Below are positions 1-64,000 of a DNA stretch of 64,000 bases, one piece after another. Within the stretch, counting starts at the first letter, position 1, and the number at the start of each line of letters is the position of its first letter. The notes beneath the pieces were generated by a model. That model made no database searches. It was not told the DNA's origin and saw only the letters and a list, made by a program, of their open reading frames with translations. The stretch is from positions 6,553 through 70,552 of the forward strand of contig JALHRC010000003.1 of NCBI GenBank assembly GCA_022841645.1, given 5' to 3'. This DNA comes from Minisyncoccota bacterium (GTDB lineage: Bacteria > Patescibacteriota > Minisyncoccia > Phycocordibacterales > UBA918). Made by a program: the position numbers and the translations under genes.

Positions 1-125
1 ACTCTCAGTAGTGAGTACCGTACTGCATCGACTTTAGCAATCAGGGCGTAGCGTAGTGACGCAGAGAACTCGCGTGAAAGAAGCCGTCTATTATTTCGTA
101 GTAAGCAGTATAATCCCTTCACCAC

Positions 126-650
126 ATGTCACTCACCTACTACGACGTTACCGTACCACTGTTTGTAAAGACGCTCGAAAATCTGAAGCACTTCTTTGAA
201 AAAGGAGCAGTTCACGCCAAGTCCGAGGGGCTAGCCGAGTCAACGTATCTCGCTTTGCAACTGGCGCCTGACATGTTCCCACTCTCTCGCCAGATTCAGA
301 TTTCTACCGATAACGCTAAGGGGGCAGTGGCACGCCTCTGCGGTGTTGAGCCACTGCGTATAGAAGACAAGGAGACGACGGTTGCCGAGCTCGTGGCGCG
401 TATCGATACGGTGATTTCTCATCTTAAAACCTTTACACCCGAACAACTACTTGGTGCTGCAGCATCCACCCCCACCCTACCTTATTTTCCGGGAAAGCAT
501 TTTAAAGGACACGATTATCTCATCGAGTACGCGCTGCCAAATTTCTTTTTTCATGTCAATATGGCCTACGCCATCATTCGCCACAGCGGCGTGCCGCTCG
601 GGAAGGTTGATTATGTGGGAGAGTTGACGCTTCACGACGAAGCGCATTAG
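126..650 (+). CDS. DUF1993 family (DinB-like helical bundle) protein
   Basis: Family-typical motifs LAPDMFPLSRQIQ and LPNFFFHVNMAYAIIRHSGVPLGKVDY. Confidence 0.85.
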   Translation: MSLTYYDVTVPLFVKTLENLKHFFEKGAVHAKSEGLAESTYLALQLAPDMFPLSRQIQISTDNAKGAVARLCGVEPLRIEDKETTVAELVARIDTVISHLKTFTPEQLLGAAASTPTLPYFPGKHFKGHDYLIEYALPNFFFHVNMAYAIIRHSGVPLGKVDYVGELTLHDEAH

Positions 651-707
651 AAGTCACGGCTCGATGGGGTGCGTTATACTGTAGGAGTTATCCTACTTCA
701 GATTTTT

Positions 708-1583
708 ATGTCGACACGCACCCTTGTTTTGTTAGTAGGCTTCGCTGCTCTCTTCGGTGTACTGCTGCTTTTTGTTCTTTCCTCACAGCGTGACATCGCA
801 GATGTTGATGTGCGCCTCGACTCTCAGGGTATGCCTTCTGTTGCACACGCAGGTCTGGTAACAGAAGTGGTACGCGGCAACTTAGCAGCCGACGTGCCTG
901 CGAGCGTTCGTTTTGCAGGTAGTGATGGCGTGATGTATCAAGTTATTCTGCCGGGTATGGAACTCCCCAATTGCGCAAGCAGAGCGGCGCTCGCTCTCCC
1001 GACAGTTGTTTCGCCAGGTGATCGGGTAGAGGTGCGTGGCCAAAAAGGGGAAGACGGGGCCATTAGACCGTGTATGGACAAGGCAGATTATTTTCGCGTC
1101 ATTGGTACCGTCTCACAATCTGATGTCGGTATGGTGTTTGCTTACCGTAAAGGTCCACGAGGCTACCGCGATATGACGCCAGCGACGACACTTAGTAATC
1201 ACGAACACTTCGTACGCGGACTAGTATTAGTGTATGAAGATGACGCCGAGGTAGCTAACCGCGGCGGCGCACAGGAGGGTCCGCCAGCAATTACGGTGCG
1301 TTCTTACCGAAATCCCGAGCGATTATCCGCTGCGCTGTGGGCCGCCCAACATTCAGCTGAGTCAAATAGTAACCTCGTGCTGGGGAGTGCTACTGAAGCG
1401 GTAGTGGGTGGAGCGAACGCGGTCACCTACCGGGCAGACGGTTTGTATCCGTCAGTAGTGTATGTTGTTGCGCACGGCAGCTACGTACATGTATTCTCAG
1501 CTGCGTACCTCGATGAATCAGCGCCGCAGCCGGGTGATCTTGAAGCCATCCTCACGACCGTAACCTTTTTCCCTGAACGGTAA
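708..1583 (+). CDS. Hypothetical membrane-anchored exported protein
   Basis: N-terminal TM helix followed by a soluble domain; ATG 708 preferred over GTG 669. Confidence 0.6.
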   Translation: MSTRTLVLLVGFAALFGVLLLFVLSSQRDIADVDVRLDSQGMPSVAHAGLVTEVVRGNLAADVPASVRFAGSDGVMYQVILPGMELPNCASRAALALPTVVSPGDRVEVRGQKGEDGAIRPCMDKADYFRVIGTVSQSDVGMVFAYRKGPRGYRDMTPATTLSNHEHFVRGLVLVYEDDAEVANRGGAQEGPPAITVRSYRNPERLSAALWAAQHSAESNSNLVLGSATEAVVGGANAVTYRADGLYPSVVYVVAHGSYVHVFSAAYLDESAPQPGDLEAILTTVTFFPER

Positions 1584-1587
1584 CAGC

Positions 1588-2046
1588 ATGTCCCATTTTT
1601 CTCCTCCGTGTAAATTTGTTATCCGCTCACGTGCCATCATTGTGCACGAAGGGAAGCTCTTAGTGGTGCGACACGCGCACAACCCATCCTACGCTGCGCT
1701 ACCAGGCGGACACCTTGAACCTGGCGAAGGACCACAGGCTACCTTGATACGTGAAATTGAGGAGGAGCTTGGCGTAACGCCCACACTCGGTCGGCTTCTC
1801 TATGTCAACACCTTCACCACTACGGTGGATGGGGAGAAGGTACAGCCAGTAGAGTTTTTCTTTGCGGTTGAAAATGCCACAGACTTCCTTGATCTTAATG
1901 AGGCAGGGCAGAGTCATGGTCATGAGCTCGCTGCCACACAGTGGGTAGGGCCAGCGGAGGTTGGTCAGCTGCGGCCGGCACAAATTGCTACCGACTTTGC
2001 TGCCGGTGCACTGCTTTTGCCCGAGGTGCGTTTTATACAAAGCTAG
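1588..2046 (+). CDS. NUDIX hydrolase
   Basis: Nudix box GGHLEPGEGPQATLIREIEEELG. Confidence 0.9.
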   Translation: MSHFSPPCKFVIRSRAIIVHEGKLLVVRHAHNPSYAALPGGHLEPGEGPQATLIREIEEELGVTPTLGRLLYVNTFTTTVDGEKVQPVEFFFAVENATDFLDLNEAGQSHGHELAATQWVGPAEVGQLRPAQIATDFAAGALLLPEVRFIQS

Positions 2047-2618
2047 TACCCGGCTGATTGCCAGGTAGTAATAAACTCCAGTGGATAGATGAGGTTTATG
2101 ATATTGAGGAGAAGGCCATCGCGAATGGCATACATCACGAGTACTTCAAACACTATGATGATGAGTAGAGTTGCCCAATAGGGAAGGCGAGCGGCGAGAA
2201 AAAACCCACCGACCATCGCTAGGGTATCCGAAAGTGAATTGAGAATACTGTCGCCGGCATAGCCCGCCGCGAGCGCTTGCTGCCGGTAGTGGTCGATCAC
2301 CATCGGAGTGTTCTCGATAATCTCCCACGAGATCTCAAGAGCGACGGCCGTAAGGAGCCGCGCACTAAGTGAGCTGCGAGGCCATAGCCACGAAAAGAGG
2401 GCAAAGAAGAGGATGCCGTGGATGATATGAGACGGGGTGTACCAGTCGCTTACCTGCTGAGAATTTCCCGCACTGGCCACCTCGCCTTCCCACACTTTCA
2501 ACTCGCCACACTCACACAAAAAAGGTTGCCCAAAGGCGAGTAAGGCGGCGATCTGTACCGCCACCAGGCCGAGGGCAATCAGGAGAAGGTTTTTCTCACC
2601 TAGGGTGGGCAGAGTCAT
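2043..2618 (-). CDS. DUF2585 (UPF0314) family membrane protein
   Basis: Motifs CECG, SQQVSDWYTPSHIIHG, WEIIENTP, YAGDSILNS; TATAAT lies 6 nt before ATG 2618. Confidence 0.85.
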   Translation of the reverse strand: MTLPTLGEKNLLLIALGLVAVQIAALLAFGQPFLCECGELKVWEGEVASAGNSQQVSDWYTPSHIIHGILFFALFSWLWPRSSLSARLLTAVALEISWEIIENTPMVIDHYRQQALAAGYAGDSILNSLSDTLAMVGGFFLAARLPYWATLLIIIVFEVLVMYAIRDGLLLNIINLIYPLEFITTWQSAGY

Positions 2619-2657
2619 GTAATCATTATATGCTAGTGGCACTCCTCTATAGCGCCC

Positions 2658-3398
2658 ATGGAATACCTACCCGTTGTTACTCGTGTACTACAACCACCCA
2701 AGGACGACCTTTTGGCCGTTCTGGCGGCGTCGCTGCCACCGCTTCGTGAGCGCGACATTGTGGTGGTGAGCTCAAAGGTGGTCGCTATCGACGAGGGTCG
2801 GTGTGTTCCCAAGGCAGGTTTTGATAAAGCCGCTTTTTTGCGCGCCGAGGCCGAGCTCATCATCCCGCGTGACTATTGGTCAACCCCACTCACTGTTTCG
2901 CGACACGCGTTTGTGAGCGGTTGTGGCCTCGACGAAAGTAACGGGGATGGCTACCTCATACAATTACCGGTAGATGTTTTTGCCAGTGCCAAGCGACTGT
3001 ACGAGCACCTGCGGGAGCAGTCGGGGTGCGCTGAACTTGGTGTTGTCATTACTGATAGCGCGTCTGCGCCGTTTCGCTACGGCGCTCATGGTGTGGCACT
3101 TTCATGGTGGGGTTTTGAACCGTTGCAAAATCACATCGACCGAACTGACTTGTTCGGCCGTGAGATTCACTATGAACGTTCAAATCTAGTGGATGGATTG
3201 GCAGCCGGTGCGGTGGTGGTGATGGGAGAAGTAGACGAATGCACGCCGGTAGTGATCGTCCGTGGGGTGCCACGTGTGCTATTTACCGAGCGCGACACTC
3301 GCGATGAACTCCTGGCACCCTTTTCTGAGGACACCTTTAGAGTGCTGTATGAAAAGTGGCTACCAAAGGGTGCGGGGGAGTCTGACTTGCTATACTGA
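2658..3398 (+). CDS. CofE-like gamma-glutamyl ligase (F420-0:L-glutamate ligase family)
   Basis: Motifs VVVSSKVVAIDEGR, GLDESN, VVITDS, DLFGR, VMGEVDECTPVVIVRG. Confidence 0.8.
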   Translation: MEYLPVVTRVLQPPKDDLLAVLAASLPPLRERDIVVVSSKVVAIDEGRCVPKAGFDKAAFLRAEAELIIPRDYWSTPLTVSRHAFVSGCGLDESNGDGYLIQLPVDVFASAKRLYEHLREQSGCAELGVVITDSASAPFRYGAHGVALSWWGFEPLQNHIDRTDLFGREIHYERSNLVDGLAAGAVVVMGEVDECTPVVIVRGVPRVLFTERDTRDELLAPFSEDTFRVLYEKWLPKGAGESDLLY

Positions 3399-3403
3399 CG
3401 CAC

Positions 3404-4777
3404 ATGAAGCCATCCCCATCTCTACTAGCCGATTTTACTAAGGCTTTTAAGGAAGCTGACATTCGTGGTGTCTACCCCCGCGAGCTCGATGACGAGGTGG
3501 TGTATCTCATCGCCCGCGCGTTTGTTGAACGAGGTTCGTATAAAAAGGTAGTCGTTGGGCGCGACATGCGCCTCTCCTCGCCCGCCCTACGTGAAGCTTT
3601 TGTGCGCGGCGCGGTCGACGCTGGAGCTGGGGTGGTCGATATCGGCCTGTGCACCACACCCATGCTCTACTTCGCTTCGGCCACTCTGAAGCTTCCGGGT
3701 GTGATGATTACCGCCTCGCACAGTCCCAAGGATCACAATGGGCTCAAGCTCGTTGCCGCCGGTGCGGTGCCTTTGACTTCCAGAACTGGTCTAGACGCTA
3801 TTTTGAAATGTCTGCAGCACGGTCGTTTCCTCTCCGCCGCTCGTCGTCCGGGAAAGATTGTACATAAAGAAGTCGCGGCAGCGTTCGGTCGCTTTGTTTT
3901 AAAAAGTCACCGCACGCCTCCGGCCGCCACGCCACTACGTGTCGTCGTCGACTGCGGTAGTGGGATGGGAGCGCTGCTCCTGCCGCTGCTGCCGCGCCTC
4001 GGGCTTACGGTGACGCCGCTCTTTGCTGAACTCGATGGTACTTTTCCACATCGTGGGTCTAATCCGACGGTCCCTAAAAATCAGCAAGCTATCGTGGCTG
4101 AACTCAAAAAGGGTGGCTATGACTTTGGTATTGCTTTCGATGGCGACGCTGACCGCATTGCATTTTTTGACGAGACAGGTCATTACGTTAACTGTGGTGC
4201 TATTGGCGCGCTCATTGCTGAGCGTCTTCTCAGTACACACCCCAAAGCCACCTGCGTCGGTACGGTACTGACAAGCCGCGCCTACCGTGAAGCGGTGGTT
4301 GGCGCTGGTGGCCGCCACGCGCTTGCCAGGGTAGGGCATACCTATGTCAAAGAAGTAATGCACGCAAAAGATGCGGTATTTGGTTGCGAACACTCTGGTC
4401 ATTTTTTCTTTAAAGATTTTTTTTACACCGACTCAGTTGTGCTCACGCTGCGCTATGTTCTTGCGTCGTACCGCAGCCAGGGAGAGGGCTTCGCAAGCCT
4501 TCTTTCCCGCCATACGCACTACCACCAAACTGAAGATCTGATGGTTGCTGTGCGTGACGTGATAAAGGCAGAGCGCGGCATGGCGGAATATGCGTCGAGT
4601 GAAAACGCCCGACTAACAGTGCGGGATGGACTCACCCTCGATTATGGCGACGTGTGGGTGGTGATAAAACCATCAGTGACCGAGACGGCTCTCAACATCA
4701 TGGCGGAAGGGAAGGATAAGAAGCGTGCCATCACCCTTCGTGACCGGGCAGTTGCCAAGGCGCGTGCGCTCGCGTAA
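3404..4777 (+). CDS. Phosphomannomutase/phosphoglucomutase
   Basis: TASHSP phosphoserine loop, FDGDADR metal loop, CEHSGH sugar-binding loop. Confidence 0.92.
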   Translation: MKPSPSLLADFTKAFKEADIRGVYPRELDDEVVYLIARAFVERGSYKKVVVGRDMRLSSPALREAFVRGAVDAGAGVVDIGLCTTPMLYFASATLKLPGVMITASHSPKDHNGLKLVAAGAVPLTSRTGLDAILKCLQHGRFLSAARRPGKIVHKEVAAAFGRFVLKSHRTPPAATPLRVVVDCGSGMGALLLPLLPRLGLTVTPLFAELDGTFPHRGSNPTVPKNQQAIVAELKKGGYDFGIAFDGDADRIAFFDETGHYVNCGAIGALIAERLLSTHPKATCVGTVLTSRAYREAVVGAGGRHALARVGHTYVKEVMHAKDAVFGCEHSGHFFFKDFFYTDSVVLTLRYVLASYRSQGEGFASLLSRHTHYHQTEDLMVAVRDVIKAERGMAEYASSENARLTVRDGLTLDYGDVWVVIKPSVTETALNIMAEGKDKKRAITLRDRAVAKARALA

Positions 4778-4793
4778 GGTGGTTTCATCATCT

Positions 4794-5618
4794 ATGAAAA
4801 AGAGCCAGGACGCTAAAGAGCGGCCGCACGGTGGCCGCCCCATAAGGAGTCGTGAGAAGCGGCCTGCTGCCCGAGTGGAGTATATTTTTGGTAAGCACGC
4901 CGTCCTCGAGGCGGCCACCGCACGGCCCGACGTTGTACGTGAACTCTACGTAGCGGCAGGCTTTAGTGACGGAGCGTATCTCGATAAACTCCTTGCGACA
5001 GGACTCCTGCCTCGCCCACTTAATGTAAAAAATCCGCCGCGGGGGGTCTCGAGTAATGCGCCTCATCAGGGAGTAGTAGCGGGCATTGCTCCGACAGCGC
5101 TCATGGTGTCATATCACGACTTTCTTGGAAGTCTCAAAGTAGACGAGCATACGGCACTCCTCCTCCTTGGTGAGGTGCAAGACCCCCACAATGTAGGAGC
5201 AGTTATCCGTAGCGCCGCCGCTTTTGGTTTTGCTGGCGTACTTATTCCACCGCATAACCAAGCGCCGGTTACGGGTACGGTAGTAAAGGTATCAGCTGGC
5301 ATGGCATTTCGGATTCCGCTCATTGCAATCGGTAACGTGAATACCACGGTGCGCGATCTTAAAGAGCGGGGCTTTTTCACCTATGGTCTTGAGGGCGGTA
5401 CCACCACTACAACAACTACGGAACAGTTTTCAAAACCATCATTGTTTCTCTTGGGCAATGAGGGGGAAGGTTTGCGCGAGAAAACTCGCCTTCTCTGCGA
5501 TACGCTAATAAGCATTCCCCTCCATCCGCGCTGCGAATCATTGAATGCTGCAGCAGCAGCAGCGGTTGTCATGGCGGCCTGGAGCGCCCAGCATCAAGCT
5601 GCCCTCGCGGTCGCCTAG
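4794..5618 (+). CDS. rlmB: 23S rRNA Gm2251 methyltransferase, TrmH/SpoU family
   Basis: Motifs IFGKHAV, HQGVVA, QDPHNVGAVIRSA, GNEGEGL, ESLNAA. Confidence 0.85.
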   Translation: MKKSQDAKERPHGGRPIRSREKRPAARVEYIFGKHAVLEAATARPDVVRELYVAAGFSDGAYLDKLLATGLLPRPLNVKNPPRGVSSNAPHQGVVAGIAPTALMVSYHDFLGSLKVDEHTALLLLGEVQDPHNVGAVIRSAAAFGFAGVLIPPHNQAPVTGTVVKVSAGMAFRIPLIAIGNVNTTVRDLKERGFFTYGLEGGTTTTTTTEQFSKPSLFLLGNEGEGLREKTRLLCDTLISIPLHPRCESLNAAAAAAVVMAAWSAQHQAALAVA

Positions 5619-5701
5619 GCGAGTGTGGTACACTAGCGCCACGTTGTCGCAATGAGTGTATTTCTCAGAGTGAACGTTTTTTAACCAAGTAACATTTTCG
5701 T

Positions 5702-6493
5702 ATGGACGAATCGCAGTCATCACCACCCGCAGTTACAACTGCGCCAACTGGCACAAGCGCACCTTTGACTGCGCCTGGTCGCTCTGCGCGCACGACGCTC
5801 GTGTGGTATCTCTTTGCCGCTGTTGTTGTGGTACTTATTGGTATGGGATTGTGGTTCGTGCTTGAGCGCGACGGCCGTGTTTCCACCGGGGTATTTGATG
5901 CTCCCCTCGCACTTCTCAAGCAACGTCAGTCAGCGGCGGTGGTCAATGGAACATCCATCTCAGTGCATGATTTTGAATCGACCCTGCGTCAACTCACGAG
6001 TAACGTTTCGCAACAAGGCGTGGACGCGAGTGATCCAGCGGTAGCGGCCGATTTGCGCACCCAGGCACTTGATTCTTTAGTCAACACCGAAATCCTGCGC
6101 CAGAAGGCAGCGGCCGACGAAGTGGTGGTGACCGAGGAGGACATTGCTGCCCGCTACACCGATATTGAGACCGGTATTGGCGGTCCAGAAGCACTGGCTG
6201 CTCGCATGAGTGAACTTGGTGTTACCGATGCCATGCTGCGCCGTGATATCGAAAACGATATTTTGATCCAGGCGCACCTTGAGCGCATACTGGCCGACAC
6301 GACGGTAGTAGTTGAAGAAAGCGAAATCACCGCCTTCTACGAACAGGCTGTCGCCGGTAGTCCAGAAGCGCCGCCGCTTGAAGAGGTACGCGAGCAGGTA
6401 GAAGCGCAGCTGCGCTTTGAGAAGGAACAGTCGTTCGTGGCTGAGTATGTTGAGCGTCTCCGTGGCGAATCGTCGATTGAGCTTTTGATCTAG
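5702..6493 (+). CDS. SurA N-terminal domain / PrsA-like membrane-anchored chaperone
   Basis: TM helix, then AAVVNGTSIS and QALDSLVNTEILRQKA; no clear PPIase domain. Confidence 0.75.
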   Translation: MDESQSSPPAVTTAPTGTSAPLTAPGRSARTTLVWYLFAAVVVVLIGMGLWFVLERDGRVSTGVFDAPLALLKQRQSAAVVNGTSISVHDFESTLRQLTSNVSQQGVDASDPAVAADLRTQALDSLVNTEILRQKAAADEVVVTEEDIAARYTDIETGIGGPEALAARMSELGVTDAMLRRDIENDILIQAHLERILADTTVVVEESEITAFYEQAVAGSPEAPPLEEVREQVEAQLRFEKEQSFVAEYVERLRGESSIELLI

Positions 6494-6512
6494 CTACGTA
6501 CACAGAAGACAC

Positions 6513-6547
6513 ATCGGCGCGGCCCCGTACGGGGGCCGCGCCGATTT
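6513..6547 (+). terminator. GC-rich hairpin, probable intrinsic terminator
   Basis: 14-bp stem ATCGGCGCGGCCCC/GGGGCCGCGCCGAT after the stop codon. Confidence 0.6.
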
Positions 6548-6600
6548 GTGCGCAAGAGCGACCACTTCTCCTTCCGTCACTGTTATACTGAACGTCGAAT

Positions 6601-7854
6601 ATGCACGTTGATTTAGAAGAGAAGGCACGACAAATTACCTACAGCGCGGGGGAGCGCACGACCCTTTTTCGCGCGCTCACACTCTCGGAACAAAGTGTCG
6701 TCCTGGGGCAGCTGTCGCCACATGTGCAGCAATCATTGATCGAAAAGCTCAAGGATTACGAGTTGGTCGATATTCTCGATCACCTGGATTTACGTCAGGC
6801 CGAGAGTCTCGTCAGTAGAATCAAGAATGTGCGCCGGCGCGATCGCATCGTAGCCGCTCTCAAAGGAGCAGTGCGCGACAAGATTGACTACTTCCTGCGC
6901 TTTCACCCGAAGGCGACTGTCTCCCTGATTAATTTCAACTACCTCTTTCTTTCTGCGACGACCACTATTGGTGCCACAGCCGACGCCATCGACGAGCACT
7001 ACCAAGACACGGGGAAGTTCCCCGAGGTTTTGGTGCACGAGAAAGGCGTACTTATCGGTGACGTCTCTATGACCGACCTAGTACGCGAACGTAATACGCA
7101 AACGCTTAAGAAGTTTGTGCAACCAGTAGCCACCATCACCTATTTGGCTGAAGTGAGTGACATCATGAACGCCCTCTCCGCATCAAAAAAGAAAAAAGTG
7201 GTAGTACTCGATCATGACGATAGTGTGCTTGGTATCATCTACGCCGATGAAGCACTGGCCCTCTTTGGTAGTGCTATTGACCAGTCGCTCTATGACGTCG
7301 CGGGCGTTGACGACAGCGAGCGGCCATTTGATGGGGCACTAGTAAAATTTAGACGACGTTATCGTTGGCTCATTTTAAACCTCGCCACCTGCTTCTTGGC
7401 CGGCTCGGTCATCTACCTCTTTGAAGACACGGTCACGGCGCTTGTCATACTTACTATGTATATTCCGATTGTAGCTGGCATGGGTGGCAATGCCGCTGCG
7501 CAGACCTTTGCCGTTACTTTACGTGGCATTACGCTTGGAACAATATCACTAAAAAATTGCTGGGCAGCCGTGGGGAGAGAGACAGGTGCTGCGCTCTTAA
7601 ATGGTGTGGTGATTGGGTGTATCGTTGCGCTCATTTCGGTGGTCTGGAATGAAAGCGCACTGCTTGGACTCACCGTCGGTCTTACTATGGTGGGCGTGCA
7701 CCTCATCGCGGCGGTTGCGGGAGCGGTCATTCCACTCTTTCTCAGGTCGCTCGGGAAGGACCCAGCCGCGACGTCGTCAATTTTTATTACTACGGCGACT
7801 GACGTAGGCGGACTTCTTCTCCTCCTTAGTCTCGGTACGCTGCTTTTGATGTAG
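6601..7854 (+). CDS. mgtE: MgtE family magnesium transporter
   Basis: N-domain, CBS pair, TM domain with GMGGNAAAQT and DPA...FITTATDV. Confidence 0.9.
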   Translation: MHVDLEEKARQITYSAGERTTLFRALTLSEQSVVLGQLSPHVQQSLIEKLKDYELVDILDHLDLRQAESLVSRIKNVRRRDRIVAALKGAVRDKIDYFLRFHPKATVSLINFNYLFLSATTTIGATADAIDEHYQDTGKFPEVLVHEKGVLIGDVSMTDLVRERNTQTLKKFVQPVATITYLAEVSDIMNALSASKKKKVVVLDHDDSVLGIIYADEALALFGSAIDQSLYDVAGVDDSERPFDGALVKFRRRYRWLILNLATCFLAGSVIYLFEDTVTALVILTMYIPIVAGMGGNAAAQTFAVTLRGITLGTISLKNCWAAVGRETGAALLNGVVIGCIVALISVVWNESALLGLTVGLTMVGVHLIAAVAGAVIPLFLRSLGKDPAATSSIFITTATDVGGLLLLLSLGTLLLM

Positions 7855-7856
7855 TG

Positions 7857-8216
7857 CTACGAGCGGTGCGTGCTGCAGCGCCCGTGGAGCACCACCTCGA
7901 GATCGTCAACCCGAAAGCCCGGTAGACTGAATTCCTTGCGCAGCTCAGTGTCGTCGGTGGTGAAGTGCAGCACCTTGCCGCACTCGGTGCAGATCGCATG
8001 GTGATGGGGCTCTGCTTGTACCTCGTACACCGCCTCCTCGTCGGTGAGGGTGAATTTTTTCACTAGGCCAGCTTTTACCAAGTAATCGAGTACCCTGTAG
8101 ACCGTCACAAGATTAATAGATGGAAGGGCGGCGTGAACTTCGGCAGCACTACGAGTACCGCCACAGTGAGTGAGGTGGTCAAGAATTGTACGCCGGTGGG
8201 GGGTGAGATGGACCAT
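7857..8216 (-). CDS. Fur family regulator (probably Zur-like)
   Basis: Motifs LTPHRRTIL, TVYRVL, HHHAICTECG; divergent from a ZIP transporter. Confidence 0.88.
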   Translation of the reverse strand: MVHLTPHRRTILDHLTHCGGTRSAAEVHAALPSINLVTVYRVLDYLVKAGLVKKFTLTDEEAVYEVQAEPHHHAICTECGKVLHFTTDDTELRKEFSLPGFRVDDLEVVLHGRCSTHRS

Positions 8217-8239
8217 GTGTACATAATACTAGCCTGCAT

Positions 8240-8308
8240 GCCGCCTAAATGCAAATGACTTGCATTTAGGCGGCGATTGCGTATAATGCAAATGATTTGC
8301 ATTATACG
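8240..8308. promoter_or_regulatory. Two palindromic operators (AATGCAAATGAYTTGCATT core), probable Fur/Zur boxes
   Basis: Inverted repeats at 8240-8274 (15-5-15) and 8280-8308 (14-1-14); the second covers TATAAT. Confidence 0.7.
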
Positions 8309-8328
8309 AAATAACCGAAGAGTTTGTT

Positions 8329-9207
8329 ATGTTACTCGAAGTTTTGCTGGCAGCGCTTTTTATCATGGTGGCGTCGCTCGTGGGGGTTGTCTTTGTCACT
8401 AGCTTGGCGCAACAATTTTTAGAGCAGCGGCTGTCATTTTTGGTAGCCTTTTCAGCCGGAGTATTTTTAGTGACATCAGGTGCTCTGTCGCTTCACGTAT
8501 TTGAAATCTACGAAGGTACATTGTGGCTTGCTATCGGGCTTATTGTCGTAGGGTATGGTCTCGCCTGGATACTTGAAGTGCTCTTACCAGAAACTCATCA
8601 CCACCACGATCCGACGTGCGATCATGGTCACGGCAAGGGCGCGCGTAAGCTCATGGTCGGAGATGCCGTTCATAACATCGCTGACGGTATCATTTTGGTC
8701 CCAGCCTTTATGGTCTCACCGGCACTCGGCCTCGCGGTCACGGTATCGATTTTTATTCACGAAGCACTGCAAGAAGTCTCGGAGTTTTTTGTCCTTAAGC
8801 AAGCTGGTTACAGTACCAAGCGCGCCCTTGCGCTTAACTTTGCTATCTCCAGTACGATCCTCATCGGTGTGGGGCTTAGTTACCTAGCGCTCGCTTCACA
8901 CAACTTGGAAGGACTACTATTGGCACTTAGCGCCGGCTTTTTCCTCCACGTAGTACTGCATGACTTGTTGCCAAAACGCGGTCAGCATGAGACAGCGGGT
9001 GCTTTTCTTCGCCACGTTGTAGTAGTAGTGGTGGGGTTGCTTCTCATGGCGAGTGTCACCACCGCTCTTGGTGAGTCGCATGGTCACGGAGGTGAAGATC
9101 ATAGTGAGCACGCTGATGAGAGTGGGGTTGGTGACGTTCACCCCGACGATCACGATGATCATAGCGACCACGACGAGGAAGCGAACCACACAAACGACGA
9201 CCACTAG
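8329..9207 (+). CDS. ZIP family metal transporter with His/Asp-rich tail
   Basis: Motifs GDAVHNIADG and IFIHEALQEV; His-rich loop and C-terminus. Confidence 0.9.
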   Translation: MLLEVLLAALFIMVASLVGVVFVTSLAQQFLEQRLSFLVAFSAGVFLVTSGALSLHVFEIYEGTLWLAIGLIVVGYGLAWILEVLLPETHHHHDPTCDHGHGKGARKLMVGDAVHNIADGIILVPAFMVSPALGLAVTVSIFIHEALQEVSEFFVLKQAGYSTKRALALNFAISSTILIGVGLSYLALASHNLEGLLLALSAGFFLHVVLHDLLPKRGQHETAGAFLRHVVVVVVGLLLMASVTTALGESHGHGGEDHSEHADESGVGDVHPDDHDDHSDHDEEANHTNDDH

Positions 9208-9312
9208 AGGTCGCTGCTGAGTGATGAAAATAGTGCTCTCGTGCTTGTGATCCTGAGCTCATAGATGAGCTTTGTAGTATACTGCTGGTATTATCCCTTA
9301 CCACGTTCACCT

Positions 9313-10194
9313 ATGGGAATACTTTTTACTTTATTGTTACTGGTCATTCTGCTCGTACTCCTGCCGTCGATGGTCTACATTGTACGTGGCAAGACGGCGG
9401 CGATTTTGGAAACTTTTGGTCGACCGCACCGCGCTGCGGTGTTTCCTGGTCTGCGTTTTAAGTGGCCGTGGCCGATCACGAGCATCGTGGCGCGGGTGAA
9501 TTTACAGCTCCAAGAAATTCACGCTGACGTATCAGTAAAGACCAGTGACAACGCCTTCATGACACTGCCGGTGAAGGTACAGTACCGCGCGAGTGATGAT
9601 CCGGTAGGAGCGGTGAAAGCTCATTATGAATTGGAGGCCCCAGAACGACAGATTTCTTCCTACGTGCTCAACAACGTTCGGCAAACTGCCTCAGGCATGG
9701 AGATGACCGAGCTCTACGCTAATCGTGACGCTGTTGAAAGCCAAGTCCAAGCAGCGCTTTCAGAGCAATTTGCGCACTTTGGCTATATCATTGAAAACGT
9801 ACTCGTGGATGAACCGCAACCAAGCCAAGAGGTACGTGATGCCTTCAATAAGGTGATTGCGAGCAAGCGTCTTATGGAAGCGGCGCGCAACGAGGCTGAG
9901 GCCGAGCGTATTAAATTGGTCGGAGCAGCCCAGGCTGAAGCTGAAAGTAAAAAGCTACAGGGTGAAGGTATGGCGCAGATGCGTGAGGCGGTGGCGCGGG
10001 GACTTGAGGCGGCTATGGAAACCATGCAAAAAGCTGGCCTCACGCCCGACATGGCCGTTCGTTTTCTTTCCGATACGAATCGTATTGATGCGATTACGAG
10101 CGCAGCCGCACACGGCAACACCATCATCATTGACGCTAGCGGTGAGCGCAGTAGCGCCGGTACCGCCGCTATGTTGGAGGCGCTCCAGAAGTAG
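9313..10194 (+). CDS. SPFH/band 7/prohibitin domain protein
   Basis: TM helix, PGLRFKWPW, VKTSDN, AEAE-rich coiled coil. Confidence 0.9.
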   Translation: MGILFTLLLLVILLVLLPSMVYIVRGKTAAILETFGRPHRAAVFPGLRFKWPWPITSIVARVNLQLQEIHADVSVKTSDNAFMTLPVKVQYRASDDPVGAVKAHYELEAPERQISSYVLNNVRQTASGMEMTELYANRDAVESQVQAALSEQFAHFGYIIENVLVDEPQPSQEVRDAFNKVIASKRLMEAARNEAEAERIKLVGAAQAEAESKKLQGEGMAQMREAVARGLEAAMETMQKAGLTPDMAVRFLSDTNRIDAITSAAAHGNTIIIDASGERSSAGTAAMLEALQK

Positions 10195-10197
10195 GAC

Positions 10198-10809
10198 ATG
10201 ATCGGCCTACTCATCTCGCTCGCGGTCATAAGCACGCTAGTTGGTGTCGTGTATTTTAGTGACGCTACTGATAGCCCTAACGTTGTCGGGGAAATACTTC
10301 AAGAAGCACAGCCAGCAGCGCGCGAGTCAGCACAGTCAGCTGTGGAAGCTGCAAAGGATGCTGCGCGAGCACTCGAAGCGGCTAGTCGTGGCGAGAGCAG
10401 ACCAGTAGCACCGGCGACTCCTGAGTTGGGGCCACTTACGCCCATCACCATCGGTGCCACGGCGGTGAAGGCATCCATCGCCCGCACGCCAAAAGAGCGC
10501 ACGGCAGGTCTCTCTGGTGTACTGGAGTTACCAGAAGACGTAGTAAAACTCTTTGTGTTTGACGTCCTTGGTCCGCAGAGTATTTGGATGAAGGAGATGC
10601 TCTTCGCGCTTGATATCATGTGGCTCGATAAAAGTGGGGTAGTGGTACATGTAGAAACTAATGTCGCTCCTGAAACATTCCCGACGAGTTTTAGTTCGCC
10701 GGTGCCGGCTCTCTATGTCATTGAAGCGCAGGCTGGTTTTGTGGAGACTCACGGCATAAAGTTGGGGGCAGTAGCTGATCTGGCTAAAGTTGTAGAAAGT
10801 AATCTTTAG
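10198..10809 (+). CDS. DUF192 family protein with N-terminal anchor
   Basis: Motifs ARTPKERTAGLS, IWMKEMLFALDIMWLD, YVIEAQAG. Confidence 0.85.
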   Translation: MIGLLISLAVISTLVGVVYFSDATDSPNVVGEILQEAQPAARESAQSAVEAAKDAARALEAASRGESRPVAPATPELGPLTPITIGATAVKASIARTPKERTAGLSGVLELPEDVVKLFVFDVLGPQSIWMKEMLFALDIMWLDKSGVVVHVETNVAPETFPTSFSSPVPALYVIEAQAGFVETHGIKLGAVADLAKVVESNL

Positions 10810-10824
10810 TTGTATAATGTTATA

Positions 10825-11501
10825 GTACGGTGATCGCCGAGCACCTTCTCTCGTTAGTATTTATGTGCGGCGCGGTTGACGAAAGGTCATTTCGTTACTG
10901 CTGGTGTGCATAAATTAAATGGTAGCGAGAGAAGGTGCTCGGAGGAAAGTCCGAACACGCCCAGCCCCAGTTTCGGTGGCGATTTATTCACTGTGGTGGA
11001 CAGCAGACCTTTTTCTGCTCCACACCTTCGTTTATAAATGGCTGTAGAAACTGGGGCTGGAGTAGGGTAGCGGGTAACCCCCGTCGTGCGCCCATAAAGC
11101 GCGAAGAGGTGCGAGCAGAGACGCTTCCACGCGAAAGTACGGAGCTCCCTACGGCATTTTGTTGTAGGAAGAGCCGCCACGGTAACGTGGCGGGTGAAAC
11201 GGCAAAATCCTTACCTGCGTGCAAGGCCGTGCCCCGCCCCAGTTTTGGCGGCTGTGTAGAGGTAACGTGTGGTGTGATGCTGTGCCCAGCATATCATTGT
11301 AAGAACCTATACGGCCACTAAAACTGGGGCGGGGAGAGCCGCTTGAGGGTGTCGGCAACGCCACTCCTAGATATATGATCACCCCGAGCACCTTCTTTGG
11401 CTGTCAGGTGGAGCATTGCGGAGTCAGTTAATCTGCTACTGTCTTGCATTAGTCCGCTTGGTTAGTAGAGAAGGTGCTCGGACAGAATTCGGCTTACGTA
11501 C
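10825..11501 (+). ncRNA. rnpB: RNase P RNA, enlarged by four ~100-nt hairpins
   Basis: GAGGAAAGTCC (10942-10952), GGGTGAAACGG, ACAGAATTCGGCTTAC (11482-11497); P2 GGTGATC/GATCACC; TATAAT at 10813. Confidence 0.9.
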
Positions 11502-11502
11502 A

Positions 11503-11537
11503 CACTGCGCCGCACCCCTCTGGGGTGCGGCGCAGTG
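11503..11537 (+). terminator. Hairpin after rnpB
   Basis: CACTGCGCCGCACCCC-tct-GGGGTGCGGCGCAGTG. Confidence 0.6.
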
Positions 11538-11588
11538 CTCTATGCTACGATAGGTGTATACACGTTAATCACCAGTGGGTTTTTATCT

Positions 11589-14129
11589 ATGGATCACGTC
11601 ACTTTTTCACCCCGCTTGCGTCCCGGGGGCGACACACTTGAACGCTGGCTTATTGGCGCGGCGCAAATAGTGTTGCTGACACTCCTTGTGATACTGCCGA
11701 TTTTGTTCATCCCGCACGCACAATTGTCGCTCGGTTTTACCAAGAGCTTTGTGGCTCTGGCGGCTGTCTCGTCTGCTTTCGTGCTCTTTGGACTTTTTAT
11801 GTTGCGTATGGGATTTGTGCGCCTGGTCGGATGGTCAACTCTTTCGTTGTGGTGGCTCTGGGTTTTTATCGGAGTTGCTTCGGCACTATTGTCGGGGGAT
11901 CGGCGCGATGCCTTTTTAGGTGACGTCTTTGGATCGGGCACGGTTGGTTTTATGGCGCTCCTCGCGCTCATCATCACCGTCACTGCGCTTGTCATTGAGC
12001 AGCGCGCACGCCTCTTACGCGGACTCATGGCCTTGGCAGTAGTGTCATTTCTATTTCAACTTTGGCATGTTTTGCGAATAGTGGCCGGCCCCGAGTGGCT
12101 GTCGTTTGGCGTATTTACGGCACCGACCCTCTCGCCCTTGGGTAGCTTCAATGACGTGGCCATATTTTCGGGACTACTCATTATTGTTTCGCTGATTGCT
12201 CTCTTGCAGCTACCACTTCGCGCTTCTGCACAAGTCTTCTTTGGATTACTTACGGCGCTTTCGCTGTTTCTTTTACTCGTTATCAACTTCTTCGCAGTGT
12301 GGGTAACGGTCGGCTTCTTTGCACTCCTCGTCTTGCTCTATGCGCTCACCCGTGACCGTCTGCTAGCGCCTGTTAGTACCCCCGCCATCCCGGCAGCAGC
12401 GGCCCGCAGTGTTTCGTGGCCAGTCGTGGCTATCGTGGGTCTCGTATGCGTTACTGCCGCCACTGGTGTCTTGGGTGGTTCGGCGGTGGGCAGTAGCCTC
12501 GGGTTAGCATTCGGTGTGCAGTATGTTGAAGTGCGTCCGTCATTCACTAGCACGCTCGATATTGCGAGTGCTGCCTACCGCGATGACCAGGCGCTTTTAG
12601 GTGTTGGACCGGCTCGTTTTGAAGATGCGTGGCGACAGTATCGCGACCCAGTCATAAACACGACGCTCTTTTGGAACACTACCTTTGGCAGTGGCAGTGG
12701 CTACATTCCAACTATGTTGGTTACCCTCGGCGTGGCCGGAGTACTGGCGATGTTACTTGCACTCGGCAGCCTCGTGCTCACGGGCTACCGGACACTCGTC
12801 ACGGCTGCCGCTCAGGCCGATGCGTTTTGGTACTTTATTGCGACAACCGCCAGCGCCAGCGCCTTCTACCTGTGGGGTGTGGCCTTCATCTATGTACCAG
12901 GCGTGAGCCTTTTGCTTTTAGCGGCGTTTATGAGTGGTCTCCTCCTCGTCGCATATGGTCAGCTCCAGCCACAATCAGCACGCGTTTATACGTTTACCGA
13001 TAGCCGACCTCGGGCCTTCATACTGATTGGTATCGTAATGGCGATGGTAACGGGTGCGATGGCAGTACTGTTTGTGGTAAGTACACAATTCGTTGCTCAT
13101 GTTACCTTTGCAAACGCACTACGCGCCGCCACGACCAATCCTGATCCCGTGGCTGCCGACGCCGCACTCGCCGATGCTGACGCACTTTTTCCGAGCGACA
13201 GTTATATAGCACAGCGGGTGCAATTGCGCCTCGGTCTCATTGGTGATTTGTTGCGCACCGAAAATCCTACCGAGGCTGACGTAAGTCGCTTTAATCAGGC
13301 TGCGGCCGAGGCGCTCTCCTATGCGAGCGAGGCCGTCCGGCGTGATCCGACAAACCCCACTACCCACCTCCTCTTAGGTACGGTGCATGGCGTACTCTTT
13401 CTTAATGGCGCTACCACTACCGAGGGAGCACTCATGGCCGCTTTTGCGAAAGCAAGTGAGCTCGATCCTCAGAACCCTGAGTATGCTTTGATTGAGGCTC
13501 AAATCGCCGCTCGCGTGGGTAACCTCGCGCGCACGCGTACACTCCTACAGATGGCGCTTACGCGTAAGTCAAATTATGTCGACGCACTCTACTTACTCAC
13601 CCAGTTGGATGTGAGTGAAGGTAATACCGAAGCCGCACTTTCAAGCGCTCGTTCCCTGGTGTCGATCGAACCACAGAACCCTGTGCGCTACTTTCAGCTC
13701 GGTTCACTACTTCTTTCACGCCGCGACACCGCTGCCGCTCGTGGTGCGTTTGAAGCTGCTCTCGCGCTTGATCCCCAGTTTGCGAATGCTCGCTATTTGC
13801 TCGCCCTGGTCTATATTGAGGAGGGTCGCACCGCCGAGGCGCTGGCCGCTTTACGCACCGTCCAGTCCACCAACATGGAGAATGCTGAACTAAACGAACT
13901 GATTGCCGCTCTTGAGTCTGGTACCTCAACTATTCCAACCCTCGGTGTGACGCCGCCCGTTTCAGAATCGACCCCCGCTGTTGACGGAGAAGGTGTGACG
14001 ACCTCACCCGCCCCTTCCGACACTGATCTGATCGTTCCGGTTAATCGTTCGAGTACCCCTGATGAAGAGATTGACTCGACAGATGACCCACTACCTTCTG
14101 AGGCTACGAGCGATGAGACTCCTGATTAG
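11589..14129 (+). CDS. Polytopic membrane protein, O-antigen ligase-like, with C-terminal TPR repeats
   Basis: Many TM helices, LLGVGPARF loop, TPR motifs (DPQNP, EPQNP, DPQFANARY). Confidence 0.7.
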   Translation: MDHVTFSPRLRPGGDTLERWLIGAAQIVLLTLLVILPILFIPHAQLSLGFTKSFVALAAVSSAFVLFGLFMLRMGFVRLVGWSTLSLWWLWVFIGVASALLSGDRRDAFLGDVFGSGTVGFMALLALIITVTALVIEQRARLLRGLMALAVVSFLFQLWHVLRIVAGPEWLSFGVFTAPTLSPLGSFNDVAIFSGLLIIVSLIALLQLPLRASAQVFFGLLTALSLFLLLVINFFAVWVTVGFFALLVLLYALTRDRLLAPVSTPAIPAAAARSVSWPVVAIVGLVCVTAATGVLGGSAVGSSLGLAFGVQYVEVRPSFTSTLDIASAAYRDDQALLGVGPARFEDAWRQYRDPVINTTLFWNTTFGSGSGYIPTMLVTLGVAGVLAMLLALGSLVLTGYRTLVTAAAQADAFWYFIATTASASAFYLWGVAFIYVPGVSLLLLAAFMSGLLLVAYGQLQPQSARVYTFTDSRPRAFILIGIVMAMVTGAMAVLFVVSTQFVAHVTFANALRAATTNPDPVAADAALADADALFPSDSYIAQRVQLRLGLIGDLLRTENPTEADVSRFNQAAAEALSYASEAVRRDPTNPTTHLLLGTVHGVLFLNGATTTEGALMAAFAKASELDPQNPEYALIEAQIAARVGNLARTRTLLQMALTRKSNYVDALYLLTQLDVSEGNTEAALSSARSLVSIEPQNPVRYFQLGSLLLSRRDTAAARGAFEAALALDPQFANARYLLALVYIEEGRTAEALAALRTVQSTNMENAELNELIAALESGTSTIPTLGVTPPVSESTPAVDGEGVTTSPAPSDTDLIVPVNRSSTPDEEIDSTDDPLPSEATSDETPD

Positions 14130-14132
14130 GTC

Positions 14133-15812
14133 ATGGTGCGACGAGCCTTCACACTGATGTATAGCGAAATACGTGGCCTTCATCAGGCTGCGTATCTCTT
14201 GGCCCTCTTTGCGTTTGGCTCGCAGCTGTTGGCGATTGTACGTGACCGCGCGCTGTCGCATACCTTTGGGGCTGGCCGCGAACTTGACCTCTACTACGCT
14301 GCCTTTCGTATTCCTGACTTGTTGTTTGTGGTGTTTGCCTCAGTGCTCTCAGTCTACGTCCTTTTGCCGTTTGTCGAGCGTGCTCGGGCTACCTCCGGAG
14401 AGGGTGCGGCGGCGCGTCTTTTGAGCCAATGTTTTACCCTCTTTCTTAGTGTCTACGCAGTAGTGGCAGTGGTGTTGTGGGTCGCCTTGCCTTATCTCAT
14501 CCCATTCCTGTTTCCTGGTTTGACCGCTGACGCCGAGATTCTCACTACCCTCACCCGTATACTGCTCCTCCAGCCATTCTTCCTTGGGCTCTCGACTCTT
14601 TTTGGGGTGGTGACGCAGGCTGAACGTCGCTTTGTGCTCTACGCATTGTCGCCACTTCTCTATAACCTCGGGATCATTATTGGTGTGGTACTTCTGTACC
14701 CACTCTACGGGCTTAATGGTGTGGTGGTGGGTGTCGTAGCGGGGGCGATCGGCCACTTGGCGGTGCAGTATCCACTGGTGCGAAAAAGCAGTCTCCGCTT
14801 TGATTTTGCCCGCAGCATCGACTGGCGAGCCATACGTGAACTTATACTAGCGGCACTCCCACGAGCCGCTACGCTTTCCGCACACCAGCTAAGCCTCTTT
14901 GTGCTCATTGCGATTGCTACCATGATGACAGTTGGCTCGGTGGCAGTTTTCCAGCTTGCTTTTAATTTACAGTCGGTACCGCTCGCAATTATTGGTATGA
15001 GTTACTCAGTGGCTGCCTTTCCGATGCTGGCTGAGTGTATGGCCAAAAATGATCGAGCCAACTTTGTCGAGCACGTGGTGTCGGCACTGCGTCACATTAT
15101 TTTTTGGTCCCTCCCGGCTATTGGCCTTATTATCGTGCTCCGTGCCCAGATGGTGCGGGCGCTCTTTGGCAGTGGAAACTTCGACTGGGATGACACGCGA
15201 CTCACAGCTGCGGTGGTCGCTCTCCTCGTCGTGTCCTTAGTGGGGCAGTCGCTCCTCCTATTGTTTGTGCGCGCCTTTTATGCCGCCGGACGCATGGCCC
15301 TACCGCTCCTGATCGCCATTGTCGGTGTTGTCGTGACGGTAGTTTCGGCGTTCTTTTTCGATTACGCTTTCACGGAGTGGCCGTTTCTTCTGGTGGCGCT
15401 CGAAGAGCTGCTTCGACTCACTGAAGTCTCTGGTACCGAAGTACTCGTCATCCCGCTTGCCTTTACGTTCGGGGTGCTGGTTGAGGCCGTACTCCTCGTT
15501 CTCATCTTTGCTCGAAATTTTGGCTTGCCGTTTGGCATTCTAGGTAAGCTCTTTTTAAAAAGTACTTTTGCGGCGCTTGCTGGTGCGGGGAGCGCCTACC
15601 TTACCCTCCAGTTTATTGTTGATGGTGTTAATCAAGAAACGCTCATCGGTATAGTGCTCCAAGGCACCGCGGCCGGGTTCGTCGGGCTCTGCGCAGTCGT
15701 GCTTGCGTATGCGGCCGTCCGTTCGCGCGAGCTGGCTGAATTGTACGCTTCCTTTAGAGCTCGCCTCTTTAAAGCCGATGTGATCGCCCCCCAGACCGAC
15801 ACCATCGCCTAG
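14133..15812 (+). CDS. murJ: Lipid II flippase MurJ/MviN
   Basis: Motifs VRDRALSHTFGAGRELDLYYAAFRIPD, SPLLYNLGII, AAFP, RAFYA. Confidence 0.88.
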   Translation: MVRRAFTLMYSEIRGLHQAAYLLALFAFGSQLLAIVRDRALSHTFGAGRELDLYYAAFRIPDLLFVVFASVLSVYVLLPFVERARATSGEGAAARLLSQCFTLFLSVYAVVAVVLWVALPYLIPFLFPGLTADAEILTTLTRILLLQPFFLGLSTLFGVVTQAERRFVLYALSPLLYNLGIIIGVVLLYPLYGLNGVVVGVVAGAIGHLAVQYPLVRKSSLRFDFARSIDWRAIRELILAALPRAATLSAHQLSLFVLIAIATMMTVGSVAVFQLAFNLQSVPLAIIGMSYSVAAFPMLAECMAKNDRANFVEHVVSALRHIIFWSLPAIGLIIVLRAQMVRALFGSGNFDWDDTRLTAAVVALLVVSLVGQSLLLLFVRAFYAAGRMALPLLIAIVGVVVTVVSAFFFDYAFTEWPFLLVALEELLRLTEVSGTEVLVIPLAFTFGVLVEAVLLVLIFARNFGLPFGILGKLFLKSTFAALAGAGSAYLTLQFIVDGVNQETLIGIVLQGTAAGFVGLCAVVLAYAAVRSRELAELYASFRARLFKADVIAPQTDTIA

Positions 15813-15860
15813 GCTCGCTTTTTTCACGAGGTAGGGTAGAGTATCGCCACCACACACCGT

Positions 15861-17657
15861 ATGGCCACTCTCATTAGAAATTTCAGTATCATTGCGCACA
15901 TCGATCACGGCAAATCGACCTTGGCTGATCGTATGCTCGAGCTCACCAAAACCGTCGAGGCCCGCAAGATGAAAGACCAAATGCTCGACTCGATGGAGCT
16001 TGAGCGCGAGCGGGGCATCACCATCAAGATGCAGCCGGTGCGCATGCGCTATGAGCGGGGAGGGGTGGAATATGAACTCAATCTTATTGACACTCCTGGT
16101 CATATCGACTTTTCCTACGAAGTGTCGCGGGCACTGAAGGCCGTTGAGGGGGTACTACTCCTCGTTGACGCAACGCAGGGTATTCAAGCACAGACCCTCA
16201 CGACACTCCAGATGGCCAAGGACCAGGGCCTTACGATCATCCCAGTACTGACCAAAATTGATGTGCCGCACGCGCGGGTAGTAGATGTAAGTGGTGATGT
16301 GGTTACCTTGCTTGGCTGCGCTCCCGAGGATATTGTTTGTGTGTCAGGAAAAACTGGGGAGGGTGTACCAGAGCTTCTTTCAGTCATCTGCGATCGCATC
16401 CCACCGCCGGCGCCAAGCGAACACACTCAAGGCTTCCGTGGTCTTGTGTTTGATTTTCAATATAGCAATCACCGGGGGGTGATTGTATTTTTCCGTGTCT
16501 TTGATGGTCAGGTGAAGAAGGGCGATATGCTCCGCTTTATTGCGAGCGAGCGCACCTTTACCGCGCTTGAGGTGGGAATTGTAACGCCCGAGCAAAAAGC
16601 GGTCGAGATGCTGACCGCTGGGGAAATTGGCTATATCGTTACCGGCATCAAAGAGCCGGGGGTAACCCGCGTCGGTGACACACTTACGCTCGAGCGTTCC
16701 CCTCTGCCGGCTTTGCCTGGCTATACCGAGGCGCGACCAGTCGTATGGGCGTCGGTATTTCCGGAAAACCAGGATGATTTTACGATGCTCCGTCAGGCGC
16801 TTGATCGACTCAAGCTTTCTGATTCATCGCTCTCGTATGAGGAAGAATCGTCAGGAGTGCTGGGGCGGGGATTTCGTTGCGGCTTTCTCGGGATGCTCCA
16901 CCTCGAGATTGTGACCGAGCGCTTGCGCCGCGAATTTGACATGGAGATTATTATCACTGCTCCCTCGATTGCCTACGAGGTGACCTTTCCCAATGGAAGT
17001 GTAGAGTCTATCTACGCGGCATCACGTTTTCCCGAGCATGGCGAAAAGGTGAGTGTACGAGAGCCCTGGATCTTGGGACAGATTTTTATGCCGCCCGAGT
17101 ATATGGGAGGAGTTCTTACGCTGCTCTACGAACACGAAGCCAGTGTGCTTGATACTGAAGTCTTTCGTGACGGCCGTAATTTGCTTACGATCGAGATGCC
17201 GCTCCGGGAGCTTATGCGCAATTTCTTTGATAAGCTCAAAAATGTGAGCAGTGGCTACGCTTCACTCTCCTACGAAGTTGCTGAAGTGCGCCCGGCTGAT
17301 GTAGTACGGCTCGATATTTTGGTAGCCGAGGAATTGGTGCCGGCTTTCTCACGAGTGGTGGGAGCGCGCCGCGCTGAGTTTGATGGGCGCGCCATGATCG
17401 ATAAGCTCTACGACACGATGCCGCGCCAGCAGTTTGTCTTAAAGTTGCAGGCCAAGGTCCGAGGCAAGATTATTGCGAGCCGTTCGCTGTCGGCCCTTCG
17501 CAAAGACGTTACCGGCTACCTCTACGGCGGCGACATTACGCGTAAAATGAAACTCCTTGAGAAACAGAAGGAAGGCAAGAAAAAAGCTCTTGAGCGCGGC
17601 CGAGGCAATGTGCACATCCCGCAAGAAGTCTTCATGAAAATGGTTAAATCAGACTAA
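15861..17657 (+). CDS. lepA: Elongation factor 4 (LepA)
   Basis: Motifs IRNFSIIAHIDHGKSTLADR, GFRCGFLGMLH, LYGGDITRKMKLLEKQKEGKK. Confidence 0.98.
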   Translation: MATLIRNFSIIAHIDHGKSTLADRMLELTKTVEARKMKDQMLDSMELERERGITIKMQPVRMRYERGGVEYELNLIDTPGHIDFSYEVSRALKAVEGVLLLVDATQGIQAQTLTTLQMAKDQGLTIIPVLTKIDVPHARVVDVSGDVVTLLGCAPEDIVCVSGKTGEGVPELLSVICDRIPPPAPSEHTQGFRGLVFDFQYSNHRGVIVFFRVFDGQVKKGDMLRFIASERTFTALEVGIVTPEQKAVEMLTAGEIGYIVTGIKEPGVTRVGDTLTLERSPLPALPGYTEARPVVWASVFPENQDDFTMLRQALDRLKLSDSSLSYEEESSGVLGRGFRCGFLGMLHLEIVTERLRREFDMEIIITAPSIAYEVTFPNGSVESIYAASRFPEHGEKVSVREPWILGQIFMPPEYMGGVLTLLYEHEASVLDTEVFRDGRNLLTIEMPLRELMRNFFDKLKNVSSGYASLSYEVAEVRPADVVRLDILVAEELVPAFSRVVGARRAEFDGRAMIDKLYDTMPRQQFVLKLQAKVRGKIIASRSLSALRKDVTGYLYGGDITRKMKLLEKQKEGKKKALERGRGNVHIPQEVFMKMVKSD

Positions 17658-17871
17658 ATGTCTGATTTAAGACCTAGCCAGCTACTTTTGAGTGCGCGAA
17701 AAAAGTAGCGACAAGGTGTACTGGCGACCGTAGGGCGAAAAGTGACTAACGTCACTTTTGAGATCTTTTGAGATAGACTACGAGCGGAGCGAAGTAGTAT
17801 ATCCAAAAGGTATACTGGCACCTGTAAGCGGAATCAGACTAAATGTCTGATTTAAAACCTTGCCATCTACT
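17644..17871 (+). repeat. Structured element behind lepA with duplicated gene end
   Basis: AATCAGACTAAATGTCTGATTTAA at 17647-17670 and 17832-17855, with internal hairpins. Confidence 0.75.
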
Positions 17872-17903
17872 GCGACGGATGGAAGAAGCGTTACTAGCGG
17901 CCA

Positions 17904-18017
17904 CTAGGCCATGCCTAAAGTGAGGCCTATCACCATACTGGCGATGATAATAGTAGCCACGGTGATCCAGGTCCACTTAATAATCGCTTTTCCTCGTTTA
18001 TCAAACAGAAAATTCAT
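17904..18017 (-). CDS. 37-aa single-TM small protein (below the ORF-track cutoff)
   Basis: MNFLFDKRGKAIIKWTWITVATIIIASMVIGLTLGMA*: basic N-terminus plus one TM helix. Confidence 0.6.
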   Translation of the reverse strand: MNFLFDKRGKAIIKWTWITVATIIIASMVIGLTLGMA

Positions 18018-18037
18018 ACGTGGTAAGATAGTACCAC

Positions 18038-18364
18038 ATGTTGAGTTTCAGCCAAAAGCGCCAACTACGCCGTTTTGCCACCTCGCGGCTCATGCATATT
18101 GCGCTCCTTTTCGCCTGTGTGGCGGTGGGTGTAAGTGCCTATGGTCGCTATGAAGTAGCGCGCGAGATGGCGCAGCGACGAGCGGCGGCCGAGAGGGAAC
18201 TCGCGAGCCTCTCCGAGCGACGTGCGGCGCTCGAGGCCGAGGTGGCGTACCTCAAGAGTGAGCGAGGAATTGAAGCGGAGATGCGACGTCAGTTTGATAT
18301 TGCTCGTGAGGGCGAACAGGTGGTCATTATTCTCGACAAACCCACTACCGCTGAAACAAACTAG
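18038..18364 (+). CDS. Septum formation initiator (FtsB/DivIC-like)
   Basis: TM helix, coiled coil, IEAEMRRQFDIAREGEQVV. Confidence 0.75.
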   Translation: MLSFSQKRQLRRFATSRLMHIALLFACVAVGVSAYGRYEVAREMAQRRAAAERELASLSERRAALEAEVAYLKSERGIEAEMRRQFDIAREGEQVVIILDKPTTAETN

Positions 18365-18411
18365 CCAGCCAAGCGTACTACGCGTATACTGGTCATATTA
18401 AACACCCTTGT

Positions 18412-18648
18412 ATGTCAAAAACCGTCACCATTTACAGCACCCCGGTCTGCCATTACTGCCACACCGCCAAAGAATTTTTTAAAGAGAACAACATTGCTTA
18501 CACTGAGCACGATGTGGCGAGCGACGCCGAGAAGCGCGCTGAGATGGTCGACATGACAGGTCAGATGGGTGTGCCGGTGATTCGCATCGAAGACGAAGTG
18601 ATTGTCGGCTACGACGAAGATAAGCTCAAAGAGCTTTTAGGAGTGTAG
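18412..18648 (+). CDS. Glutaredoxin/NrdH-like redoxin
   Basis: Motifs YSTPVCHYC, GQMGVPVI, IVGYD. Confidence 0.9.
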   Translation: MSKTVTIYSTPVCHYCHTAKEFFKENNIAYTEHDVASDAEKRAEMVDMTGQMGVPVIRIEDEVIVGYDEDKLKELLGV

Positions 18649-18672
18649 CGAAGAGAGGAGGGTACGAGTGAG

Positions 18673-18706
18673 GCAAAAAAGTCGCCCTTATGGGCGACTT
18701 TTTTGC
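18673..18706 (+). terminator. Intrinsic terminator
   Basis: GCAAAAAAGTCGCCC-ttat-GGGCGACTTTTTTGC. Confidence 0.8.
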
Positions 18707-18737
18707 TGTCCAGAAATATGCCATACTGACGCGACTT

Positions 18738-18810
18738 GCCCCCGTAGTTCAATGGATTAGAACAGTCCCGTCCTAAGGGATAGATGTAGGTTCGATTCCT
18801 ACCGAGGGCA
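18738..18810 (+). tRNA. tRNA-Arg(CCT)
   Basis: Cloverleaf; anticodon arm GTCCC-GTCCTAA-GGGAT; T arm GTAGG-TTCGATT-CCTAC; CCA not encoded. Confidence 0.92.
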
Positions 18811-18836
18811 CAAACACGTTATAATAAAGTGTCACC

Positions 18837-19124
18837 ATGGAAACCATCGACACGCATGATGAAATTAAGGAGCTGCTCCTTGAAAACCAGCGGCTGCTTA
18901 AAGAAAATAACGAGCTACTGTTAGGTATGCGCCGCAGTGCGCGCTGGGCGTTCGCATTTCGGGTGCTGTGGTTTGCGATGATTCTCGGTGCACCGATCGC
19001 GCTCTACTATCTTTTGCTTGAGCCAAACATTGACTCGCTTTATCGGGCGTACGGGGTCTTTGAGCGGAGCGCCACCGAGCTTACGGGCTTGCGCCAATTC
19101 CTCAATGAATCAGGCACAGAATGA
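18837..19124 (+). CDS. Small membrane protein, hypothetical
   Basis: Coiled coil (LLENQRLLKENNELL) plus TM helix; TATAAT upstream. Confidence 0.7.
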   Translation: METIDTHDEIKELLLENQRLLKENNELLLGMRRSARWAFAFRVLWFAMILGAPIALYYLLLEPNIDSLYRAYGVFERSATELTGLRQFLNESGTE

Positions 19125-19132
19125 TATATAAG

Positions 19133-19205
19133 TGCTTGGGGCCGGGCTCGAACCGGCGACCCCCTCCTCTTCAGGGAGATGCTCTACCAACTGAGCTACC
19201 CAAGC
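19133..19205 (-). tRNA. tRNA-Phe(GAA)
   Basis: GCTTGGG...TCTCC-CTGAAGA-GGAGG...GCCGG-TTCGAGC-CCGGC-CCCAAGCA. Confidence 0.95.
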
Positions 19206-19289
19206 AATTCGTGGCAAGTATACTCGATTTACACACTATTTCAACTAGAACGTCCGCAAACTTTTTATTACATTGTAGATGTAGTTTGT

Positions 19290-19327
19290 AAAAGTAAGAG
19301 CTACCTCTAGAGGTAGCTCTTACTTTT
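19290..19327. terminator. Perfect 38-bp palindrome, probable terminator of hsp20
   Basis: AAAAGTAAGAGCTACCTCT|AGAGGTAGCTCTTACTTTT. Confidence 0.6.
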
Positions 19328-19344
19328 TTACGCCGTAAGAATTG

Positions 19345-19848
19345 CTACTTCTGCACCACGTTGCTCTTCACCCGCAACTGCGTGCTGCGCTGCTTGTCGA
19401 GCTTGGGGAGGCGAATCTCCAGGAGACCGTGCTTCTCTTGGGCCTCAGCTTCGTCAATCACAATTTCTTCGGGAAGCAGCACTGAACGTGAGAAGCTGCC
19501 CCAAAAGAGCTCGCGGTTTTGGTAGTTGTCGTCATGAGTTTCCTGGAATTCTTCGCGGACGCCGCGGATGGTGACCATATCGCGGGTGATCGCAATATCA
19601 AGATCGGTAGGGGCAACACCAGCTACGAGCGCCCGAATCACAATGGCGTCGCTGGTCTGGTACATGTCGATGGGGAGCTCACCCTCCTGGGGGGCGCGGG
19701 TGCCTGAGGCGGCGTCGTTTTCCCACGTGTCGGCTTCTTCGTGCTCGTCGGCTTCATCACCAAAGCGGTGATTCTCATCGAGAATTTTATCATAGTCGGT
19801 ATCTGGGGCACTGCCCGTGAGTCGTTCGAGGAATGAGGGTTTTTTCAT
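19345..19848 (-). CDS. Hsp20/alpha-crystallin small heat-shock protein
   Basis: Motifs LPIDMYQT, ELFWGSFSRSVLLP, HGLLEIRLPK. Confidence 0.92.
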   Translation of the reverse strand: MKKPSFLERLTGSAPDTDYDKILDENHRFGDEADEHEEADTWENDAASGTRAPQEGELPIDMYQTSDAIVIRALVAGVAPTDLDIAITRDMVTIRGVREEFQETHDDNYQNRELFWGSFSRSVLLPEEIVIDEAEAQEKHGLLEIRLPKLDKQRSTQLRVKSNVVQK

Positions 19849-20570
19849 GAGCGTGGTACCGAGTTAGTGTGGGCTGATTCGATCAATTTTACTTTTTCAA
19901 AGAGAAGAAACAGAACAATGATGCCGAGCCAGACAAACAGGAAGACCCCGAGGGTTGCCTCTCCACTTGCATCAATTATAAAAAAGTTAAAGAGCGCATG
20001 CAATACGATAGCAATGAACAACCCAACCGTGGCGTAGGCGAGGCGGACCAGCGGTGGGCGATAAAAAGCGAGCGCGAGCGCCATTCCTACGGTGCCGGAA
20101 GCGAGGACGTGCAGCAAGGTGGCACCCAAGAAGCGGAAACTGCCAAACAGCGCTGTTTCCACGAAGGCACCTTCACCGAGGGGGCGGAACATAAAGAGAG
20201 CGTTTTCGAGTGCCGCAAAGCCGAGCGCGATCACTATCAGGTAGATCACCATATCAATTGGTTCGTCGACTTCGCGGTGCCAGAGAATAACAATGAGCGC
20301 CGCCGTGTACTTGAGTACTTCCTCGATAATTACCCAGAGCGTCATGAGGTTGTCGCCAGCCGGGTAGCAGGCACCGGCCTGCAGGAGGTCGCAGGCAAAT
20401 TTTTGTAAAGGGAGCGCGAGCGGCACCACCAACATGCCGGCGATGAAGGTAATGGCAATAAGCAGGTATGGTTCCGGTCGAGCACGGTCTTCACGTAGCC
20501 AAAACCACAACCAAAACAATGCGGGAATAAGCCCGCCTAAAAAAGCAATTGCAAACGTGGTAGCGTCCAC
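19845..20570 (-). CDS. PrsW family intramembrane protease
   Basis: Motifs IEEVLKY, GFAALEN, LLHVLAS, LHALFN. Confidence 0.88.
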   Translation of the reverse strand: MDATTFAIAFLGGLIPALFWLWFWLREDRARPEPYLLIAITFIAGMLVVPLALPLQKFACDLLQAGACYPAGDNLMTLWVIIEEVLKYTAALIVILWHREVDEPIDMVIYLIVIALGFAALENALFMFRPLGEGAFVETALFGSFRFLGATLLHVLASGTVGMALALAFYRPPLVRLAYATVGLFIAIVLHALFNFFIIDASGEATLGVFLFVWLGIIVLFLLFEKVKLIESAHTNSVPRS

Positions 20571-20711
20571 GAGGGTATTGTACCAAGCGTAGCGGCCCCC
20601 TGGGGCCGCTACGCTTGCCTCTGTGGGGACGAAAAAGCCGCCTCTCCCTAAACCCTTCGGTTAACCGAAGGGTTTTTAGGAAGTTGCAGGAAGTTTCTTG
20701 GGGAGCTTTCC

Positions 20712-20936
20712 GTGGACACTTCGCTACCATTAAGCAGAAACAAGAAGCCGTAGGCGACTATGTTTTGCTTATGCGGCCGCCTCAAACACTACCGTTACTT
20801 TCGTCGCTTTGATGCTCGAAAGTAACGAAGTGTTTGCCTAATCAAAATATGTTCGTGCTCCGCACTCACTATTTCTGTTCATCACTACCTTTGAACAGCA
20901 AAGTGATAAAAGTGGTGGCGGCGAGCCGCCAGTATA
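20712..20936 (-). repeat. Structured element behind valS with a diverged copy of the valS 3' end
   Basis: 20712-20733 matches 20942-20963 at 19/22 nt; internal hairpins. Confidence 0.6.
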
Positions 20937-23162
20937 TTATTGTGGCCATTTCGCTACCATCAACATTTCCGCATCTTTCATATGTGTCGGCAACTCCTGC
21001 CAAATTGCTTCGGTCACAAACGGCATGAAAGGGTGAAGAAGCTTGAGTGAAGTGATGAGACATTCGGCCAGTACTGCTTGGCGGGCAGTCTTGGCGCCTT
21101 CGTCCGTACCATTAATTATAGGTTTTGATTCTTCAAGGATTTTGTCAGCCAGCTCATGCCAGATGTAGTGGTAGGTTTTTTCAGCGGCGAGGTGGAGCGA
21201 GAATTTTTCCAGATCGTCAGACACCTCAGCTACTACGGCGTGGAGAGTAGAAAGGATCTCCTCGTCACTGGCATTTTTTGTACCGGTGGAGCTGGGTGTA
21301 TAGCCATCGAGTGCAGTCAGGGTGAAGCGGGTGATGTTCCAGAGTTTATTGGCAAAGTGCTTGTAGCCCTTAGTCTTTTGTTCTGATAGTGGCACGTCAT
21401 TCCCTGGTGCTGCGCCAATGATAAGTGAAAGACGTACGGCGTCAGCACCATACTTGGCGATCATATCGAGAGGGTCGATGATATTGCCAAGACTCTTGCT
21501 CATTTTGCGATTCTTTTCGTCACGCACCAGGCCATGAAGATAGACGTTTTTAAAGGGCACCTGACCAGTGAGGAAGGTGGACATAAGTACCATGCGGGCT
21601 ACCCAGAAAAACAATATGTCGTAACCGGTTTCGAGGACGGTGGTGGGATGGTAGTTTTTGAGGTCGGCAGTTTCCTCTGGCCAACCGAGGGTCGAGAAAG
21701 TCCACAATCCCGAAGAGAACCAGGTGTCGAGGGTATCGAGGTCCTGCTGCCAGCCGTCGCCTGAAGGAGGTACTACATCGCAGTAAATCTCACCATTCTT
21801 ATACCAGACGGGAATGCGGTGACCATACCAAATTTGCCGCGAAATACACCAGTCGCGGAGATTCCCGATCCAGTGGTAGTACACGCGTTTAAAGCGCTCG
21901 GGGAAGATGTCGACACCACCGTGCTCGACGGCGGCGGTCATGAGCTCTTTGAGTGTTACTTCACTTCCCGAGGTAACGCCAGGAATTTCTGAGTGGGGGA
22001 GGACAAACTTCTTATTTACATCAATGAACCATTGCTCTTTGATCTGCGGTTCGATGGTGCCACCGCCACGGCTGTTGGTGGCCACGTTATGGACGTACTT
22101 CTCTTCGATTTTTTCCACTAGGCCTTTCTGCTGAAGTTTCTCGATGATAGCAGCTCGCGCTTTCTTAATGTGCTGGCCGGCAAATTCACCAGCAACCGGA
22201 AGCAACAGACCTTTTTCGTCGATTATTTGTTCTTTGTCGAGTCCGTGCCGCTCAGCAATCTCAAAGTCCGTGGCGTCATGCCACGGGGTGATAGTCATGA
22301 CACCGGTGCCGAATTCACGGTCGATTGAATCGTCCTTGATGACTGTGGCGGTAATTGGACCATTAATCCACTCGAGTTCTATCTGCTGGCCCTGGGTGTA
22401 GTCCTTATAGCGCTCATCGTCCGGATGCATTACCACGTACTTATCGCCAAACTTAGTCTCAGGCCGCGCGGTACCAATGACAAACGGCCCGTACTTAAGG
22501 TAATAGAACTGGTCGGTTTGTTCGACGTGATCAATTTCGTCATCGGAGACGGTAGTCTGCATTTTGGGATCCCAATTGACGATACGGGCGCCGCGGTAGA
22601 TGAGCCCGGCCTCAAACATTCGTTTAAAGGCAGTCATTACGGCGTGGTAGCGAGTGCCGTCAAGGGTGAAGGCATAGCGTGACCAGTCGAGACTCGAACC
22701 CATTTTTTTAGTTTGGCCGATGATGGTGTTTTTGCTTTCCTCAGCAAATTCGTAGACGAGTTTAAGAAACTCTTCGCGACCCAGGTCGTGGCGGGTTTTG
22801 CCCTCCTTCTTGTACAGTTCGCTTTCGACCTTCGATTGCGTCGCAATAGCTGCCGAGTCAGTACCGGGAATCCACAATGTGCGCTTACCTTGCATGCGGG
22901 CGTAGCGAACAAGTATGTCCTCGACGGCGAGCATGGCGGCGTGTCCCATGTGAAGGGTGCCAGTGACATTGGGAGGCGGCAGGACAATCGAGAAGGTGGG
23001 GGCGTCCGCGGCAGCAATTCCTTTCTCTATACAAACATCAGGATTGAAAAAATCGCTTTGCTCCCACATGGCGTAGAGGCGATCTTCGTGACCTGCTGGG
23101 TCGTAGGGCTTTAGAAAAACCTCGGGGATGGCGGGTGCGGCGGGTGTGGGGGTGTCACTCAT
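20937..23162 (-). CDS. valS: Valine--tRNA ligase lacking the C-terminal coiled coil
   Basis: Motifs PPPNVTGTLHMGHA, DWCISRQIWYGHRIP, KMSKS. Confidence 0.97.
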   Translation of the reverse strand: MSDTPTPAAPAIPEVFLKPYDPAGHEDRLYAMWEQSDFFNPDVCIEKGIAAADAPTFSIVLPPPNVTGTLHMGHAAMLAVEDILVRYARMQGKRTLWIPGTDSAAIATQSKVESELYKKEGKTRHDLGREEFLKLVYEFAEESKNTIIGQTKKMGSSLDWSRYAFTLDGTRYHAVMTAFKRMFEAGLIYRGARIVNWDPKMQTTVSDDEIDHVEQTDQFYYLKYGPFVIGTARPETKFGDKYVVMHPDDERYKDYTQGQQIELEWINGPITATVIKDDSIDREFGTGVMTITPWHDATDFEIAERHGLDKEQIIDEKGLLLPVAGEFAGQHIKKARAAIIEKLQQKGLVEKIEEKYVHNVATNSRGGGTIEPQIKEQWFIDVNKKFVLPHSEIPGVTSGSEVTLKELMTAAVEHGGVDIFPERFKRVYYHWIGNLRDWCISRQIWYGHRIPVWYKNGEIYCDVVPPSGDGWQQDLDTLDTWFSSGLWTFSTLGWPEETADLKNYHPTTVLETGYDILFFWVARMVLMSTFLTGQVPFKNVYLHGLVRDEKNRKMSKSLGNIIDPLDMIAKYGADAVRLSLIIGAAPGNDVPLSEQKTKGYKHFANKLWNITRFTLTALDGYTPSSTGTKNASDEEILSTLHAVVAEVSDDLEKFSLHLAAEKTYHYIWHELADKILEESKPIINGTDEGAKTARQAVLAECLITSLKLLHPFMPFVTEAIWQELPTHMKDAEMLMVAKWPQ

Positions 23163-23224
23163 AAAGATAACGATTAGAAACGCATCGTAGCACGAAAAAG
23201 CACCGTCTTGAAGGCTCTTCGCAC

Positions 23225-24403
23225 TTACTCTGGCAATCGGTCGTGGGATGATTTGTTGCCGAAGGCGCGCATGTCGCGAGCAACCTCAGGACTCATTTTT
23301 TCTTCCAGGTGGGCGTGCCCAGCGAGTGCAATCATCACGCTGTTGTCGGTCGAGAGAGTGATCTCGGGCAGGTAGACGGCGAGGTCGGGGAAGTGAAGTG
23401 GGGTAGCGAGCGCCGCGACGCTTTCGCGGAGGCGCTGATTGGCGGCTACGCCGCCGCCCACGATGACACTTTCAGCAGCGTGCGTCTCCACCGCCTTTGC
23501 CAGTTTCGCCACCAATACTTCAATAGCAGCGTCTTCAAAATCACGCGCGAGCGCGCTTACCTCGTCGTCGGTGAGCGCACGGTCGGCAATAGTGTAACGG
23601 ACGGCGGTTTTGAGACCAGAAAAGGAAAAGTCGAGATCGGGTGAGGTGAGCATGGGGCGCGGCAGTTCGGCAAAGCGCGGAAGGTTCGCTGCGCGTGCTG
23701 CCTTGGCACGGCGACTGATCTGTGGTCCACCTGGATACGGGAGACCGAGAAGACGCGCGACTTTATCAAACGCTTCGCCCACAGCGTCGTCGCGCGTGCG
23801 ACCAAGGAGTTCGTAGTGCCCCCAGTCTTTCATAAGGAGTAGCTCCGTATGGCCACCAGAAACCAGGAGAGCAATGGTGGGGAAGGAAAGGGCCGCGAGG
23901 CGCTGTCCATCAAAGATGGAAGCTAGCACATGTCCTTCCATGTGATTTACCGCTACCACCGGCACATTCCACAGCTGAGCGAGCGCTTTGGCAAAATTTA
24001 CCCCTACCCATAGTGCCGGTTCGAGGCCGGGGCCACTCGTGACTGCAATGGCGTCGATGGGGAGCTTTCCGTGCTCGCGGTGGAAGGTGAGGAGGGTGTC
24101 CGCGAGTCCCTCTTCACGCAGGAGGAGTTCTTTGACGGCAGCTTCGTCGGCCGGGCTGTCGGGCACCTTAGTGCCCGACAGCCCGGCCTCACGGAGCGCC
24201 TTCTCAAACACCGGTACGATTGTGGCAATATGCTCGCGTTTGGCGAGCATCGGTACCACACCTCCATAGGCGCGGTGATCGTCCATTTGCGACCACAGCG
24301 CGTTTCCTAAGACCGTGTAGGTAGCGCTCGGGAAGTCGCCTACGGCCTCCACGATGCTGATCGCGGTCTCGTCGCAGCTTGTTTCGATGGAAAGCAGTAA
24401 CAT
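23225..24403 (-). CDS. tsaD: tRNA N6-adenosine threonylcarbamoyltransferase
   Basis: Motifs IETSCDET, HMEGH, SGGHT, DDAVGEAFDKVAR, TDNSVMIA. Confidence 0.95.
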   Translation of the reverse strand: MLLLSIETSCDETAISIVEAVGDFPSATYTVLGNALWSQMDDHRAYGGVVPMLAKREHIATIVPVFEKALREAGLSGTKVPDSPADEAAVKELLLREEGLADTLLTFHREHGKLPIDAIAVTSGPGLEPALWVGVNFAKALAQLWNVPVVAVNHMEGHVLASIFDGQRLAALSFPTIALLVSGGHTELLLMKDWGHYELLGRTRDDAVGEAFDKVARLLGLPYPGGPQISRRAKAARAANLPRFAELPRPMLTSPDLDFSFSGLKTAVRYTIADRALTDDEVSALARDFEDAAIEVLVAKLAKAVETHAAESVIVGGGVAANQRLRESVAALATPLHFPDLAVYLPEITLSTDNSVMIALAGHAHLEEKMSPEVARDMRAFGNKSSHDRLPE

Positions 24404-24414
24404 GGTGTACTAGT

Positions 24415-25287
24415 CTACATTCCAATTTTCCACGTACCCTTTTCTAAAAAGGCTTCAATGGTCTGCCGTTTTGCCTTGTTGATGAGATTGGGGTGAGAGA
24501 GCCGTTTGCTTTTTGCATAACTAGCTAACGTCACAATTTGTTTACCCTCAAGATATGCCAGGTGTCTATGGTAGCTATTACACAGTGCTCGACCGACAAT
24601 GTCTTCCATAACTCGCGTCATACCCGCACGATCATATTCTTTGAATGCCTCATAGTACTGTGTGCGCTCCATGAATTTTATATTGATGGGTACGTACCCG
24701 TCACGAATGAGAAGGTAGTTGTTCATTACACGTCCGATGCGGCCGTTGCCGTCGACAAAAGGGTGGAGGTGCTCAAACGCTAAGTGTAGTCGCGCTATGC
24801 GAGCAATGATGTGTGAGGCCGTGTCGCCCCTGTAGGTAGCGAGAATATCGTGCATGGTAGGTAGGAGCGTCTTTGGGTCGGGTGCGATGTGGGTACCGAC
24901 ACGCACGTACTCGTTAGGTTGGCGGAAACGACCGGCAATATCTTTACTGATGTTTCCGAGCAGCATTTCATGTAGTGATAGAAGAAGTGTTGTATCGAGC
25001 TCTCGAGCTGGTGCCTGCTTTTCAACATATTCCATTACTCGCGCTAAATTCTTGGCCTCAAATAATTCCCGCTCCGACACGTAGCGACTTAATTCGAGCT
25101 CGAGCAAGATTTTTTCGGTTTCTTCCAGCGTCAAGGTGCTATTTTCGATAGCGTTTGAGTTGTAAACATGGTCTGCTACTTCGGCCTCGCGCAATAGGAC
25201 GACCAAGGCCTCTTTGCCAGTTATTGCGCGGTGGTACCGAAGGCGTAGCGTGTCGACCAGCTTAGCGAGTTTCAAAAGTTTTTTCAC
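24415..25287 (-). CDS. Fic family protein
   Basis: Catalytic motif HPFVDGNGRIGR; inhibitory SNAIEN motif. Confidence 0.92.
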   Translation of the reverse strand: MKKLLKLAKLVDTLRLRYHRAITGKEALVVLLREAEVADHVYNSNAIENSTLTLEETEKILLELELSRYVSERELFEAKNLARVMEYVEKQAPARELDTTLLLSLHEMLLGNISKDIAGRFRQPNEYVRVGTHIAPDPKTLLPTMHDILATYRGDTASHIIARIARLHLAFEHLHPFVDGNGRIGRVMNNYLLIRDGYVPINIKFMERTQYYEAFKEYDRAGMTRVMEDIVGRALCNSYHRHLAYLEGKQIVTLASYAKSKRLSHPNLINKAKRQTIEAFLEKGTWKIGM

Positions 25288-25499
25288 CCACTAAGTATAG
25301 CATATCTTAACGATTTTAGCAACTCAAACCGTTAAAAACAACAAAAAAGGTGCTATTTTAACGAATTTAGTGATTTTTTCATGAAAATTTAATGGGGACA
25401 TGACATCGAGTCATAGTGTACCTACTGCTAGCAGAACGCCCTGGTACCCCCGCGTGCTACCCGGCTCTGCTCTACTGTGGGGTGAGCTCGTCAGATGTT

Positions 25500-26345
25500 T
25501 TACACAAAAGTAAATGGTAGCTCGTTAAAGTTCTCAACCCGGATGCTGGCCGCGTGCTTGTGACCACCACCACCGAACGTTTCGGCGAGCACCGCCACAT
25601 CAACTTCACCTTCGCTCCGTAGCGAAATATGCACCGCGCCACGATTACGATAGTACACGATACCCAGCGGTGTTTCTCCACTGGCAGCATTTAGTTGTGC
25701 CAGACGGTGACCAACTATTGAGCGGTGCGGCCGCGCGCAGTTCACTGCCCAGGTCTCATGGCCTGCAAAAACCACTCGCTCCCTATAGGTGAGTAGTTCT
25801 TCAACTAATTTATCTGATACCGTTGCTGCCACCTCACCTTTGGCAATAAATTCGTTGAAGAATTTAGCGTTTTCAAAGTTAGTTGCCAGCTCGTCGAAGT
25901 GAGCAAATGTCATTGGTTCAAGAGCCAGAGCGGCACCCACTTCGCGATGGTCGGGCAAGACAAATCGCCACAAGTCTTGATCTTCAATATATAACAGCAG
26001 CTTTGGTACAGGGATTGCGGGGTGAAAATATTGCCAGGCTAGTACTGCTCCAGAGTGATCAAGATCGAAGACATTTTCAGGAAATGCTGTCACCGCCGCT
26101 TCTCCACTCTGGTGATGGTCAATCACAACGACCGAGCGATTTTGTGCGCGTAGTGTGGTGAGCGTAGGGAGGTCAAAGCTGTAGTCGACGATATAGATTT
26201 CCTTATCAATTAGTCCTTTAGGCACTGAGGCTTGGGTGGTGAGGGGAATGTAAGTAGCTTCTTCACCAAACTTCTTCCAGGCTGCATAGGCAGCACCAAA
26301 GCCGTCTTGGCACTGGTCGTGGTAAATGATGACGATGGTGTTCAT
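25500..26345 (-). CDS. DHH/DHHA1 phosphoesterase
   Basis: Motifs YHDQCQDG, VDYS, IDHH, SLRS, GGGGHKHAA. Confidence 0.88.
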   Translation of the reverse strand: MNTIVIIYHDQCQDGFGAAYAAWKKFGEEATYIPLTTQASVPKGLIDKEIYIVDYSFDLPTLTTLRAQNRSVVVIDHHQSGEAAVTAFPENVFDLDHSGAVLAWQYFHPAIPVPKLLLYIEDQDLWRFVLPDHREVGAALALEPMTFAHFDELATNFENAKFFNEFIAKGEVAATVSDKLVEELLTYRERVVFAGHETWAVNCARPHRSIVGHRLAQLNAASGETPLGIVYYRNRGAVHISLRSEGEVDVAVLAETFGGGGHKHAASIRVENFNELPFTFV

Positions 26346-26411
26346 GTTCCAAAGCGTACTGCCTTGGTGAAGCTATGGCAACAGGGTGCCAGAGGCCCGG
26401 ACCTAGGAACC

Positions 26412-26825
26412 TCATTTCCCCGCCCAGTAGCCACGGAATATTTGGATAAGTGAGCCGAGGGTGAAAACTCCATACACGAGACCGAGTGCTACAAACTCAA
26501 ACAACGCATCAATGTCTCCAATGTATGAGGCGCTGTCGTCACGGAGTACACCAAAGTTGACTGCTGCCACCAGTAGAAATGAAATGGGTAACGCGTATTT
26601 TGCAAATCGCCACCAGTACTGAAAAGATGTGTGAGATCGCAATGTAATGAGGCAGAGCATCAAAACTAATGGAAAAAAATAAAATATGTGTTCAATTGTG
26701 TCATAGGTTGTTCGGCAATCAATTTGTGGAGCATCACACAAACCGAAACTAACTGAATTACGTGACACCAAAGCAATCAAAGTTCCTAAAAGAGATAGTC
26801 CGATTACGGTTTTTTGTAACAACAT
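26412..26825 (-). CDS. Small multi-TM hypothetical protein
   Basis: About four hydrophobic segments; starts 8 nt after the upstream stop. Confidence 0.7.
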   Translation of the reverse strand: MLLQKTVIGLSLLGTLIALVSRNSVSFGLCDAPQIDCRTTYDTIEHIFYFFPLVLMLCLITLRSHTSFQYWWRFAKYALPISFLLVAAVNFGVLRDDSASYIGDIDALFEFVALGLVYGVFTLGSLIQIFRGYWAGK

Positions 26826-26833
26826 ATTTAAAA

Positions 26834-29524
26834 TTATATTTCGCTTAATAATACATCAACCATACGGATTGCTTCCTGCGACAAGTCTGGGGCCAATAGT
26901 CCACTGTCTCTGTAGGATATGACGAGGAGACGGAAGGCAGTAAGCACATTACGCTCCTGAAGGCGAGCAAAAGTAGGCTGGAGGGACCGTCGTTGTCGAT
27001 TGTATTCACCTAATCTCAGCGTACTAACAAGTCTATTCTTTTCTAGTGTCGGCAAGGTAAGGGTATTTACGAACGCCAGCGCGACAGGATAGGTCACTAC
27101 CACCCCGTTAGTGTTGTAGTGGCGATCAGTGACGCCATTTCCATCATAATCTACCGAAAGTACCACTGGCGACAGACCGGGGGAGATCGCGGCTATTACC
27201 ACGGTGTTGGTGGCCGAGGGAACCCCCGAAAAAGTTTGCCGCTTTTTAAGTTCATTACCTTCGTGTAGTTCAATATCAAGCGTAAATGAACCTTGGGCGT
27301 AACCACGGAGCTCAAGGATGATATCAGGTATGTCGGCCGGTAATGATATGTACTGCAATTCACCAAAACGACGATAAGTAGCATTTGGGATGTCGACAGT
27401 AGAACTACTCACCTCACCTTCACTAGTTACAATCGACAAATCTAGTGGGGAGTGGAGCTGGAAAGTAAGGCGTGAAAATCCTGTAAAATCAGGTTGTGTT
27501 TTGGTGAGGTAATTGTATGTTTCATCAAAACTAGCACTATTAATAGTATTTTCTACGAAACTTATAAGGTCGACCACTTCAAGAATATTTGAATGCTTTC
27601 TGTTTGGTGCATTGTCGTCGTTATACTCAAAGAGATTCAACCACCATCTCTCGACATTATTACCAGTTAATGCAAGTGCACTCGGAGTAACTACTGTCTC
27701 GTCGCCATCGATCACTGTTCGTATTTGAGGCCGGACCTCCCATAGGTACTGAATACAAGTGCCAGAAATAAACTTCGCGCAAACTCGTACTGTAGTGTAC
27801 GTAATTTTAGCCGGTGTCGATAGTCCTACCCCAGCAATTTGGTAGACTTCTAATGTCTGCGGTGGCTGCCAAGCAGCTTGTTTTTCTTCAATTTCCCGTG
27901 CATAGGCCAAAAGCTCATCGTTTAATAGCTGCGGTGTAACCAGGTCTTGGTCTAGTGCCCGAGAACGACCACTGCTGCTACCAAGAAAACGATGGAGAGT
28001 AGATCGGTCAGTAATGTCACCGTAGTCGTCACGCCAGGCAGTGGTAGATGCTCCTGCCTCAAAGTCTATAACCGGAGTGGAAACGCTGCCACCCTGACCA
28101 TCAAAATATTCCTGATTAGGAAGTAAATGATACCCCATTGGCATGTTAGTGAGGAGCCGGCGTGACATTTCTTCATCGAGTACAAAACCGAGACCAAGAT
28201 CAGTGCCGTGAAGAAGAGATATTAGAGCTTCCGGCGTCCCCACCTGTGGTACGGCAACAAGAATCAGATTATCAATCTTGGCAAGCAGCGGATCATTCGC
28301 TTCTTCAAGTTCAATCAAAAACTGCTTTGCCACCAATCCCCCGTTTGAATGTGCCACCAGGGTTACCTTGCTTGAGAGCGATGTGGATGCTAAAGCGGCC
28401 AAGGTTTTATAGAGATGTTGCTCGCGGAGCGGCAAGTCTCGCCGCGACAATAGTTGGTCAGTGGTGGCTGCGCGCCATGATAGCAATGTGTCCGATAACT
28501 TGAGGCGCCAATCGTACGGCACAATAGCGTAATCAGCGATTATACCTTCACCTCGCCAGTCATCAAGCGAATTGACGAAGGATTTATAGTAATTAAGTGT
28601 GTAGGCTTCGTCCACGAGTCCCCGCCGCCCGACATACGTGTACAGAGGGTTAATTGATTCTCCCGCACTGCTCATCGACATTCGTGCCTGGAAACATTCG
28701 TTGCTATCTACCCAAACTTCGTGTTCTTCCCCATCGGCTGCGCAGGCGTTGGTTACCTCAAACAACCGCGACCCCATTACGCCTGGCAAAAACAGCACAC
28801 TCGACGCACCGGTCGGCGAGGGCTCTTCGGGCGCCAAAGTGAAAGTAAGCGTAGTTACCCTGTTTGGTAGGTGCCCATGAGCGTGAGCAGTAGCGACAAG
28901 CCACTCCCACCAAGGCCGTCTATGCTCGACGTTGTAAATCATCGATTCAACAACAACCATTGTGTAGGTGCCAGCAAGTAGTGGCGGTTGAGGGTGGGTG
29001 AGGCTGTAGAGGTAATCGAGTAAATCGCCATAGCGGTTGGAACTTTCTTCGTCGTCAGGAAACGGCTCACTGTCATTGTTAAGAAAGGCTTCAATGTACG
29101 GAGTAACATCAATTTCTGGCGGAAAAAAGTCGTCTGCAGCAGCGCGGTATTCGGCTTCGGTGTAGGATGGTGGATTCAGCGAAACATAGGTGTAGCTGTT
29201 ACCATCATGTCGGTACACATGGGGCTCAGCAAATGAGTAGGTGGTGTCACTATCGAACTGAAATGCTGTCGTCCCCAACGGAGGAATGAGTACCGTGGCG
29301 CCCTCTTCAACCACCGTTCCCTCAATGCGCAAAACGCCGGGCACCCCTTCATCGGTCACGCCAAACGGATTTTGGCAGTCGGTAATTGGATAGGTGAAAA
29401 TAGCATCTGCGCTAAGGTGGAATTGTGGACCTGTGATAGTGCCACACCCCTCTGCGTGGACGTACGAAACTGGTCCTACAAAAATGAGGAAGATGAGAAC
29501 CGCGACGAAGCGCCAGGTGCTCAT
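26834..29524 (-). CDS. Large exported alpha/beta hydrolase (LCAT/lipase-like)
   Basis: Signal peptide (VHA-E), FLPGVMGS, PYDWR, AHSNGG nucleophile elbow, PQVGTP, DGDETV. Confidence 0.8.
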   Translation of the reverse strand: MSTWRFVAVLIFLIFVGPVSYVHAEGCGTITGPQFHLSADAIFTYPITDCQNPFGVTDEGVPGVLRIEGTVVEEGATVLIPPLGTTAFQFDSDTTYSFAEPHVYRHDGNSYTYVSLNPPSYTEAEYRAAADDFFPPEIDVTPYIEAFLNNDSEPFPDDEESSNRYGDLLDYLYSLTHPQPPLLAGTYTMVVVESMIYNVEHRRPWWEWLVATAHAHGHLPNRVTTLTFTLAPEEPSPTGASSVLFLPGVMGSRLFEVTNACAADGEEHEVWVDSNECFQARMSMSSAGESINPLYTYVGRRGLVDEAYTLNYYKSFVNSLDDWRGEGIIADYAIVPYDWRLKLSDTLLSWRAATTDQLLSRRDLPLREQHLYKTLAALASTSLSSKVTLVAHSNGGLVAKQFLIELEEANDPLLAKIDNLILVAVPQVGTPEALISLLHGTDLGLGFVLDEEMSRRLLTNMPMGYHLLPNQEYFDGQGGSVSTPVIDFEAGASTTAWRDDYGDITDRSTLHRFLGSSSGRSRALDQDLVTPQLLNDELLAYAREIEEKQAAWQPPQTLEVYQIAGVGLSTPAKITYTTVRVCAKFISGTCIQYLWEVRPQIRTVIDGDETVVTPSALALTGNNVERWWLNLFEYNDDNAPNRKHSNILEVVDLISFVENTINSASFDETYNYLTKTQPDFTGFSRLTFQLHSPLDLSIVTSEGEVSSSTVDIPNATYRRFGELQYISLPADIPDIILELRGYAQGSFTLDIELHEGNELKKRQTFSGVPSATNTVVIAAISPGLSPVVLSVDYDGNGVTDRHYNTNGVVVTYPVALAFVNTLTLPTLEKNRLVSTLRLGEYNRQRRSLQPTFARLQERNVLTAFRLLVISYRDSGLLAPDLSQEAIRMVDVLLSEI

Positions 29525-29851
29525 GGAGGTACTTCTAGCGTAACGCCGCCCTACCCGAGCGCAAGGGTAAGTGTGTGGGTAACTTTTTGACTAGACTACT
29601 TTCATAGGTACTGGGAGCAACGTCACTGTCGTGCGACCCTGTGGAAAAGGCTTGATTTATAGTTACTTTTATGTAAGAATGATTAAGAAATCGCCCGCGC
29701 CTCCCTCAAAAGAGTGTGCGGGCTTTTCGTTGTGTGGGGTATAATTTTCACGAACAACAATGAGTACTGGAGCTTGCCAACTCTGGCAAATGTCCATGAG
29801 AGCAAAGGTGCCCTCGTACGCGGGCCCGCACCAAAACCAGGTAGAGAAGTC

Positions 29852-30023
29852 CGGTGCAGGACTTGACCCAGAATCACGGATTTTTATTTCGTCTGCGACT
29901 CATAAAAATGCTCGTGTTCTTGGTCGGCCCCTCGCGTAGGTTGCTCCTTAGTGGTCGCAACCTACATGCGCCGGGGCTTCAAGTCCTGACACAACGCCCG
30001 CAGGGGCGTTGTTCACCACGCAC
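29852..30023 (-). mobile_element. tRNA-end-associated structured mini-element (outer, at tRNA-Val)
   Basis: Direct copy of the tRNA-Val 3' end, 111-nt core homologous to 45230-45339, inverted copy split by a 25-nt hairpin; mobility is inferred. Confidence 0.7.
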
Positions 30024-30030
30024 CGTCGTC

Positions 30031-30184
30031 GCTATGCTCCTCAAGTGGGGTCAAGTTTCTAATTCGCTACGCTTATAAGAACTTGCTCCCCTGGCTCGCC
30101 TGTTTTCTGCTGTAGGGACGGAGCAGAAAACATGGCTCCGCCTCGCACTCGAGCCCGCACGCAAAACTGTTTGCGTGCTATACC
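30031..30184 (-). mobile_element. tRNA-end-associated structured mini-element (inner, at tRNA-Val)
   Basis: Core homologous to 51047-51145; inverted copy of the tRNA 3' flank split by a 25-nt hairpin; mobility is inferred. Confidence 0.65.
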
Positions 30185-30223
30185 AAAAAACAATACCCAC
30201 TAGGGGGTATTGTTTTTTGGTAT
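30180..30223 (-). terminator. Terminator hairpin after tRNA-Val
   Basis: ATACCAAAAAACAATACCC...GGGTATTGTTTTTTGGTAT. Confidence 0.7.
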
Positions 30224-30230
30224 GCTCAAG

Positions 30231-30303
30231 TGCGCGGTGCAGGACTTGAACCTACGACCCCCACAATGTCAATGTGGTGCTCTACCAGCTGAGCTAACCG
30301 CGC
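30231..30303 (-). tRNA. tRNA-Val(GAC)
   Basis: GCGCGGT...CCACA-TTGACAT-TGTGG...GTAGG-TTCAAGT-CCTGC-ACCGCGCA. Confidence 0.95.
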
Positions 30304-30545
30304 GTGAGTCGAAAGATGGTACCACGCGCCACAAAAATGTGAAATGCAGGTTTTGCTCGGGGGGCTTTTTTGAAGGTAAACCGCTGTTTTTTGGTGGCGG
30401 CGTAACCGTTCCGGGCTAAATGAGAATTAGTGAATTGTTCCAAAATTGCACCGGGTACTCTAGCGGGGAGGTGGTTTGTAGCCACGAGTAGGCAACTTTC
30501 ATGGCTTCAAATAAGTCTTATTTACAAACTGTGCATGAGAGCTAA

Positions 30546-31632
30546 TGCACAAGTTCACAAACATTTGAGACTCCTTAGCAATAAGGAAACCATGAGAATA
30601 CGGAGCACGTTGAGAGGAGTGAAGGGGTTTGTGGTGGCGTGGGAGCGTCTGGTACGGTTCCGCTATATGATTAGCGACAAAGCCAAGGAACGGTGCCGGA
30701 TCCTCGCCTTCTGGGAACGACATGGTCTTGACGCCACGAGAGAAGCCTTCGGTGTCTCGCGGGCCACACTCTTCCGCTGGCAACAAGCGCTCCAAAAGAG
30801 ACAAGGGAAACTAGAAGGACTGAATGCCAAGAGCACGGCTCCGAGGCGAAGGCGACAGCGCACCATTCCTGACGCGGTCCGGAACCTCATCTTGAGCGAA
30901 CGCCTCATGGATCCTCGCCTCGGCAAAGACAAGCTGGCTCAGTTAATCAAAGACGACGGCCTCGGCACGTATAGTGCCTCGACCGTGGGGCGGATGCTTA
31001 AGGATCTGCAGCGACAGGGGGTACTCCCTGATCCACGACCGCTGTCCTTTCATGGGAAGACCGGCAGACACCACGAGAAGCACCAGTCATACAAGCCCAA
31101 GCAGCGCAGCACGCACCACGAAGGTGCCCTGGCGAAAGCCGATACGGTGGTGCGGTTTATCGATGGTCTAAAACGATACATCGTCACCGGTATCGATACT
31201 GAGACCAAGTTCGCGTTTGCCTATGCCTATCCGAGCCACTCGTCAGCGGCCGCCGCCGACTTCATGCGTCTCTTTAAAGCGGTGGCACCCGTCTCCATCA
31301 CCCACGTGCAGACTGACAACGGTTCGGAGTTCGCCTGTCACTTCGAAGCCACCTTGGGTGCATATGGGATAACTCACTTCCATACGTACCCGCGCTCTCC
31401 TAAACAGAATGCCGAGATCGAACGCTTTAACCGCACCCTCTGGGAAGCCTTTGCTCGGTACCGCAAGACCACCCTGGCTCATGACCTCTCGGCCTTTAAT
31501 CGAGAGCTGATGGAGTGGCTCCTCTGGTACAACACGAGGCGACCCCACCAGACGCTTGGCCAAGTATCACCGCTAGGGTACATTGTGTCGACGTTATCAG
31601 AGGTGGAGTCTCAAAGGTGCTGGACGAGTACA
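30546..31632 (+). mobile_element. IS481-family insertion sequence (1087 bp)
   Basis: Imperfect terminal IRs sharing TTTGAGACTCC (30546-30574 / 31605-31632); flanks AGCTAA / AGCTAT. Confidence 0.75.
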
Positions 31633-31641
31633 AGCTATTGA
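30592..31641 (+). CDS. DDE transposase with integrase core (IS481-like)
   Basis: HTH (GVSRATLFRW), ADTVV, QTDNGSEF, KQNAEIERFNRT, YNTRRPHQTL. Confidence 0.9.
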   Translation: MRIRSTLRGVKGFVVAWERLVRFRYMISDKAKERCRILAFWERHGLDATREAFGVSRATLFRWQQALQKRQGKLEGLNAKSTAPRRRRQRTIPDAVRNLILSERLMDPRLGKDKLAQLIKDDGLGTYSASTVGRMLKDLQRQGVLPDPRPLSFHGKTGRHHEKHQSYKPKQRSTHHEGALAKADTVVRFIDGLKRYIVTGIDTETKFAFAYAYPSHSSAAAADFMRLFKAVAPVSITHVQTDNGSEFACHFEATLGAYGITHFHTYPRSPKQNAEIERFNRTLWEAFARYRKTTLAHDLSAFNRELMEWLLWYNTRRPHQTLGQVSPLGYIVSTLSEVESQRCWTSTSY

Positions 31642-31716
31642 CAAAACAAGCAAAAGGTGCATTATTGAAGATGGACTACAACGCAACAGCTGCAAAACCC
31701 AAGGAGGATCGCAGCC

Positions 31717-32214
31717 ATGTCCTTTTTCACCACCCGCCGCCTGCTCGTCATCGCCGCGCTCGGCTTCGTCGTCGCCTGTGGGCCCGACAACCGCCCGCAG
31801 CCCGTCGCTTCGGCGCAGTCCGGCGCCCAGCCGGCCTTCGCGGTCATGCCGTCCACGGCCACGCCGCCGGCGCCCACCCAGGTCGCCATGCCGCTGACGG
31901 CCTCGGCCATCTCCGGCCGGTGGAGTCGCTCTGCGCAGTTCCTGGAGCGGAATCCGCAGATCGCCGATGCTCGTGTCGACTTCCAGGACGGTGTCATGAC
32001 CATCTATGATGCCCAAGGTGCTGTGCGCAATCGTGCTACCAGGGTCTCCGGCCAGTTCAATACCTATACGGAGTTCAGTGCCCAGACCATGACCCGGATC
32101 ACCTGGAGGTGCGATACCGTCTCCGAGGGCGCCGCGATTGCCTGCAATGCCGAGGCACTGTACCTCAACACCGGGAATACCAATCGTTGGACGTCCCGCT
32201 ACAGCAGAATCTGA
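31717..32214 (+). CDS. Predicted lipoprotein, hypothetical
   Basis: SD GGAGGA, lipobox VVAC, Pro/Ala linker; TTGACA upstream. Confidence 0.7.
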   Translation: MSFFTTRRLLVIAALGFVVACGPDNRPQPVASAQSGAQPAFAVMPSTATPPAPTQVAMPLTASAISGRWSRSAQFLERNPQIADARVDFQDGVMTIYDAQGAVRNRATRVSGQFNTYTEFSAQTMTRITWRCDTVSEGAAIACNAEALYLNTGNTNRWTSRYSRI

Positions 32215-32220
32215 GTCCAC

Positions 32221-32258
32221 AGGCCCTCTCCGCAGAAAACTTTCTGCGGAGAGGGCCT
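32221..32258 (+). terminator. Hairpin after the lipoprotein gene
   Basis: AGGCCCTCTCCGCAGAAA-ac-TTTCTGCGGAGAGGGCCT. Confidence 0.65.
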
Positions 32259-32351
32259 ACTAAAATTGGTGTACAATAAATAAGTTGCGTTTATGCGCCG
32301 GTAACATGACCGGCGCTTTTCCTTAGGTATAATTAGTCTACAATACTAGCC

Positions 32352-34310
32352 ATGTCCTACTCAGTCGTTGTACCTACTTACTGTCGTCCGGCGAAACTCA
32401 ATCAGTGTCTATGCACTTTGCTTGAACAATCTATCTTACCGGGGGAGGTTCTAGTTGTTGATGATGATTCCCCTGGGCAGGCCACACATCAAGTGTGTCT
32501 AGATTTGGATAATCTATTTCAGCAAAAAAATATCAACCTTAGGTACCTAAAACACAGTAAAAATCGCGGTCCTGCTGCGGCACGGAATACTGGGTTGCGA
32601 AGTGCCGTGTTTGAAACTGTCTTCTTTACAGATGATGACTGCATCTTGCCAACTGAGTGGGCTAGTAATCATATACGAACACATGAATGTCATGTCGACG
32701 CCGCTGCGGTCCATGGGTGGTACACTCCAAAGGCAGGTAAGAATATATATGACGAATACGAAGAGGTTTCTTTAAATCTTTTGCTTCCAGATTTTTTTAC
32801 GTCAGAAATATACGGAGACAGTCCCTTGGTCCCTCTTGCTAATACAGCAAATCTCTCAGTCAAAAAGAGTATTTTAGAGAAAGCCCAGGTATATTTTGAT
32901 GAAAGTATTGTTTTTACCGGTAATGAAGATTTTGAATTCTCCTTGAGTATAAATCAAAAAGGACTTAGTCGTGTCCATATCCCATTTTGTGTTATTCATG
33001 ACAGGGTGTGGGATCTCAGGAGCTACATCAAAGCTGGTGTTTTGCGAGGAAGAGGTCATGACTATTGCGTTCAGAAGTATTTTTTTGGAAGAGGACGAAA
33101 GAGTCTTTTTGCTTTTGTGTCAGTAGCATTGTTTAAGTCGTTTGAGTATGGTTCAAGAAGGTTGCATTTGGTTTTTCTTCTTACGTACTTAAGTCACTGG
33201 TTGGGCAAGACAGTCAACGTTGTAGCGAATTTCAAGCCGCCCCAACCGCTCACATTTGGTATAAGGGTTTCAAGCATGGCTTGGAAAAAAGAAGGTTTAA
33301 TTATCAGGAAACACGAGTGGCATCCCTTTTATGCGGCACATCGATACTCTAATAGGCCACCAAGCACAGGTAATACTTTTTGCTCAGTTATAGTGCCCAC
33401 TTATGATCGTTCGAGTTTATTAAAACTTCAACTTCCATATATTTTAAATCAGAGTATCAGCGCTGAACGTTATGAAATTATTATTGTTGATGACGGGTCA
33501 ACCGATGATACTGAAGAGGTTGTTTCGGATCTTGTTAAACGCAACCCAACTCATACTATTAGGTACATCTATCAAAAAAACCACGGTGCAGCAGCTGCTC
33601 GTAATGCTGGAGCAAAAATAAGTAAGGGCGACCTATTAATTTTTATTGATAGTGATGTGGTTCCTGACCGGCACTGGATTAGTGACCATGTATATGCACA
33701 TAGCTTATTTCCAGAAATATCAGCCGCCGGTGGAGGTCAAATTGTTGAAGCAGAAAACGCGACCATTTTTGACAAGCACAGAAATTCACTTTTTTGTAAT
33801 CAGTTTGCAAAAAGGTACCCTTATTCAACTCTAATTACTAACAATACCTTTCAGCGAGTTCATGCTTTTGACACAGGGAATTTGTCTATTAAAAAAAACG
33901 CCCTTGAATCCCTGGGCGGCTTTGATGAAGATCTATTAAGGCATCAAGATATGGAATTTGGTTTTAGACTACAGAACAGCGGTCGACTGGTTGCTTTGTT
34001 ACCAATTACGGTAAAATCGATAAGATCGACCACTTTCAGGGATTTTATAGATCTTGTCAGAAAACAGGCAATTTCGTACCCAATCCTTTTTCAAAAAATA
34101 AAGCCCTTACCGAAAGAATCATTGAGAATAAAAAACTCAATAGAGAACTACGGCATTTTAATGGCTTTGTTAAATTTTTTATTCAACATTAGCACCTTTG
34201 GCAGGGTTTATTTAATAGAGTGGTTTGTTTTAAAAAAGTACTACAAAACAGTACAGAGTCGTGAAGGCTCAAATTCAAATAATCACGATAGTTCGTTGTC
34301 CTCCGTTTAA
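32352..34310 (+). CDS. Tandem two-domain GT2 glycosyltransferase
   Basis: Two copies of SVxVPTY..R, VDDxS, GxAAARNxG, FxDxD. Confidence 0.9.
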   Translation: MSYSVVVPTYCRPAKLNQCLCTLLEQSILPGEVLVVDDDSPGQATHQVCLDLDNLFQQKNINLRYLKHSKNRGPAAARNTGLRSAVFETVFFTDDDCILPTEWASNHIRTHECHVDAAAVHGWYTPKAGKNIYDEYEEVSLNLLLPDFFTSEIYGDSPLVPLANTANLSVKKSILEKAQVYFDESIVFTGNEDFEFSLSINQKGLSRVHIPFCVIHDRVWDLRSYIKAGVLRGRGHDYCVQKYFFGRGRKSLFAFVSVALFKSFEYGSRRLHLVFLLTYLSHWLGKTVNVVANFKPPQPLTFGIRVSSMAWKKEGLIIRKHEWHPFYAAHRYSNRPPSTGNTFCSVIVPTYDRSSLLKLQLPYILNQSISAERYEIIIVDDGSTDDTEEVVSDLVKRNPTHTIRYIYQKNHGAAAARNAGAKISKGDLLIFIDSDVVPDRHWISDHVYAHSLFPEISAAGGGQIVEAENATIFDKHRNSLFCNQFAKRYPYSTLITNNTFQRVHAFDTGNLSIKKNALESLGGFDEDLLRHQDMEFGFRLQNSGRLVALLPITVKSIRSTTFRDFIDLVRKQAISYPILFQKIKPLPKESLRIKNSIENYGILMALLNFLFNISTFGRVYLIEWFVLKKYYKTVQSREGSNSNNHDSSLSSV

Positions 34311-34324
34311 AAGCAACTCAATAT

Positions 34325-35851
34325 ATGGAATTAGACTCAGGGATATCAGATTTTACCACTCATGGTTCTGCAGAAAGACGTTTAATGTCTGAGGTTATTA
34401 AAGACTGCATATCTCACCCATTTACTCCGTTTAAGCCACTGCCAAGGAGCATTAAAGCCCTGGTTCTTTTTTGTTTATCCTGCGTTTGGTTTGTAGAGCT
34501 GCTTGGCAGGCGTAGATTCTTTACTGAAAGTAGTTTGGGCAATTTTTCAAATATTGATTCAAGAGTTCGGCGTGTTCTGGGTGAATTAGTCACACAGAAA
34601 GTGATTAAAATGTGGTACGTTTTTGCTACAAAATTATCGGGTGGGTCATCGGTGGTACAAGCGCTTATACAAATTGCTCCATACCAGGCTCCGAACGGCC
34701 TAATTTTTCCTTGGCCTGGTGGTTTAGCCTCTGGTGTAAGTATGAATCTGCACGACGCCATGTGCATAGCACTTGCCGAAACCGTCGAGCGCCACGCCTT
34801 GTACGCTTGGTCGTCAGAACGTAAATTTGAAGCTAGCTATAGAGAAGTTTTTAAAAAAGCTCTTCCGCTGCATGAGTTCAAACCTTACTCAGAGACACAA
34901 CTGTCAACACCGGATTTTTGGAACTGGTCTCTTAGGAATACTGATCAAAAGATGCTCTGGATGTGGTCAAATGAGTTTGTTTCTGGACTCCCCGTGTTAC
35001 TCCCCGCTCAACTCGTCTATTGTAACTATAACCAGGTTCGTCCCGACGAACAGCAGCTTTTAGAGGTTACTTCTAATGGCGTTGCAGCATCAACAAACCT
35101 TAAACTGGCGAGGCATAAAGCAATTTTGGAGGCAATTGAAAGGGACGCCTTTTTACTACATTGGCTTAACGAGACTCCACCCACATGCCTAGATATAGGT
35201 TCTATTGATGACGTTGAGATCCTGGGTCTGCTAGAAATTGTTAAAAAACATGACTACGAAATCACAATTCTCGATTTCCCCAATGATATACAGATACCCG
35301 TCATGGGAGCGCTCATGTTTGGTCCTTCTGGAAAAAGAGCCGTTACCATACAATTGGCTGCTGGCTTTGATGTAAGAGAAACCCTAAGGAAGGTAATTTT
35401 AGATTGCACTCGCTCGCTCCGCGTAGCTAATAGTGAAGTTTCGAAAAGCTTTTCCTACCAAGACATTATTAATAATCCCCAGTTAATTACAAATATAAAC
35501 AGCCGTCGCGAATTATGGCAACATCCAGAAATGATCCCCCATGTAAGTTTCTTAAAGAAAGGACAGGTCATTGGATGGCAGCAATATAAACATAACTATA
35601 GTCTACATTGCAGCATGTCTTTAAATGGTAAGGAGGAATGGGTGCGGACGCGTTTGCGATCACTAGGATATCAATGTTATGTAGCAAATATCACATCCAT
35701 CACAGCAAGACGTTATGGTCTGCATGTTACAAGAGCCTTTTTACCACAGCTCATACCAATGTATTTTGATGAGAAACGCGTCCCGCTCGGCATAATTAGA
35801 TTGAACAAAATGAGAGGCGGATTAAACACTGTTCCACACCCCTTCTTATAA
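34325..35851 (+). CDS. YcaO family ATP-dependent backbone-modifying enzyme
   Basis: Motifs ALAETVERH and TSNGVAA..AILEAIERDA; C-terminal VPHPFL (PxP). Confidence 0.9.
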   Translation: MELDSGISDFTTHGSAERRLMSEVIKDCISHPFTPFKPLPRSIKALVLFCLSCVWFVELLGRRRFFTESSLGNFSNIDSRVRRVLGELVTQKVIKMWYVFATKLSGGSSVVQALIQIAPYQAPNGLIFPWPGGLASGVSMNLHDAMCIALAETVERHALYAWSSERKFEASYREVFKKALPLHEFKPYSETQLSTPDFWNWSLRNTDQKMLWMWSNEFVSGLPVLLPAQLVYCNYNQVRPDEQQLLEVTSNGVAASTNLKLARHKAILEAIERDAFLLHWLNETPPTCLDIGSIDDVEILGLLEIVKKHDYEITILDFPNDIQIPVMGALMFGPSGKRAVTIQLAAGFDVRETLRKVILDCTRSLRVANSEVSKSFSYQDIINNPQLITNINSRRELWQHPEMIPHVSFLKKGQVIGWQQYKHNYSLHCSMSLNGKEEWVRTRLRSLGYQCYVANITSITARRYGLHVTRAFLPQLIPMYFDEKRVPLGIIRLNKMRGGLNTVPHPFL

Positions 35852-35970
35852 ATTAAATCATTATTTTTTTGAATTTTACCTTTGCTTTATGAGAAAGGTG
35901 CAAGTAAAGTAGTGACCGTATGGTGTGCATAGACAGATTGCCTGCTTCTTGATCTGCTATAATAAATCCT

Positions 35971-37524
35971 ATGAGTTTTTCGTGGAAAACTAGCCTGGTC
36001 AAACTTTCTGAGAATCGCCCTCTCTGGCTTGTTGGGATGATGGTGCTGGTGTGGTTTGTTTTTGAGCCTGACTTCTTGGAGACAATATTTCAGTTTTTTG
36101 TAGTATTGTCGCAGGCTGCCGATGGTACGCCGTCAGGACAAGATTGCTCGTGCTGTGGAAATGCCCAAAATGGAGGGGAAAACTTCAACACATCAACACC
36201 TTTCTTGTGTGTTTATAAAAATGGTTCCTATGAAATTGACAATGATCTGATGTATGGCAAGAAGACAACTTTTTTTTCCAACTTTGAATTAGGAAGGCGT
36301 GTTTATGAAGAAGGAAGTCTCGTCCCTGAAATTTACAAAATCTCGACAAATCCTGATTTGATAGATGGAAAAATCAAACTACAGCTTATTGAGCTAGAAC
36401 CCGAGGATTCGTACATTGATACGGTTAAGTTATCAAAAATCATTTATCCTGCTACTGCTGAGTTGGTTGTTGATGCGTCTTTTAGCGGTATGTACGCGGT
36501 AAAACGTGACGACATTATTAACCGGGTGGGAGTTTCCGGGGTCAGCCTCACTCCGCAGTTTTTGGGCAATCGGCGATCAACTTCTCCTGAAATTAGTATT
36601 GAAAGATTATCTTCTGAACAACAATTCAATTCTCTTTGCCAAAAGAATCAGCCTGGCATACGCTTCGAAGACGGTGATGTCCTAGAAGTCACCGCTAAAG
36701 TTGAATCGCTTGAGGCCGATAAACTCCTTTTGTTTGTCGGGGCAAACTATCGAGACTGGCTGCTTTCTTCGGATGCGACACCGCGTACAGCACGGAAGAT
36801 CTTGAAGCGAACAGCTCTACTTAGTCCATTTTGGTCTAGTGCTGCTCGCGTTGCAATCATGATATTCATGCTTTTCCCGGTCTGGGTTGTTAGCTCGCTG
36901 CTGTCCACAAGCCGTCAGACAGCAAATGATGGTAGTGAAATGGACTTTATGCGAGCCTTTGGCATCCCCGCAACTAGTGCTGACGTTCCTTCTCGAACAC
37001 CGAAGTGTTTCAATGTGGAATATTGGGACGGTTCACATTTTGTGCCAATAACTTTTATTCAGCCACGATACTGTCACAGCACACTCGAGGCTGTGTCCGT
37101 ACCATGGGAAGCGGTGGACGGACAGGGTCTTCTTAAATTGAGACTAATCGCAACCAATACACACAATCTCTCTTATATCTCACTGGCCGCACCTTCGTCG
37201 TTGATGTTGTATAAATCAGCTGATCTCTCGCTCAGTTCGGCCCACTGCAATCGTGCTGGTGGTGACTCTACCGACGTACTCAGCTCGGAAAAAAATGCTT
37301 CATACGTTCATGTTATTCCTGCCGACACAATTGAGCTCGAGTTTACAGAACCAGGCAATTTTATTGCCAAAGAAGGCGAAAAGGAGTCCTACGTGATTAG
37401 TGTCCGCGGCTTTTACACTAGCCTTTCTGAGGAAAGTAAAGTAATTGCTGGAGACTGGGAATCAAGATTAAGTGAAGAGTCGGCTAACTGGCTGCAAGAA
37501 ATGGTTGCCATGGGACGACGCTAA
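35971..37524 (+). CDS. Hypothetical membrane-associated protein with Cys-rich N-terminal segment
   Basis: TM, then QAADGTPSGQDCSCCG and TPFLCVYKNGSYEIDND; second internal TM; TGcTATAAT 7 nt upstream of ATG. Confidence 0.7.
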   Translation: MSFSWKTSLVKLSENRPLWLVGMMVLVWFVFEPDFLETIFQFFVVLSQAADGTPSGQDCSCCGNAQNGGENFNTSTPFLCVYKNGSYEIDNDLMYGKKTTFFSNFELGRRVYEEGSLVPEIYKISTNPDLIDGKIKLQLIELEPEDSYIDTVKLSKIIYPATAELVVDASFSGMYAVKRDDIINRVGVSGVSLTPQFLGNRRSTSPEISIERLSSEQQFNSLCQKNQPGIRFEDGDVLEVTAKVESLEADKLLLFVGANYRDWLLSSDATPRTARKILKRTALLSPFWSSAARVAIMIFMLFPVWVVSSLLSTSRQTANDGSEMDFMRAFGIPATSADVPSRTPKCFNVEYWDGSHFVPITFIQPRYCHSTLEAVSVPWEAVDGQGLLKLRLIATNTHNLSYISLAAPSSLMLYKSADLSLSSAHCNRAGGDSTDVLSSEKNASYVHVIPADTIELEFTEPGNFIAKEGEKESYVISVRGFYTSLSEESKVIAGDWESRLSEESANWLQEMVAMGRR

Positions 37525-37555
37525 TTTTTGAGCTAGTAATCTGAGCTAGTAATCT

Positions 37556-38668
37556 ATGAATAAAAAATTCATTCTAGGCGTCGTCGTAGCAGGTATTTTT
37601 CTGATAGGCATAATTTTTACAGTCTTCCTTTTTAACTCAAGTACTGAGCCTGCCGTAGAGCCTGGAAACGATTACACTACGGTGCCTGCCGTGACAGAGT
37701 CAGTACCAAAAGGAAAAATCTACCTGTCTCTTCGTACCCTGGGGACCAATCGGGTGGATTTATTCGCTTACGACTTCGAGAAGAAATCAATTGATCCGGT
37801 GCTGTCAACTGAGCCTGAAAAAATTCGCCATACAGGCGTTTTTAATGCTGAGGGCTCTCGCTTCGCCTACTTTGAGCTTTCGGAGTATAAGGAAGTCTAT
37901 GATTTTGGAACCTCTGGAGAAGACAATGAAATCCCTTGGAACCTTAAGGTCCGTGACTTTTCAAAGAAAAAAGCAACAACAGTATTCGATGTTATCTACA
38001 CTCTGAACACCCCTAGGTCACCGACATGGTCGCCTGATGGAACAAAGATTGCTTTTTCCTGGTGGTTAACTCAATCTGACATGGATGAGAAGTTCCGTGA
38101 TCTAAATAACTGGAGAATAAGCTGGCTTGAGCTTAACGACAAGTCTCAGTATAAAAATACAATTTCGCCATACTTCATTGGGACATCGCCTTTTTGGTCG
38201 CCCGATGGTAGCAGTATCATTTTTCAGAAGGCTGACGGCATATATCAAAAGTCGGTTGACACTCTTGAGGAGCAGCTTGTCCTCCCGCATCCGACAGGCA
38301 GTAGTACCAATCTTTTTTCTAAAATTGGTCTTTCGCCAGACAAGTCACTCTTTGCTTGGACATTTGTAGATTTTATTGAACATAATGCAGCTTCACTCGT
38401 TCTCTATCGGGTTGATTCATGGAGTCCATTCTCCGCACGCGCCGCTATTCGTCTTGAGGCCACTAACCCAGGATATCGTTATTACTGGCCGGTCTTTTCG
38501 CCAGATAACAAATACGTTACTGTACAGCGTATTATCCGTGACGCAGATAATAAGGCAGTGAGTTCTTCATTATGGGTATATGACGTTGAAACCGGAGAAA
38601 AGCAAGAAATTATTGACTTAATGGCCTACGACCCCGATGCCTTATTCATTTCTGATTGGAGATGGTAG
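37556..38668 (+). CDS. Membrane-anchored TolB/PD40-like beta-propeller
   Basis: Repeats PTWSPDG, PFWSPDG, LSPDK, PVFSPDN. Confidence 0.8.
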   Translation: MNKKFILGVVVAGIFLIGIIFTVFLFNSSTEPAVEPGNDYTTVPAVTESVPKGKIYLSLRTLGTNRVDLFAYDFEKKSIDPVLSTEPEKIRHTGVFNAEGSRFAYFELSEYKEVYDFGTSGEDNEIPWNLKVRDFSKKKATTVFDVIYTLNTPRSPTWSPDGTKIAFSWWLTQSDMDEKFRDLNNWRISWLELNDKSQYKNTISPYFIGTSPFWSPDGSSIIFQKADGIYQKSVDTLEEQLVLPHPTGSSTNLFSKIGLSPDKSLFAWTFVDFIEHNAASLVLYRVDSWSPFSARAAIRLEATNPGYRYYWPVFSPDNKYVTVQRIIRDADNKAVSSSLWVYDVETGEKQEIIDLMAYDPDALFISDWRW

Positions 38669-38680
38669 TTGCTTTCTTAG

Positions 38681-39478
38681 ATGAGTACACCCATTAGAGG
38701 CGGTTATTCTTTACTACTAGGCGGCACACTTCTTATGCTGTTTCTAGCCGCCTCTGGAAGTTTTTTCCATTTCGAAAACACAGCGCAGCTCTCGTTGTTG
38801 TACAGGGAAGACAAGCTGGGTCTTGCGAGCATATTTTTCTCCCGCGGGAATTATTACTTTGGGAAACAACCAGAGACCTATGACATCGAAAAAGCGGAGT
38901 GGAATTTCAAAACTGCCCTGCGTTTTGAAAATGTCCACAACGCACCCATTCATTATCAGTTAGGACGGGTGGCGTTTATCAAAGGTGACCTGCGTTTAGC
39001 TCTGGTGCACTTTAATGCACAACTCGAGGCCGATCCGACCTTTAACCGCAGCTACTACATGCGCGGCCTCACCTACGGTTATCTTAATAATTTTGCCAAG
39101 GCCGAAGAGGACTTTGCCGCCTACCTCGAGCGGGTCCCCGAGAGCTGGGCCGCGCACAACGACATCGTGTGGGTATATTTCCGTTCCGGACAATTCGCCA
39201 AAGCTGAAGAGTACGCCCGCAAAGGTCTAGCGGTCGCACCCGACAACGCCTGGCTTTCCAATGCCTTAGGAGGAATTTTGGTGAGTACTGGACGATACGA
39301 TGAAGCAGAGCCCTATTTACGTACTGCCCGTGAAGAATTTGAACTCATTGGTCCTGAAGGGTGGGGAAGGGCCTACCCAGGTAATGATCCTGCCATCTAC
39401 GAAATGGGATTTGAGGCCTCTCTAGCATCGGTTGACCACAATCTGTCCCTAGTAGCCAAAGCACAAAGTCGTGAATAA
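38681..39478 (+). CDS. Membrane-anchored TPR protein
   Basis: TPR repeats (HYQLGRV, YYMRGL, AHNDIV, SNALGG). Confidence 0.8.
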   Translation: MSTPIRGGYSLLLGGTLLMLFLAASGSFFHFENTAQLSLLYREDKLGLASIFFSRGNYYFGKQPETYDIEKAEWNFKTALRFENVHNAPIHYQLGRVAFIKGDLRLALVHFNAQLEADPTFNRSYYMRGLTYGYLNNFAKAEEDFAAYLERVPESWAAHNDIVWVYFRSGQFAKAEEYARKGLAVAPDNAWLSNALGGILVSTGRYDEAEPYLRTAREEFELIGPEGWGRAYPGNDPAIYEMGFEASLASVDHNLSLVAKAQSRE

Positions 39479-39519
39479 CTCCCGTTTTGTCATTTTGAGA
39501 GGAGTATTATTACCATAAA

Positions 39520-41652
39520 GTGGACTACACTTTCATGTTCCCGCGCACTCTCTTGAGGCTCTCATACTGGCGTCTACTCGTAGTAGCTGTCGTCATGGCA
39601 ATAATTGCTGTTGCGTGGTGGACAGACGTTTTTGCCATCCAATCGGTGCCAGATAATGCGGCAACTGCTTACGACGCCGAGCTTTCGTTTGCAGCACATT
39701 CACCGCTTGGAAGTGACGGTGGTTCTGTTATCCCCGCGTCGTGTGATTCTGGTGTACTGCACTGGCCTGGCGATCTCGACGCCTGTCCAAGTGGCTGGGT
39801 GACGTATTGTTCAGGTGCGCTTCCTGGTGATCCTAACGGTCAGAACTGGCAGTGGTGGCGCTACTACGACAGTGCCGGGGGAAGAATTCATCGCTTCGTC
39901 AGTGAGGGCTATGGTACGTGCACTCCCGACGCTCCGTCGTCAATCAGCTACGAATGTTCACCTGATGGTCTTACTGCCACTACCACGTGGACCGCTTCCT
40001 ACGCAGCTGAAGCCTACTATCCGCGCATACAAGGCATCACTGTAGCGCAGTGTAGTGCCATGGGGTGGAATTGGTGGACCGATGGTGCAGGCACCAACAT
40101 TTGTTACAAAGATGCTTGGAATGCAACCTCAATGTTTACCTACGTTGGTAGTGGTTTTAATCGAGTGTATGTCCACTCTGGTCCGCCAGTCAATTGGAAC
40201 AAATTTGCTGATACTGGTTGGTTCCAGTGCCCAACAGCAACAGCCCTTCCTGCTCCCACACCCACCTACAGTTGCTCTGGTGATGGTACGCAGGTAACGG
40301 TGAATTGGAATGAGGTAGCTGGTGCGACCGAATACCATCCCCGCCTTTTGGGTATTACAGAAGCGCAGTGCAATGCTATCAGTGGCGGTGTTGGGTGGTT
40401 CTTTGATGCCAGTTCTAATTCCTGTGCATACAACAATCTTCCTGCAAGTTGGGGTACGCCACCGCGACAGCTTACCTTCAATCTTCGCCCCGGGGGGTAT
40501 CAGCACGCTTTTTGGGTACATGCAAGTAGGGATGCGATTCCCGAGACTACTAGTCCAGCTGGATCAACTGGATACTTCTCCTGCCTTCCCGCCCCCACCA
40601 ACCTAAGTGGTTCGTGTAGTGCCGATGGTACCGAAGGAACTATCACCTGGACAGCACCCGCGGGCTACACTACTTTCTACACACGCGCTAGTGCCGTGGC
40701 TCAGGGTAGGAATGACCTCGTTGGTGTACCCAACACAACAGATGATCCGTGGGATGATAATGTGGTTGGCACCTCGAAGTCATTTACTACCGATCCTGGC
40801 GAAACCTACTACGTCTGGATACACACTAAAAATACTACTAATGGAACGTGGAGTGATCCTGCAAGAACGCAGTTCACCTGCCCCGATTCGCTTGCCGGAA
40901 CACCTCCTCCGTCACCGCGGTTAAACTCCGCTATCTGTAGACCTGATCCGAGCGATCCGTCAGTTGGTCTGGTCACGCTTAGTTGGGAACGCGAAGCACG
41001 TGCTACCAGTTACGATGTACGGGCGCGCTGGATCAATCCTTCAACGGAAACCAACCCAGCAGAAGCTTGCCCTAATGGTAAGTACAGTACGCAGGAGCGG
41101 TGGTGTTGGAATTCGGTTGGACAAAGTTTCACTACGGGCTACTCTCAAACCAATGACACAGCGAGTTTCTCTTTCAGTGGCTTGCCGCTTGATAATAATA
41201 AGAATTATACGTGGTGGGTACACTCTAGAAACGCTGCCGGGTCAAGTAACCCTCCATCACACGCGAATAGCAATATAACGTTTACCTGTGCCGTGGGTAC
41301 TCCACCGGAGGCTGGTGACCCGCCAGCGGTCCTTGCCCTCACTGCTACTCCCAGCCTTATTCTTCCCGGACGCACGACTACCCTCAACTATCGCATAGAG
41401 GCACCGTATGACATGGACTGTACGATAACCGGCGGTGACAGCAGTTATCCTGAAATTAACTACCGGCCAACGCCGTCCCTACCAGTAACTGGTGCTGGTA
41501 TTCCGTATCTAGAGGACACTATTTCTTCAGCACCGATAGTTGCCACCACTAACTTTGTACTTAGTTGCGATCCGGTACCTAATATAAACCCGCCTGGTGA
41601 ACGAGAAGCCAGTGTCCGTGTGGAGATCGTACCAACATTTGAAGAACGGTAG
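39520..41652 (+). CDS. Exported Cys/Trp-rich repeat protein (Fn3/Ig-like modules)
   Basis: N-terminal TM; repeats CSxDGTxxTxxW..Y..R..C..WVH..FxC; alternative start ATG 39535. Confidence 0.75.
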   Translation: MDYTFMFPRTLLRLSYWRLLVVAVVMAIIAVAWWTDVFAIQSVPDNAATAYDAELSFAAHSPLGSDGGSVIPASCDSGVLHWPGDLDACPSGWVTYCSGALPGDPNGQNWQWWRYYDSAGGRIHRFVSEGYGTCTPDAPSSISYECSPDGLTATTTWTASYAAEAYYPRIQGITVAQCSAMGWNWWTDGAGTNICYKDAWNATSMFTYVGSGFNRVYVHSGPPVNWNKFADTGWFQCPTATALPAPTPTYSCSGDGTQVTVNWNEVAGATEYHPRLLGITEAQCNAISGGVGWFFDASSNSCAYNNLPASWGTPPRQLTFNLRPGGYQHAFWVHASRDAIPETTSPAGSTGYFSCLPAPTNLSGSCSADGTEGTITWTAPAGYTTFYTRASAVAQGRNDLVGVPNTTDDPWDDNVVGTSKSFTTDPGETYYVWIHTKNTTNGTWSDPARTQFTCPDSLAGTPPPSPRLNSAICRPDPSDPSVGLVTLSWEREARATSYDVRARWINPSTETNPAEACPNGKYSTQERWCWNSVGQSFTTGYSQTNDTASFSFSGLPLDNNKNYTWWVHSRNAAGSSNPPSHANSNITFTCAVGTPPEAGDPPAVLALTATPSLILPGRTTTLNYRIEAPYDMDCTITGGDSSYPEINYRPTPSLPVTGAGIPYLEDTISSAPIVATTNFVLSCDPVPNINPPGEREASVRVEIVPTFEER

Positions 41653-41707
41653 TAAGTGTTGTTTGAGAACCTCGTGCTAACATTGTAGGAGCAGAAAGAT
41701 TTATTCT

Positions 41708-42130
41708 ATGTACCCTTGGCTACAAAAAATACATACAAATGTGGTCAAAAGACCGCTAGCGATGTTATTAATCGCGGTCTGTATTGCACAGCTAGTTTTT
41801 GTTATCGCACCAGCTTTTTCGTTCGTGGAAGAGATTGTGCGTGTAACAACAGCTGCCTCGGCTACCACGGTAGAGGCACAGGATAAGGTGCCGCCACACG
41901 CCGGTATTTTGCGGCGCACCTGGGTGCCTCCCGTATTTGAAGATCGTTGTGAGCAGGCGTGTGGCCACGATGACAATGGTTCTTTTTGCTGGAATGATTG
42001 TGGACCAAAGTATGCTGGTGGTGGGTACTTTACCGAAAGCTGTGACCCCGGCTACTACCTGACCCGCTACTATCTCAATCTAGTCAACGACGCCAACGCT
42101 ATTTGGTGGCAGTGTAATAGCCTTGAATAA
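41708..42130 (+). CDS. Small exported Cys/Trp-rich protein
   Basis: TM/signal ending VEA-Q; module CDPGYYLTRYYL..NAIWWQC. Confidence 0.7.
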   Translation: MYPWLQKIHTNVVKRPLAMLLIAVCIAQLVFVIAPAFSFVEEIVRVTTAASATTVEAQDKVPPHAGILRRTWVPPVFEDRCEQACGHDDNGSFCWNDCGPKYAGGGYFTESCDPGYYLTRYYLNLVNDANAIWWQCNSLE

Positions 42131-42132
42131 GT

Positions 42133-42459
42133 ATGACAAACACATCTCTTACCCTCTACTACGTACGTGATGCCATGGCGTCACTCGCAGTTCTGGTCGT
42201 GGTGGTGCTGGCGACGTTTGTCACCTTGCTGGAAGCGCGGGTGCTGCCAGCGTCGCTGGTGTCGAGCGTCATAGTGACCCAGAGTGCGCAAGCAGCTACC
42301 TGGGAAGCACGTGTCGGGCGGCTTCACTGGAACGGCAATCCCTATCCAGGTGCACAAGTGTGGTGGTGTGATCCCGGTTATTGGCTCACGTCAAATTACC
42401 TCGCCGTAGATAATACCAACAATACCATCTGGTATAACTGTGTCACCGGTGCCTGGTAG
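42133..42459 (+). CDS. Small exported Cys/Trp-rich protein (paralog of 41708)
   Basis: Signal ending AQA-A; module CDPGYWLTSNYL..NTIWYNC. Confidence 0.7.
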   Translation: MTNTSLTLYYVRDAMASLAVLVVVVLATFVTLLEARVLPASLVSSVIVTQSAQAATWEARVGRLHWNGNPYPGAQVWWCDPGYWLTSNYLAVDNTNNTIWYNCVTGAW

Positions 42460-42496
42460 CTTTACTTTCGTCTGTAGTACATCACATCATTGCGCT

Positions 42497-43099
42497 ATGA
42501 ATCCACCACTAACACCACTAACACCGTCCACTACTCCGGTTCCTTCGCCTACCTACGCACGTGTGCGCACCGCAGTGGGTGTGATAGCGGTGCTGTACCT
42601 AGCGGCTCTTCTGGGAGTGTACACTTGGCACGCCTACCGAGGCGCTGTTGCACAGGCACCAGAACTACCGGTATTTGTGACTGATGTGAAGGCTCTCACT
42701 GGTGTCGTGGGAGAGATACGTGATAATGAATTTGTCTTACACCTCGACACATTACCCCCCGACATGCCAGTCGCGCTGGCTGAGCGCACTGTTTTGCTAA
42801 GTGACACAACGACATTTAAAGCTCGGCAACCAAAAGATCCTGCGGTGTTTGCGCAAGAACTTACCACCTACCACCGAGAAAACACCTACTATGGTTTTGG
42901 GCGAGCCACTGATACAGCTGAGACGGCTCGTGAGGTAGCTGACCTACCCCCGCTTCCCCCTGAACCATTTACCTATGAGGAGGTCGGGCGCGAGCAACTT
43001 CAAAGTGGGGCGGTGGTGACGGTACTAGCCCAGGAAAATATCTATGAGGCATCTCGAATTATTCCCACTGAGGTGATGGTGCAGCAACTACCAAATTAG
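42497..43099 (+). CDS. Membrane-anchored hypothetical protein
   Basis: Single TM, then LTGVVGEI..VLLSDTTTF..LQSGAVVTV (OB-fold-like pattern). Confidence 0.65.
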   Translation: MNPPLTPLTPSTTPVPSPTYARVRTAVGVIAVLYLAALLGVYTWHAYRGAVAQAPELPVFVTDVKALTGVVGEIRDNEFVLHLDTLPPDMPVALAERTVLLSDTTTFKARQPKDPAVFAQELTTYHRENTYYGFGRATDTAETAREVADLPPLPPEPFTYEEVGREQLQSGAVVTVLAQENIYEASRIIPTEVMVQQLPN

Positions 43100-43108
43100 T
43101 CACTCGCT

Positions 43109-44428
43109 ATGTTTCGTTCTTTTTTAAGCTCATGGTCACTTACTGCTGGATTGTCGGTGCTGAGTGTCCCCGTAGCGATGGTGGCCTGGTTTGTGGTGGT
43201 GCCACTCCTTCTAGGACAAGCCTTTACACCCACCACAGAGGCTCAGGGTGGGGTATGTTTTCCAAGAACGGCTGTTGCTCCTTATGCTGCTTGGTACGGC
43301 GGCTTCTACTGCGCGCCCGGCTACACACTTGTCTATCACTACTACCAGCCTGGTGGTCGGGAAAATAGCAACTGGTATGAGTGTGTCAGTGAGCAGTGTG
43401 CTAACCCAAAACCACCAGGGCCCGAGGTGGTCTGGACTGAATATTGTACTGGTGAAGGAAACACCAATCCGACCGTCGATTGGCAATGGTGGCGCTATTC
43501 AAATGAGGTGTCACCACGCTACGAGCGGGTGCGTGCCGGTGATGGTACCTGCACCCCGCCCCCTCCGGCCGAAATAGTGTGGACCCAATATTGTACTCGC
43601 GACCTGCAGTCTGACCCTACCCGCAATTGGCAGTGGTGGCGTGTTTCCAACGAAACACCAGCGCGTCATGAATTTGTGCGTGCTGGTGATGGCCTGTGCG
43701 CACCGCCGACGAGCGTTACCCTCAACCCACCCCGTCTCCTCTCAGCGACGTGTGAAGTCGACCCTGCTAACCCTACGACGGGAAGAGTAGAGCTGCGCTG
43801 GGAGGAGGTGTCGGGTGCGACGGGCTATGATCTGCGAGTACGTTGGGACGACGCCTCAACCCGCGACGCCCCAGTTGGTGAACGTTGTCCGAATGGTAAG
43901 TACAGTACGCAGGAGCGCTGGTGCTTTAACAATCAGCCAGGAAATGGTGGGTCATTCGTTCTTACCGGTCTTCCCCTCAGTACGGAAAAGCGCTACGTCT
44001 GGTGGCTACACTCACGCACTGGTAACAACACGAGCGTTCAGACCCATTCGACGTTGGACACCTCGTTTAAGTGCTTACCTGACGACACCATAAATCCAGA
44101 TGATAGTGACCCTCTTCCAGTAGCGCCAGTAGTCACTATGGGTGCTCGTTCGTGGCTGGTCCAAGCGGGTACACCGGCTCAACTCTATTGGAGTGTGGTG
44201 GCCACCTATCCTGTACGTTGTGAGCTGACGGGAGGTACCACACGCCGTACTTTCTCTTATCTAGCAGGTGGTGGCACGGTGTCTGTTGATGCCCCCTTTG
44301 TTACTGATCCGGTTGTTGGCACGACCCGTTTTGGTTTGGTGTGTCAGCCTGATCCGTCTATAGACGGCGTAGCTTCAGGTAATGCGGTAACGGTGATAGA
44401 TGTCACAGCAACGGTTGACCCGTTGTAG
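43109..44428 (+). CDS. Exported Cys/Trp-rich mosaic protein
   Basis: CAPGY module, two WTxYC..WQWWR..GDGxC repeats, CPNGKYSTQERWC module. Confidence 0.75.
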   Translation: MFRSFLSSWSLTAGLSVLSVPVAMVAWFVVVPLLLGQAFTPTTEAQGGVCFPRTAVAPYAAWYGGFYCAPGYTLVYHYYQPGGRENSNWYECVSEQCANPKPPGPEVVWTEYCTGEGNTNPTVDWQWWRYSNEVSPRYERVRAGDGTCTPPPPAEIVWTQYCTRDLQSDPTRNWQWWRVSNETPARHEFVRAGDGLCAPPTSVTLNPPRLLSATCEVDPANPTTGRVELRWEEVSGATGYDLRVRWDDASTRDAPVGERCPNGKYSTQERWCFNNQPGNGGSFVLTGLPLSTEKRYVWWLHSRTGNNTSVQTHSTLDTSFKCLPDDTINPDDSDPLPVAPVVTMGARSWLVQAGTPAQLYWSVVATYPVRCELTGGTTRRTFSYLAGGGTVSVDAPFVTDPVVGTTRFGLVCQPDPSIDGVASGNAVTVIDVTATVDPL

Positions 44429-44433
44429 CAACG

Positions 44434-45162
44434 TTAGATCTGCTTTGTTAGGTGGGCGATAACCGCGGCATGATCGCTGATCCCAAAGCGTAAGGTGACG
44501 TTCTTGGCACTATAGGGTCCCTTGGTAAATAGGTAGTCCACCATGAATGAGTCAAAGAGGAATTTTAGCTCTGGGTTTTTACCGTGGCGGTGGAGCGAGG
44601 CATCAAGGCTGCTTTTATACTGTGCTGGTATAGTGTCGGTGTAGTGCTCCGTGAGGTTTGTGTAGAGGGGATTGTGCTGGCGGGGAATGTTAAAGTCGCC
44701 ACAGAGGATGTGTGGTGGTAGGGGAGCTAGTGTCTCTAAAAGCGCTGCCATGTTCGCCTGCTGTTCGGGACTGGCGATCTCACCTCGTGGCGACCAGGTG
44801 AAATGCGTGGTAGCGATAGTGTAGTCGCCGACGCTCGCGATAATGACTGCCCGCGCCACGGTCCCTGGCACGTTGGTGACATCAATCGGAACAATCGCCT
44901 CGGTGGGGCGGTGGTAGTACTCACTCCGTGCAGAGGAAGGGAGCCGACTGGCAAGTAATATGCCTTCGGTAAAGGCCTCTTGACCACTCTGGCGAATGTC
45001 CATAGGAGCGAAGGTGGTCTGGTATCCAAGTTTACTAAGCGGCACTGCCAATTGCTCGGGGGCCTCCTGAAGGCAGAGAACGTCCGCCCTCTCGGTCTCT
45101 AGAAAGGGAAGTACTTTATCGAGGTGAGTGATGCCTTCAACATTGAGCGAGATGAGTTTCAT
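44434..45162 (-). CDS. Endonuclease/exonuclease/phosphatase family protein
   Basis: Motifs ISLNV, DVLCLQE, ILCGDFN, VDYLF, ISDH. Confidence 0.9.
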   Translation of the reverse strand: MKLISLNVEGITHLDKVLPFLETERADVLCLQEAPEQLAVPLSKLGYQTTFAPMDIRQSGQEAFTEGILLASRLPSSARSEYYHRPTEAIVPIDVTNVPGTVARAVIIASVGDYTIATTHFTWSPRGEIASPEQQANMAALLETLAPLPPHILCGDFNIPRQHNPLYTNLTEHYTDTIPAQYKSSLDASLHRHGKNPELKFLFDSFMVDYLFTKGPYSAKNVTLRFGISDHAAVIAHLTKQI

Positions 45163-45211
45163 TGGAGCACTGTAGCAAAAAAATACTGGCTAGCCAATTA
45201 TGGAAACGCAA

Positions 45212-45387
45212 GGAAGCGGAGAGATTTGACCCAGAATCGCGGCTCTTTTACTTCGCTACGCTTGTAAAAGTGACTCGCGTTCTCGGTCGACACCTCGCGT
45301 GTTTTACTCTTTGACGTCGCAAAACACAAGCTCCGGTGCTTCAAATCCCTACGTACCGTGCGCAGGCACGGTACTCCGCTTCCGCGA
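45212..45387 (-). mobile_element. tRNA-end-associated structured mini-element at tRNA-Ser
   Basis: 17/18 direct copy of the tRNA 3' end, 110-nt core, inverted copy split by a 25-nt hairpin; mobility is inferred. Confidence 0.72.
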
Positions 45388-45426
45388 ACAAAATATGCGT
45401 CCACAAGGGACGCTATTTTGTACTCG

Positions 45427-45513
45427 CGGAAGCGGAGGGATTTGAACCCTCGATAGAGTTTCCCCTATGCCGGTTTTCGAAACCGGTACCTTCAACCACT
45501 CAGCCACGCTTCC
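45427..45513 (-). tRNA. tRNA-Ser(CGA)
   Basis: GGAAGCG acceptor, CCGGT-TTCGAAA-ACCGG, long variable arm, GAGGG-TTCAAAT-CCCTC, G discriminator. Confidence 0.93.
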
Positions 45514-45562
45514 AGTGGGAACGGTGCTATACTAGCACCGTTATTCAGTAAGTTTCAAATGT

Positions 45563-45916
45563 ATGACTACACAAGAAATTGCCGATCGCCTAGTAGTACT
45601 TAATCGTGCTAACGATCATGAGACTGCGTACGCCGAACTGTACTCACCGGATGTTCGTAGCGTTGAGACTTGGAATGGCACGACGACAGCCTACCAAGGT
45701 ATGGCTGGTCTTAAGAAAAAGGCTGAGGAATGGCTTGCTAACGTGGTGGAGATGCATGAGACAAAAGTAAGCGATCCGCTGGTCAGCGACCAGAGTTTTG
45801 CAGTAACATTTTATATGGATGTGACGTATAAAGATCGTGGTCGAGAGGCTATGACCGAACTGGCAGTGTATACGGTTGTGGATGGGAAGATTATCCGCGA
45901 GGAGTTTCAAGCCTAA
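45563..45916 (+). CDS. SnoaL/NTF2-like domain protein
   Basis: Motifs ELYSPDVRSVE and ELAVYTVVDGKIIREEF. Confidence 0.85.
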   Translation: MTTQEIADRLVVLNRANDHETAYAELYSPDVRSVETWNGTTTAYQGMAGLKKKAEEWLANVVEMHETKVSDPLVSDQSFAVTFYMDVTYKDRGREAMTELAVYTVVDGKIIREEFQA

Positions 45917-45929
45917 CCAGCTGTCGCCT

Positions 45930-46430
45930 ATGCTTAAAATTGGACGCAAAGCCCCGCTGTTTAAACTGGCCGATCAGGATGGAAAACTGCACGCCCTTAA
46001 AGACTACGCTGGGCAGTGGGTGCTGCTTTATTTTTACCCTAAAGACGATACGCCAGGCTGCACCAAAGAAGCCTGCATGATTGCCGAAGTGTACAAGGAT
46101 TTTAAGCGTATGGGCGTGACGGTCATTGGCGTGAGTAAAGACTCCGTAAAGTCACACAAAAAGTTTGCGGAAAAATACTCGCTACCGTTTACGCTTCTGT
46201 CTGATGAATCAACTGAAATGATCCAGAAGTATGGGGCCTGGGGTGAGAAAACTATGCGCGGAAAGAAGTATATGGGCACTTTTCGAGTGTCGTACCTTAT
46301 CGGGCCTGACGGCACGATTGCCAAGGTATATCCGAGTGTTGATCCAGCCAACCATGCTCTAGAGCTTCTTGCTGACATCAAGGCTATCCACAAAGAGGAA
46401 AAGAAGGCGGCCAAGGCCGCTACTGTGTAG
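45930..46430 (+). CDS. bcp: Peroxiredoxin Bcp
   Basis: Motif LYFYPKDDTPGCTKEAC. Confidence 0.93.
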   Translation: MLKIGRKAPLFKLADQDGKLHALKDYAGQWVLLYFYPKDDTPGCTKEACMIAEVYKDFKRMGVTVIGVSKDSVKSHKKFAEKYSLPFTLLSDESTEMIQKYGAWGEKTMRGKKYMGTFRVSYLIGPDGTIAKVYPSVDPANHALELLADIKAIHKEEKKAAKAATV

Positions 46431-46527
46431 CAGTGAAGCACAAGCACGTACTACATTAAATACGTATTTAATGTAGTACGTGAAAAACGAAGAAGGGCCG
46501 GCGCGCTTGCGCGCCGGCCCTTCACGT

Positions 46528-47154
46528 CTAGAAGTCAGCCAGCAGCCGCTGCATCGTAGCAATTTCTTCTGATTGGGTGCGTACAATATTCTCAGTCAGG
46601 GTGCGCATTTCTGCGTGTTCGATCGAGCGCTCGACACTACGTGCCATCATAATAGCGCCCATATGGTGGTGAATCATGTCCTCCAGAAACACCTTATCGA
46701 GTTCAGTTCCAGAGAGGGCAGTGAGATCACGCATCATTGGACGATAGGTACCAGTTGCGATATACGGACTACCGTACCACGCTGCATACCAAGTCTTCAT
46801 GTCAGCGATTTCTTTTTCTTGCGCGGTGATGATGGCTTCGGCCAATGCCCGTACTTCAGGGGTTGTGCCGCCTCGTGCCAGCACTTCTTTCGCTGTCATG
46901 ACTGCTTCCTCGTGATGAGGGATCATATGTTCGATAAACTCGCGTTCGCTCCCCACCATCATGTCTGCATGCATACCATGCTCATTCATGTTACTACCGT
47001 CACGCATGGTGTTACCTGCTGGTATTTCTCTCTTATGGTCGTAGCTGCGATTATCCCACCGCTTACCGTCCTTACCTACGTGCGCTACTGTAAACCCTCC
47101 AATGCCGCCAACTATCAACGCCAATAAAACTCCTAGCACAAGTGTGTTATTCAT
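46528..47154 (-). CDS. DUF305 (CopM-like) membrane-anchored protein
   Basis: Duplicated FIEHMIPHHEEAVMTA / FLEDMIHHHMGAIMMA; QxxEIxxM. Confidence 0.88.
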   Translation of the reverse strand: MNNTLVLGVLLALIVGGIGGFTVAHVGKDGKRWDNRSYDHKREIPAGNTMRDGSNMNEHGMHADMMVGSEREFIEHMIPHHEEAVMTAKEVLARGGTTPEVRALAEAIITAQEKEIADMKTWYAAWYGSPYIATGTYRPMMRDLTALSGTELDKVFLEDMIHHHMGAIMMARSVERSIEHAEMRTLTENIVRTQSEEIATMQRLLADF

Positions 47155-47207
47155 ATGCCAGTTATTACGCTAGTTCACGGTATTTATTTCTGCGCTAGAA
47201 TAGAATG

Positions 47208-48056
47208 ATGAAAAGTGTAGTGGGCGCTGGGGCAGTCATCTTAATAACACTCATCGTTATTGTGATGGTGGGTGCATTGGACCGACCGTCACCAGAAAGT
47301 GAGCAGCCACTACAAGCAGGCAGGGAGGCTGCTGCCACCGCCACCCCAGATACTGCTGACAGTGCGAACGCAGTGGAGGTGGGGTCAGAGTCCGCTGCAC
47401 CCATCAGCTCTCCGCAAAGCCAGTACCCCGTAGTGGCGGTCATAGACGGTGACACGATTGATGTGGAGATTGATGGCGAAGTGAAGCGGGTACGCTACAT
47501 CGGTATCAATACTCCCGAAACAGTGCATCCGACGCGCGACGTAGAGTGCTTTGGGGAAGAGGCAAGTGCGCGCAATAAGACACTGGTCTTGGATATGAAG
47601 GTGGGCCTCGAGAAAGACGTGAGCGAAACCGATAAATACGGGCGACTCCTTCGCTACGTCTACGTGGGCGGCGTAATGGTGAACGAGACGCTGGTGCGTG
47701 AAGGGTATGCCAGTGTTTCTACCTACCCGCCTGATGTGCGTCATACCGAGCGGTTCCTGATAGCAGAGACAGCGGCCCGCACGGAGGGTAGGGGGCTGTG
47801 GGGAGCCGGGTGCGAGCCGTACGCTTCCGGCGCCAAGGACGTAGGGGAGGTCGAAGCCGAAGGGAGTGCCAGCGCCTGCCTTATCAAAGGCAATATTGCT
47901 ATCGAGAGTGGTGAGCACATTTATCATCTTCCGGGGTGTGAGTACTATGAGGCGACCCGTATAAATGAAGAGAAGGGTGAGCGATGGTTTTGTAGCGAGG
48001 AGGAGGCACTGGCGGCAGGCTGGCGCCGGGCGCTTAATTGCCCGGCCTACCCCTAA
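47208..48056 (+). CDS. Thermonuclease (SNase) with C-terminal Cys-containing domain
   Basis: Motifs VIDGDTI, VRYIGINTPE, DKYGRLLRY; C-terminal CLIKGNI..IYHLPGCEYY..WFCSEEEA. Confidence 0.9.
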   Translation: MKSVVGAGAVILITLIVIVMVGALDRPSPESEQPLQAGREAAATATPDTADSANAVEVGSESAAPISSPQSQYPVVAVIDGDTIDVEIDGEVKRVRYIGINTPETVHPTRDVECFGEEASARNKTLVLDMKVGLEKDVSETDKYGRLLRYVYVGGVMVNETLVREGYASVSTYPPDVRHTERFLIAETAARTEGRGLWGAGCEPYASGAKDVGEVEAEGSASACLIKGNIAIESGEHIYHLPGCEYYEATRINEEKGERWFCSEEEALAAGWRRALNCPAYP

Positions 48057-48087
48057 GGTTTACGCATAGTAGTGGTAGTATTTTTAT

Positions 48088-48846
48088 ATGGAGAGACTGA
48101 CACTAAAAGATGAAGCCACCACAAAAATAAGAGAAATGATCGAAGGGGAGCCAGAGGTATTTTTTATTTTAGTGGGAGCAATGAAGTTTAGTCAGCAAAA
48201 GGGTCGCTATGAAAATGGCTCATTTGGTGACGCCGATGAGAACTCGCTCAGGTCGACGGGCGTGCCGCTCGCAACTGGAGGAAAAGATCGGATGCTGGCG
48301 GCAGAAGCCCTCAATCAAGTCTTCCCCCGTTCCCTCATCGTCCCTATGAGTCGTACACGTAACGAAGACAAGCCCACCTATGCGTCGGTTACCAAAGAAG
48401 AGTTGTTACGCAAGGGTGTACCAGACGAGATTATTGCTCTCGAAGAAGTTTCTGTCAGCACAATCACCGAATTTAAAGAGGCAGCCAAAATGTGGCACCA
48501 AGAGCGCTGGACTAACCTGGCGTTTATTACCAGTAATTGGCATTTGCCTCGCAGTGAGCGACTGTTTAATCGTTTAGAAAATTTCGCTGACGACGAAACT
48601 GAAACAGAAATACTGTCAGCATTTGCTGAAGCAGTTCGAAACGGCAGTGTGCGCATACAGTTTGTAGGTGCGAGTGACGTACTTACAGCCAAAAGCAAGC
48701 ACTATGAGACGTTATTTAAAGCAGTAGACAATGACGAGGGAGTGCGGGAGCGAAAGCGGGTTGAGGCAGGGGGCATAGCTCAAATTGAGGCAGGTGAGTA
48801 CGGTGGTCGGAAATTACCAAAAAAAATTTGGGAAGATAGGCCGTAG
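48088..48846 (+). CDS. YdcF/DUF218-like protein
   Basis: Motifs LEEVSVSTITE and ITSNWHLPRS. Confidence 0.7.
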   Translation: MERLTLKDEATTKIREMIEGEPEVFFILVGAMKFSQQKGRYENGSFGDADENSLRSTGVPLATGGKDRMLAAEALNQVFPRSLIVPMSRTRNEDKPTYASVTKEELLRKGVPDEIIALEEVSVSTITEFKEAAKMWHQERWTNLAFITSNWHLPRSERLFNRLENFADDETETEILSAFAEAVRNGSVRIQFVGASDVLTAKSKHYETLFKAVDNDEGVRERKRVEAGGIAQIEAGEYGGRKLPKKIWEDRP

Positions 48847-48933
48847 TTGGTGGCGCTCACCGCGCGGTGTAAATAGGCTCCTAGTTATAGTCCGCTTTTT
48901 ACGGTATAGTGAAGGTCGAAAGGAGGTGATCTT

Positions 48934-49158
48934 TTGCGCATACATCTGATTCTGATTACCGCGATCGCGCTGCTCGGGCTCTTGCCTGGATGTGTCGTGA
49001 CACTGAATCGTCCGCCCATCTACCATGACCCGCGTCCTTTCTACTACCCGCCAGTACGCCCGCACTACCACGCGCCACCGCCGCGGCACTGGCAGCGAGC
49101 GCCACCACGCCACCACTTTGAGCCTCGCTATCGAGACCGGAGACATTGGCGCAGGTGA
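48934..49158 (+). CDS. Small Pro/His/Arg-rich lipoprotein
   Basis: Strong SD AAGGAGGTGA, TTG start, lipobox LPGC. Confidence 0.65.
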   Translation: MRIHLILITAIALLGLLPGCVVTLNRPPIYHDPRPFYYPPVRPHYHAPPPRHWQRAPPRHHFEPRYRDRRHWRR

Positions 49159-49281
49159 GCACACTCGCTATGACGGCGAAGTCGACAGCCCTGGCGTGCC
49201 TGCACGCCAGGGCTGAAGTTTTACTAGTTTGTCCGCAATGCACCGCCCTGCTCTGCCGGAGCGTGAGCAGGGCGGATGTTT

Positions 49282-49656
49282 TTACGAGGTGTACAGGCTC
49301 TCGCGCACTTTCTTTACAATTTCGTCGAGGCTGTTGTGAGCTTTGATGATGTAACTCGTTATGTCACCGTCGTAGGCGCCGGCAATATTGCCAGCGTCGT
49401 CCATCGCACTTAAAACTACGACGCGGGCCTGCTTTCCCCACGGATCCTGGCGAAGTTTTTCTAGCACAGTATGGCCATCGTATCCGGGCATAATGAGATC
49501 AAGTAAAATGATGTCAGGATGTTCTTGGAGCGCCTGTGCGAGTCCATCCATCCCATTGGTGGCCGTACCGACTTTAAAACCAGCGTCAGTGAGTGCTTCT
49601 GCCACTGCTTCGCGGATGTCTTTTTCGTCCTCGATAAGTAGGACTGTTTTTTCCAT
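49282..49656 (-). CDS. Single-domain response regulator
   Basis: Motifs LLIEDE, PDIILLDLIMP, VLSA, YIIK. Confidence 0.92.
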   Translation of the reverse strand: MEKTVLLIEDEKDIREAVAEALTDAGFKVGTATNGMDGLAQALQEHPDIILLDLIMPGYDGHTVLEKLRQDPWGKQARVVVLSAMDDAGNIAGAYDGDITSYIIKAHNSLDEIVKKVRESLYTS

Positions 49657-49725
49657 ATACCACAATTTTACCACATTCCTATCATCGCCACCCTGGTCGT
49701 GACTACAAGCTGGTACTATAGAGAT

Positions 49726-50985
49726 ATGAAAACAGCCACGCGGATTAGGGCATGGAATCGGGTGAGTTATCTCTTCCTCGCGCTTTTTCTTTCTCTGGCG
49801 ATAGGATTAGTGTTCTTTCACACTGATTTAGAACTCAACCAACTACAGCGCATTGGAGGGGGTGTGATAGCAATTATACTCATGCTGGGATGGGTGTTGG
49901 TACAGCGGAAGCGCGATCGTTGGCTGACTGCCACGCTGGAGCGCATCCAACTTTCTGATGAAGAGTCATTTTACTTGCTTTTCAGTAACAGCCCAGTAGC
50001 ACATATTATTCTTGATCGATCTGGCAAGATTGCTAATTTTAATCCAGCGACAGCCCAGCTCTTAAAGACGAAACTACATGCACTCAGTGGTCGTTCGTTC
50101 GTGACACTGTGCGCTCCTGAATTTGATACGTCTATCTTAGCTCAAAAACTACGCGCTGGAATCACTATTAATGAACTGGAGCTTCCTCTGATCACTGATG
50201 AAGGGATGCTCGTGTGGACACTCTTGTCGGTGAGTTCATTGTTGTGGGAAGAAAAGCTGTTAATTACGATGGTTGATATTACCGATCAGAAAAAAGTAGA
50301 CACTGCCAAGTCAGAATTTGTGGCGCTTGCCACCCACCAGTTGCGTACCCCAATTGCCGCTATCCGCTACGCGACCGAGCTGCTGGGCCGACGGCTCGCC
50401 GATGGAGCAACTGAACGGAATGCTGCGTACATTGATAAGATCGACCGCAATGTGGTGCGTATGCTCTCACTCATTGACGACTTTCTCAATGTTTCAAAAC
50501 TTGAAATGGGTACCTTTGCCACCGAGCCAAGCCGTCTTAACATGAGTGAATTTGTGACGGGTGTACTCGATGAACTTGGTGATCGTATGCTAAAGCAGCG
50601 TATCACTGCAACTCGAAGTGATACGCCAACTGATCTTTGGTTTATCACCGACCCACGTCTCCTTAACATTATTCTCACTAATCTCATTTCCAACGCGGTT
50701 AAATACACTCCCGAAGGCGGCAAGATCCACGTAGCGTTCACTGGTACCAGCTCTTCGTTGCGATTTGAAATCAGTGATTCAGGTATCGGTATTCCGGCCG
50801 CCGAAATTCCCCAGCTGTTTAGTAAATTCTTTAGGGCAAGTAACGCTCGAACGATTCAGACCGAAGGAACTGGCCTGGGGCTATACATTGTGGCGCAGGC
50901 CTTACAAAAGTTAGGTGGCACGATTGAGGTTGACTCGCGTGTTGGTGAGGGGACCAGTTTTGTGGTCACCATTGCGTCTTTGTGA
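49726..50985 (+). CDS. PAS-domain sensor histidine kinase
   Basis: Two TMs, PAS domain, THQLRTP H-box, NLISNAVKY, DSGIGI, GTGLGL. Confidence 0.93.
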   Translation: MKTATRIRAWNRVSYLFLALFLSLAIGLVFFHTDLELNQLQRIGGGVIAIILMLGWVLVQRKRDRWLTATLERIQLSDEESFYLLFSNSPVAHIILDRSGKIANFNPATAQLLKTKLHALSGRSFVTLCAPEFDTSILAQKLRAGITINELELPLITDEGMLVWTLLSVSSLLWEEKLLITMVDITDQKKVDTAKSEFVALATHQLRTPIAAIRYATELLGRRLADGATERNAAYIDKIDRNVVRMLSLIDDFLNVSKLEMGTFATEPSRLNMSEFVTGVLDELGDRMLKQRITATRSDTPTDLWFITDPRLLNIILTNLISNAVKYTPEGGKIHVAFTGTSSSLRFEISDSGIGIPAAEIPQLFSKFFRASNARTIQTEGTGLGLYIVAQALQKLGGTIEVDSRVGEGTSFVVTIASL

Positions 50986-51043
50986 GTCGAGTAAGTGGAA
51001 TAGGGGCGTTCATACCAGTGTCGCAAGCCAGCCTGGTTATGTG

Positions 51044-51335
51044 TGTGGTCACGAGTTACTAATTCGCTACGCTCATAAGTACTCTCGACCCCGGCTCGGC
51101 CGTTTTAGCTTTAGGAAAAAGCTGAAAACATGCCTGCGGCCGTCACCGCGACACGTCAGCGACATTAGTCGCTCTTGTGGTCACCAGTCACTAAGCGTAT
51201 TTGTTCACTACGTTCCAAATCCGCTAAGTGCTGTCGACCCCGCCTCGCGGTTTCCGCCGCTTTGACGGCGACGGAAACATCGCTGCGGCCGTCACACGAG
51301 CCGAAACTGAAAGCTTTCAGTTTCTAAAACGAAAC
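51044..51335 (-). mobile_element. Two tandem structured mini-elements behind tRNA-Glu
   Basis: Two related units GTGGTCAC...CGACCC...CTGCGGCCGTCAC; inverted tRNA-end copy split by a 25-nt hairpin (51301-51325); mobility is inferred. Confidence 0.68.
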
Positions 51336-51376
51336 AGCCTTCTTTGGATGAAGAAGGCGGTTTCGTTTTTGTCGTG

Positions 51377-51448
51377 TGACCCCACCGGGAGTCGAACCCG
51401 GCTTTAAAGCTTGAAAAGCTTTCGTCCTAACCGATAGACGATGGGGCC
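51377..51448 (-). tRNA. tRNA-Glu(TTC)
   Basis: GGCCCCA...AAAGC-TTTTCAA-GCTTT...CCGGG-TTCGACT-CCCGG-TGGGGTCA. Confidence 0.95.
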
Positions 51449-51587
51449 AAATTGGTGCGCCTCATGATACCAAAAAGGTAATAAAAAGCTAGTGGTAGCA
51501 GGGCTGAGGTGGCGTTCGATGCGGTACCCGATGTACGAATATATGCGGTATAATCAGCGACAATTATTCTCTGAATATACTAAGTCT

Positions 51588-53513
51588 ATGAGCAAAACCA
51601 CCCACCGCATTCTGGAAGAAATTGCCGAAGAAAGGGGAGAGCTGCGAGAGCGGGCGCTGCTGACTATCCTTACGGGTATCGGCCTAGTAACCGGGGTTTT
51701 GGGCCAGTGGCTTGATTGGCCTACGTCGGTCGTGGTGGTGGCATTCGTCGCGGCTTATTTGGGGGGTGGTATACCAGCTGCTCGAGAAGCAATTTCCTCC
51801 TTGTTTAAAGGTCATCTCAACATTGACCTCCTCATGGTACTGGCGGCACTGGCCGCTGCTGGGGTAGGTGAGGTGCGTGATGGAGCGATTCTACTCTTTC
51901 TCTTTAGCCTCGCGGGTACCTTAGAAAAATACGCTATGGGTAATACCAAGCGGTCAGTAGCTGCCCTCATGGACTTGCGGCCCGACGAAGCTAACAGAAA
52001 GTTGTCTGACGGGACCACCGAGCGCGTGCGGGTGGAGGAACTGCAGGTGGGTGATGATATCCTGGTTCGACCTGGTGAACGGATTCCAATTGATGGCGTG
52101 ATTGTCGCCGGCGCAGGTGCCGTTGATCAGTCAACAATCACCGGTGAATCTGTGCCTCTCGATAAGGGGATAAACGACAAGGTATTTGCTGGGTCAATGA
52201 ATCAGAACGCTTTATTGACGATTTCTGTTACCGCGACAGCTGCACATTCCACTCTCGCGCGGATGATCGATTTGGTGACTGAGGCACAGGAAAAGCGGTC
52301 ACCTAGTGAAAGTTTTAGTGACTGGTTTGGTGAGCGTTATACGGTGGTGGTACTCGTGGGTAGTGTGATCGCACTCGGCGTTTTTCTCCTTGTTGGTATA
52401 CCGACTGATTTAGCTTTTTATAAAGCCGCGACGTTGCTTGTGGTGGCAAGTCCCTGTGCAATTGTGATCAGTGTGCCGGCGGCGGTACTGTCGGCACTAG
52501 CATCTGCCGCGCGACATGGTGTTTTGTTTAAAGGTGGTGCAGCACTCGAGAACTTTGGTAACGTATCGGTGCTGGCGCTTGATAAGACCGGCACTCTTAC
52601 CACGGGTGCTATGGAAGTGGTCAGGGTAATAGCATTTTCTGAATCTGAAGAGAGTGTCCTGGCGCTCGCTGCCTCGCTTGAGACGCACTCTGATCACCCC
52701 CTGGCACGCAGTATCGTGCGTTATGCACAAAGTAATGGGGTGCGTAGTTTAGAAGCTGAAGGAGCGGCAGCGGTTCCCGGGAAAGGGGTGCTTGCCCAGG
52801 TGCACGGTCAGATAGCTTGGGCAGGTAATCGAGCCCTTCTTAAAGAACGGGGTGTGACGTTATCATCAGAGCAAGACGCACAGATAGCGGCGCGCGAAGT
52901 TGAAGGTGAGACACCGATAGTGATCGGTAGTGGCAGCACCCTGTGGGGTGTGGTAACACTCGCTGATACACCGCGTGCTACGGCACAGGCGGCGCTTCAT
53001 GGGCTGCGACAATCAGGGGTAAAAAGTATCGTCATGCTCACTGGTGATAGTGTGGCGGTAGCTCAAACGATCGGACGTCGGCTTGGCTTTTCTCCCGAGA
53101 CAATCTATGGAGGACTGCTTCCCGAAGATAAGGTGGTGCAGATAGAACAACTAGCCGGCAAGGGCCTGGTAGCGTTTGTTGGTGATGGGGTGAACGATGC
53201 AGCAGCGCTGGCGACGGCGCGGGTAGGGGTGGCGATGGGTGTAGCAGGTACCGACGCAGCACTTGAGGCAGCTGATGTAGCACTTCTATCTGACGACTTG
53301 CGACAGCTCACCTACGCCCATACCTTAGCCAAGAAGGCGAATCGCATCATCAAGCAAAACCTGATCTTTGCTTGCGGCATTATGGCTCTTATGGTGGTAA
53401 CGACGCTCTTCTTCCACTTACCGCTGCCACTTGGCGTTATTGGCCACGAAGGAGGAACGCTTCTTGTGGTAGCGAATGGTTTACGACTCCTTCTGAGTCG
53501 TTCAGAGAAGTAG
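51588..53513 (+). CDS. Heavy-metal P-type ATPase, P1B-4 type
   Basis: Motifs TGES, SPC, DKTGT, GDGVND, HEGGT. Confidence 0.93.
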   Translation: MSKTTHRILEEIAEERGELRERALLTILTGIGLVTGVLGQWLDWPTSVVVVAFVAAYLGGGIPAAREAISSLFKGHLNIDLLMVLAALAAAGVGEVRDGAILLFLFSLAGTLEKYAMGNTKRSVAALMDLRPDEANRKLSDGTTERVRVEELQVGDDILVRPGERIPIDGVIVAGAGAVDQSTITGESVPLDKGINDKVFAGSMNQNALLTISVTATAAHSTLARMIDLVTEAQEKRSPSESFSDWFGERYTVVVLVGSVIALGVFLLVGIPTDLAFYKAATLLVVASPCAIVISVPAAVLSALASAARHGVLFKGGAALENFGNVSVLALDKTGTLTTGAMEVVRVIAFSESEESVLALAASLETHSDHPLARSIVRYAQSNGVRSLEAEGAAAVPGKGVLAQVHGQIAWAGNRALLKERGVTLSSEQDAQIAAREVEGETPIVIGSGSTLWGVVTLADTPRATAQAALHGLRQSGVKSIVMLTGDSVAVAQTIGRRLGFSPETIYGGLLPEDKVVQIEQLAGKGLVAFVGDGVNDAAALATARVGVAMGVAGTDAALEAADVALLSDDLRQLTYAHTLAKKANRIIKQNLIFACGIMALMVVTTLFFHLPLPLGVIGHEGGTLLVVANGLRLLLSRSEK

Positions 53514-53741
53514 TGCGCGTGCAAGTACCAATCTACAGGCTTTCCCACGGCCTTCTACAGTGGTATTCCACCGACTTTTCCACCGGTTATACCCAGTCTA
53601 CGGTAAAATAACGGTCTTTAGGGGCGATTGACTGTAGAGGTGGGTATGCGACTATACACACAGGTTTGCACGGTGGTGAGTATTACATACTTAATGTCCG
53701 AGGCTACGGGCAACGCGTGCAGACCTACATCTCTACGTTGT

Positions 53742-53781
53742 ACAAAACAAAGCACCCTCGTCGCGGGGGTGTTTTGTTTTG
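53742..53781. terminator. Bidirectional terminator
   Basis: A-rich arm, GCACCCTCG-t-CGCGGGGGTGT stem, T-rich arm, between convergent genes. Confidence 0.65.
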
Positions 53782-53808
53782 CTCAAATTTTTCTTCTGAG
53801 GAAGGTGA

Positions 53809-54729
53809 CTATTTGGTGCGGAGCGTGACGTAGATGTCCTCGAGCGCCCGCACACCGTCGCCAGCAGAAATATTGTTCTGGTGGTACTTCACGTTGGTAC
53901 AATCACCGGCGGCCCAGATGCCTGGGGTAGTGGTCTTCTGCGTCCAGGGGTCAATTTCGATGCGGCCATAGGTGTCGAGTGCGACTACATTTTTGGCAAA
54001 GTCGGTGTTGGGGAGCATGCCGATCTCGATAAAGATTCCCGTGACGGGTAGTTCGACAATTTCACCAGTCTGGTTGCGGTAGCGGAGGCCACTCACAAAC
54101 TTCTCACCAAATACTTCGGTAGTATTGGCCTCGGTAATCCCGCGCATGTTGGGGTGGGCTAGTACCTTTGCAACCGTCACCGGATCAGCCTTAAACGTTG
54201 GGCCATGCTGAAGGAGGGTGACACTCTTGGTGTACGCCAGGAGCTGGGCGGCTGTTTCAAAACCAGCGTTACCGCCACCAATTACCGCAACATCTTGTCC
54301 GGCAAATAGCGGACCATCGCAGGAGGCGCAGTACGTGAGGCCTTTATGTTCAAAGATGTCAGCTCCGCTAGCGGAAAGCTGGCGGCGTCGGCTGCCACTG
54401 GCTATCAGGATGGATAGGGTGTCGTGAGTGGTACCATTTTCTAGCGTCACACGAAAGCCACCGTCATTTTTTTCAATATTGGTAGCGAGGGCTTTATCAC
54501 TGATGTCGACAAAGCCGTCGGCGTAGGTATGCAAGTGGGCTTTTAGGGTATCCGCCAAGGCAGCGCCAGAAAGAGAAGGCGTGCCAATCCAGTTTTGAAT
54601 GTCAGGTGAAACTGTGCTCTGCCCACCCCACTCTTTAGTAATAAAGAGAGTTTTCAGTTGCTTTCGTGAGGCGTAGACACCAGCGGCTATGCCTGCCGGC
54701 CCGCCACCAATAATGATGAGTTCGTACAT
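53809..54729 (-). CDS. trxB: Thioredoxin reductase (TrxB/AhpF C-terminal-like)
   Basis: Motifs IIGGGPAG, YCASCDG, VIGGGNAG, WAAGDC. Confidence 0.88.
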   Translation of the reverse strand: MYELIIIGGGPAGIAAGVYASRKQLKTLFITKEWGGQSTVSPDIQNWIGTPSLSGAALADTLKAHLHTYADGFVDISDKALATNIEKNDGGFRVTLENGTTHDTLSILIASGSRRRQLSASGADIFEHKGLTYCASCDGPLFAGQDVAVIGGGNAGFETAAQLLAYTKSVTLLQHGPTFKADPVTVAKVLAHPNMRGITEANTTEVFGEKFVSGLRYRNQTGEIVELPVTGIFIEIGMLPNTDFAKNVVALDTYGRIEIDPWTQKTTTPGIWAAGDCTNVKYHQNNISAGDGVRALEDIYVTLRTK

Positions 54730-54790
54730 AAGTAATCAGTGAAAATGAAGTGCACACCAGCATAGCATGATGAGGAAGCGGTGGCACGGG

Positions 54791-54828
54791 GAAACCCGGC
54801 CGGTCCCTTTAGGGACCGGCCGGGTTTC
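54791..54828. terminator. GC-rich hairpin downstream of the ftsZ region
   Basis: GAAACCCGGCCGGTCCC-ttta-GGGACCGGCCGGGTTTC. Confidence 0.6.
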
Positions 54829-54855
54829 GTACGTGTGGTGCGTGGTTTAAGAGTT

Positions 54856-55151
54856 GGCACCGGTCACAAGTCACTAACTATAATTGGCCGCTACGCTCCA
54901 ATTCTAGTAAGTGCTCGCGACCCGTGAAAAGCAATATTGAATTGCTTTTCACCGCGGCCCGTTTGTCCCCAAAGACAAACGGGCAACGCTGCGGCCGGCA
55001 GTGCCTGCTATTTCAGCTTGCTTCGCCGCAGAAATGCAGGTACTGCCTCTTACAGAGGCAGTCCACTCATTGGTCTTTTTGCTTCGTGGGAAGCTTGCAA
55101 AAATACTCAATGAGTCCGCCGTGCCCTCGCTGCGTCGCTCACTGCGCTCAA
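54856..55151 (-). mobile_element. Stacked structured elements behind ftsZ, including a synonymously recoded copy of the ftsZ 3' end
   Basis: 55008-55046 encodes [12 protein letters not shown]; core 54862-54996 homologous to the tRNA-Glu units; mobility is inferred. Confidence 0.72.
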
Positions 55152-56423
55152 TTACTTGAGCTTGGATCGACGCAGGAAAGCGGGCACGGCGCCCCAGTCG
55201 TCATCGCTATCTTCGTCGATTGGGTCAACTGGCTTCGGGTCGCGCTTTGGCAAGTCTGCCGGGCGCGGTGTCGGTGCTGCAATGGGCGTCTCGTTCACTA
55301 CCGGCTCTGGCTCACGGCGGGGCATTGATAGTGAATTAAAAATCTTGCCGCGGGACTCAACGCGTTCATCGCGGTCTTCAAAATCATCGTGGCGCTGACC
55401 GATTATGGGCGTTGGGGCTGGTGTAGCCATTGGAGCACGGCGCGCAATCGGATGGCTGACCATCGTCTCCTCCGGGAAGCCGGTTGCAATCACGGTCACT
55501 TTGATTTCGTTCTTCTTCAATTTATCATCGCGGATAGCACCGAATATCACCTTGGCATGGGGATCGATCGATTCAGTAATGACCCGCGCTGCGTCTTGTA
55601 CTTCCAGCATACCGAGGTCGTCGCCACCAGCAATCGCAAAGAGCACTCCCTTGGCTCCTGTGATCGATACTTCAAGGAGAGGTGAATTAATAGCCATCCG
55701 AGCAGCTTCTTCGGCGCGCTTTTCGCCGGAAGAGACACCCACGCCCATGAGCGCTGAGCCGGCGTTTTCCATCACGCTACGGATGTCAGCAAAGTCGACG
55801 TTAATGATACCTGGCATGGTGATGAGGTCAGAGATACCTTCGACGGCTTGCTTCAAAACATTGTCGCACTGTTCAAAGGCGCTGCGCACAGTGGTTTCCT
55901 TATCGACAATCGCGAGGAGGCGATCATTGGGGATGGTGATGAGTGCGTCTACTTCTTTCTTAAGCTCCTCGATGCCTTGGAGTGCTAGGCGCATACGTTC
56001 TTGACCCTCAAAGAGAAACGGCTTAGTGACCACGCCGACGGTGAGAGCACCACTTTCACGAGCGATCTTGGCGATCACCGGTGCAGCACCAGTACCGGTA
56101 CCGCCCCCCATACCGCCCGTGATGAAGATCATGTCCGAGCCTTTGATGGCGTTTGCGATCTCTTCCCTGGTTTCTTCGGCAGCGCGGCGACCCATGTCGG
56201 GGTTGCCACCAGCACCAAGACCACGGGTCAGGTTTTTACCGATGTGGATTTTTTTCTTGGCAAGTGAGTTATGAAGATCTTGTGCGTCACTGTTGACCGC
56301 AATGAACTCCACACCCTTCACCTTCGCCCCGACCATGTAGTTGACGGCATTGCCACCAGATCCACCAGCACCGACAACGCGGATGCGCGCGAACGATTCA
56401 ACGTCAGACCGTATCTGTTCCAT
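55152..56423 (-). CDS. ftsZ: Cell division protein FtsZ
   Basis: Motifs [18 protein letters not shown]-terminal VPAFLRR. Confidence 0.98.
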
Positions 56424-56571
56424 ATAATGTGTGTATAACTAGTTACGCCTCACCCCGCACCCCCACCAAGGAATGCGAAACAGCAGGTAGCACTATCATA
56501 GCGCGTAGCGCTGTGCCTGTCACCATATTGACTTTATTGCTTATCGTGTGTTTGACAGTACTCAACTATTG

Positions 56572-57744
56572 TTATGGTAAAAATTGTTGCAGCCACGACC
56601 AAAGTCCACGCTTGGTTTGCTTCACGACGCCGATGGCACTCGACTCTTCACGGTCGGCTGCTCCCCACATGCAAAGTCCATACGCAACTGCCCAGGCTGA
56701 GTCTTTGATCTTAGTGTGCTTATTGCCGAGCTCAAGCGTGGCAGTACGAGCGGGAAGTAGCAGCACTCGCTTGGCAACATCGGTGATGCGCGGCACACCT
56801 GAGCCACCGCCGGTTAAGATGGCACCAGCTGGTAAAAGTCCATCCCGCTTAATTTTTTTAAGGTGAGCGTCGATGAGGGTAAAGAGGGTAGCGAGGCGAC
56901 CGTCGATGATGTCGTCGAGATGCTTCTTGGTGTACGAGACTGATGTCATACCGCCGCACTTAATTTTCTCAGCCTCCTCGAGGGGGATCTTGAGCCCAAG
57001 TGCGATGTCGTTGGTGAGATCAGCCGAACCCATGGGAAAGATCTTGAGTGAAATTGGCGTGGAGTCTTCAAACACTACCATGGATGTAGTTTCGGCACCG
57101 ATATTTATAAGTATGCACCCCGCGCGCTTTTGGGCTTTGGCGAGCATCACAAAACTGGCCGCTAATGGGGAAGCGATCACGTCTTCCACGAATACCCCAG
57201 CGGCTTCAACTGCACTCACGAGATCGCTGACGTGTTGCTCGTACGTAGTAATAAAGAGCGTGTCCACTTCAAGCTTGGTGCCGCGCAAACCTTGTGGCCG
57301 ACCTAATACCTCAGCGCCGTCGACAGTGTAGTGTAAGGGGATGCTGTGTAGGACGGCGCGGTTCGGAATACGATCAGCGATGCGCTCTTCACTGTCGGTG
57401 GTGGCTTTTTCAACGTCACTGTCGGTGATCTCGGAGTCGGCCCGTGCGGGGATAACTTCGCCCCTTGAGTAGAGTTCATCGAGTCCAATTGAACCAAGTG
57501 CTACGTGCGCTCGCTTGACCGTCACTCCCGCTTGCTTCTCGGCCTGCGTGAGGGCACTCTTCACGCTCCGCGCCACATCGGCGGTTTGGAGGATGTAACC
57601 GCTCTTAAGACCGCGACTCTCCGCATAGCCGGTGCCGATGATTTCGGGCACCGCCCGTTCCCTGGCCCCCTTTTGTACACGGGCAATTGCCACCTTCACG
57701 TGGTAGGTGCCAATATCAATGCCGGTGATGAGGTGGTCTTTCAT
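56572..57744 (-). CDS. ftsA: Cell division protein FtsA
   Basis: Motifs GIDIGTYHVK, INIGAETT, LTNDIA, LTGGGS; upstream of ftsZ. Confidence 0.93.
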   Translation of the reverse strand: MKDHLITGIDIGTYHVKVAIARVQKGARERAVPEIIGTGYAESRGLKSGYILQTADVARSVKSALTQAEKQAGVTVKRAHVALGSIGLDELYSRGEVIPARADSEITDSDVEKATTDSEERIADRIPNRAVLHSIPLHYTVDGAEVLGRPQGLRGTKLEVDTLFITTYEQHVSDLVSAVEAAGVFVEDVIASPLAASFVMLAKAQKRAGCILINIGAETTSMVVFEDSTPISLKIFPMGSADLTNDIALGLKIPLEEAEKIKCGGMTSVSYTKKHLDDIIDGRLATLFTLIDAHLKKIKRDGLLPAGAILTGGGSGVPRITDVAKRVLLLPARTATLELGNKHTKIKDSAWAVAYGLCMWGAADREESSAIGVVKQTKRGLWSWLQQFLP

Positions 57745-58148
57745 GATGTACTGGCCTCCACATGCGCCGAATACTTCCGCCGGTAGCGCTGTTCGAGTGA
57801 CTCCATTGTAGCCCCGTGGTCGTAACCCTTCAAATGTAAGAGTGCGTGGATAAATAAAAAGAGCACATGTTCGGCATAGGAGTGCTGGTAGCGTGGCGCT
57901 TCGCGCTTGGCGACGGTGGTGCAGATATATATTTCACCCGCCTCCTTTCCGAGGGGAAAGGAGAGAACGTTGGGGACGTACTCTTTGTGGCGGTAGGTTT
58001 GGTTGAGGCGGCGGGCCCTAGCTTCTCCAATGAAGGTGAGTGTGAGTTCGTAGCGTGCACCAAGGATGCCCTGCGCAATCATGGCGTAGGGGAGAGCGGG
58101 ATACTCAGCAACAGTAGCCGCGGTGGTGACACGGGTAGCGGTCGTCAT
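57741..58148 (-). CDS. ybeY: rRNA maturation RNase YbeY
   Basis: Motifs LNQTYR..NVLSF, GEIYI, HALLHLKGYDH. Confidence 0.93.
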   Translation of the reverse strand: MTTATRVTTAATVAEYPALPYAMIAQGILGARYELTLTFIGEARARRLNQTYRHKEYVPNVLSFPLGKEAGEIYICTTVAKREAPRYQHSYAEHVLFLFIHALLHLKGYDHGATMESLEQRYRRKYSAHVEASTS

Positions 58149-58229
58149 AAAGCTCAGTATGACACGGAAGCAGACAACGCAACAGCGCGCCGTATGTGTA
58201 CGGCGCGCTGTGTTCTGCAGAATTTATTT

Positions 58230-58484
58230 TTATGAGCGGCGGCCTGGCCGTGTCGGTGTCTCAGAGATTTTACCGAGCTTTAGAAGTTTTTCATAAGTTA
58301 CTTTCTTGACCAACTTCTTGAGACGGGCAGTGCGCTGGACGTTACGACTCTTGACACGACTGTGGTAGCGGCCCTTGCGGACGCGCGGAATAATGCCAGC
58401 TCCCTGGACGCGCTTTTGAAAGCGACGGATAACGTTGGCGCTACTTTCGTTGGTGTGTTTATCGACTTGGACATTGGTTGCCAT
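58230..58484 (-). CDS. rpsU: 30S ribosomal protein bS21 (CPR-type)
   Basis: NESSANVIRRFQKRVQGAG..RY..KS; basic 84-aa protein. Confidence 0.75.
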   Translation of the reverse strand: MATNVQVDKHTNESSANVIRRFQKRVQGAGIIPRVRKGRYHSRVKSRNVQRTARLKKLVKKVTYEKLLKLGKISETPTRPGRRS

Positions 58485-58584
58485 AGTGGCCACGAGAATA
58501 CCATGGGAGGCGCGTGAGCGCAACCGTCTTAGTAGTGTGAAAATATGGGGGCCGGCGATGAAGTCGCCGGCCCCCCCACATCTC

Positions 58585-59327
58585 TCAGGTGATCTCCGCG
58601 ACGTTTCTGCTGACCTCAAGGAAACACCTGATGTGGGTAATTCCCTCGAGAAGGACGAGGGCCTGGACGCGTCGCTTTTCGGTGCCCGCTTGTCCTATTT
58701 CACCGAGCTGCCAGTTGATCTCGTTCGCGAGAGCCTGCTGTTCTGCCGGCGAGCGTGTCTGGCTGCGAGGTACCACCAAGTTCAGTCCATACTGTTCGCG
58801 GTAGTAATTATCGAGTGCTCCTGCACACACCTCTACTCGGGGCGGCAGTCGGCGAAGAAATTCGGTCCAGCCTACCGACTGATGGAGTGTGCTCAGGAAG
58901 GCTGCCCCAGCGGCTGTCGCCTCATTCTCTACGAATTCGCGGAGTGAGCCGATACCGTGATAAGCGTCGCCGACGGCCAGAAGTTCGCTTACGCAGTCGT
59001 ACACCAGGATACTGCCCTCGTCTGCCGTCCGCCGTGCCTCGTAGGCGACGCTTCGTTCCTGTCGGCTCGCCTCGAGAATCTTTTCGGAGAACCGATATTT
59101 CTCGATGAGCTCGACAAACATCCTGTTGTGGCCCCGCTTCGCCACCTCATAGAGGAGATAGTATAGTTCGTGCCCCCCATCCACGATCGAATACCCCAGA
59201 AGACTTGTATATCAGTAGGACTCACCTGTGAACTCGCGACAGCGTTAGCAAAGGCGACGGTGTCGCCAGCCAGCGCCGCTTCGATCAGATCGTGCACGTC
59301 AACGTCATGGCTCCAGTACTCGCGCAT
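58585..59327 (-). pseudogene. Hypothetical gene, apparently split by a frameshift near 59185-59212
   Basis: SD-led ORF from 59327 overlaps out of frame with the 58585-59184 ORF. Confidence 0.35.
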
Positions 59328-59434
59328 CGTTCATCTCCCAAAAGGACTGTACTAACCGGAGTATAGAAGAAGCCCGATTAAAATACAATCAGCCACCCAC
59401 AACAGGTTTTTCGGTAAGGTGGCTAACGTCAGTG

Positions 59435-60604
59435 TTACGCCACCTGGGCCACAACGGCGTTGTGTCGCTTGAGCTTTTTGATGAGGGCGTCTTCGCTTAC
59501 GTGCTCTTGGGTGCGCGCGCTCATGTCGCGCAGGATGACATTGCGCTCCACAAACTCCTTTTGCCCCACAATAATGGTGTAGCGGACGCCGCGCGCCTCG
59601 GCGTCACGCAGCTGGGTAGAGAGCGAGTCGCTCATGAGGCTGTGGGTCACCGGCACGCCGGCCTTGCGTAGGGTATCAATAAGAAGGAGGCTTCGTACCT
59701 TGGGTCCAAACCCAAGCTGTACAACATAGACCGACGGCAGCTGGTCCTTGAGCCGCGGTGGACGAGCGGGGAGGCGCGCACCGTGAAGTATCATGACCGC
59801 ACCCACACTCGGCGTGCGGCTCTTGGTAGCCCGGAAGAGGAGCTCGTTCATGCGACCGCCGCGAACAGTTAAGGGCGAGGGTTCACTGCCACTGACGTCG
59901 ATAGAAAACAACGCGTCGCTGTAGCACTCGTGGTGACCGAGCATTTTTGGATCAATTTCGTAGGGTGTTTCGCTCATGTCGAGATATTCGACGATTTCGC
60001 GGAAATGCTTGCGGCTTTGGTCGGAGAGGTACTCGAGCGGGTTGGGGCTGCGGGCCGCTAGTTCGTGCCCAGTAGCAATCAGGTGGCCAAGGGCAGAGAG
60101 CGGGTGTTCCTTCATGAGTTCGCGGGCCTCACTCGGGAGGGTATCGAGGCGGCGCTTGAGGAAGTTGCTAATTTCTCGGCCATAACGGGTGACCGATTCT
60201 TGGTCACCGAGGGAGTTGATGCGGACAAAATGTTCGTGGTGACCAAGTTCAGACAAGAGTGAGCGCGTAGCCTGAATAAGAATGGCTTCAGCAATACTTT
60301 TATCAACGTTAAAAATGGAGAAGCTTACCGCCACATCACCCTGTTCCGGGAGGTCGTGATGGTGGTAGAGAAGGACTGGCTCGGCAAGGGCGTGGAGGTT
60401 GTCGTCGCAGTAGGTAGCGACGCTATCGGAAAGAAGCGCGCCGTAGGTGTCAAAGCGCTTGCGTAGTTCCGCTACAGAATGGGGAAGAGTGATGGTGCAG
60501 TCGCGGCAGGCCGGGGATTTTTTCAGCTGCTCGGTGGTACGAAAGCCGTAGTGTTCGGCGGTTTTGGTTGCAGTCTTGAGAAAATCGGTGGGAGAGGTGG
60601 CCAT
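59435..60604 (-). CDS. Degenerate histidyl-tRNA synthetase-like protein with anticodon-binding domain
   Basis: Motifs INSLGD, LSDQSRKHFREIVEYL, GGR, C-terminal IIVGQKE; canonical motif 2 and RGLDYY not recognisable. Confidence 0.7.
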   Translation of the reverse strand: MATSPTDFLKTATKTAEHYGFRTTEQLKKSPACRDCTITLPHSVAELRKRFDTYGALLSDSVATYCDDNLHALAEPVLLYHHHDLPEQGDVAVSFSIFNVDKSIAEAILIQATRSLLSELGHHEHFVRINSLGDQESVTRYGREISNFLKRRLDTLPSEARELMKEHPLSALGHLIATGHELAARSPNPLEYLSDQSRKHFREIVEYLDMSETPYEIDPKMLGHHECYSDALFSIDVSGSEPSPLTVRGGRMNELLFRATKSRTPSVGAVMILHGARLPARPPRLKDQLPSVYVVQLGFGPKVRSLLLIDTLRKAGVPVTHSLMSDSLSTQLRDAEARGVRYTIIVGQKEFVERNVILRDMSARTQEHVSEDALIKKLKRHNAVVAQVA

Positions 60605-60620
60605 AGAGGAGATTACACGA

Positions 60621-61247
60621 TTAATCGTTCGATGCTTCGAGCCTTCCTGGCATGATGTCGATGGTACTCGGTGGGAAGAGGCGCAGGAAGGCGCGACCAA
60701 TGATGTTTTCTTGCTGGAGGACTCCCCATACACGGGAGTCAGAGCTTTGGTCACGATTGTCGCCCATCACAAAGTACTCGCGTTCCCCCAATTCTTGGAT
60801 AACGGTGGGGCCTGGCTTCATGGCGTCGACATACGGTTCGTCGAGTACGATACCAGCTACGTGATCATTATTTGCAATACTGACTGTCGCTCCTTCGATC
60901 GTGACGGTGTCGCCCGGGACGCCAATCACGCGCTTAATAAAGTACTTTGAGGGGTCGCGTGGGTAGCGAAATACGACGACATCCCCCCGCTCAGGCGAGT
61001 GGAGGTAGTAGGAAATTTGATCGACAATCAGATATTGGCCATCGTGAAAGGTGTCTTCCATCGAAGCGCCCGAGACAATGAAGGGTTGCGCAATGAAAAG
61101 GCGTATCGGCACTACAATAATGAGCGCGATAATGGAGAAGCGAATTATTTCCAGGACGGGGTGTGGCTCGGAAGAGGTGTCGATTGTTTCTGATGACGGA
61201 GAAACCGGTGTAGTAGACGATGGTGAAGAACGAGAGAAAAGATTCAT
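60621..61247 (-). CDS. lepB: Signal peptidase I
   Basis: Motifs VSGASM, FIKRVIGVPGD, YFVMGDNRDQSSDSR. Confidence 0.95.
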   Translation of the reverse strand: MNLFSRSSPSSTTPVSPSSETIDTSSEPHPVLEIIRFSIIALIIVVPIRLFIAQPFIVSGASMEDTFHDGQYLIVDQISYYLHSPERGDVVVFRYPRDPSKYFIKRVIGVPGDTVTIEGATVSIANNDHVAGIVLDEPYVDAMKPGPTVIQELGEREYFVMGDNRDQSSDSRVWGVLQQENIIGRAFLRLFPPSTIDIMPGRLEASND

Positions 61248-61383
61248 AGCACTACGTTGTATGAAGAGACTTCATTATACTCGCGTCGTCGCATTGTGAC
61301 AAACGTTTTGCCGTGGTGCACTCGAGTGCGCTACACATTTTTTTACGCGTGTGTTTCTGTGGCGTCAGTGCTATAGTTTTTCC

Positions 61384-61950
61384 ATGCATTACATCGTTGC
61401 TCTCGGAAATCCTGGTACTCGTTACGACAAGACGCGACACAATATTGGCTGGGCGCTCGCTGATCGACTGGTAGAGAGGGCACAGCTGCCTTTGCCGCAC
61501 GCTAGTAGTCGCTATCGTGGCCGACTGTGTGAAGGAGTGTACGAAGGCGCTGCTCTACAGCTGCTTTATCCTGATACATATATGAATAAAAGCGGGGAAG
61601 CCGCCGCGGCGCTCGTGCCGCGTGACCGTATAGAACAGCTTATTGTCCTACATGACGACATCGCACTCCCTTTAGGAAAGGTGCGAGTGTCGGTTGGGAG
61701 CGGGGCGGCGGGGCACAATGGGGTCGCGTCGGTGATCGATGCTCTTTCTACCACTGAGTTTACCCGCGTACGCCTGGGGGTGGGTGCCCCGCCGCCCCTA
61801 CTTCCCCTGGAACAGTACGTTCTCCAGCCTTTTTTGCCGGAGGAGGCCGAGGCAGTGGAGGCGCTCATGACACAAGGTTTTTCTGCCCTCGAACTCATTC
61901 TCACTGAAGGCGTCGAAATGGCCATGAATAAGGTTAACGGCGGCAACTAG
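61384..61950 (+). CDS. pth: Peptidyl-tRNA hydrolase
   Basis: Motifs LGNPG..TRHNIG, TYMNKSG, HDDI, GHNG. Confidence 0.95.
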   Translation: MHYIVALGNPGTRYDKTRHNIGWALADRLVERAQLPLPHASSRYRGRLCEGVYEGAALQLLYPDTYMNKSGEAAAALVPRDRIEQLIVLHDDIALPLGKVRVSVGSGAAGHNGVASVIDALSTTEFTRVRLGVGAPPPLLPLEQYVLQPFLPEEAEAVEALMTQGFSALELILTEGVEMAMNKVNGGN

Positions 61951-61959
61951 TCTGATAGT

Positions 61960-62367
61960 ATGTATTTAGTAAAAACAAAAATCGGACCTTCAGCTGCCCA
62001 TGGCGATGGCGTGTTTGTCGATGAAACGATTCTGGCAGGAGAAGTAGTGTGGCGCTTTGTCGCCGGTCATGACTGCACGCTTTCTAAGGAAGAATTTGCT
62101 GCGCTCGGTGACGACGAAAAAAAGGCGCTCTCGCACGTAGCCTACCTATCGCGCGCTACCGAGCGTTGGGTATTTCCTCCAGAAGGGGACCCAGCGCGCT
62201 TCACGAACCATAGCGATACTCCAAATTTAACGGTGGTCGTAAATTCAGCCGTCTCACCCGAGCCACTATTTGTTGCACGAATAGCGATTCCTAAAGGAGA
62301 GGAACTCACCGTTGACTACCGAACTTTCGATAGCTCGCTTGTTGAACGGAAGTTAGGTTGGCAGTAA
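61960..62367 (+). CDS. SET domain protein
   Basis: Motifs HGDGVF, RFTNHSDTPN, GEELTVDY. Confidence 0.9.
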   Translation: MYLVKTKIGPSAAHGDGVFVDETILAGEVVWRFVAGHDCTLSKEEFAALGDDEKKALSHVAYLSRATERWVFPPEGDPARFTNHSDTPNLTVVVNSAVSPEPLFVARIAIPKGEELTVDYRTFDSSLVERKLGWQ

Positions 62368-62374
62368 GCACAGA

Positions 62375-62414
62375 ACAACAGCGCCGCGCCCCCAAAGGGG
62401 CGCGGCGCTGTTGT
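62375..62414. terminator. Hairpin terminator between convergent genes
   Basis: ACAACAGCGCCGCGCCCC-caaa-GGGGCGCGGCGCTGTTGT. Confidence 0.7.
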
Positions 62415-62556
62415 GTTCACTACTGAGATGGCTCTAAAGTTAATCCAGCACTGTCACACTTATCGTTGTCGGTTCCCTCGTCCCGGTCCTCGCTCCAAGT
62501 ATCGTCGCTGCGGGGGACTCGTCCACCAACAACGACAAGTGTACGCTGGTAGAGAG

Positions 62557-63654
62557 TTATTTCTTCGGATTAGCTTCCTTGTATGAGAGGGTCATGCGCT
62601 GCTCAGCTGGCTCAAACAGCATGATCTTGAACTTATAGACGTTCCCGAGCGAAAGCGTAGCTCGCAGTGCCGCTTCGTTTTCAAAGTCAGACACATGCAC
62701 GAGACCAGCCACACCCTCTTGAATCGAGGCCAAAGCACCGTGCTTGTTGTACTTGATTACTACTGCGTCTACCAACTGTTCTTTCTTGTAGGTACGGCCA
62801 GCTTCGGTCCAAGGATTTTCTTTTAGTTGCTTGATCGAGAGGGAAATCTTGTCATCCTTGACCTCAATCACCTTCACCTTGACGCGGTCACCGACCTTAT
62901 AAAGGGCGCGAGTGTCTTCCACGAGACCCCAGTCGAGCTCAGAAATGTGCACGAGGCCCTCAAGACCTTGCTCAATTTTCACAAACACACCGAAGTCAAC
63001 CGCGCCCGTTACTTCACCTTCGACGGTCTCGCCGACTTGGTAGCGGCCCACTTTCTCTTCCTTCTCTTCCTTTTCCTGGAGACCCTTCTCCGAGAAGATA
63101 AGCTTGTGCTCCTTCTGATCAGCCGTGATCATAATGACCGAGAGATGCTTGCCGACAAGTCCACCGAGAGCGGTAAGAATCTTGTCCTTGTCGCCATCAG
63201 CTACGCGTGGGTAGTGTTCACTTGAAAGCTGGGATGCGGGGAGAAAGCCCTGGATACCCTGCCAGTCAATAATAAGACCACCCTTGTTGGCTTCCTTTAC
63301 CTCGAGACTCATCACCGTACCGCGCTTCACTGCTTCCTCAGCGTCAGCCCAGATGAGTGCCTGACGCGCCTCCTTAAGCGAAAGCTCGATGTAGCCGTCC
63401 TCGTTTTCTGGAGTTACGACCTTAGCACCGATGGTGTCGCCGACCGATACCTTGCGCAGGACGTCGCGCGCGTTCATATATTCACGGCCGTAGATGAGAC
63501 CCGTTCCAAACGGGAAGAGATCGACATAGACCCGCGCGCGGCCGATCGCCGAAACGGTACCTTCTACTAAATGGCCTTCTTTTGGTGCCTCGGGCGTTTG
63601 CTCGAGGAGCGGAGGCATGACGCCACTTTTGGCGTCAATAGTTGCTTCTGACAT
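62557..63654 (-). CDS. rpsA: 30S ribosomal protein S1 (short, about four S1 domains)
   Basis: Motifs NKGGL..GFLPASQL, DFGVFV..EGLVHISEL, ISLSIKQL. Confidence 0.88.
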   Translation of the reverse strand: MSEATIDAKSGVMPPLLEQTPEAPKEGHLVEGTVSAIGRARVYVDLFPFGTGLIYGREYMNARDVLRKVSVGDTIGAKVVTPENEDGYIELSLKEARQALIWADAEEAVKRGTVMSLEVKEANKGGLIIDWQGIQGFLPASQLSSEHYPRVADGDKDKILTALGGLVGKHLSVIMITADQKEHKLIFSEKGLQEKEEKEEKVGRYQVGETVEGEVTGAVDFGVFVKIEQGLEGLVHISELDWGLVEDTRALYKVGDRVKVKVIEVKDDKISLSIKQLKENPWTEAGRTYKKEQLVDAVVIKYNKHGALASIQEGVAGLVHVSDFENEAALRATLSLGNVYKFKIMLFEPAEQRMTLSYKEANPKK

Positions 63655-63896
63655 TGTTATTTATGATTAATTCCGACGACACGCGTCCGGACAACTGTTA
63701 CTCGTGGCCATGTCCATGAGTCCGGGGTTAACGTGTGCCGCTAGGAACTGCTAATACCTCAACGAGGTGGCAGAAATATACCAGAATGTATCAAAAAAAC
63801 AAGGATTAGGAACGAGAGTTAAAAGAGAAGAGTGAAGAGGGAAAAGAGAAACAGGAAGAGGAAACAAAAACGCCACCGACTCGCGGGGAGGGGTGG

Positions 63897-63944
63897 AAAA
63901 AAAGAAAACTCGCCGGTATGCCAACTGGGCAAATACCGGCGAGT
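63897..63944 (-). terminator. Terminator of an upstream minus-strand gene
   Basis: ACTCGCCGGTAT...ATACCGGCGAGT stem followed by a T tract on the minus strand. Confidence 0.6.
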
Positions 63945-64000
63945 GGAGCTTGGAAGAGGATCAGGTTTGGCTACGTGTAGCTCCACCATCACAGTCTCCC

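What the first reader, a model, noticed from the sequence alone, without database searches (positions are those of the whole stretch)
17644..55151. Candidate undescribed system: mini-elements at conserved gene 3' ends sharing a C-GNA-G triloop signature
Seen: structured inserts follow lepA, valS, tRNA-Val (two), tRNA-Ser, tRNA-Glu (two) and ftsZ. On the sense strand of the host gene each has a capped mini-hairpin: GA-GC-GGA-GC-GAA (17782-17793, plus strand like lepA), GA-GTGC-GGA-GCAC-GAA (20852-20867), GA-GTC-GCA-GAC-GAA (29888-29901), AA-GC-GTA-GC-GAA (30063-30074 and 45252-45263), GA-GC-GTA-GC-GAA (51063-51074), GA-AC-GTA-GT-GAA (51204-51215) and GA-GC-GTA-GC-GGC (54887-54898). The stem covaries, the C-GNA-G triloop is invariant, and orientation tracks the host gene. 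Established: d(GCGNAGC) triloops are exceptionally stable in single-stranded DNA. Integron attC sites, CTXphi attP and REP/IS200-IS605 ends all act as folded ssDNA. Inference: these are non-autonomous elements that fold as ssDNA, rebuild a duplex mimic of their target from direct and inverted copies, and are inserted by a trans-acting enzyme not identified in this window.
Basis: partly seen in the sequence, partly recalled or inferred. Interest (0 to 1): 0.88.

Follow-up and report, generated by a model that had tools for sequence, protein, structure and literature searches.

The report
Gene-less jumpers that rebuild gene ends
Tiny folded DNA elements with no genes of their own jump into the conserved tails of tRNA and essential protein genes in ultra-small bacteria, often bringing a spare copy of the tail so the gene survives; the enzyme that moves them is still unknown.

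Summary
All eight capped hairpins are at the stated places and far above chance. The 'invariant C-GNA-G triloop' is not the family's signature: only 7 of 29 class A and 12 of 109 class B relatives have it. The cores belong to two related, strongly covarying, gene-less modules (A, B), abundant in this Patescibacteria-type genus (up to 68 per genome) and order. A free ~100-nt class B unit has sharp ends, no terminal inverted repeats and no target duplication; it replaces exactly 3 target bases (22 of 27 comparable sites), the first a G in 26 of 27. Targeted versions carry their own copy of the host gene's tail plus a complementary arm and displace the resident tail. Displaced ftsZ and fusA tails differ from live ones at 40 synonymous and 2 non-synonymous codons, so the tails travel between lineages. 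A and B use the same tRNA bond (T55^C56). No ORF-bearing copy or linked enzyme was found, nor any Rfam or literature match. The scan noted this family before in other genomes. Best reading: non-autonomous single-stranded-DNA elements grafted by an unknown trans-acting nuclease.

The parts
15861..17657 (+). lepA (host gene); its last codons form the 5' arm of the first unit's left hairpin
17644..17737 (+). class B unit 1 at lepA: left hairpin 17644-17670, main hairpin without GNA cap, terminal GTA hairpin
17737..17831 (+). class B unit 2 (tandem): left hairpin 17737-17759, cap 17782-17793, right end 17810-17831
17831..17890 (+). decayed third unit: left hairpin and start of core; right limit approximate
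20720..20936 (-). structured insert behind valS with cap 20852-20867 and a 14-nt copy (20720-20733) of valS 20950-20963; not matched by class A or B models
20937..23162 (-). valS (host gene)
30230..30303 (-). tRNA-Val(GAC) (host gene)
30047..30229 (-). first A-like unit behind tRNA-Val: long hairpin, degenerate inverted arm 30148-30160, side helix, short core 30047-30091 with cap 30063-30074
29853..30046 (-). second A-like unit: inverted T-arm 29978-29986, side helix, core 29867-29926 with cap 29888-29901, displaced tRNA-Val tail 29853-29866
45426..45513 (-). tRNA-Ser(CGA) (host gene)
45212..45425 (-). A-like unit behind tRNA-Ser: split inverted arm (45374-45384, 45340-45349), side helix, core 45230-45289 with cap 45252-45263, displaced tail 45212-45229
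51376..51448 (-). tRNA-Glu(TTC) (host gene)
51179..51375 (-). class A unit 1 behind tRNA-Glu: core 51179-51240 with cap 51204-51215; arm covers only the acceptor end
51047..51178 (-). class A unit 2: short core 51047-51091 with cap 51063-51074
55152..56423 (-). ftsZ (host gene); its last ~13 codons are the tail carried by the class B unit
55008..55045 (-). displaced ftsZ tail: same peptide as the live tail, 9 of 12 codons differ, all synonymous
54862..55007 (-). older class A unit: arm 54997-55007 matching the displaced tail, side helix 54951-54995, core 54862-54923 with degenerate cap 54887-54898

Best explanation
A superfamily of non-autonomous mobile mini-elements (about 100-220 nt) that act as folded single-stranded DNA. 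SHOWN: fixed ends; a covarying main hairpin; insertion with loss of three target bases that begin with G; two life-styles. Free class B units land in many folded targets (tRNA loops, junctions and caps of other elements, some genes). Arm-bearing A and B units begin with their own copy of a conserved gene tail, pair it with an inverted arm, and push the resident tail downstream, so the gene stays intact. INFERRED: a trans-acting ssDNA hairpin-recognising nuclease/strand-transferase (an HUH/Y1-type enzyme is my first guess, a small GIY-YIG nickase the second) cuts 5' of a G in both element and target and joins the target's 3' end to the element's 5' end. The element's 3' end is a fold-back whose last three bases are templated on its own strand, and host repair seals it with loss of the three target bases. 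Arm-bearing units spread between lineages, probably on transforming DNA (the host has a ComEC-family competence gene), and re-invade the same conserved sites.
For: Covariation: class B 96% paired, score 0.712 vs 0.163 shuffled, 77 sequences; class A 94.5%, 0.348 vs 0.124, 44 sequences. Pairs are 92-93% Watson-Crick, G-T exceeds A-C (53:22, 19:3), and the terminal loop is GTA in most B units; the sense strand folds better in 6 of 6 window loci, two by a small margin. Sharp ends in 116 metagenome units; the last three bases pair with an internal trinucleotide in 109 of 116 while both vary. 22 of 27 sites with an empty-like homologue lose 3 nt, first base G in 26 of 27; purine at -2 in 110 of 120. 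47 of 57 tRNA/tmRNA loci with arm plus displaced tail have C56 directly after an A or B right end, over 16 tRNA types and tmRNA. Displaced ftsZ/fusA tails: 40 synonymous vs 2 non-synonymous codon differences. Copy number 0-68 in 61 genus genomes; empty lepA and valS alleles. Competence family PF03772 present.
Against: No ORF-bearing copy and no recurrent neighbouring enzyme in about 180 loci. Loss of 3 nt is not what IS608-type transposition does (PMC5934647 passages). Y1 presence tracks class B number within the genus (median 17 vs 7.5, p=2e-6, kin not independent) but not class A number across the order (rho 0.15, p=0.26); Y1 genes carry unrelated palindromes and occur in 70 of 149 phylum genomes where class B was seen once. 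Arms match the carried tail better than the displaced one (ftsZ), so they are imperfect guides. 'Empty' sites are homologues from other genomes, not parents; 5 of 27 lose 2 or 4 nt. The valS copy has 1 synonymous vs 3 non-synonymous differences. RNA-level folding is not excluded.
Confidence: 0.5

Rival explanations
1. Only the free class B unit needs an enzyme. Arm-bearing units spread passively by natural transformation: the folded element loops out, RecA pairs the gene body, and the right-hand crossover falls in the short displaced tail (homology-facilitated illegitimate recombination), which keeps displaced tails 'fresh'.
For: Explains synonymous displaced tails and constant junctions without a guide; arms match the carried tail, not the target; competence gene present.
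Against: Does not explain how 16 tRNA types, tmRNA and several protein genes were first colonised at the same bond by two classes, nor near-identical cores with different arms at two tRNAs of this genome (1 difference in 68 nt). Tails are only ~36 nt and ~70% alike.
Confidence: 0.2
2. Bacterial SINE-like retro-elements: the unit is transcribed with the host gene and inserted by target-primed reverse transcription at staggered nicks, giving a small target deletion.
For: Small target-site deletions are typical of some target-primed retro-insertion (recalled, R2 elements); sense orientation behind strongly transcribed genes.
Against: RT in only 18 of 61 genus genomes, no link to copy number (median 13 vs 11, p=0.76); few G-U pairs and GTA triloops; both ends sharp, no 5' truncation series seen; antisense insertions exist.
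Confidence: 0.1
3. Folded-ssDNA recombination sites for a tyrosine recombinase, like integron attC or CTXphi attP, used by the host XerC/D-type enzyme.
For: Imperfect stems with conserved bulges; crossover next to G-T-T of the T-loop; one tyrosine recombinase in the genome.
Against: One strand exchange loses no bases; targets share no recombinase box; no gene cassettes between units.
Confidence: 0.1
4. Host-maintained cis-regulatory or terminator RNAs that spread by gene conversion.
For: Position just behind gene ends on the sense strand; terminator-like hairpins in the arms.
Against: Copy number 0-68, nesting inside each other, insertion into anticodon and D loops and into coding starts, displaced gene tails.
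Confidence: 0.05

Closest known systems
IS200/IS605 single-strand transposons (IS608) and their ORF-less derivatives
   Same: Hairpins near both ends, no terminal inverted repeats, no target duplication, strand asymmetry; an internal short sequence pairs with the terminal bases, like the GR/CR pair of IS608 (PMC5934647, passages read). Extended element-target pairing has been engineered for IS608 in that paper.
   Different: Three target bases are lost; no fixed tetranucleotide retained in the left flank; no tnpA-bearing copy found; targeted versions carry a replacement gene tail.
REP/BIME with RAYT; CGTC REPs / NTS-SRM with Ssn GIY-YIG nucleases
   Same: Folded ssDNA repeats at gene ends; the cap sequence resembles the loop of SRMs flanking Ssn-like genes here (G000 C18, L196; PMC11893778 sections, PMC3733652 passages).
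   Different: Units are 3-5 times longer, multi-helix, lack GTAG/CGTC tags; the cap is dispensable; RAYT and Ssn genes carry their own different palindromes.
tRNA/tmRNA-integrating islands (T-loop class; recalled from Williams' surveys)
   Same: Break in the T-loop, carry a replacement 3' end, displace the original, stack in arrays.
   Different: No integrase, 100-220 nt, carry an inverted arm, also use protein-gene tails.
MITEs (Correia, ERIC, RPE)
   Same: Small, gene-less, high copy, structured.
   Different: No terminal inverted repeats, no target-site duplication.
Small GIY-YIG units of Patescibacteria bounded by a target copy and its inverted arm (seen here at valS, 23S rRNA and start codons)
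   Same: Same arm design and some of the same hot spots.
   Different: They encode a nuclease and lack the class A/B core; absent (with this query) from 10 of the 14 genomes richest in class B.

Membership tests
IS200/IS605 and derivatives | Subterminal hairpins, no terminal inverted repeats, no target duplication | tested here: met
IS200/IS605 and derivatives | Conservative insertion with no loss of target bases | tested here: not met
   3 nt lost in 22 of 27 sites, none with zero loss as top match
IS200/IS605 and derivatives | Fixed tetra/pentanucleotide target kept in the left flank | tested here: not met
   only a purine at -2 (110 of 120) and G-rich flank
IS200/IS605 and derivatives | Cognate Y1 TnpA between or beside the same ends | tested here: not met
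   3 of 31 Y1 loci have a class B unit within 1.5 kb, none enclosing the ORF; own palindromes differ
REP/BIME-RAYT and CGTC REP / Ssn-SRM | 20-50-nt palindrome tagged GTAG or CGTC, flanking its nuclease gene | tested here: not met
   units 70-120 nt or more, no tag; one SRM-flanked Ssn-like gene in G000 is a separate element
REP/BIME-RAYT and CGTC REP / Ssn-SRM | Binding and cleavage by the nuclease | not testable with these tools
   needs in vitro assay
MITE | Terminal inverted repeats and target-site duplication | tested here: not met
tRNA-integrating island / CIME | Replacement of the split tRNA 3' end | tested here: met
tRNA-integrating island / CIME | Integrase gene in the element or a cognate integrase-bearing relative | tested here: not met
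   none in about 180 loci; one XerC/D-like gene elsewhere
Integron attC | RYYYAAC...GTTRRRY core sites flanking gene cassettes, with IntI | tested here: not met
   no cassettes, no such boxes in alignments
IS110/IS1111 | DEDD transposase in host or element | tested here: inconclusive
   none in G000; relatives not searched
Rfam ncRNA families | Match at gathering score | tested here: not met
   only tRNAs

The most novel reading that the evidence does not exclude
A new class of DNA-guided mobile element: a gene-less folded ssDNA whose own arm selects a conserved gene tail, whose ends are defined by its fold, and which is grafted by a not yet recognised enzyme (or mainly by host repair proteins) with a three-base replacement, rebuilding the tRNA or protein tail it cuts. 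This would be a natural, reprogrammable insertion system distinct from IS200/IS605, IS110 and integrases.
Probability: 0.3. Interest if true: 0.92.

Novelty: new variant of a known kind. Interest (0 to 1): 0.72.

Why it matters
These units are among the most abundant repeats of an order of ultra-small bacteria, yet I found them in neither Rfam nor the papers searched. They swap the tails of essential genes (FtsZ, EF-G, tRNAs) between lineages, confuse annotation and break assemblies. The junction rule (cut 5' of G, three bases replaced, fold-back 3' end) fits no transposition chemistry I can name and gives a direct in vitro test. If the arm is a guide, this is a natural version of the extended-pairing retargeting engineered for IS608.

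Tried and rejected
Viral contigs: four pattern scans gave 0 true hits (the 8 hits were coding chance matches). Plasmid and phage collections: no match. The genome contigs pattern was too strict (1 hit). Orphan half-elements suggesting an enclosed ORF: none. Neighbour-ORF clustering over about 180 loci: no recurrent enzyme. GIY-YIG genes near class A units proved to sit upstream of the tRNA/tmRNA or elsewhere in the cluster, not inside the units. Total GIY-YIG count: rho 0.17 with class B in the genus, rho 0.33, p=0.01 uncorrected, with class A in the order; the mobile subtype shows no link (p=0.76). Idea that the main stem is an 'inside-out' RAYT palindrome: no joined palindromes found, RAYT palindromes differ. 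Y2/IS91 search uninformative (no control rang). Three serine recombinases exist in G000, not followed up. Model R2 was built with a mis-registered structure string (exposed), so it acted mainly as a sequence profile; pairs were recounted with the right register. A generic foot-pairing regex gave noise; the subtype-anchored one gave 42 of 53, 7 of 9 and 4 of 4 paired feet, and no match for the fourth subtype. No RNA evidence was obtained. No structure or complex prediction was run.
Full report
OBSERVATION. The window is G000:C3:6553-70552 of a 1.12-Mb, 57-contig genome. The strict cap occurs 8 times in the window against 0.3 in 100 shuffles, and 30 times in the genome against 5.7; with an outer stem, 16 against 0.5. 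Fifteen of these 16 follow a gene 3' end on the same strand; the other is at a duplicated msrA start. Rfam shows only tRNAs. Four runs of one study hold the 44.5-56 kb stretch nearly identically; they may include the source sample, so they speak against misassembly but are not independent.

ANATOMY. Reading behind all 43 tRNA genes and near the caps (part of the output was cut) showed two related modules. Class A: gene tail, hairpin, inverted arm, side helix, main hairpin ending GTGAC. Class B: left hairpin, main hairpin, small terminal hairpin with a GTA loop. The inner stems of some A and B units are nearly the same and hybrids exist. Class B pairs covary strongly (96% paired, 0.712 vs 0.163, 77 sequences), as do class A pairs in the corrected register (94.5%, 0.348 vs 0.124, 44 sequences); alignments were fitted to the models, so these lean towards the structure. 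Pairs are 92-93% Watson-Crick with G-T above A-C, which suggests one DNA strand but does not exclude RNA. The cap is variable and can be missing: strict C-GNA-G in 6 of 13 B and 6 of 15 A cores here, 12 of 109 metagenome B units, 7 of 29 order-level A units.

DISTRIBUTION. Model R1 (class B) hits 57 of 60 other genus genomes, 984 matches with G000, 0-68 per genome (some weak matches are class A). It hit 1 of 149 phylum genomes, but only 30 candidates each were scored; B units do occur in other families of the order. Model R2 (class A) hits 39 of 60 other order genomes. None was found in viral contigs, phages or plasmids.

JUNCTION RULE. The free class B unit runs from GTGAG to CTGTAAG plus three bases; these three pair with an internal trinucleotide in 109 of 116 units while both vary. 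Of 120 units with both flanks, 27 had an empty-like homologous site among the DNA held: 22 lack three target bases, 4 lack four, 1 lacks two; the first lost base is G in 26. The element's last three bases equal the lost ones in only 4 of the 22 (6 with ties), and differ at conserved tRNA positions, so bases are replaced, not kept. Targets include tRNA D, anticodon (both strands) and T loops, and the feet and caps of other units. Of 195 tRNA/tmRNA genes examined (a sample enriched for elements), 57 have an arm followed by a displaced tail; in 47 the tail starts at C56 right after an A (29) or B (18) end. This fits the same rule, with G53-T54-T55 as the lost triplet (inference).

CARRIED TAILS. 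At ftsZ the window has a live tail, a class B unit whose arm matches it, a displaced tail, then an older class A unit whose arm matches the displaced tail. The displaced tail encodes the same peptide with 9 of 12 codons changed, all synonymously, and is close to the live tail of G007. G007 (class A, 10:0) and G018 (class B, 9:0) show the same; G010 has a class A unit but no intact displaced tail; G015 is truncated. fusA gives 5:0, 3:0 and 4:2; valS gives 1:3. Neutral decay of a duplicate would not spare the peptide, so each tail was once live in some lineage. lepA: by eye, among same-genus relatives one has a class B unit, about six have other structured inserts and at least three have none; in the window the 'duplication' is the left hairpin of three tandem units. 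valS: 4 of 5 relatives are empty. No empty ftsZ allele was seen in the 3 readable relatives.

ENZYME. G000 has three small GIY-YIG genes plus a longer UvrC-like hit, two Y1 genes, one tyrosine recombinase, one RT, three serine recombinases and no IS110. No unit encloses an ORF and no enzyme recurs beside them. Y1 presence tracks class B number in the genus (33 vs 28 genomes, medians 17 vs 7.5) but not class A number across the order, and Y1 genes have other palindromes. RT and mobile GIY-YIG show no link. The enzyme is unknown.

MECHANISM. My best account is a one-strand graft: a trans nuclease cuts 5' of a G in folded element and folded target, joins the element's 5' end, and the fold-back 3' end is completed and sealed by host repair, costing three bases. 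Arm-bearing units survive in essential genes because they bring the tail. The ends, the loss and the carried tails are shown; enzyme, intermediate and any guide role of the arm are inferred.

COMPARISON. It works most like IS200/IS605 single-strand transposition (PMC5934647: passages on guide/cleavage pairing and engineered extended pairing) but fails membership on base loss, target motif and cognate enzyme. It is not a REP/SRM (PMC3733652 passages; PMC11893778 outline, first part of Results, Discussion), MITE, attC site or integrase island. PMC5737381 (passages only) notes that such motifs may be ssDNA, and the passages read name none like this; its supplement was not seen. Searches (listings only) found no description; the library lacks most subscription journals. 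Earlier notes of this scan describe the tRNA-linked units in several other genomes, also without an enzyme; they are unchecked AI notes, not support.

VERDICT. Novelty: new variant of non-autonomous single-strand elements, with a 0.3 chance of a new class. Interest 0.72.

Noticed in passing
G000:C7:43967-44363 (L312), outside the window: A tRNA gene split in the anticodon loop by a ~320-nt insert that looks by eye like a group I intron (features recalled); no Rfam hit at gathering score. Two element units follow it.
   Followed up: partly
G000:C18:8600-9100 (L002): Ssn-like GIY-YIG gene flanked by inverted CGTC-type repeats, next to a class A unit at the rpsI 3' end.
   Followed up: partly
G000:C1:71622-71906 (L003); L105, L110, L113, L117, L119: Small GIY-YIG genes bounded by a target copy and its inverted arm, inserted at start codons, in 23S rRNA and at the valS end.
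   Followed up: partly
G000:C5:1320-1480 (L065); L155, L090: Free class B unit inside a displaced 5' fragment of msrA (and of a glycoside-hydrolase-like gene in two relatives), followed by a second intact gene start.
   Followed up: partly
L009, L012, L013 (lepA ends); L066, L076, L330: A third structured family with a GTAC-stem inner hairpin sits behind lepA, rpmB and valS in relatives and hosts antisense class B insertions.
   Followed up: no
G000:C15:32579-33247, C8:1618, C24:7443; G000:C8:43952-44398: A RAYT-like gene with its own flanking palindrome (two further copies elsewhere) and an IS200-like gene with terminal palindromes.
   Followed up: partly
window 54893, run X1: Summed contig depth near 9900 on the class A core vs about 44 for the genome: the module is shared by many or abundant other contigs of that sample; not a copy number.
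   Followed up: no
window 51359-51371: All four laid runs differ from the window at three bases in the hairpin just behind tRNA-Glu: strain difference or assembly error.
   Followed up: no
window 20584-20675, 54791-54828: Several perfect 13-18-bp palindromes downstream of the valS and ftsZ inserts, probably terminator-like; not analysed.
   Followed up: no
G000:C38:1405-1900: Contig with tRNA-Ile/tRNA-Ala and GC-rich repeats unlike the rest of the genome; may be a foreign contig.
   Followed up: no

Follow-up and report, generated by a model that had tools for sequence, protein, structure and literature searches.

Behind the tRNA genes of Patescibacteria lies a family of non-coding elements, 100–200 nt long, that is real, mobile, matched to its targets, and apparently undescribed. 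Its members were recognized in a window of 64,000 nt (by which we mean the whole stretch of DNA that was analysed) from a host genome of 1.12 Mb with 43 tRNAs, at least 15 of which carry a related element as counted by eye. The reading that we prefer, with a probability of about one half, is that of a non-autonomous element that would move as single-stranded DNA and use its arm as a DNA guide in cis, with a logic like that of the IS200/IS605 elements and without membership of that group.

Elements of the window and anatomy of the unit

The elements are read on the minus (tRNA) strand, on which the order of parts is as follows: the tRNA up to TTC, the left junction, the rebuilt tRNA 3' end, hairpin H1, the distal antisense arm, hairpin H2, the 11-nt antisense piece, stem P3, stem P4 ending in C, the right junction, and the displaced original tRNA 3' end. 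The features of the window are listed here, with junctions marked by a slash.

30430–31641, plus strand: IS481-type transposase reading frame, divergent from tRNA-Val (rve_3, E 8.8e-16)
30230–30303, minus strand: tRNA-Val(GAC), target; type-1 junction C56/A57 at 30248/30247, type-2 junction C72/A73 at 30232/30231
30033–30231, minus strand: Val unit 2 (type 2, junction C72/A73), nested in the 5' part of unit 1
30180–30223, minus strand: Val unit 2, terminator-like H1
30156–30179, minus strand: Val unit 2, H2
30144–30155, minus strand: Val unit 2, antisense piece
30093–30142, minus strand: Val unit 2, P3
30047–30091, minus strand: Val unit 2, P4
30033–30046, minus strand: Val unit 2, displaced copy
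30014–30023, minus strand: Val unit 1, distal antisense arm to the 3' strand of the acceptor stem, one mismatch
29989–30013, minus strand: Val unit 1, H2, 25 nt, splitting the arm 8 nt from the junction
29978–29988, minus strand: Val unit 1, 11-nt antisense piece, candidate guide, 11/11 match to tRNA-Val positions 54–64
29927–29977, minus strand: Val unit 1, core stem P3, GNA/GA internal loop
29865–29925, minus strand: Val unit 1, core stem P4, C-GNA-G triloop; its final base is the right junction
29852–29864, minus strand: original 3' end of tRNA-Val after displacement, a direct copy that begins at position 57 and retains 13 nt
45426–45513, minus strand: tRNA-Ser(CGA), target; junction 45444/45443
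45228–45425, minus strand: Ser unit
45388–45421, minus strand: Ser unit, H1
45376–45387, minus strand: Ser unit, distal arm
45351–45375, minus strand: Ser unit, H2
45340–45350, minus strand: Ser unit, 11-nt antisense piece, 11/11 match
45290–45339, minus strand: Ser unit, P3
45228–45288, minus strand: Ser unit, P4
45212–45227, minus strand: displaced original tRNA-Ser 3' end, direct copy of 16 nt, one mismatch
51047–51375, minus strand: two further type-2 members behind tRNA-Glu(TTC), right ends 51179 and 51047
51302–51325, minus strand: H2 of the tRNA-Glu(TTC) members
51291–51301, minus strand: antisense piece of the tRNA-Glu(TTC) members
54862–55151, minus strand: modules of related type after the stop codon of ftsZ, enclosing a nested sub-element; right end 54862

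The sequence-only reading had described one element at tRNA-Val and tRNA-Ser with arms suited to each, and its geometry holds: the 15-mer at 29852–29866 equals tRNA-Val 30235–30249 letter for letter, the 111-nt core occupies 29867–29977, the inverted copy is broken after 11 nt by the 25-nt hairpin, the tRNA-Ser element follows an identical plan with Ser-specific arms, and the stem covariations claimed between the two cores (GTAGGTT/AACCTAC against GTGTTTT/AAAACAC, and TTTTTA/TAAAAA against CTTTTA/TAAAAG) are present in the alignments, in which 86 of 113 aligned nt of the Val and Ser cores are identical. Chance is excluded because the expectation of the 15-mer match is about 7e-6 and because both loci fold far better than shuffles (z = -8.9 for the Val element at 29852–30023, as DNA on the tRNA strand, and -10.5 for the Ser locus). 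The right junction of Val unit 1 falls at 29865/29864, and therefore the displaced copy is 13 nt long and the last 2 nt of the 15-nt match are the end of the element. The 11-nt antisense piece consists of 8 nt right of the junction and 3 nt left of it, the unit also takes in the rebuilt tRNA 3' end and H1, and a second related element lies nested between Val unit 1 and tRNA-Val. Rfam at gathering score finds five tRNAs and nothing else over the window. Among the protein genes nearby, one at 26834–29524 encodes a large secreted lipase-like protein with an LCAT domain, related to another in the host genome (C15:33399–35525) with a similar N-terminus.

Unit boundaries were taken from exact 187-nt tandem units at one locus (L033) and from tandems of 2–3 copies at L210, L216, and L222. 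Type-1 units start in the T-loop, at C56/R57, and end with the last C of P4; type-2 units, such as the one nested in Val unit 1 and the pair behind tRNA-Glu, start at C72/A73, and the scan for them was noisy (29 candidates, of which 14 were without a parsed right end, 6 were read as type-1 arms, and 9 were kept). H2 measures 25 nt and sits at +8 in 40 of 51 scorable cases, and the duplicated tRNA end is 13–30 nt long, the direct copy breaking most often at +4 to +10 (33/89) or lasting to the end of the tRNA (34/89). The arm has two folds available, pairing with the upstream tRNA end as at the Ser locus or with the downstream copy as at the Val locus, and in copies at L169 and L173 the distal arm is missing and just the 8-nt part of the antisense piece is left. 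Inside the P4 loop of several units there is a sub-element, about 95 nt long, that ends in a short hairpin (host genome C4:65590–65690, C4:4090–4200, and C8:33160–33260; window about 54990–55130), a placement that suggests movement of its own. Elsewhere in the host genome (C7:43870–44700), a tRNA missed by ARAGORN contains an intron-like insert of about 380 nt and has behind it a tandem of elements of several subtypes, whose arms all match the interrupted tRNA.

Target matching, spread, and mobility

Of 151 genomes from the host's order, 98 match a covariance model built from 15 copies and 53 do not; of 151 genomes drawn from the whole phylum only 4 match, two of which belong to the host's order. 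A strict subtype pattern finds 12 loci in records of Kaiserbacteria, Nomurabacteria, Parcubacteria, and Saccharibacteria. Four patterns give 0 matches in viral contigs, and the INPHARED phages and PLSDB plasmids hold no match. Further copies lie behind tRNA or tmRNA fragments and behind protein genes, including ftsZ and genes that we take, from their ends, to be rpsI, rpoD, rplB, and clpP. At L029, the 3' end of an rplB-like gene is apparently extended before the element, and a shorter old ending follows it.

From 358 matches, we sampled 30 loci of the order-wide search and 60 regions around high-scoring matches, which together with the window and one locus of the host's own genome gave 122 model matches, 120 of them distinct. 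An upstream tRNA with a TTC loop accompanies 93, of which 89 are in T-loop register and 4 were dropped as type 2 or misaligned. When the 11-mer is compared with its cognate tRNA in these 89, 67 match perfectly, 15 have a single mismatch, 6 have two, and 1 has three; with permuted targets the number of perfect matches averages 3.8 and is at most 12 in 10,000 permutations, and the mean match is 8.06/11. About 5 of the 89 are also in the training set of the model, which scores pairing to the downstream copy and not to the tRNA; a target-blind version of the comparison gives 70/120 against 3.1, and loci from metagenomes give 16/20, with one further match unparsed. The mismatches (12 G–T, 7 A–C, and 11 other) are not mainly wobble pairs. 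Arms thus follow the adjacent target at 35 tRNA types in 36 genomes, as the two loci of the window had led the earlier reading to propose; neither arms unrelated to their neighbours nor a scaffold lacking covariation was what we found.

The tracking has finer detail. Seven rows concern tRNAs with the rare TCC loop, 4 of which bear an element, and in 4/4 the arm has GGA instead of GAA, although at L111 GGA stands opposite a TTC loop; these bases lie left of the junction, outside the duplicated unit. Type-2 units track tRNA positions 70–72. The 8-nt piece is kept at 0.88–0.99 per position, compared with 0.78–0.96 for the direct copy, and the distal arm is perfect in 33/89. Among the 27 copies for which no TTC-loop tRNA was called are some at tmRNA ends, at TCC-loop tRNAs, at contig ends, and at the far ends of islands, and in the one island case checked (L126) the arm matches a tRNA 2.8 kb upstream. 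Islands at L126, L071, L075, and L098, and on host contigs C26 and C30, cross over near tRNA positions 68–73 and push the element kilobases downstream; one has a large serine recombinase adjacent to the tRNA, and their far ends carry common hairpin-rich motifs.

All of this tracking is equally expected if arms are copied from the target at insertion, and these data cannot separate guide from copying. In such target copying, the main rival and in our judgment a rather doubtful possibility, H2 and the core alone would be mobile, the target end would be duplicated by repair synthesis, and the inverted arm would arise from fold-back (template-switch) synthesis at a terminator hairpin, leaving arms that are scars and not guides. 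Copying accounts for automatic retargeting and for the tracking of TCC loops, and several details agree with it: the duplicated stretch takes in the terminator hairpin at L004, L018, L033, and L038, 7 nt of locus-private sequence recur at the 5' end of Val unit 2, hairpins show paired changes between near-identical copies, and protein genes, too, have copies behind them. The fixed place of H2 inside the arm (40/51) would, however, need two extra switches, the 11-mer is better kept than the other copies, 8 of 9 other clear type-2 units repeat only 2–5 nt after the right end, and H1 looks common to units at different tRNAs (L052, L111). We prefer the guide reading because the 11-mer is the better kept and because the place of H2 is fixed.

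The sequences themselves show the family to be mobile, through empty and filled orthologous sites together with exact tandems. At tRNA-Ser, locus L166 is empty and L173 is filled, and the sequence that follows the copy in the latter aligns gap-free over 160 nt to the trailer of the empty site, so that the downstream copy is the original tRNA end. Within the same genus, tRNA-Ser(CGA) is filled in 6/10 cases and tRNA-Val(GAC) in about 9/24, as judged by eye and with subtypes other than those of the window. Cores appear to have been swapped between loci: over the 89 elements, cores from one genome share an identity of 0.63, cores from different genomes at a common tRNA 0.56, and all other pairs 0.54, the nearest core neighbour sits at another tRNA in 80/89, and core pairs that are 97% and 93% identical are located at different tRNAs. 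Since H1, H2, and the core do not always travel together, modules are also shuffled. Contigs from four sequencing runs of one study, possibly the one from which this DNA came, contained no empty site or circle junction, a result that does not count as evidence.

That cores of one genome (0.63) resemble each other more than do those found at one tRNA in several genomes (0.56) would also suit a resident, non-mobile structure, serving termination, tRNA 3' processing, or as a decoy against islands, that was spread by gene conversion and perfected by quasi-palindrome correction; crossovers of serine-recombinase islands do fall close to these tRNA ends, and the element is displaced by them (L126). 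We hold this to be very improbable, given that orthologous tRNAs within one genus are empty, filled, or filled with another subtype, that tandem and nested copies exist, and that 53/151 genomes of the order are without a match. With respect to the sequence-only reading, which had seen a programmable guide or an att-site design rather than an ordinary MITE, the rejection of a MITE with fixed terminal repeats stands, as arms follow the adjacent target and the scaffold covaries; the att-like part is borne out by the empty and filled pair, whereas the arm is a candidate guide, arm copying as a by-product predicting the tracking equally well.

Folding and the search for an enzyme

In an alignment of 15 copies, 34 of 53 pairs change on both sides, 88.8% of cells pair, no shuffle of 500 reaches any of the covariation measures, and slid registers drop to 35–49%. 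The structure was drawn from the same 15 sequences, and most P4 columns were preset by the search pattern and are therefore uninformative, but H2 (8/9 pairs) and the base of P3 covary although they lie outside that pattern. Among 5,525 stem cells of an alignment fitted to the model, G–T pairs number 153 and A–C pairs 52. Triloops of the form C-GNA-G are stable in DNA rather than in RNA. On the tRNA strand there are 170 GNA triloops closed by two pairs, against 41 on the other strand and 76 in shuffles (maximum 96); GNRA loops number 56 against 23 and UUCG loops 2 against 10. As far as loop counts in sequence can tell, these statistics point to folding as single-stranded DNA of the tRNA strand, rather than to an RNA guide.

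An RNA guide, in which read-through transcripts would act like a bridge RNA or as a template for reverse transcription, is accordingly quite improbable to us. It draws on elements that are always co-oriented behind highly expressed genes, on an RNA fold that is itself well below shuffles (z = -7.8, with -8.5 for DNA of the other strand), on the excess of GNRA loops (56 vs 23), and on the resemblance of an 11-nt target-matched stretch in a conserved scaffold to the IS110 bridge RNA (PMC11208160). Against these stand the dominance of GNA triloops and the near-absence of UUCG (2), the terminator-like hairpin that precedes the arm, and the lack of an IS110 recombinase match in the host genome, whose sole reverse transcriptase is DGR-like. 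Moreover, CCA follows the direct copy in only 4/50 cases, compared with 20/120 background tRNAs, and because it is not enriched there the mature tRNA was not the template.

No cognate gene was found among neighbour proteins (84 of 208 scanned) or with profiles across genomes, and 0 of 122 model matches contain a reading frame; the neighbours are mostly housekeeping or cargo genes. The IS481-type frame beside tRNA-Val is treated as a bystander, with no rve match among the 84 neighbour proteins of other copies, which likewise include no Y1 protein. Over 151 genomes, whose lack of independence limits the comparison, Y1 is weakly associated with the element (70/28/25/28, odds ratio 2.8); 28 of the 98 element-bearing genomes are without a Y1 match, and the association may reflect a general load of mobile DNA. 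RAYT or Y1 proteins were rejected as cognates, since nine Y1 genes (in 8 of 20 fetched regions, plus the pair at L124) are flanked by unrelated repeats of their own; the host has a RAYT-type Y1 gene of 222 aa at C15:32500–33350 with its own 19-nt palindromes on the flanks. Large serine recombinases are unassociated over 151 genomes (odds ratio 0.74, p 0.46), and their islands displace the element. GIY-YIG proteins, found in 149/151 genomes with a count correlation of rho 0.30, lie beside only 4 loci, and six genomes with at least 4 elements have at most one match. The IS110 DEDD recombinase (PF02371) has no match in the host genome, with a control that matched 6/14, and none among the neighbours. 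The Y2 transposase of IS91 has no host match either, a result of little weight as its control matched 0/14. The host's only reverse transcriptase was discarded as DGR-like by its neighbourhood.

Several gene arrangements met in this search deserve a record of their own. A layout of reverse transcriptase gene, template-like repeat, and 203-aa target gene at host C11:26588–29041 is that of a diversity-generating retroelement. Small GIY-YIG genes at L064:1750–2300 and L068:1660–2060 have an intact tRNA on one side and, upstream on the other, a copy of the 5' end of that tRNA split by a 20–50-nt hairpin; the split copy is here beside a nuclease and at the tRNA end opposite to that used by the present family. 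Reading frames of about 220–235 aa, HTH-bearing and LAGLIDADG-like, stand directly upstream of tRNAs at L048, L094, L115, L079, and L106.

The outcome for recombinases bears on a further explanation, an unlikely one in our view, in which the element is a folded single-stranded attP for a tyrosine recombinase (the host Xer or an island integrase), similar to that of CTX-phi: the arm and the direct copy would anneal into a duplex att site, and recombination would then join this site and the tRNA gene. The inverted and direct copies do fold into one stem, CTX-phi uses two opposed dif-like sites about 90 nt apart (PMC3089051), crossovers in the T-loop and at the 3' end are known island sites (PMC4383910), and the host genome has one Xer-like gene. 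Yet no integrase stands beside the copies among the 84 neighbour proteins, the direct copy, which is half of the proposed attP, decays faster than the arm, and there is no fixed recombinase-binding sequence, because the arms change with 35 tRNAs and gene ends.

Proposed mechanism and place among known systems

Returning to the single-stranded, cis-guided element, we advance, tentatively and as a possibility, a fuller form of the same reading: a natural, DNA-guided, self-retargeting insertion of Paceibacterales, with a folded strand of about 150 nt whose 11-nt arm would program a putative enzyme acting in trans to place it at any gene end that matches, with that end rebuilt in the process, as a counterpart in DNA to a bridge RNA. 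The unit does rebuild the tRNA end on its 5' side, with the original end pushed downstream. The element would move as the folded single strand of tRNA sense; each junction would follow a helix-terminal C on its 3' side, with the right junction set by stem P4 and the left by the 11-nt antisense piece, which would pair with 3 nt on the 5' side and 8 nt on the 3' side of the cut. H2 and P3 may serve as protein-binding hairpins at a fixed distance, and a putative trans-acting nuclease or transposase, for which HUH-like chemistry is a guess, would cut out a single-stranded circle and bring it in at sites with which the 11-mer is able to pair. Because unrelated tRNAs already match at about 8 of 11 positions, retargeting needs just 2–4 changes; these might come from correction templated by a hairpin and from capture of the neighbouring tRNA end.

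Bacterial MITEs are short, non-coding, multi-copy, and rich in hairpins. The element shares all four properties, but its inverted arms are copies of the target and not fixed terminal repeats, 97%-identical cores have different arms, and the duplication is 13–30 nt of tRNA end. In IS608 (PMC6006769, PMC5934647), small single-stranded hairpins form the ends, cut sites are set by base pairing with a guide inside the element, a change of guide retargets the element, and an engineered extension of 8–13 nt works. By its proposed logic, the element would resemble IS200/IS605 (IS608) and REP/RAYT in its small single-stranded hairpins and guide-set cuts; it differs in a match of 11 nt that varies per copy and spans both sides of the junction, with no fixed tetranucleotide guide or target, in a unit that replaces the target 3' end, so duplicating the tRNA end, and in the absence of a linked tnpA/Y1.

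With the tRNA and tmRNA islands of Islander, which use T-loop and T/acceptor-junction sites (PMC4383910), it shares a gene that is split and restored, a displaced 3' fragment in direct orientation, and tandem arrays; unlike them, it is 100–200 nt long, has no integrase, carries an extra, hairpin-split inverted copy, and serves 35 tRNA types and protein-gene ends with one scaffold. As in the CTX-phi attP(+) and integron attC (PMC3089051), two target-like copies in opposite orientation anneal with each other in one strand and enclose a structured loop, but in contrast to the CTX-phi type of IMEX there is no dif-like or fixed recombinase site, the targets are tRNA, tmRNA, and gene ends, and the arms are rewritten per target. 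Finally, a conserved scaffold, target-covarying stretches, and an 11-nt target recall the IS110 bridge RNA (PMC11208160), whereas the element has no DEDD recombinase, an antisense piece that covers one strand continuously, and signs of DNA folding. The family is thus outside IS200/IS605, integrase islands, IMEX, IS110, and MITEs, being island-like in outcome and IS608-like in logic. Titles and opening lines of abstracts in the open literature, a body mostly exclusive of subscription papers, do not describe it, and CPR supplements may mention it.

A large part of the non-coding DNA that follows tRNA genes in the host's order, and that has gone unannotated, is explained by the element, in which a short stretch of the element's DNA may serve as an address label that can be rewritten. 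Should the arm be a guide, we would have a natural insertion programmed by 11 nt of DNA, until now shown solely through engineered IS608, with an enzyme that would make a compact candidate for programmable insertion; should the arms be no more than copies, the family would represent an undescribed and harmless way for a selfish element to enter the essential, single-copy tRNAs of reduced genomes.

Follow-up and report, generated by a model that had tools for sequence, protein, structure and literature searches.

A repeat unit behind tRNA genes of Patescibacteria, with a target-matched antisense arm split by a fixed-register hairpin, is a candidate mobile cassette

Behind the tRNA-Ser(CGA) gene of a Minisyncoccota bacterium, the tRNA's 3' end recurs twice, once as a direct copy and once as an inverted copy interrupted by a hairpin. 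Is this arrangement a substrate of DNA recombination, or does it act in the processing of the tRNA? The locus lies in a window of 64,000 nt, the whole stretch of DNA analyzed (contig JALHRC010000003.1), from an assembly of 1.12 Mb that is 97.9% complete. Positions 44400-45445 were read without any difference in contigs of four DNA runs from one study, which is possibly the source of the assembly.

All parts of the locus are read on the minus strand, the sense strand of the tRNA. The intact tRNA-Ser(CGA) gene (45426..45513; ARAGORN and Rfam RF00005) is the host target and ends in its live tail, tRNA positions 57-74 (45426..45443). Next comes a 40-nt linker hairpin, H (45386..45425), which is terminator-like on both strands, has a weak T-tract, and stands ahead of the antisense arm; near-identical linkers are found at the orthologous loci L115 and L137. 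The proximal half of the arm (45376..45385) is the complement of tRNA positions 65-74, and the distal half (45340..45350) is the complement of positions 54-64, with an invariant GAA at its end. Between the halves lies a 25-nt insert (45351..45375), composed of an A, a 9-bp stem closing a 4-nt loop, and a terminal GT, and supported by covariation. The arm leads into a core of two hairpins: P1 (45290..45339), with a tandem GA/GA internal loop and a covarying base stem, and P2 (45228..45288), with extrahelical A bases, a cGNAg cap, and covariation in which the base columns were fixed by the search pattern. The last C of P2 is the right boundary of the unit. Beyond it, a second tail starts again from position 57 (45212..45227, positions 57-72 with one mismatch), and this distal direct copy is likely the displaced original 3' end of the tRNA. 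The left boundary appears to fall at TTC|AA in the T-loop; it was identical in the 52 units for which the general parser found a full downstream copy, and a C always preceded it. The repeat length is 216 nt. No ORF of at least 90 aa lies within the 216-bp unit, and Rfam at the gathering score returned five tRNA matches only in the whole window, with no known structured RNA family at the unit. On the other side of the gene, a perfect 10-bp inverted repeat (45520-45542) overlies the predicted -10 box of the tRNA-Ser promoter.

The sequence-only reading had already reported the repeats and the insert, and its description was reproduced apart from small corrections. The distal copy at 45212-45229 matches the tRNA at 45428-45445 in 17 of 18 positions, and the inverted copy (45340-45350 plus 45376-45387) is antisense to the tRNA 3' end at 23/23 positions once the 25 nt at 45351-45375 are deleted. 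The insert has the proposed 2+9+4+9+1 layout on the plus strand, with the loop GCAG. The window has a single occurrence of this split arm, and 100 shuffles have none. As also claimed, the insert behind tRNA-Val (29989-30013) agrees in length, loop, and register, and the two stems have 4 of 9 bases in common. The core had been placed at 45230-45339; its right edge stood, and its left edge was moved to give 45228-45339 (112 nt), because the last C is part of the closing stem of the core. Folding of the 314-nt minus strand, a check that this reading had proposed, gave z = -11.8 as RNA and -10.1 as DNA against shuffles. Either of the two three-way junctions that it had envisaged is predicted to form as DNA, at -84.6 kcal/mol for the arm with the tRNA and -74.8 kcal/mol for the arm with the distal copy. 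These predicted folds are mutually exclusive and about 10 kcal/mol apart: at -84.6 the arm lies on the live tail and the distal copy completes the acceptor stem, and at -74.8 the cloverleaf is intact and the arm lies on the distal copy.

Homologues would be expected to keep the 25-nt geometry if it mattered, as the same reading had pointed out. We assembled 35 distinct Patescibacteria units with the same core, three of them from the source genome, after leaving out three matches in non-CPR genomes and eight in metagenomes that lay inside ORFs and had no such layout, seven partial BLAST matches, exact duplicates, and five loci that the parser did not place (L047-L049, L066, and L071). The hairpin insert was present in 34 of the 35 units, and 29 of these inserts were exactly 25 nt long; the others measured 26 nt (three), 24 nt (one), and 27 nt (one). 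The first base was A in 34/34 and the terminal GT was kept in 29/34, with the loop CTGC in 17 and as many as 25 distinct stems. The insert sat between tRNA positions 64|65 in 26 units and 65|66 in the remaining eight, that is, at the junction of T-stem and acceptor stem or one base off it. All nine pairs of the insert stem had changes on both sides, and 94.8% of cells were paired. In the whole structure, 26 of 39 pairs had changed on both sides, and the covariation score was 0.487, compared with 0.132 for shuffled and at most 0.092 for slid alignments, where the P2 base columns were set by the search pattern and kinship among the sequences inflates the shuffle test.

Among sister cores the insert is optional. 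The general arm parser is loose, and 83 of its 103 arms passed a stricter filter; in these 83, which include other cores, the hairpin was present in 53 (25 nt long in 37) and absent in 30. Well-matched insert-free arms had a single extra A opposite 72|73 in 11 of 17 cases. The occurrence of either an insert or an extra A suggests that an extruded feature is held in fixed register while the paired bases vary. Taken together, comparison of the sequences shows a unit whose predicted structure is conserved and whose sequence is not.

The arm matches the tRNA behind which it stands. Its distal (T-loop) half was exact to the host tRNA in 24 of 26 units, spanning 13 isotypes, whereas in a control against other isotypes it was exact in 12 of 602 comparisons. 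The proximal half was exact in 16/26, and the distal direct copy was full-length and exact in only 7/26. At 30 positions where the upstream and downstream tails differ, the arm agreed with the upstream tail at 23 and with the downstream tail at six. Thus, the antisense arm tracks the live tRNA rather than the distal copy.

We then surveyed the family more widely. In the source genome, 13 of 50 ARAGORN tRNA calls carry an antisense arm, defined as an exact antisense match of at least 10 nt to the tRNA 3' end within 500 nt. Related units also stand behind a tmRNA-like tail and behind the stop codon of rpsI; in the latter unit (G000:C18:8380-9100) the arm is antisense to the last bases of the gene. 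One unit stands at tRNA-Ser and two or three stand in tandem at sister loci. Within the window, a sister stack of two units lies behind tRNA-Val(GAC) (29852..30229, minus strand), its distal unit having the same core and a 25-nt insert, and sister cores without intact arms lie behind tRNA-Glu(TTC) (51040..51375, minus strand). A strict core pattern found 22 loci in 185,579 species genomes, of which 19 were Patescibacteria loci with the full layout and three were chance matches, and 37 loci in metagenomes. Of 301 genomes of the order, 31 contained a strict sister-core pattern, and the reversed control gave 0. Two core patterns had no match in viral contigs; six matches of a third core pattern there were rejected as chance, as they lay inside phage ORFs with no tRNA or arm.

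Several other features of the source genome were noted during this survey. A tRNA-Asp(GTC) with a 217-nt anticodon-loop intron precedes a two-unit stack (G000:C7:43968-44259). A further structured motif stands directly upstream of truncated tmRNA and tRNA-Ser tails (G000:C26:8560-8760 and C30:1100-1230), and the same motif is found upstream of units in L004, L102, and L103. One tRNA called as Ser has the unusual anticodon ACT (G000:C7:22721-22808), and a short contig with an rRNA-spacer tRNA-Ile/Ala pair (G000:C38) looks foreign in this genome.

The units differ in position and number among relatives. The 25 tRNA-Ser(CGA) loci of the genus, sorted by eye, comprise 14 with a full unit, two with relics, and nine with none, and loci that share one downstream gene carry different cores (again by eye). 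The cores of Leu(CAG), Val(GAC), and His fall in one cluster with the Ser core (97/97), whose identity to the tRNA-Ser(CGA) core of another genome is only 70%. In the source genome, tRNA-Leu and tRNA-Asp have copies of a 70-nt sister core with a 1-nt difference, and the two arms are wholly different. Several Phe and Val(TAC) cores form clades faithful to one tRNA, indicating that movement may be rare. A 185-nt unit with a tail and arm of tRNA-Ser(TGA) type lies inside the stack of another tRNA-Ser and has a copy 1 nt apart on a second contig, which indicates that the moving piece consists of tail, linker, arm, and core. At L115, a different unit is placed, as judged by eye, between the tRNA and a linker-plus-arm resembling that of the tRNA-Ser locus, which suggests newest-first stacking. 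In four loci with sister units (L090, L098, L099, and L108), the distal tail opens with GAGA instead of tRNA positions 57-61, a sequence hint that strand exchange may also fall at 61|62.

Identical tandem units were found at L022, L036, and L056, and identical units flank a 2.8-kb cargo behind tRNA-Gln(TTG) (L202:1-3250; G000:C3). By eye, the cargo encodes kinase-like, LD-carboxypeptidase-like, and small ORFs, and the region continues into a nest of short tandem repeats. In the contigs of the four runs of one study, the depth of the cargo equaled that of its flanks, and no unit-skipping (excision) joint was found in these contigs, which drop rare forms. These observations show that the unit is present behind many tRNAs, forms tandem stacks, is exchanged at orthologous sites, and encloses cargo genes.

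To which nucleic acid does the conserved structure belong? Among 306 cells of the insert stem, 284 are Watson-Crick, five G-T, and seven A-C. P1 has the tandem GA/GA in 26/34 units, and P2 has the cGNAg cap in 22/34 on the sense strand and in none on the antisense strand. Both cGNAg triloops and tandem GA pairs have particularly high stability when formed in DNA. The sense strand was computed to be the better folder in 32 of 34 units as DNA and in 29 of 34 as RNA; since the preference is also seen as RNA, strand bias alone is no proof of DNA. Of the two roles suggested by the sequence-only reading, a DNA recombination substrate fits better and tRNA processing fits less well, because the stems are near-purely Watson-Crick, P2 has a cGNAg cap, and the unit is gained and lost among relatives.

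We then looked for a mobilizing gene. No recombinase, transposase, or reverse transcriptase family was found among 85 ORFs adjoining core-B units, and no mobility family among 70 of the 119 ORFs adjoining sister units. No integron integrase exceeded the cut-off in the genome, the best match to TIGR02249 scoring 44.7 bits against a cut-off of 265. The genome encodes one tyrosine recombinase, which is not an integron integrase, three serine-recombinase matches, two Y1 genes with repeats of their own, four GIY-YIG matches, and one DGR-like reverse transcriptase. Neither of the two Y1 genes is flanked on both sides by unit ends, and the same is true of 30 GIY-YIG loci and the 30 best Y1 loci in the genus. 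In relatives, two GIY-YIG loci adjacent to tRNAs have no unit. The sole candidate-enzyme gene adjoining a unit is a small GIY-YIG gene (C18), next to the rpsI unit, with its own GNA-hairpin inverted repeats.

The DGR-like locus (L200:3089-5575; G000:C11) contains a 364-aa reverse transcriptase, a 112-aa accessory-like ORF, and a 110-nt repeat pair of 87% identity that overlaps a 214-aa target ORF. Elsewhere in the genome, the antisense strand of tRNA-Glu(CTC) encodes the C-terminus of a large serine recombinase (G000:C8:33331-34897), and a second, split serine recombinase lies 3.4 kb beyond it. In the excerpted account of Islander (2014), tRNA genes were not among the known targets of serine recombinases (PMC4383910).

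We propose, with a probability of about one half, that the unit is a non-autonomous cassette, helped in trans, whose folded single-stranded DNA undergoes recombination at TTC|RA and whose arm is later corrected to the live gene. The tRNA-sense strand would fold so that the arm pairs with the tRNA tail and a short duplex replica of the target arises, and the hairpin would be extruded at the junction of T-stem and acceptor stem in the arm duplex, much like the extrahelical features of integron attC sites. A predicted trans-acting enzyme would cut and join at the T-loop (TTC|RA), and single-strand exchange followed by replication would place the unit immediately after C56, so that the tRNA stays functional and a tail is displaced. 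After landing at a tRNA with a similar T-arm, the arm would probably be corrected to the live gene by hairpin-templated repair, acting on either side of the extruded insert. Changes in the reverse direction would be purged, we propose, because they would break the tRNA. The circle, the enzyme, in vivo folding, and arm rewriting are steps that we infer, and arm rewriting is the weakest of them. One consideration counts against the cassette: insertion of a circle at a different tRNA, if simple, would yield a chimeric acceptor stem. A bolder version, which we hold to be possible and clearly less probable, is a DNA-guided, self-retargeting insertion, in which the split antisense arm of a protein-less cassette is a programmable guide directed at the tRNA's T-arm and acceptor strand and is rewritten from each new target. 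In this version, the 25-nt hairpin or the bulged A would hold the register for one universal enzyme, of the host or acting in trans.

Other explanations were weighed against the cassette. Read-through RNA might let the arm capture the T-arm and acceptor strand in the pre-tRNA, making the unit an RNA switch or processing signal in which the distal copy stands in or is a decoy and the trailer might be a small RNA. Two exclusive predicted folds about 10 kcal/mol apart, an arm that tracks the live tRNA, and a terminator with a weak T-tract would suit such a role, as would the transcription of the tRNA-linked repeats (TLRs) of E. coli rRNA operons, which bind Hfq and CsrA according to the excerpt of PMC8144298. 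We nevertheless regard it as unlikely, given that G-U pairs and one-sided changes are almost absent, that the loops are cGNAg, that a terminator-like hairpin stands ahead of the arm, that the presence, number, and core type of units vary freely at orthologous tRNAs, and that units are also found away from any tRNA and inside stacks. It is similarly improbable that the host keeps the units as a recombination platform that captures and shuffles cargo behind tRNA promoters, or as a decoy that soaks up integrases directed to tRNA ends: 11 of the 25 loci are empty or decayed and most units have no cargo, even though cargo is bracketed by identical units and the structure is strongly conserved across an order (31 of 301 genomes, control 0) with genomes of about 1 Mb. 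A platform or decoy would in any case be compatible with the cassette explanation, as the two are not exclusive.

Less probable again is a retro-element, transcribed with the tRNA and copied by a reverse transcriptase from a nick in the T-loop, with snap-back synthesis making the antisense arm. The 3' end of the unit is fixed, the tail and sometimes the linker are duplicated over a variable length (L055, L101, and L102), and the inverted arm is target-specific, all as such copying would predict; however, the sole RVT_1 match of the genome lies in the DGR-like locus, the loops are of DNA type, and snap-back copying does not account for a hairpin that belongs to the element and sits midway in an arm derived from the target. 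The explanation that we consider least likely, and that is largely refuted, takes the unit as a neutral scar in which the att repeat left by a vanished integrative island is combined with a terminator palindrome enlarged through template switching. A tRNA with a displaced 3' fragment is indeed the classical signature of an island, the source genome has large serine recombinase genes at tRNA ends, and the excerpted text of PMC4383910 has both T-loop and T/acceptor junction among the known subsites of crossover. Against this stand compensatory changes in 26 of 39 pairs, a constant length and register of the insert, a unit size that does not vary, and a core shared by 13 isotypes, none of which is expected of decaying scars. 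A fold-back model using the host terminator was also weakened, because the linker is element-specific, measuring 45-51 nt in 20 of 30 insert-free arms.

If the cassette is placed among known systems, it appears to behave most like an integron cassette, yet it does not belong to that class by core motif or integrase. As in the excerpted description of attC sites (PMC5027507), hairpins are kept in structure and variable in sequence, have extrahelical features, and favor one strand; our computations found an imperfect hairpin, strand asymmetry, and extrahelical features in the unit. Tandem arrays, cargo between sites, and the hint of newest-unit-first order (L115 against the tRNA-Ser locus and L137) are further parallels with the integrons of that excerpt. 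By contrast, the right boundary lacks RYYYAAC/GTTRRRY and ends in GACC (23), GGTC (13), GTTC (11), or other sequences (5) in 52 units, there is no integron integrase in the genome, and the unit targets the tRNA T-loop with target-specific arms. In addition, attC is a single hairpin in that description (PMC5027507), whereas the core of the unit is a two-hairpin junction.

Islands that target tRNA genes, as portrayed in the excerpt of PMC4383910, share the intact tRNA with a displaced 3' fragment in the same orientation and the boundary in the T-loop. They are at least 2 kb long (2-200 kb) and contain their integrase (PMC4383910), whereas the unit has 216 bp and no integrase; compared with islands so described, the unit adds an inverted copy of the target and shares a single core across many isotypes.

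IS200/IS605, REP/REPIN-RAYT, and Xer-hijacking (CTX-type) elements act as folded single-stranded DNA with sub-terminal hairpins, and their enzyme can act in trans. The unit differs in that no Y1 gene or GTAG-type guide was seen with units, its target is not dif, and its target duplication is long.

By layout, the closest described relatives appear to be the TLRs of E. coli, the likeness seen being one of layout and motifs. The excerpted account describes tandem units of about 100-180 nt behind tRNA and 5S genes, with 18-19 nt from the 3' end of the gene closing each unit, and with function unknown; for repeats of tRNA tails behind tRNA genes, it names no known function since 1978, and it reports three E. 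coli TLRs that act as small RNAs (PMC8144298). The tRNA-Ser unit, which repeats 17 of 18 nt of the tRNA end 216 nt downstream, fits the positional definition in that excerpt, and one unit at tRNA-Ser and two or three at sister loci fall within its range of one to five tandem copies. Two E. coli regions, tyrV and lys, were read by eye; like the Patescibacteria units, their repeats have GA-flanked GNA hairpins and a stretch nearly antisense to the tail of the tRNA, and no 25-nt insert was seen in them. Probes of 12 nt and 10 nt found this short, imperfect stretch in one of six trailers at two mismatches. The exact core pattern matched no enterobacterial genome among the 185,579 species genomes. 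As excerpted, the TLR account makes no mention of an antisense arm or of mobility (PMC8144298), and the listings and opening lines of abstracts that we surveyed gave no account of the Patescibacteria family or of a split arm, though TLR alignments in supplements may show the arm.

We conclude that the unit is real and conserved, and that by its sequence layout it probably belongs to a known but functionally orphan kind, the TLR-like repeats. What the present work adds is the analysis of the fixed-register insert. The Patescibacteria copies are numerous and diverse enough to reveal rules of tRNA-tail repeats, namely the C56|57 boundary, the target-matched arm, the fixed-register hairpin, two covarying core hairpins, stacking, swapping, and cargo, and they turn an old curiosity into testable substrates. 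If the cassette reading is true, such units would be a hidden source of gene flux in minimal genomes, and an enzyme that reads a rewritable DNA guide would represent a new route to site-specific insertion. If the self-retargeting version holds, the family would be an integron-like system in which every tRNA gene is an attachment site, and it would explain the TLRs of E. coli.

Follow-up and report, generated by a model that had tools for sequence, protein, structure and literature searches.

The ftsZ locus of the window

We analyzed a 64,000-nucleotide stretch of DNA ("the window") from a Patescibacteria genome of 1.12 Mb. On its minus strand, the 12-residue C-terminal tail of FtsZ, together with a stop codon, is encoded twice, at 55190-55152 (copy 1) and 55046-55008 (copy 2), with a start-to-start distance of 144 bp. 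The C-terminal tail of FtsZ binds FtsA. In a pairwise comparison, the two copies differ at 11 of 39 nucleotides and in 10 codons, and every difference is silent, as the original prediction had noted. Were 11 differences to fall at random, the exact probability of their all being silent would be 3.1e-8 (0 of 200,000 simulations), which bears out the further claim that neutral decay of a local duplication is excluded at this locus. The similarity stops upstream of the Ala codon, and copy 2 lies outside the ftsZ reading frame because an in-frame TAA precedes it by two codons. Among the tblastn matches listed for the tail peptide, only two are full, namely copies 1 and 2. Each copy is followed by an imperfect inverted copy of itself, again in line with the first reading of this DNA: 55118-55151 folds back onto copy 1 (-50.5 kcal/mol with RNA parameters), and 54997-55008 is an inverted copy that folds onto copy 2.

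A chimeric assembly of two strains had been named as a possible source of error, and this was tested with unitigs. Both copies are spanned by one unitig per run in 4 of 4 runs, with 0 differing letters (X1, 54916-55836; X2, 54926-56500; X3 and X4, 54894-56500). As the four runs belong to one study and are possibly the source samples of the window, they exclude a simple mis-join and do not count as independent samples. The parts of the locus are as follows.

55152..56423, minus strand: ftsZ, 423 aa (open reading frame; Pfam Tubulin and FtsZ_C above cut-off)
55152..55190, minus strand: copy 1, the working ftsZ end, presumably brought in by cassette 1 (the left junction falls within the Ala codon, 55190-55188, or immediately past it)
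55118..55151, minus strand: antisense arm of cassette 1, pairing with copy 1 back to the Ala codon (fold)
55065..55117, minus strand: body hairpin of cassette 1 (the genome has a similar module at other places, C4 and C8)
55045..55064, minus strand: end hairpin of cassette 1 with a three-base GTA loop (the foot of the hairpin pairs with the opening bases of copy 2)
55008..55046, minus strand: copy 2, intact and untranslated, the probable former working end, belonging to cassette 2 (1 difference from the L004 and L072 ends)
54997..55007, minus strand: antisense arm of cassette 2 (inverted repeat; shared with L072)
54953..54996, minus strand: conserved entry motif and first hairpin of cassette 2 (inverted repeat)
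54924..54952, minus strand: perfect-arm palindrome nested inside cassette 2 (comparable inserts in L104, L160 and L183)
54862..54923, minus strand: terminal hairpin of cassette 2, ending GTGACC (most conserved module of the element family)
54846..54861, minus strand: third ftsZ-end remnant, decayed, reading VPTLK (sequence comparison)
54791..54828, minus strand: 18-bp perfect hairpin, putatively terminator-like in function (inverted repeat)
53809..54729, minus strand: pyridine nucleotide-disulphide oxidoreductase, downstream (open reading frame; Pfam), presumably trxB-like
51047..51448, minus strand: tRNA-Glu, then two further members of the element family; the tRNA end is matched by an arm (genome C3 57599-58000)

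By comparison with other loci, we read this locus as two tandem cassettes with three gene ends, the third decayed, and the stub at 54846-54861 as the oldest displaced end. The most similar ftsZ that we fetched is only 0.82 identical to that of the window. The three closest spellings to copy 1, at 5 differences, include L037 and L122 copy 2, both of which precede the same element type. In L004 and L072, where the ftsZ core is 0.81 and 0.79 identical, the working end matches copy 2 at all but 1 base, and the arm of cassette 2 has 10 of 11 bases and the following motif in common with L072. Since copy 2 has this near match in distant hosts and an antisense arm of its own, it is probably an end imported by an earlier cassette, and not the displaced resident end that had been predicted.

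Short perfect palindromes nested in the element (54924-54952; L104, L160, L183) replace a few bases at the same place each time, and L155 and L183 differ by one such insert.

Make-up, junctions and movement of the cassettes

A degenerate tail pattern matched 145 of 165 genomes of the family, and the control matched none. By hand count, two or three tail matches occur in 44 of the 165 genomes of this Patescibacteria family, one of the 44 being a duplicated locus and one being split over two contigs; L271 has four. We read 116 family ftsZ loci; a loose test finds the element motif in 69 of them, and a full distal copy is present in 42. Twelve out-of-family loci (L019-L030), duplicates (L126-130, L136-138) and loci without a readable ftsZ end were left out, 5 of the 116 could not enter the tree for want of a usable ftsZ core, and L146-L154 and the metagenome loci were inspected by eye. 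With at most 1 mismatch, the terminal motif is nearly universal in the family (154/165 genomes); its exact form is found in 13 of 301 genomes of the class, mostly behind tRNA or tmRNA genes. Titled records, which overlap the family set and are not additional evidence, gave 35 matches (21 behind ftsZ, 2 at contig edges and 12 unrelated) under the labels Kaiserbacteria, Paceibacteria, Nomurabacteria, Parcubacteria, Saccharibacteria or simply bacterium. One genome, G146 (L132, L136), has an ftsZ end plus element twice, 70 kb apart and in opposite orientation, identical over the stretch shown; its contamination estimate is 8%.

As delimited by these comparisons, a cassette consists of the last 12 codons in a spelling of its own, an arm antisense to that spelling and a modular hairpin core. 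L162 carries an exact tandem of copy plus element, which defines the unit as a copy with the element downstream of it. Over 46 pairs of copies, cassette length is 132-408 bp, 408 bp being the largest copy spacing, and no gene, cargo or recombinase was found inside these units; the spacing is in frame in 14 of the 46 pairs only. The arm pairs better with the preceding copy than with the next in 42 of the 46 pairs, with 2 ties and 2 worse. In 32 proximal cassettes it matches the wobble base of its own Val codon 29 times (shuffled mean 10.9) and that of its own Ala codon 26 times (shuffled mean 13.5). Its pairing also takes in the host G immediately before the crossover in 30 of the 32 proximal ftsZ cassettes. 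The element's own end lacks this base, and 4 of 5 distal cases mismatch there. Arms that target tRNAs extend over the upstream TT, which, with the pairing to the host G, is as would be expected of a guide.

The gene-sense strand gives the more stable fold in all 43 of 43 terminal hairpins. These are hairpins in the attC-like sense, in which one strand folds preferentially and the stem is imperfect. Apex loops are of the three-base type C(G/A-N-A)G in 28 of 59 terminal hairpins and four-base in 3, in a crude census that leaves 8 of the 59 unassigned and 14 probably out of register. The stem sequence below the GTA loop varies, with pairing retained, position by position, in 37-44 of 54 matches, a count that takes in chance matches. 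According to the available portion of one source, GCGNAGC mini-hairpins are very stable as DNA and their RNA counterparts much less so (PMC13037366). The loop and fold data favour folded single-stranded DNA as the probable acting form, and an RNA function would be compatible with them too.

Between hosts whose ftsZ genes are less than 0.82 identical, the difference between copies is 4.9 bases where the elements that follow them are similar (22 pairs), versus 10.3 (11,197 pairs), a measure that includes the arm, which co-varies structurally with the copy, and in which kin are not independent. Tail spelling tracks the element more than the host gene, which upholds the prediction that a small non-coding element brings in a foreign ftsZ end. 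L012 and L067 have a 131-nt body in common, with 5 differences, and ftsZ genes that are 0.81 identical. For 41 same-element pairs, codon identity stays at the background level as far as Gly (0.39 vs 0.37), then reaches 0.44 at Ala (vs 0.26) and 0.66 at Val (vs 0.28). L048 and L043 are 95-100% identical per 100 nt of ftsZ up to the Ala codon; beyond it, their tails and elements differ, and the two rejoin at one shared decayed terminal copy. On these comparisons the left junction is fixed at the Ala/Val codons, in line with an earlier proposed check for a junction just before the AVPAF codons. At tRNA targets the junction lies in the T-loop, and the right junctions at ftsZ and tRNA genes have a common frame, C-N-R-N-N-C-C after GTGAC.

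L004 carries an extra cassette ahead of one that is proximal in its nearest relative, L118; from this order and the L048/L043 comparison, the newest cassette is the one that adjoins the gene. The base before Val is identical between adjacent copies in 13 of 32 cases (shuffled 8.7, p 0.045), a marginal result that bears on a two-base, serine-type overlap. A displaced copy matches the Val wobble base of the incoming copy in 10 of 32 cases, no more than chance, so that full arm-to-target pairing is not required and any guide would be limited to the junction bases. Nor is a foreign end involved in every case, since 8 of 46 adjacent pairs differ by at most 3 bases (0.6% expected). Taken with hybrid copies (L048 copy 2, L012), these near-identical pairs mean that a resident unit is also re-inserted, or that copies undergo unequal exchange or conversion.

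Working (proximal) ends are intact at all 116 loci, 115 of them canonical and one a KLR variant. Adjacent full copies show 306 silent versus 11 non-silent codon differences, and all the non-silent ones lie in the displaced copy. Differences that are silent only would be explained by each copy having once served as the working ftsZ end, under coding selection while proximal. Non-silent change in the distal copies of relatives had been put forward as telling against displacement. Such change does occur, in that 9 of 46 distal full copies are damaged and 31 of 51 sites found by the element end alone are not intact (20 are), and it fits displacement and does not refute it. Within the 31 non-intact sites, bases 1-5 are kept in 29-31, bases 10-11 in 25, and bases 17 and 20 in 7 and 6, in a table that has two rows shifted by one base. 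Uniform decay would not give such a step in base retention, which suggests that the right junction is functional and under non-coding constraint. Strand-biased G-to-A decay of the remnants was rejected, their composition being that of ordinary intergenic DNA (G 0.12 in both).

Other targets and the search for a carrier

Related cores with matched arms or tail copies are also present at fusA, rplL, rpsI and tRNA 3' ends. In the window's own genome, related modules lie behind tRNAs, rpsI and rplL, each arm matching its own target; we take these targets to be tRNA His, Arg, Glu, Lys, Gly and Val, rpsI and rplL. Near position 30142 of the window (minus strand), another family member lies behind tRNA-Val. 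The EF-G gene (fusA) has its tail KDVEEEA plus stop three times, silently recoded and with family elements in between, at G000:C6:44758-45092 (+) (L223), and second EF-G tails, recoded or decayed, are also found in L220, L221, L222, L226, L227 and L229. At rplL (G000:C22:5027, +), the element is followed by a tail reading GAKITLK plus stop, versus GAKVTLK plus stop, and at rpsI (C18:8418, +) by a decayed tail.

Candidate genes in the window's own genome comprise 1 tyrosine recombinase, 3 large serine recombinases, 2 Y1 transposases and 1 reverse transcriptase, and none of them is linked to cassettes. No element motif was seen beside the single tyrosine recombinase gene, which is on another contig. 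Large serine recombinases occur in 115 of 165 family genomes; at none of the 33 loci inspected does the gene lie within element ends, and the recombinase islands inspected end at tRNAs, with no cassette core around them. The palindromes that flank the two Y1 genes of the genome are unrelated to the cassettes. A Y1 (RAYT-like) gene with a palindrome family of its own lies at G000:C15:32579-33247 (-) (L144). The reverse transcriptase adjoins a repeat pair that differs mainly at adenines (G000:C11:26750-28500 (-), L145), and this locus is a probable diversity-generating retroelement.

We found no gene-bearing element between tail copies in the 116 family loci sampled or in the metagenome loci listed. 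The contigs of the four runs hold no circle, empty-site allele or excision joint, rare forms being prone to drop out of contigs, and viral contigs gave 0 matches for two patterns. No Rfam family reached its gathering score in the stretch, the best match having 24.8 bits versus 50. Use of copy 2 by read-through or frameshift was rejected in view of the intervening stops and the number of pairs in frame (14/46), as was a diversity-generating retroelement as the origin of the ftsZ copies, with 5 of the 11 differences on copy 2 adenines and 1 on a copy 1 adenine. The literature on hairpin mobile DNA in Patescibacteria/CPR yielded no description of the cassettes, in a search whose scope took in few subscription titles and no supplements.

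Interpretation and comparison with known systems

Comparison between loci establishes the make-up of the unit, the fixed junction, movement between species, newest-first stacking at the gene and the decay of displaced ends. We regard the cassette phenomenon as real, widespread in the family, mobile and apparently undescribed in print. It is very probable that the mechanism belongs to the class of gene-end replacement by site-specific insertion, and we give a probability of about 0.7 to the fuller model, in which the cassettes at the fixed ftsZ site are mobile and depend on folded DNA and an enzyme acting in trans. Under this model, a cassette would be copied or excised as a small circle, the gene-sense strand of which would fold as single-stranded DNA. 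An enzyme encoded elsewhere would recognise the common core and recombine it at the short target C-N-R-N-N-C-C, found in the Ala-Val-Pro codons of ftsZ and in the T-loop of tRNAs. The enzyme might be of the tyrosine-recombinase or the HUH type, which is a guess, and natural transformation would be a plausible route between species.

Several known systems share parts of this behavior. In integron attC sites and in the single-stranded DNA elements that exploit Xer, one strand folds, the array grows at one end and imperfect stems carry conserved mismatches; the integron core site is GTTRRRY. The ftsZ cassettes likewise have a preferentially folding strand and an array that grows at one end. Unlike attC, their junction is C-N-GT-N-CC, and no integron integrase or cargo genes are found at the array; unlike integron cassettes, they target the ends of essential genes, and each supplies coding sequence. 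IS200/IS605 derivatives and REP/RAYT repeats are short palindromic units mobilised in trans, whereas neither of the two Y1 genes in the window's own genome is flanked by cassette hairpins. Differences between the copies are not confined to adenines, unlike those of a diversity-generating retroelement, and the cassettes are also unlike known structured RNAs in having no Rfam match at gathering score.

The closest parallel in gene-end replacement is e14 in the icd gene of E. coli (icd/icdC). As the available part of that report describes it, e14 is an element of about 15 kb that excises under SOS induction; the gene runs on into the end on the element side, and on the far side there is a C-terminal pseudogene fragment that differs by silent and conservative changes (PMC13626634). 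Judged against that part, a cassette resembles e14 in entering the 3' part of a protein gene, restoring its end and displacing the old one at a fixed crossover, and differs in being 132-408 bp long and gene-less, with no integrase of its own, an antisense arm, stacking and one core family for many targets. ICEs, IMEs and CIMEs stack site-specifically at the end of a target gene; in the accessible sections of one account, CIMEs are decayed ICEs or IMEs that keep both att sites without integration genes and are mobilised by an adjacent element, and the target table for IMEs and CIMEs includes rplL and an element named for rpsI (PMC5704250). The tandem accretion of cassettes at one target end (two or three full copies plus remnants) is CIME-like so far as those sections go; unlike CIMEs, the cassettes have no parent or adjacent autonomous element in the sampled loci, and near-identical ones occur in distant hosts. 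Strand-biased circularising elements are known, and the cassettes resemble them without meeting the definition in the portion of the paper available (PMC9345347). For IS110 bridge-RNA elements, the comparison, drawn from part of the source, is that target choice may be made by base pairing (PMC11208160). Unlike IS200/IS605, REP/RAYT and, on that partial account, IS110 elements, the cassettes carry a replacement copy of their target.

Can the same loci be explained without a dedicated enzyme? Homologous or homology-facilitated recombination during natural transformation would then supply the ends, unequal exchange or gene conversion would build the stacks, and the hairpins would be kept as useful 3'-end structures. 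Hybrid copies and module shuffling (L043, L036, L048), the exact tandem duplicate in L162, the 8 near-identical pairs and the fact that no helper was found would all suit such a process. We consider it unlikely: there is one fixed junction, upstream of which the 98%-identical pair L048/L043 shows no foreign patch, codon identity steps up at Ala/Val, and the same core ends at the equivalent C at unrelated tRNA targets in other families. The cassettes might also be CIME-like remnants of integrase-bearing islands in ftsZ that have shrunk to attL/attR plus hairpins. Replacement 3' ends and tandem accretion are documented, in the parts of the reports available, for e14/icd (PMC13626634) and for IMEs and CIMEs (PMC5704250), and large serine recombinases are frequent in the family. 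This origin is improbable all the same, for neither the 116 family loci nor the metagenome loci listed include a long or gene-bearing version, one conserved core serves many unrelated targets, and the inspected recombinase islands end at tRNAs without a surrounding core.

An element acting at the RNA level, whether a spliced or bypassed intron-like RNA, a recoding RNA that uses the distal copy, or a retro-inserting RNA, would account for the high degree of structure and the transcript sense at the 3' ends of genes for which high expression is expected; a GCAA loop is present in one module, and the genome has a reverse transcriptase. Yet proximal copies are always intact and distal copies decay, few pairs are in frame, no Rfam family reaches its gathering score, the apex loops are mostly three-base, and the sole reverse transcriptase adjoins a DGR-like repeat pair, all of which makes this reading very improbable. 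Assembly chimera or neutral local duplication at the window locus can be given next to no weight: nothing specific favours either beyond the existence of near-identical pairs in other genomes, and against them stand the single unitigs in all four runs, the P value of 3.1e-8 and the same arrangement in 42 of 116 family loci.

Replacement of gene ends by mobile cassettes, our preferred reading, would mean that, in genome-reduced Patescibacteria, the ends of essential genes are interchangeable and move horizontally, with a spare tail in over a third of the ftsZ loci read and units of much smaller size than the known integrative elements that replace gene ends. The core common to unrelated targets points to a possibly retargetable recombinase. 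A bolder proposal, which we hold to be possible and rather doubtful, is that the cassettes form an undescribed class of self-addressing mobile DNA, with a common single-stranded DNA core, one trans-acting enzyme and an exchangeable address (target copy plus arm), so that the same family could enter any conserved gene or tRNA end without damage. If true, this would be a DNA-guided, scarless replacement of gene ends that constantly re-spells the ends of essential genes across species. The arrays record insertion order and offer a natural test of selection before and after displacement; they can also mislead gene-end annotation and phylogeny.

Two further loci are recorded here as separate observations. 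At G000:C2:21148-22910 (+), a 505-aa secreted-type protein has its last 10 codons (TFGWVSNIGG plus stop) repeated about 210 bp further on, across a hairpin-rich spacer of a different type from the ftsZ cassettes. At G000:C8:32940-33410, a broken tRNA-Glu, split by hairpin inserts, precedes an intact tRNA-Glu that is overlapped on the opposite strand by a serine recombinase gene.
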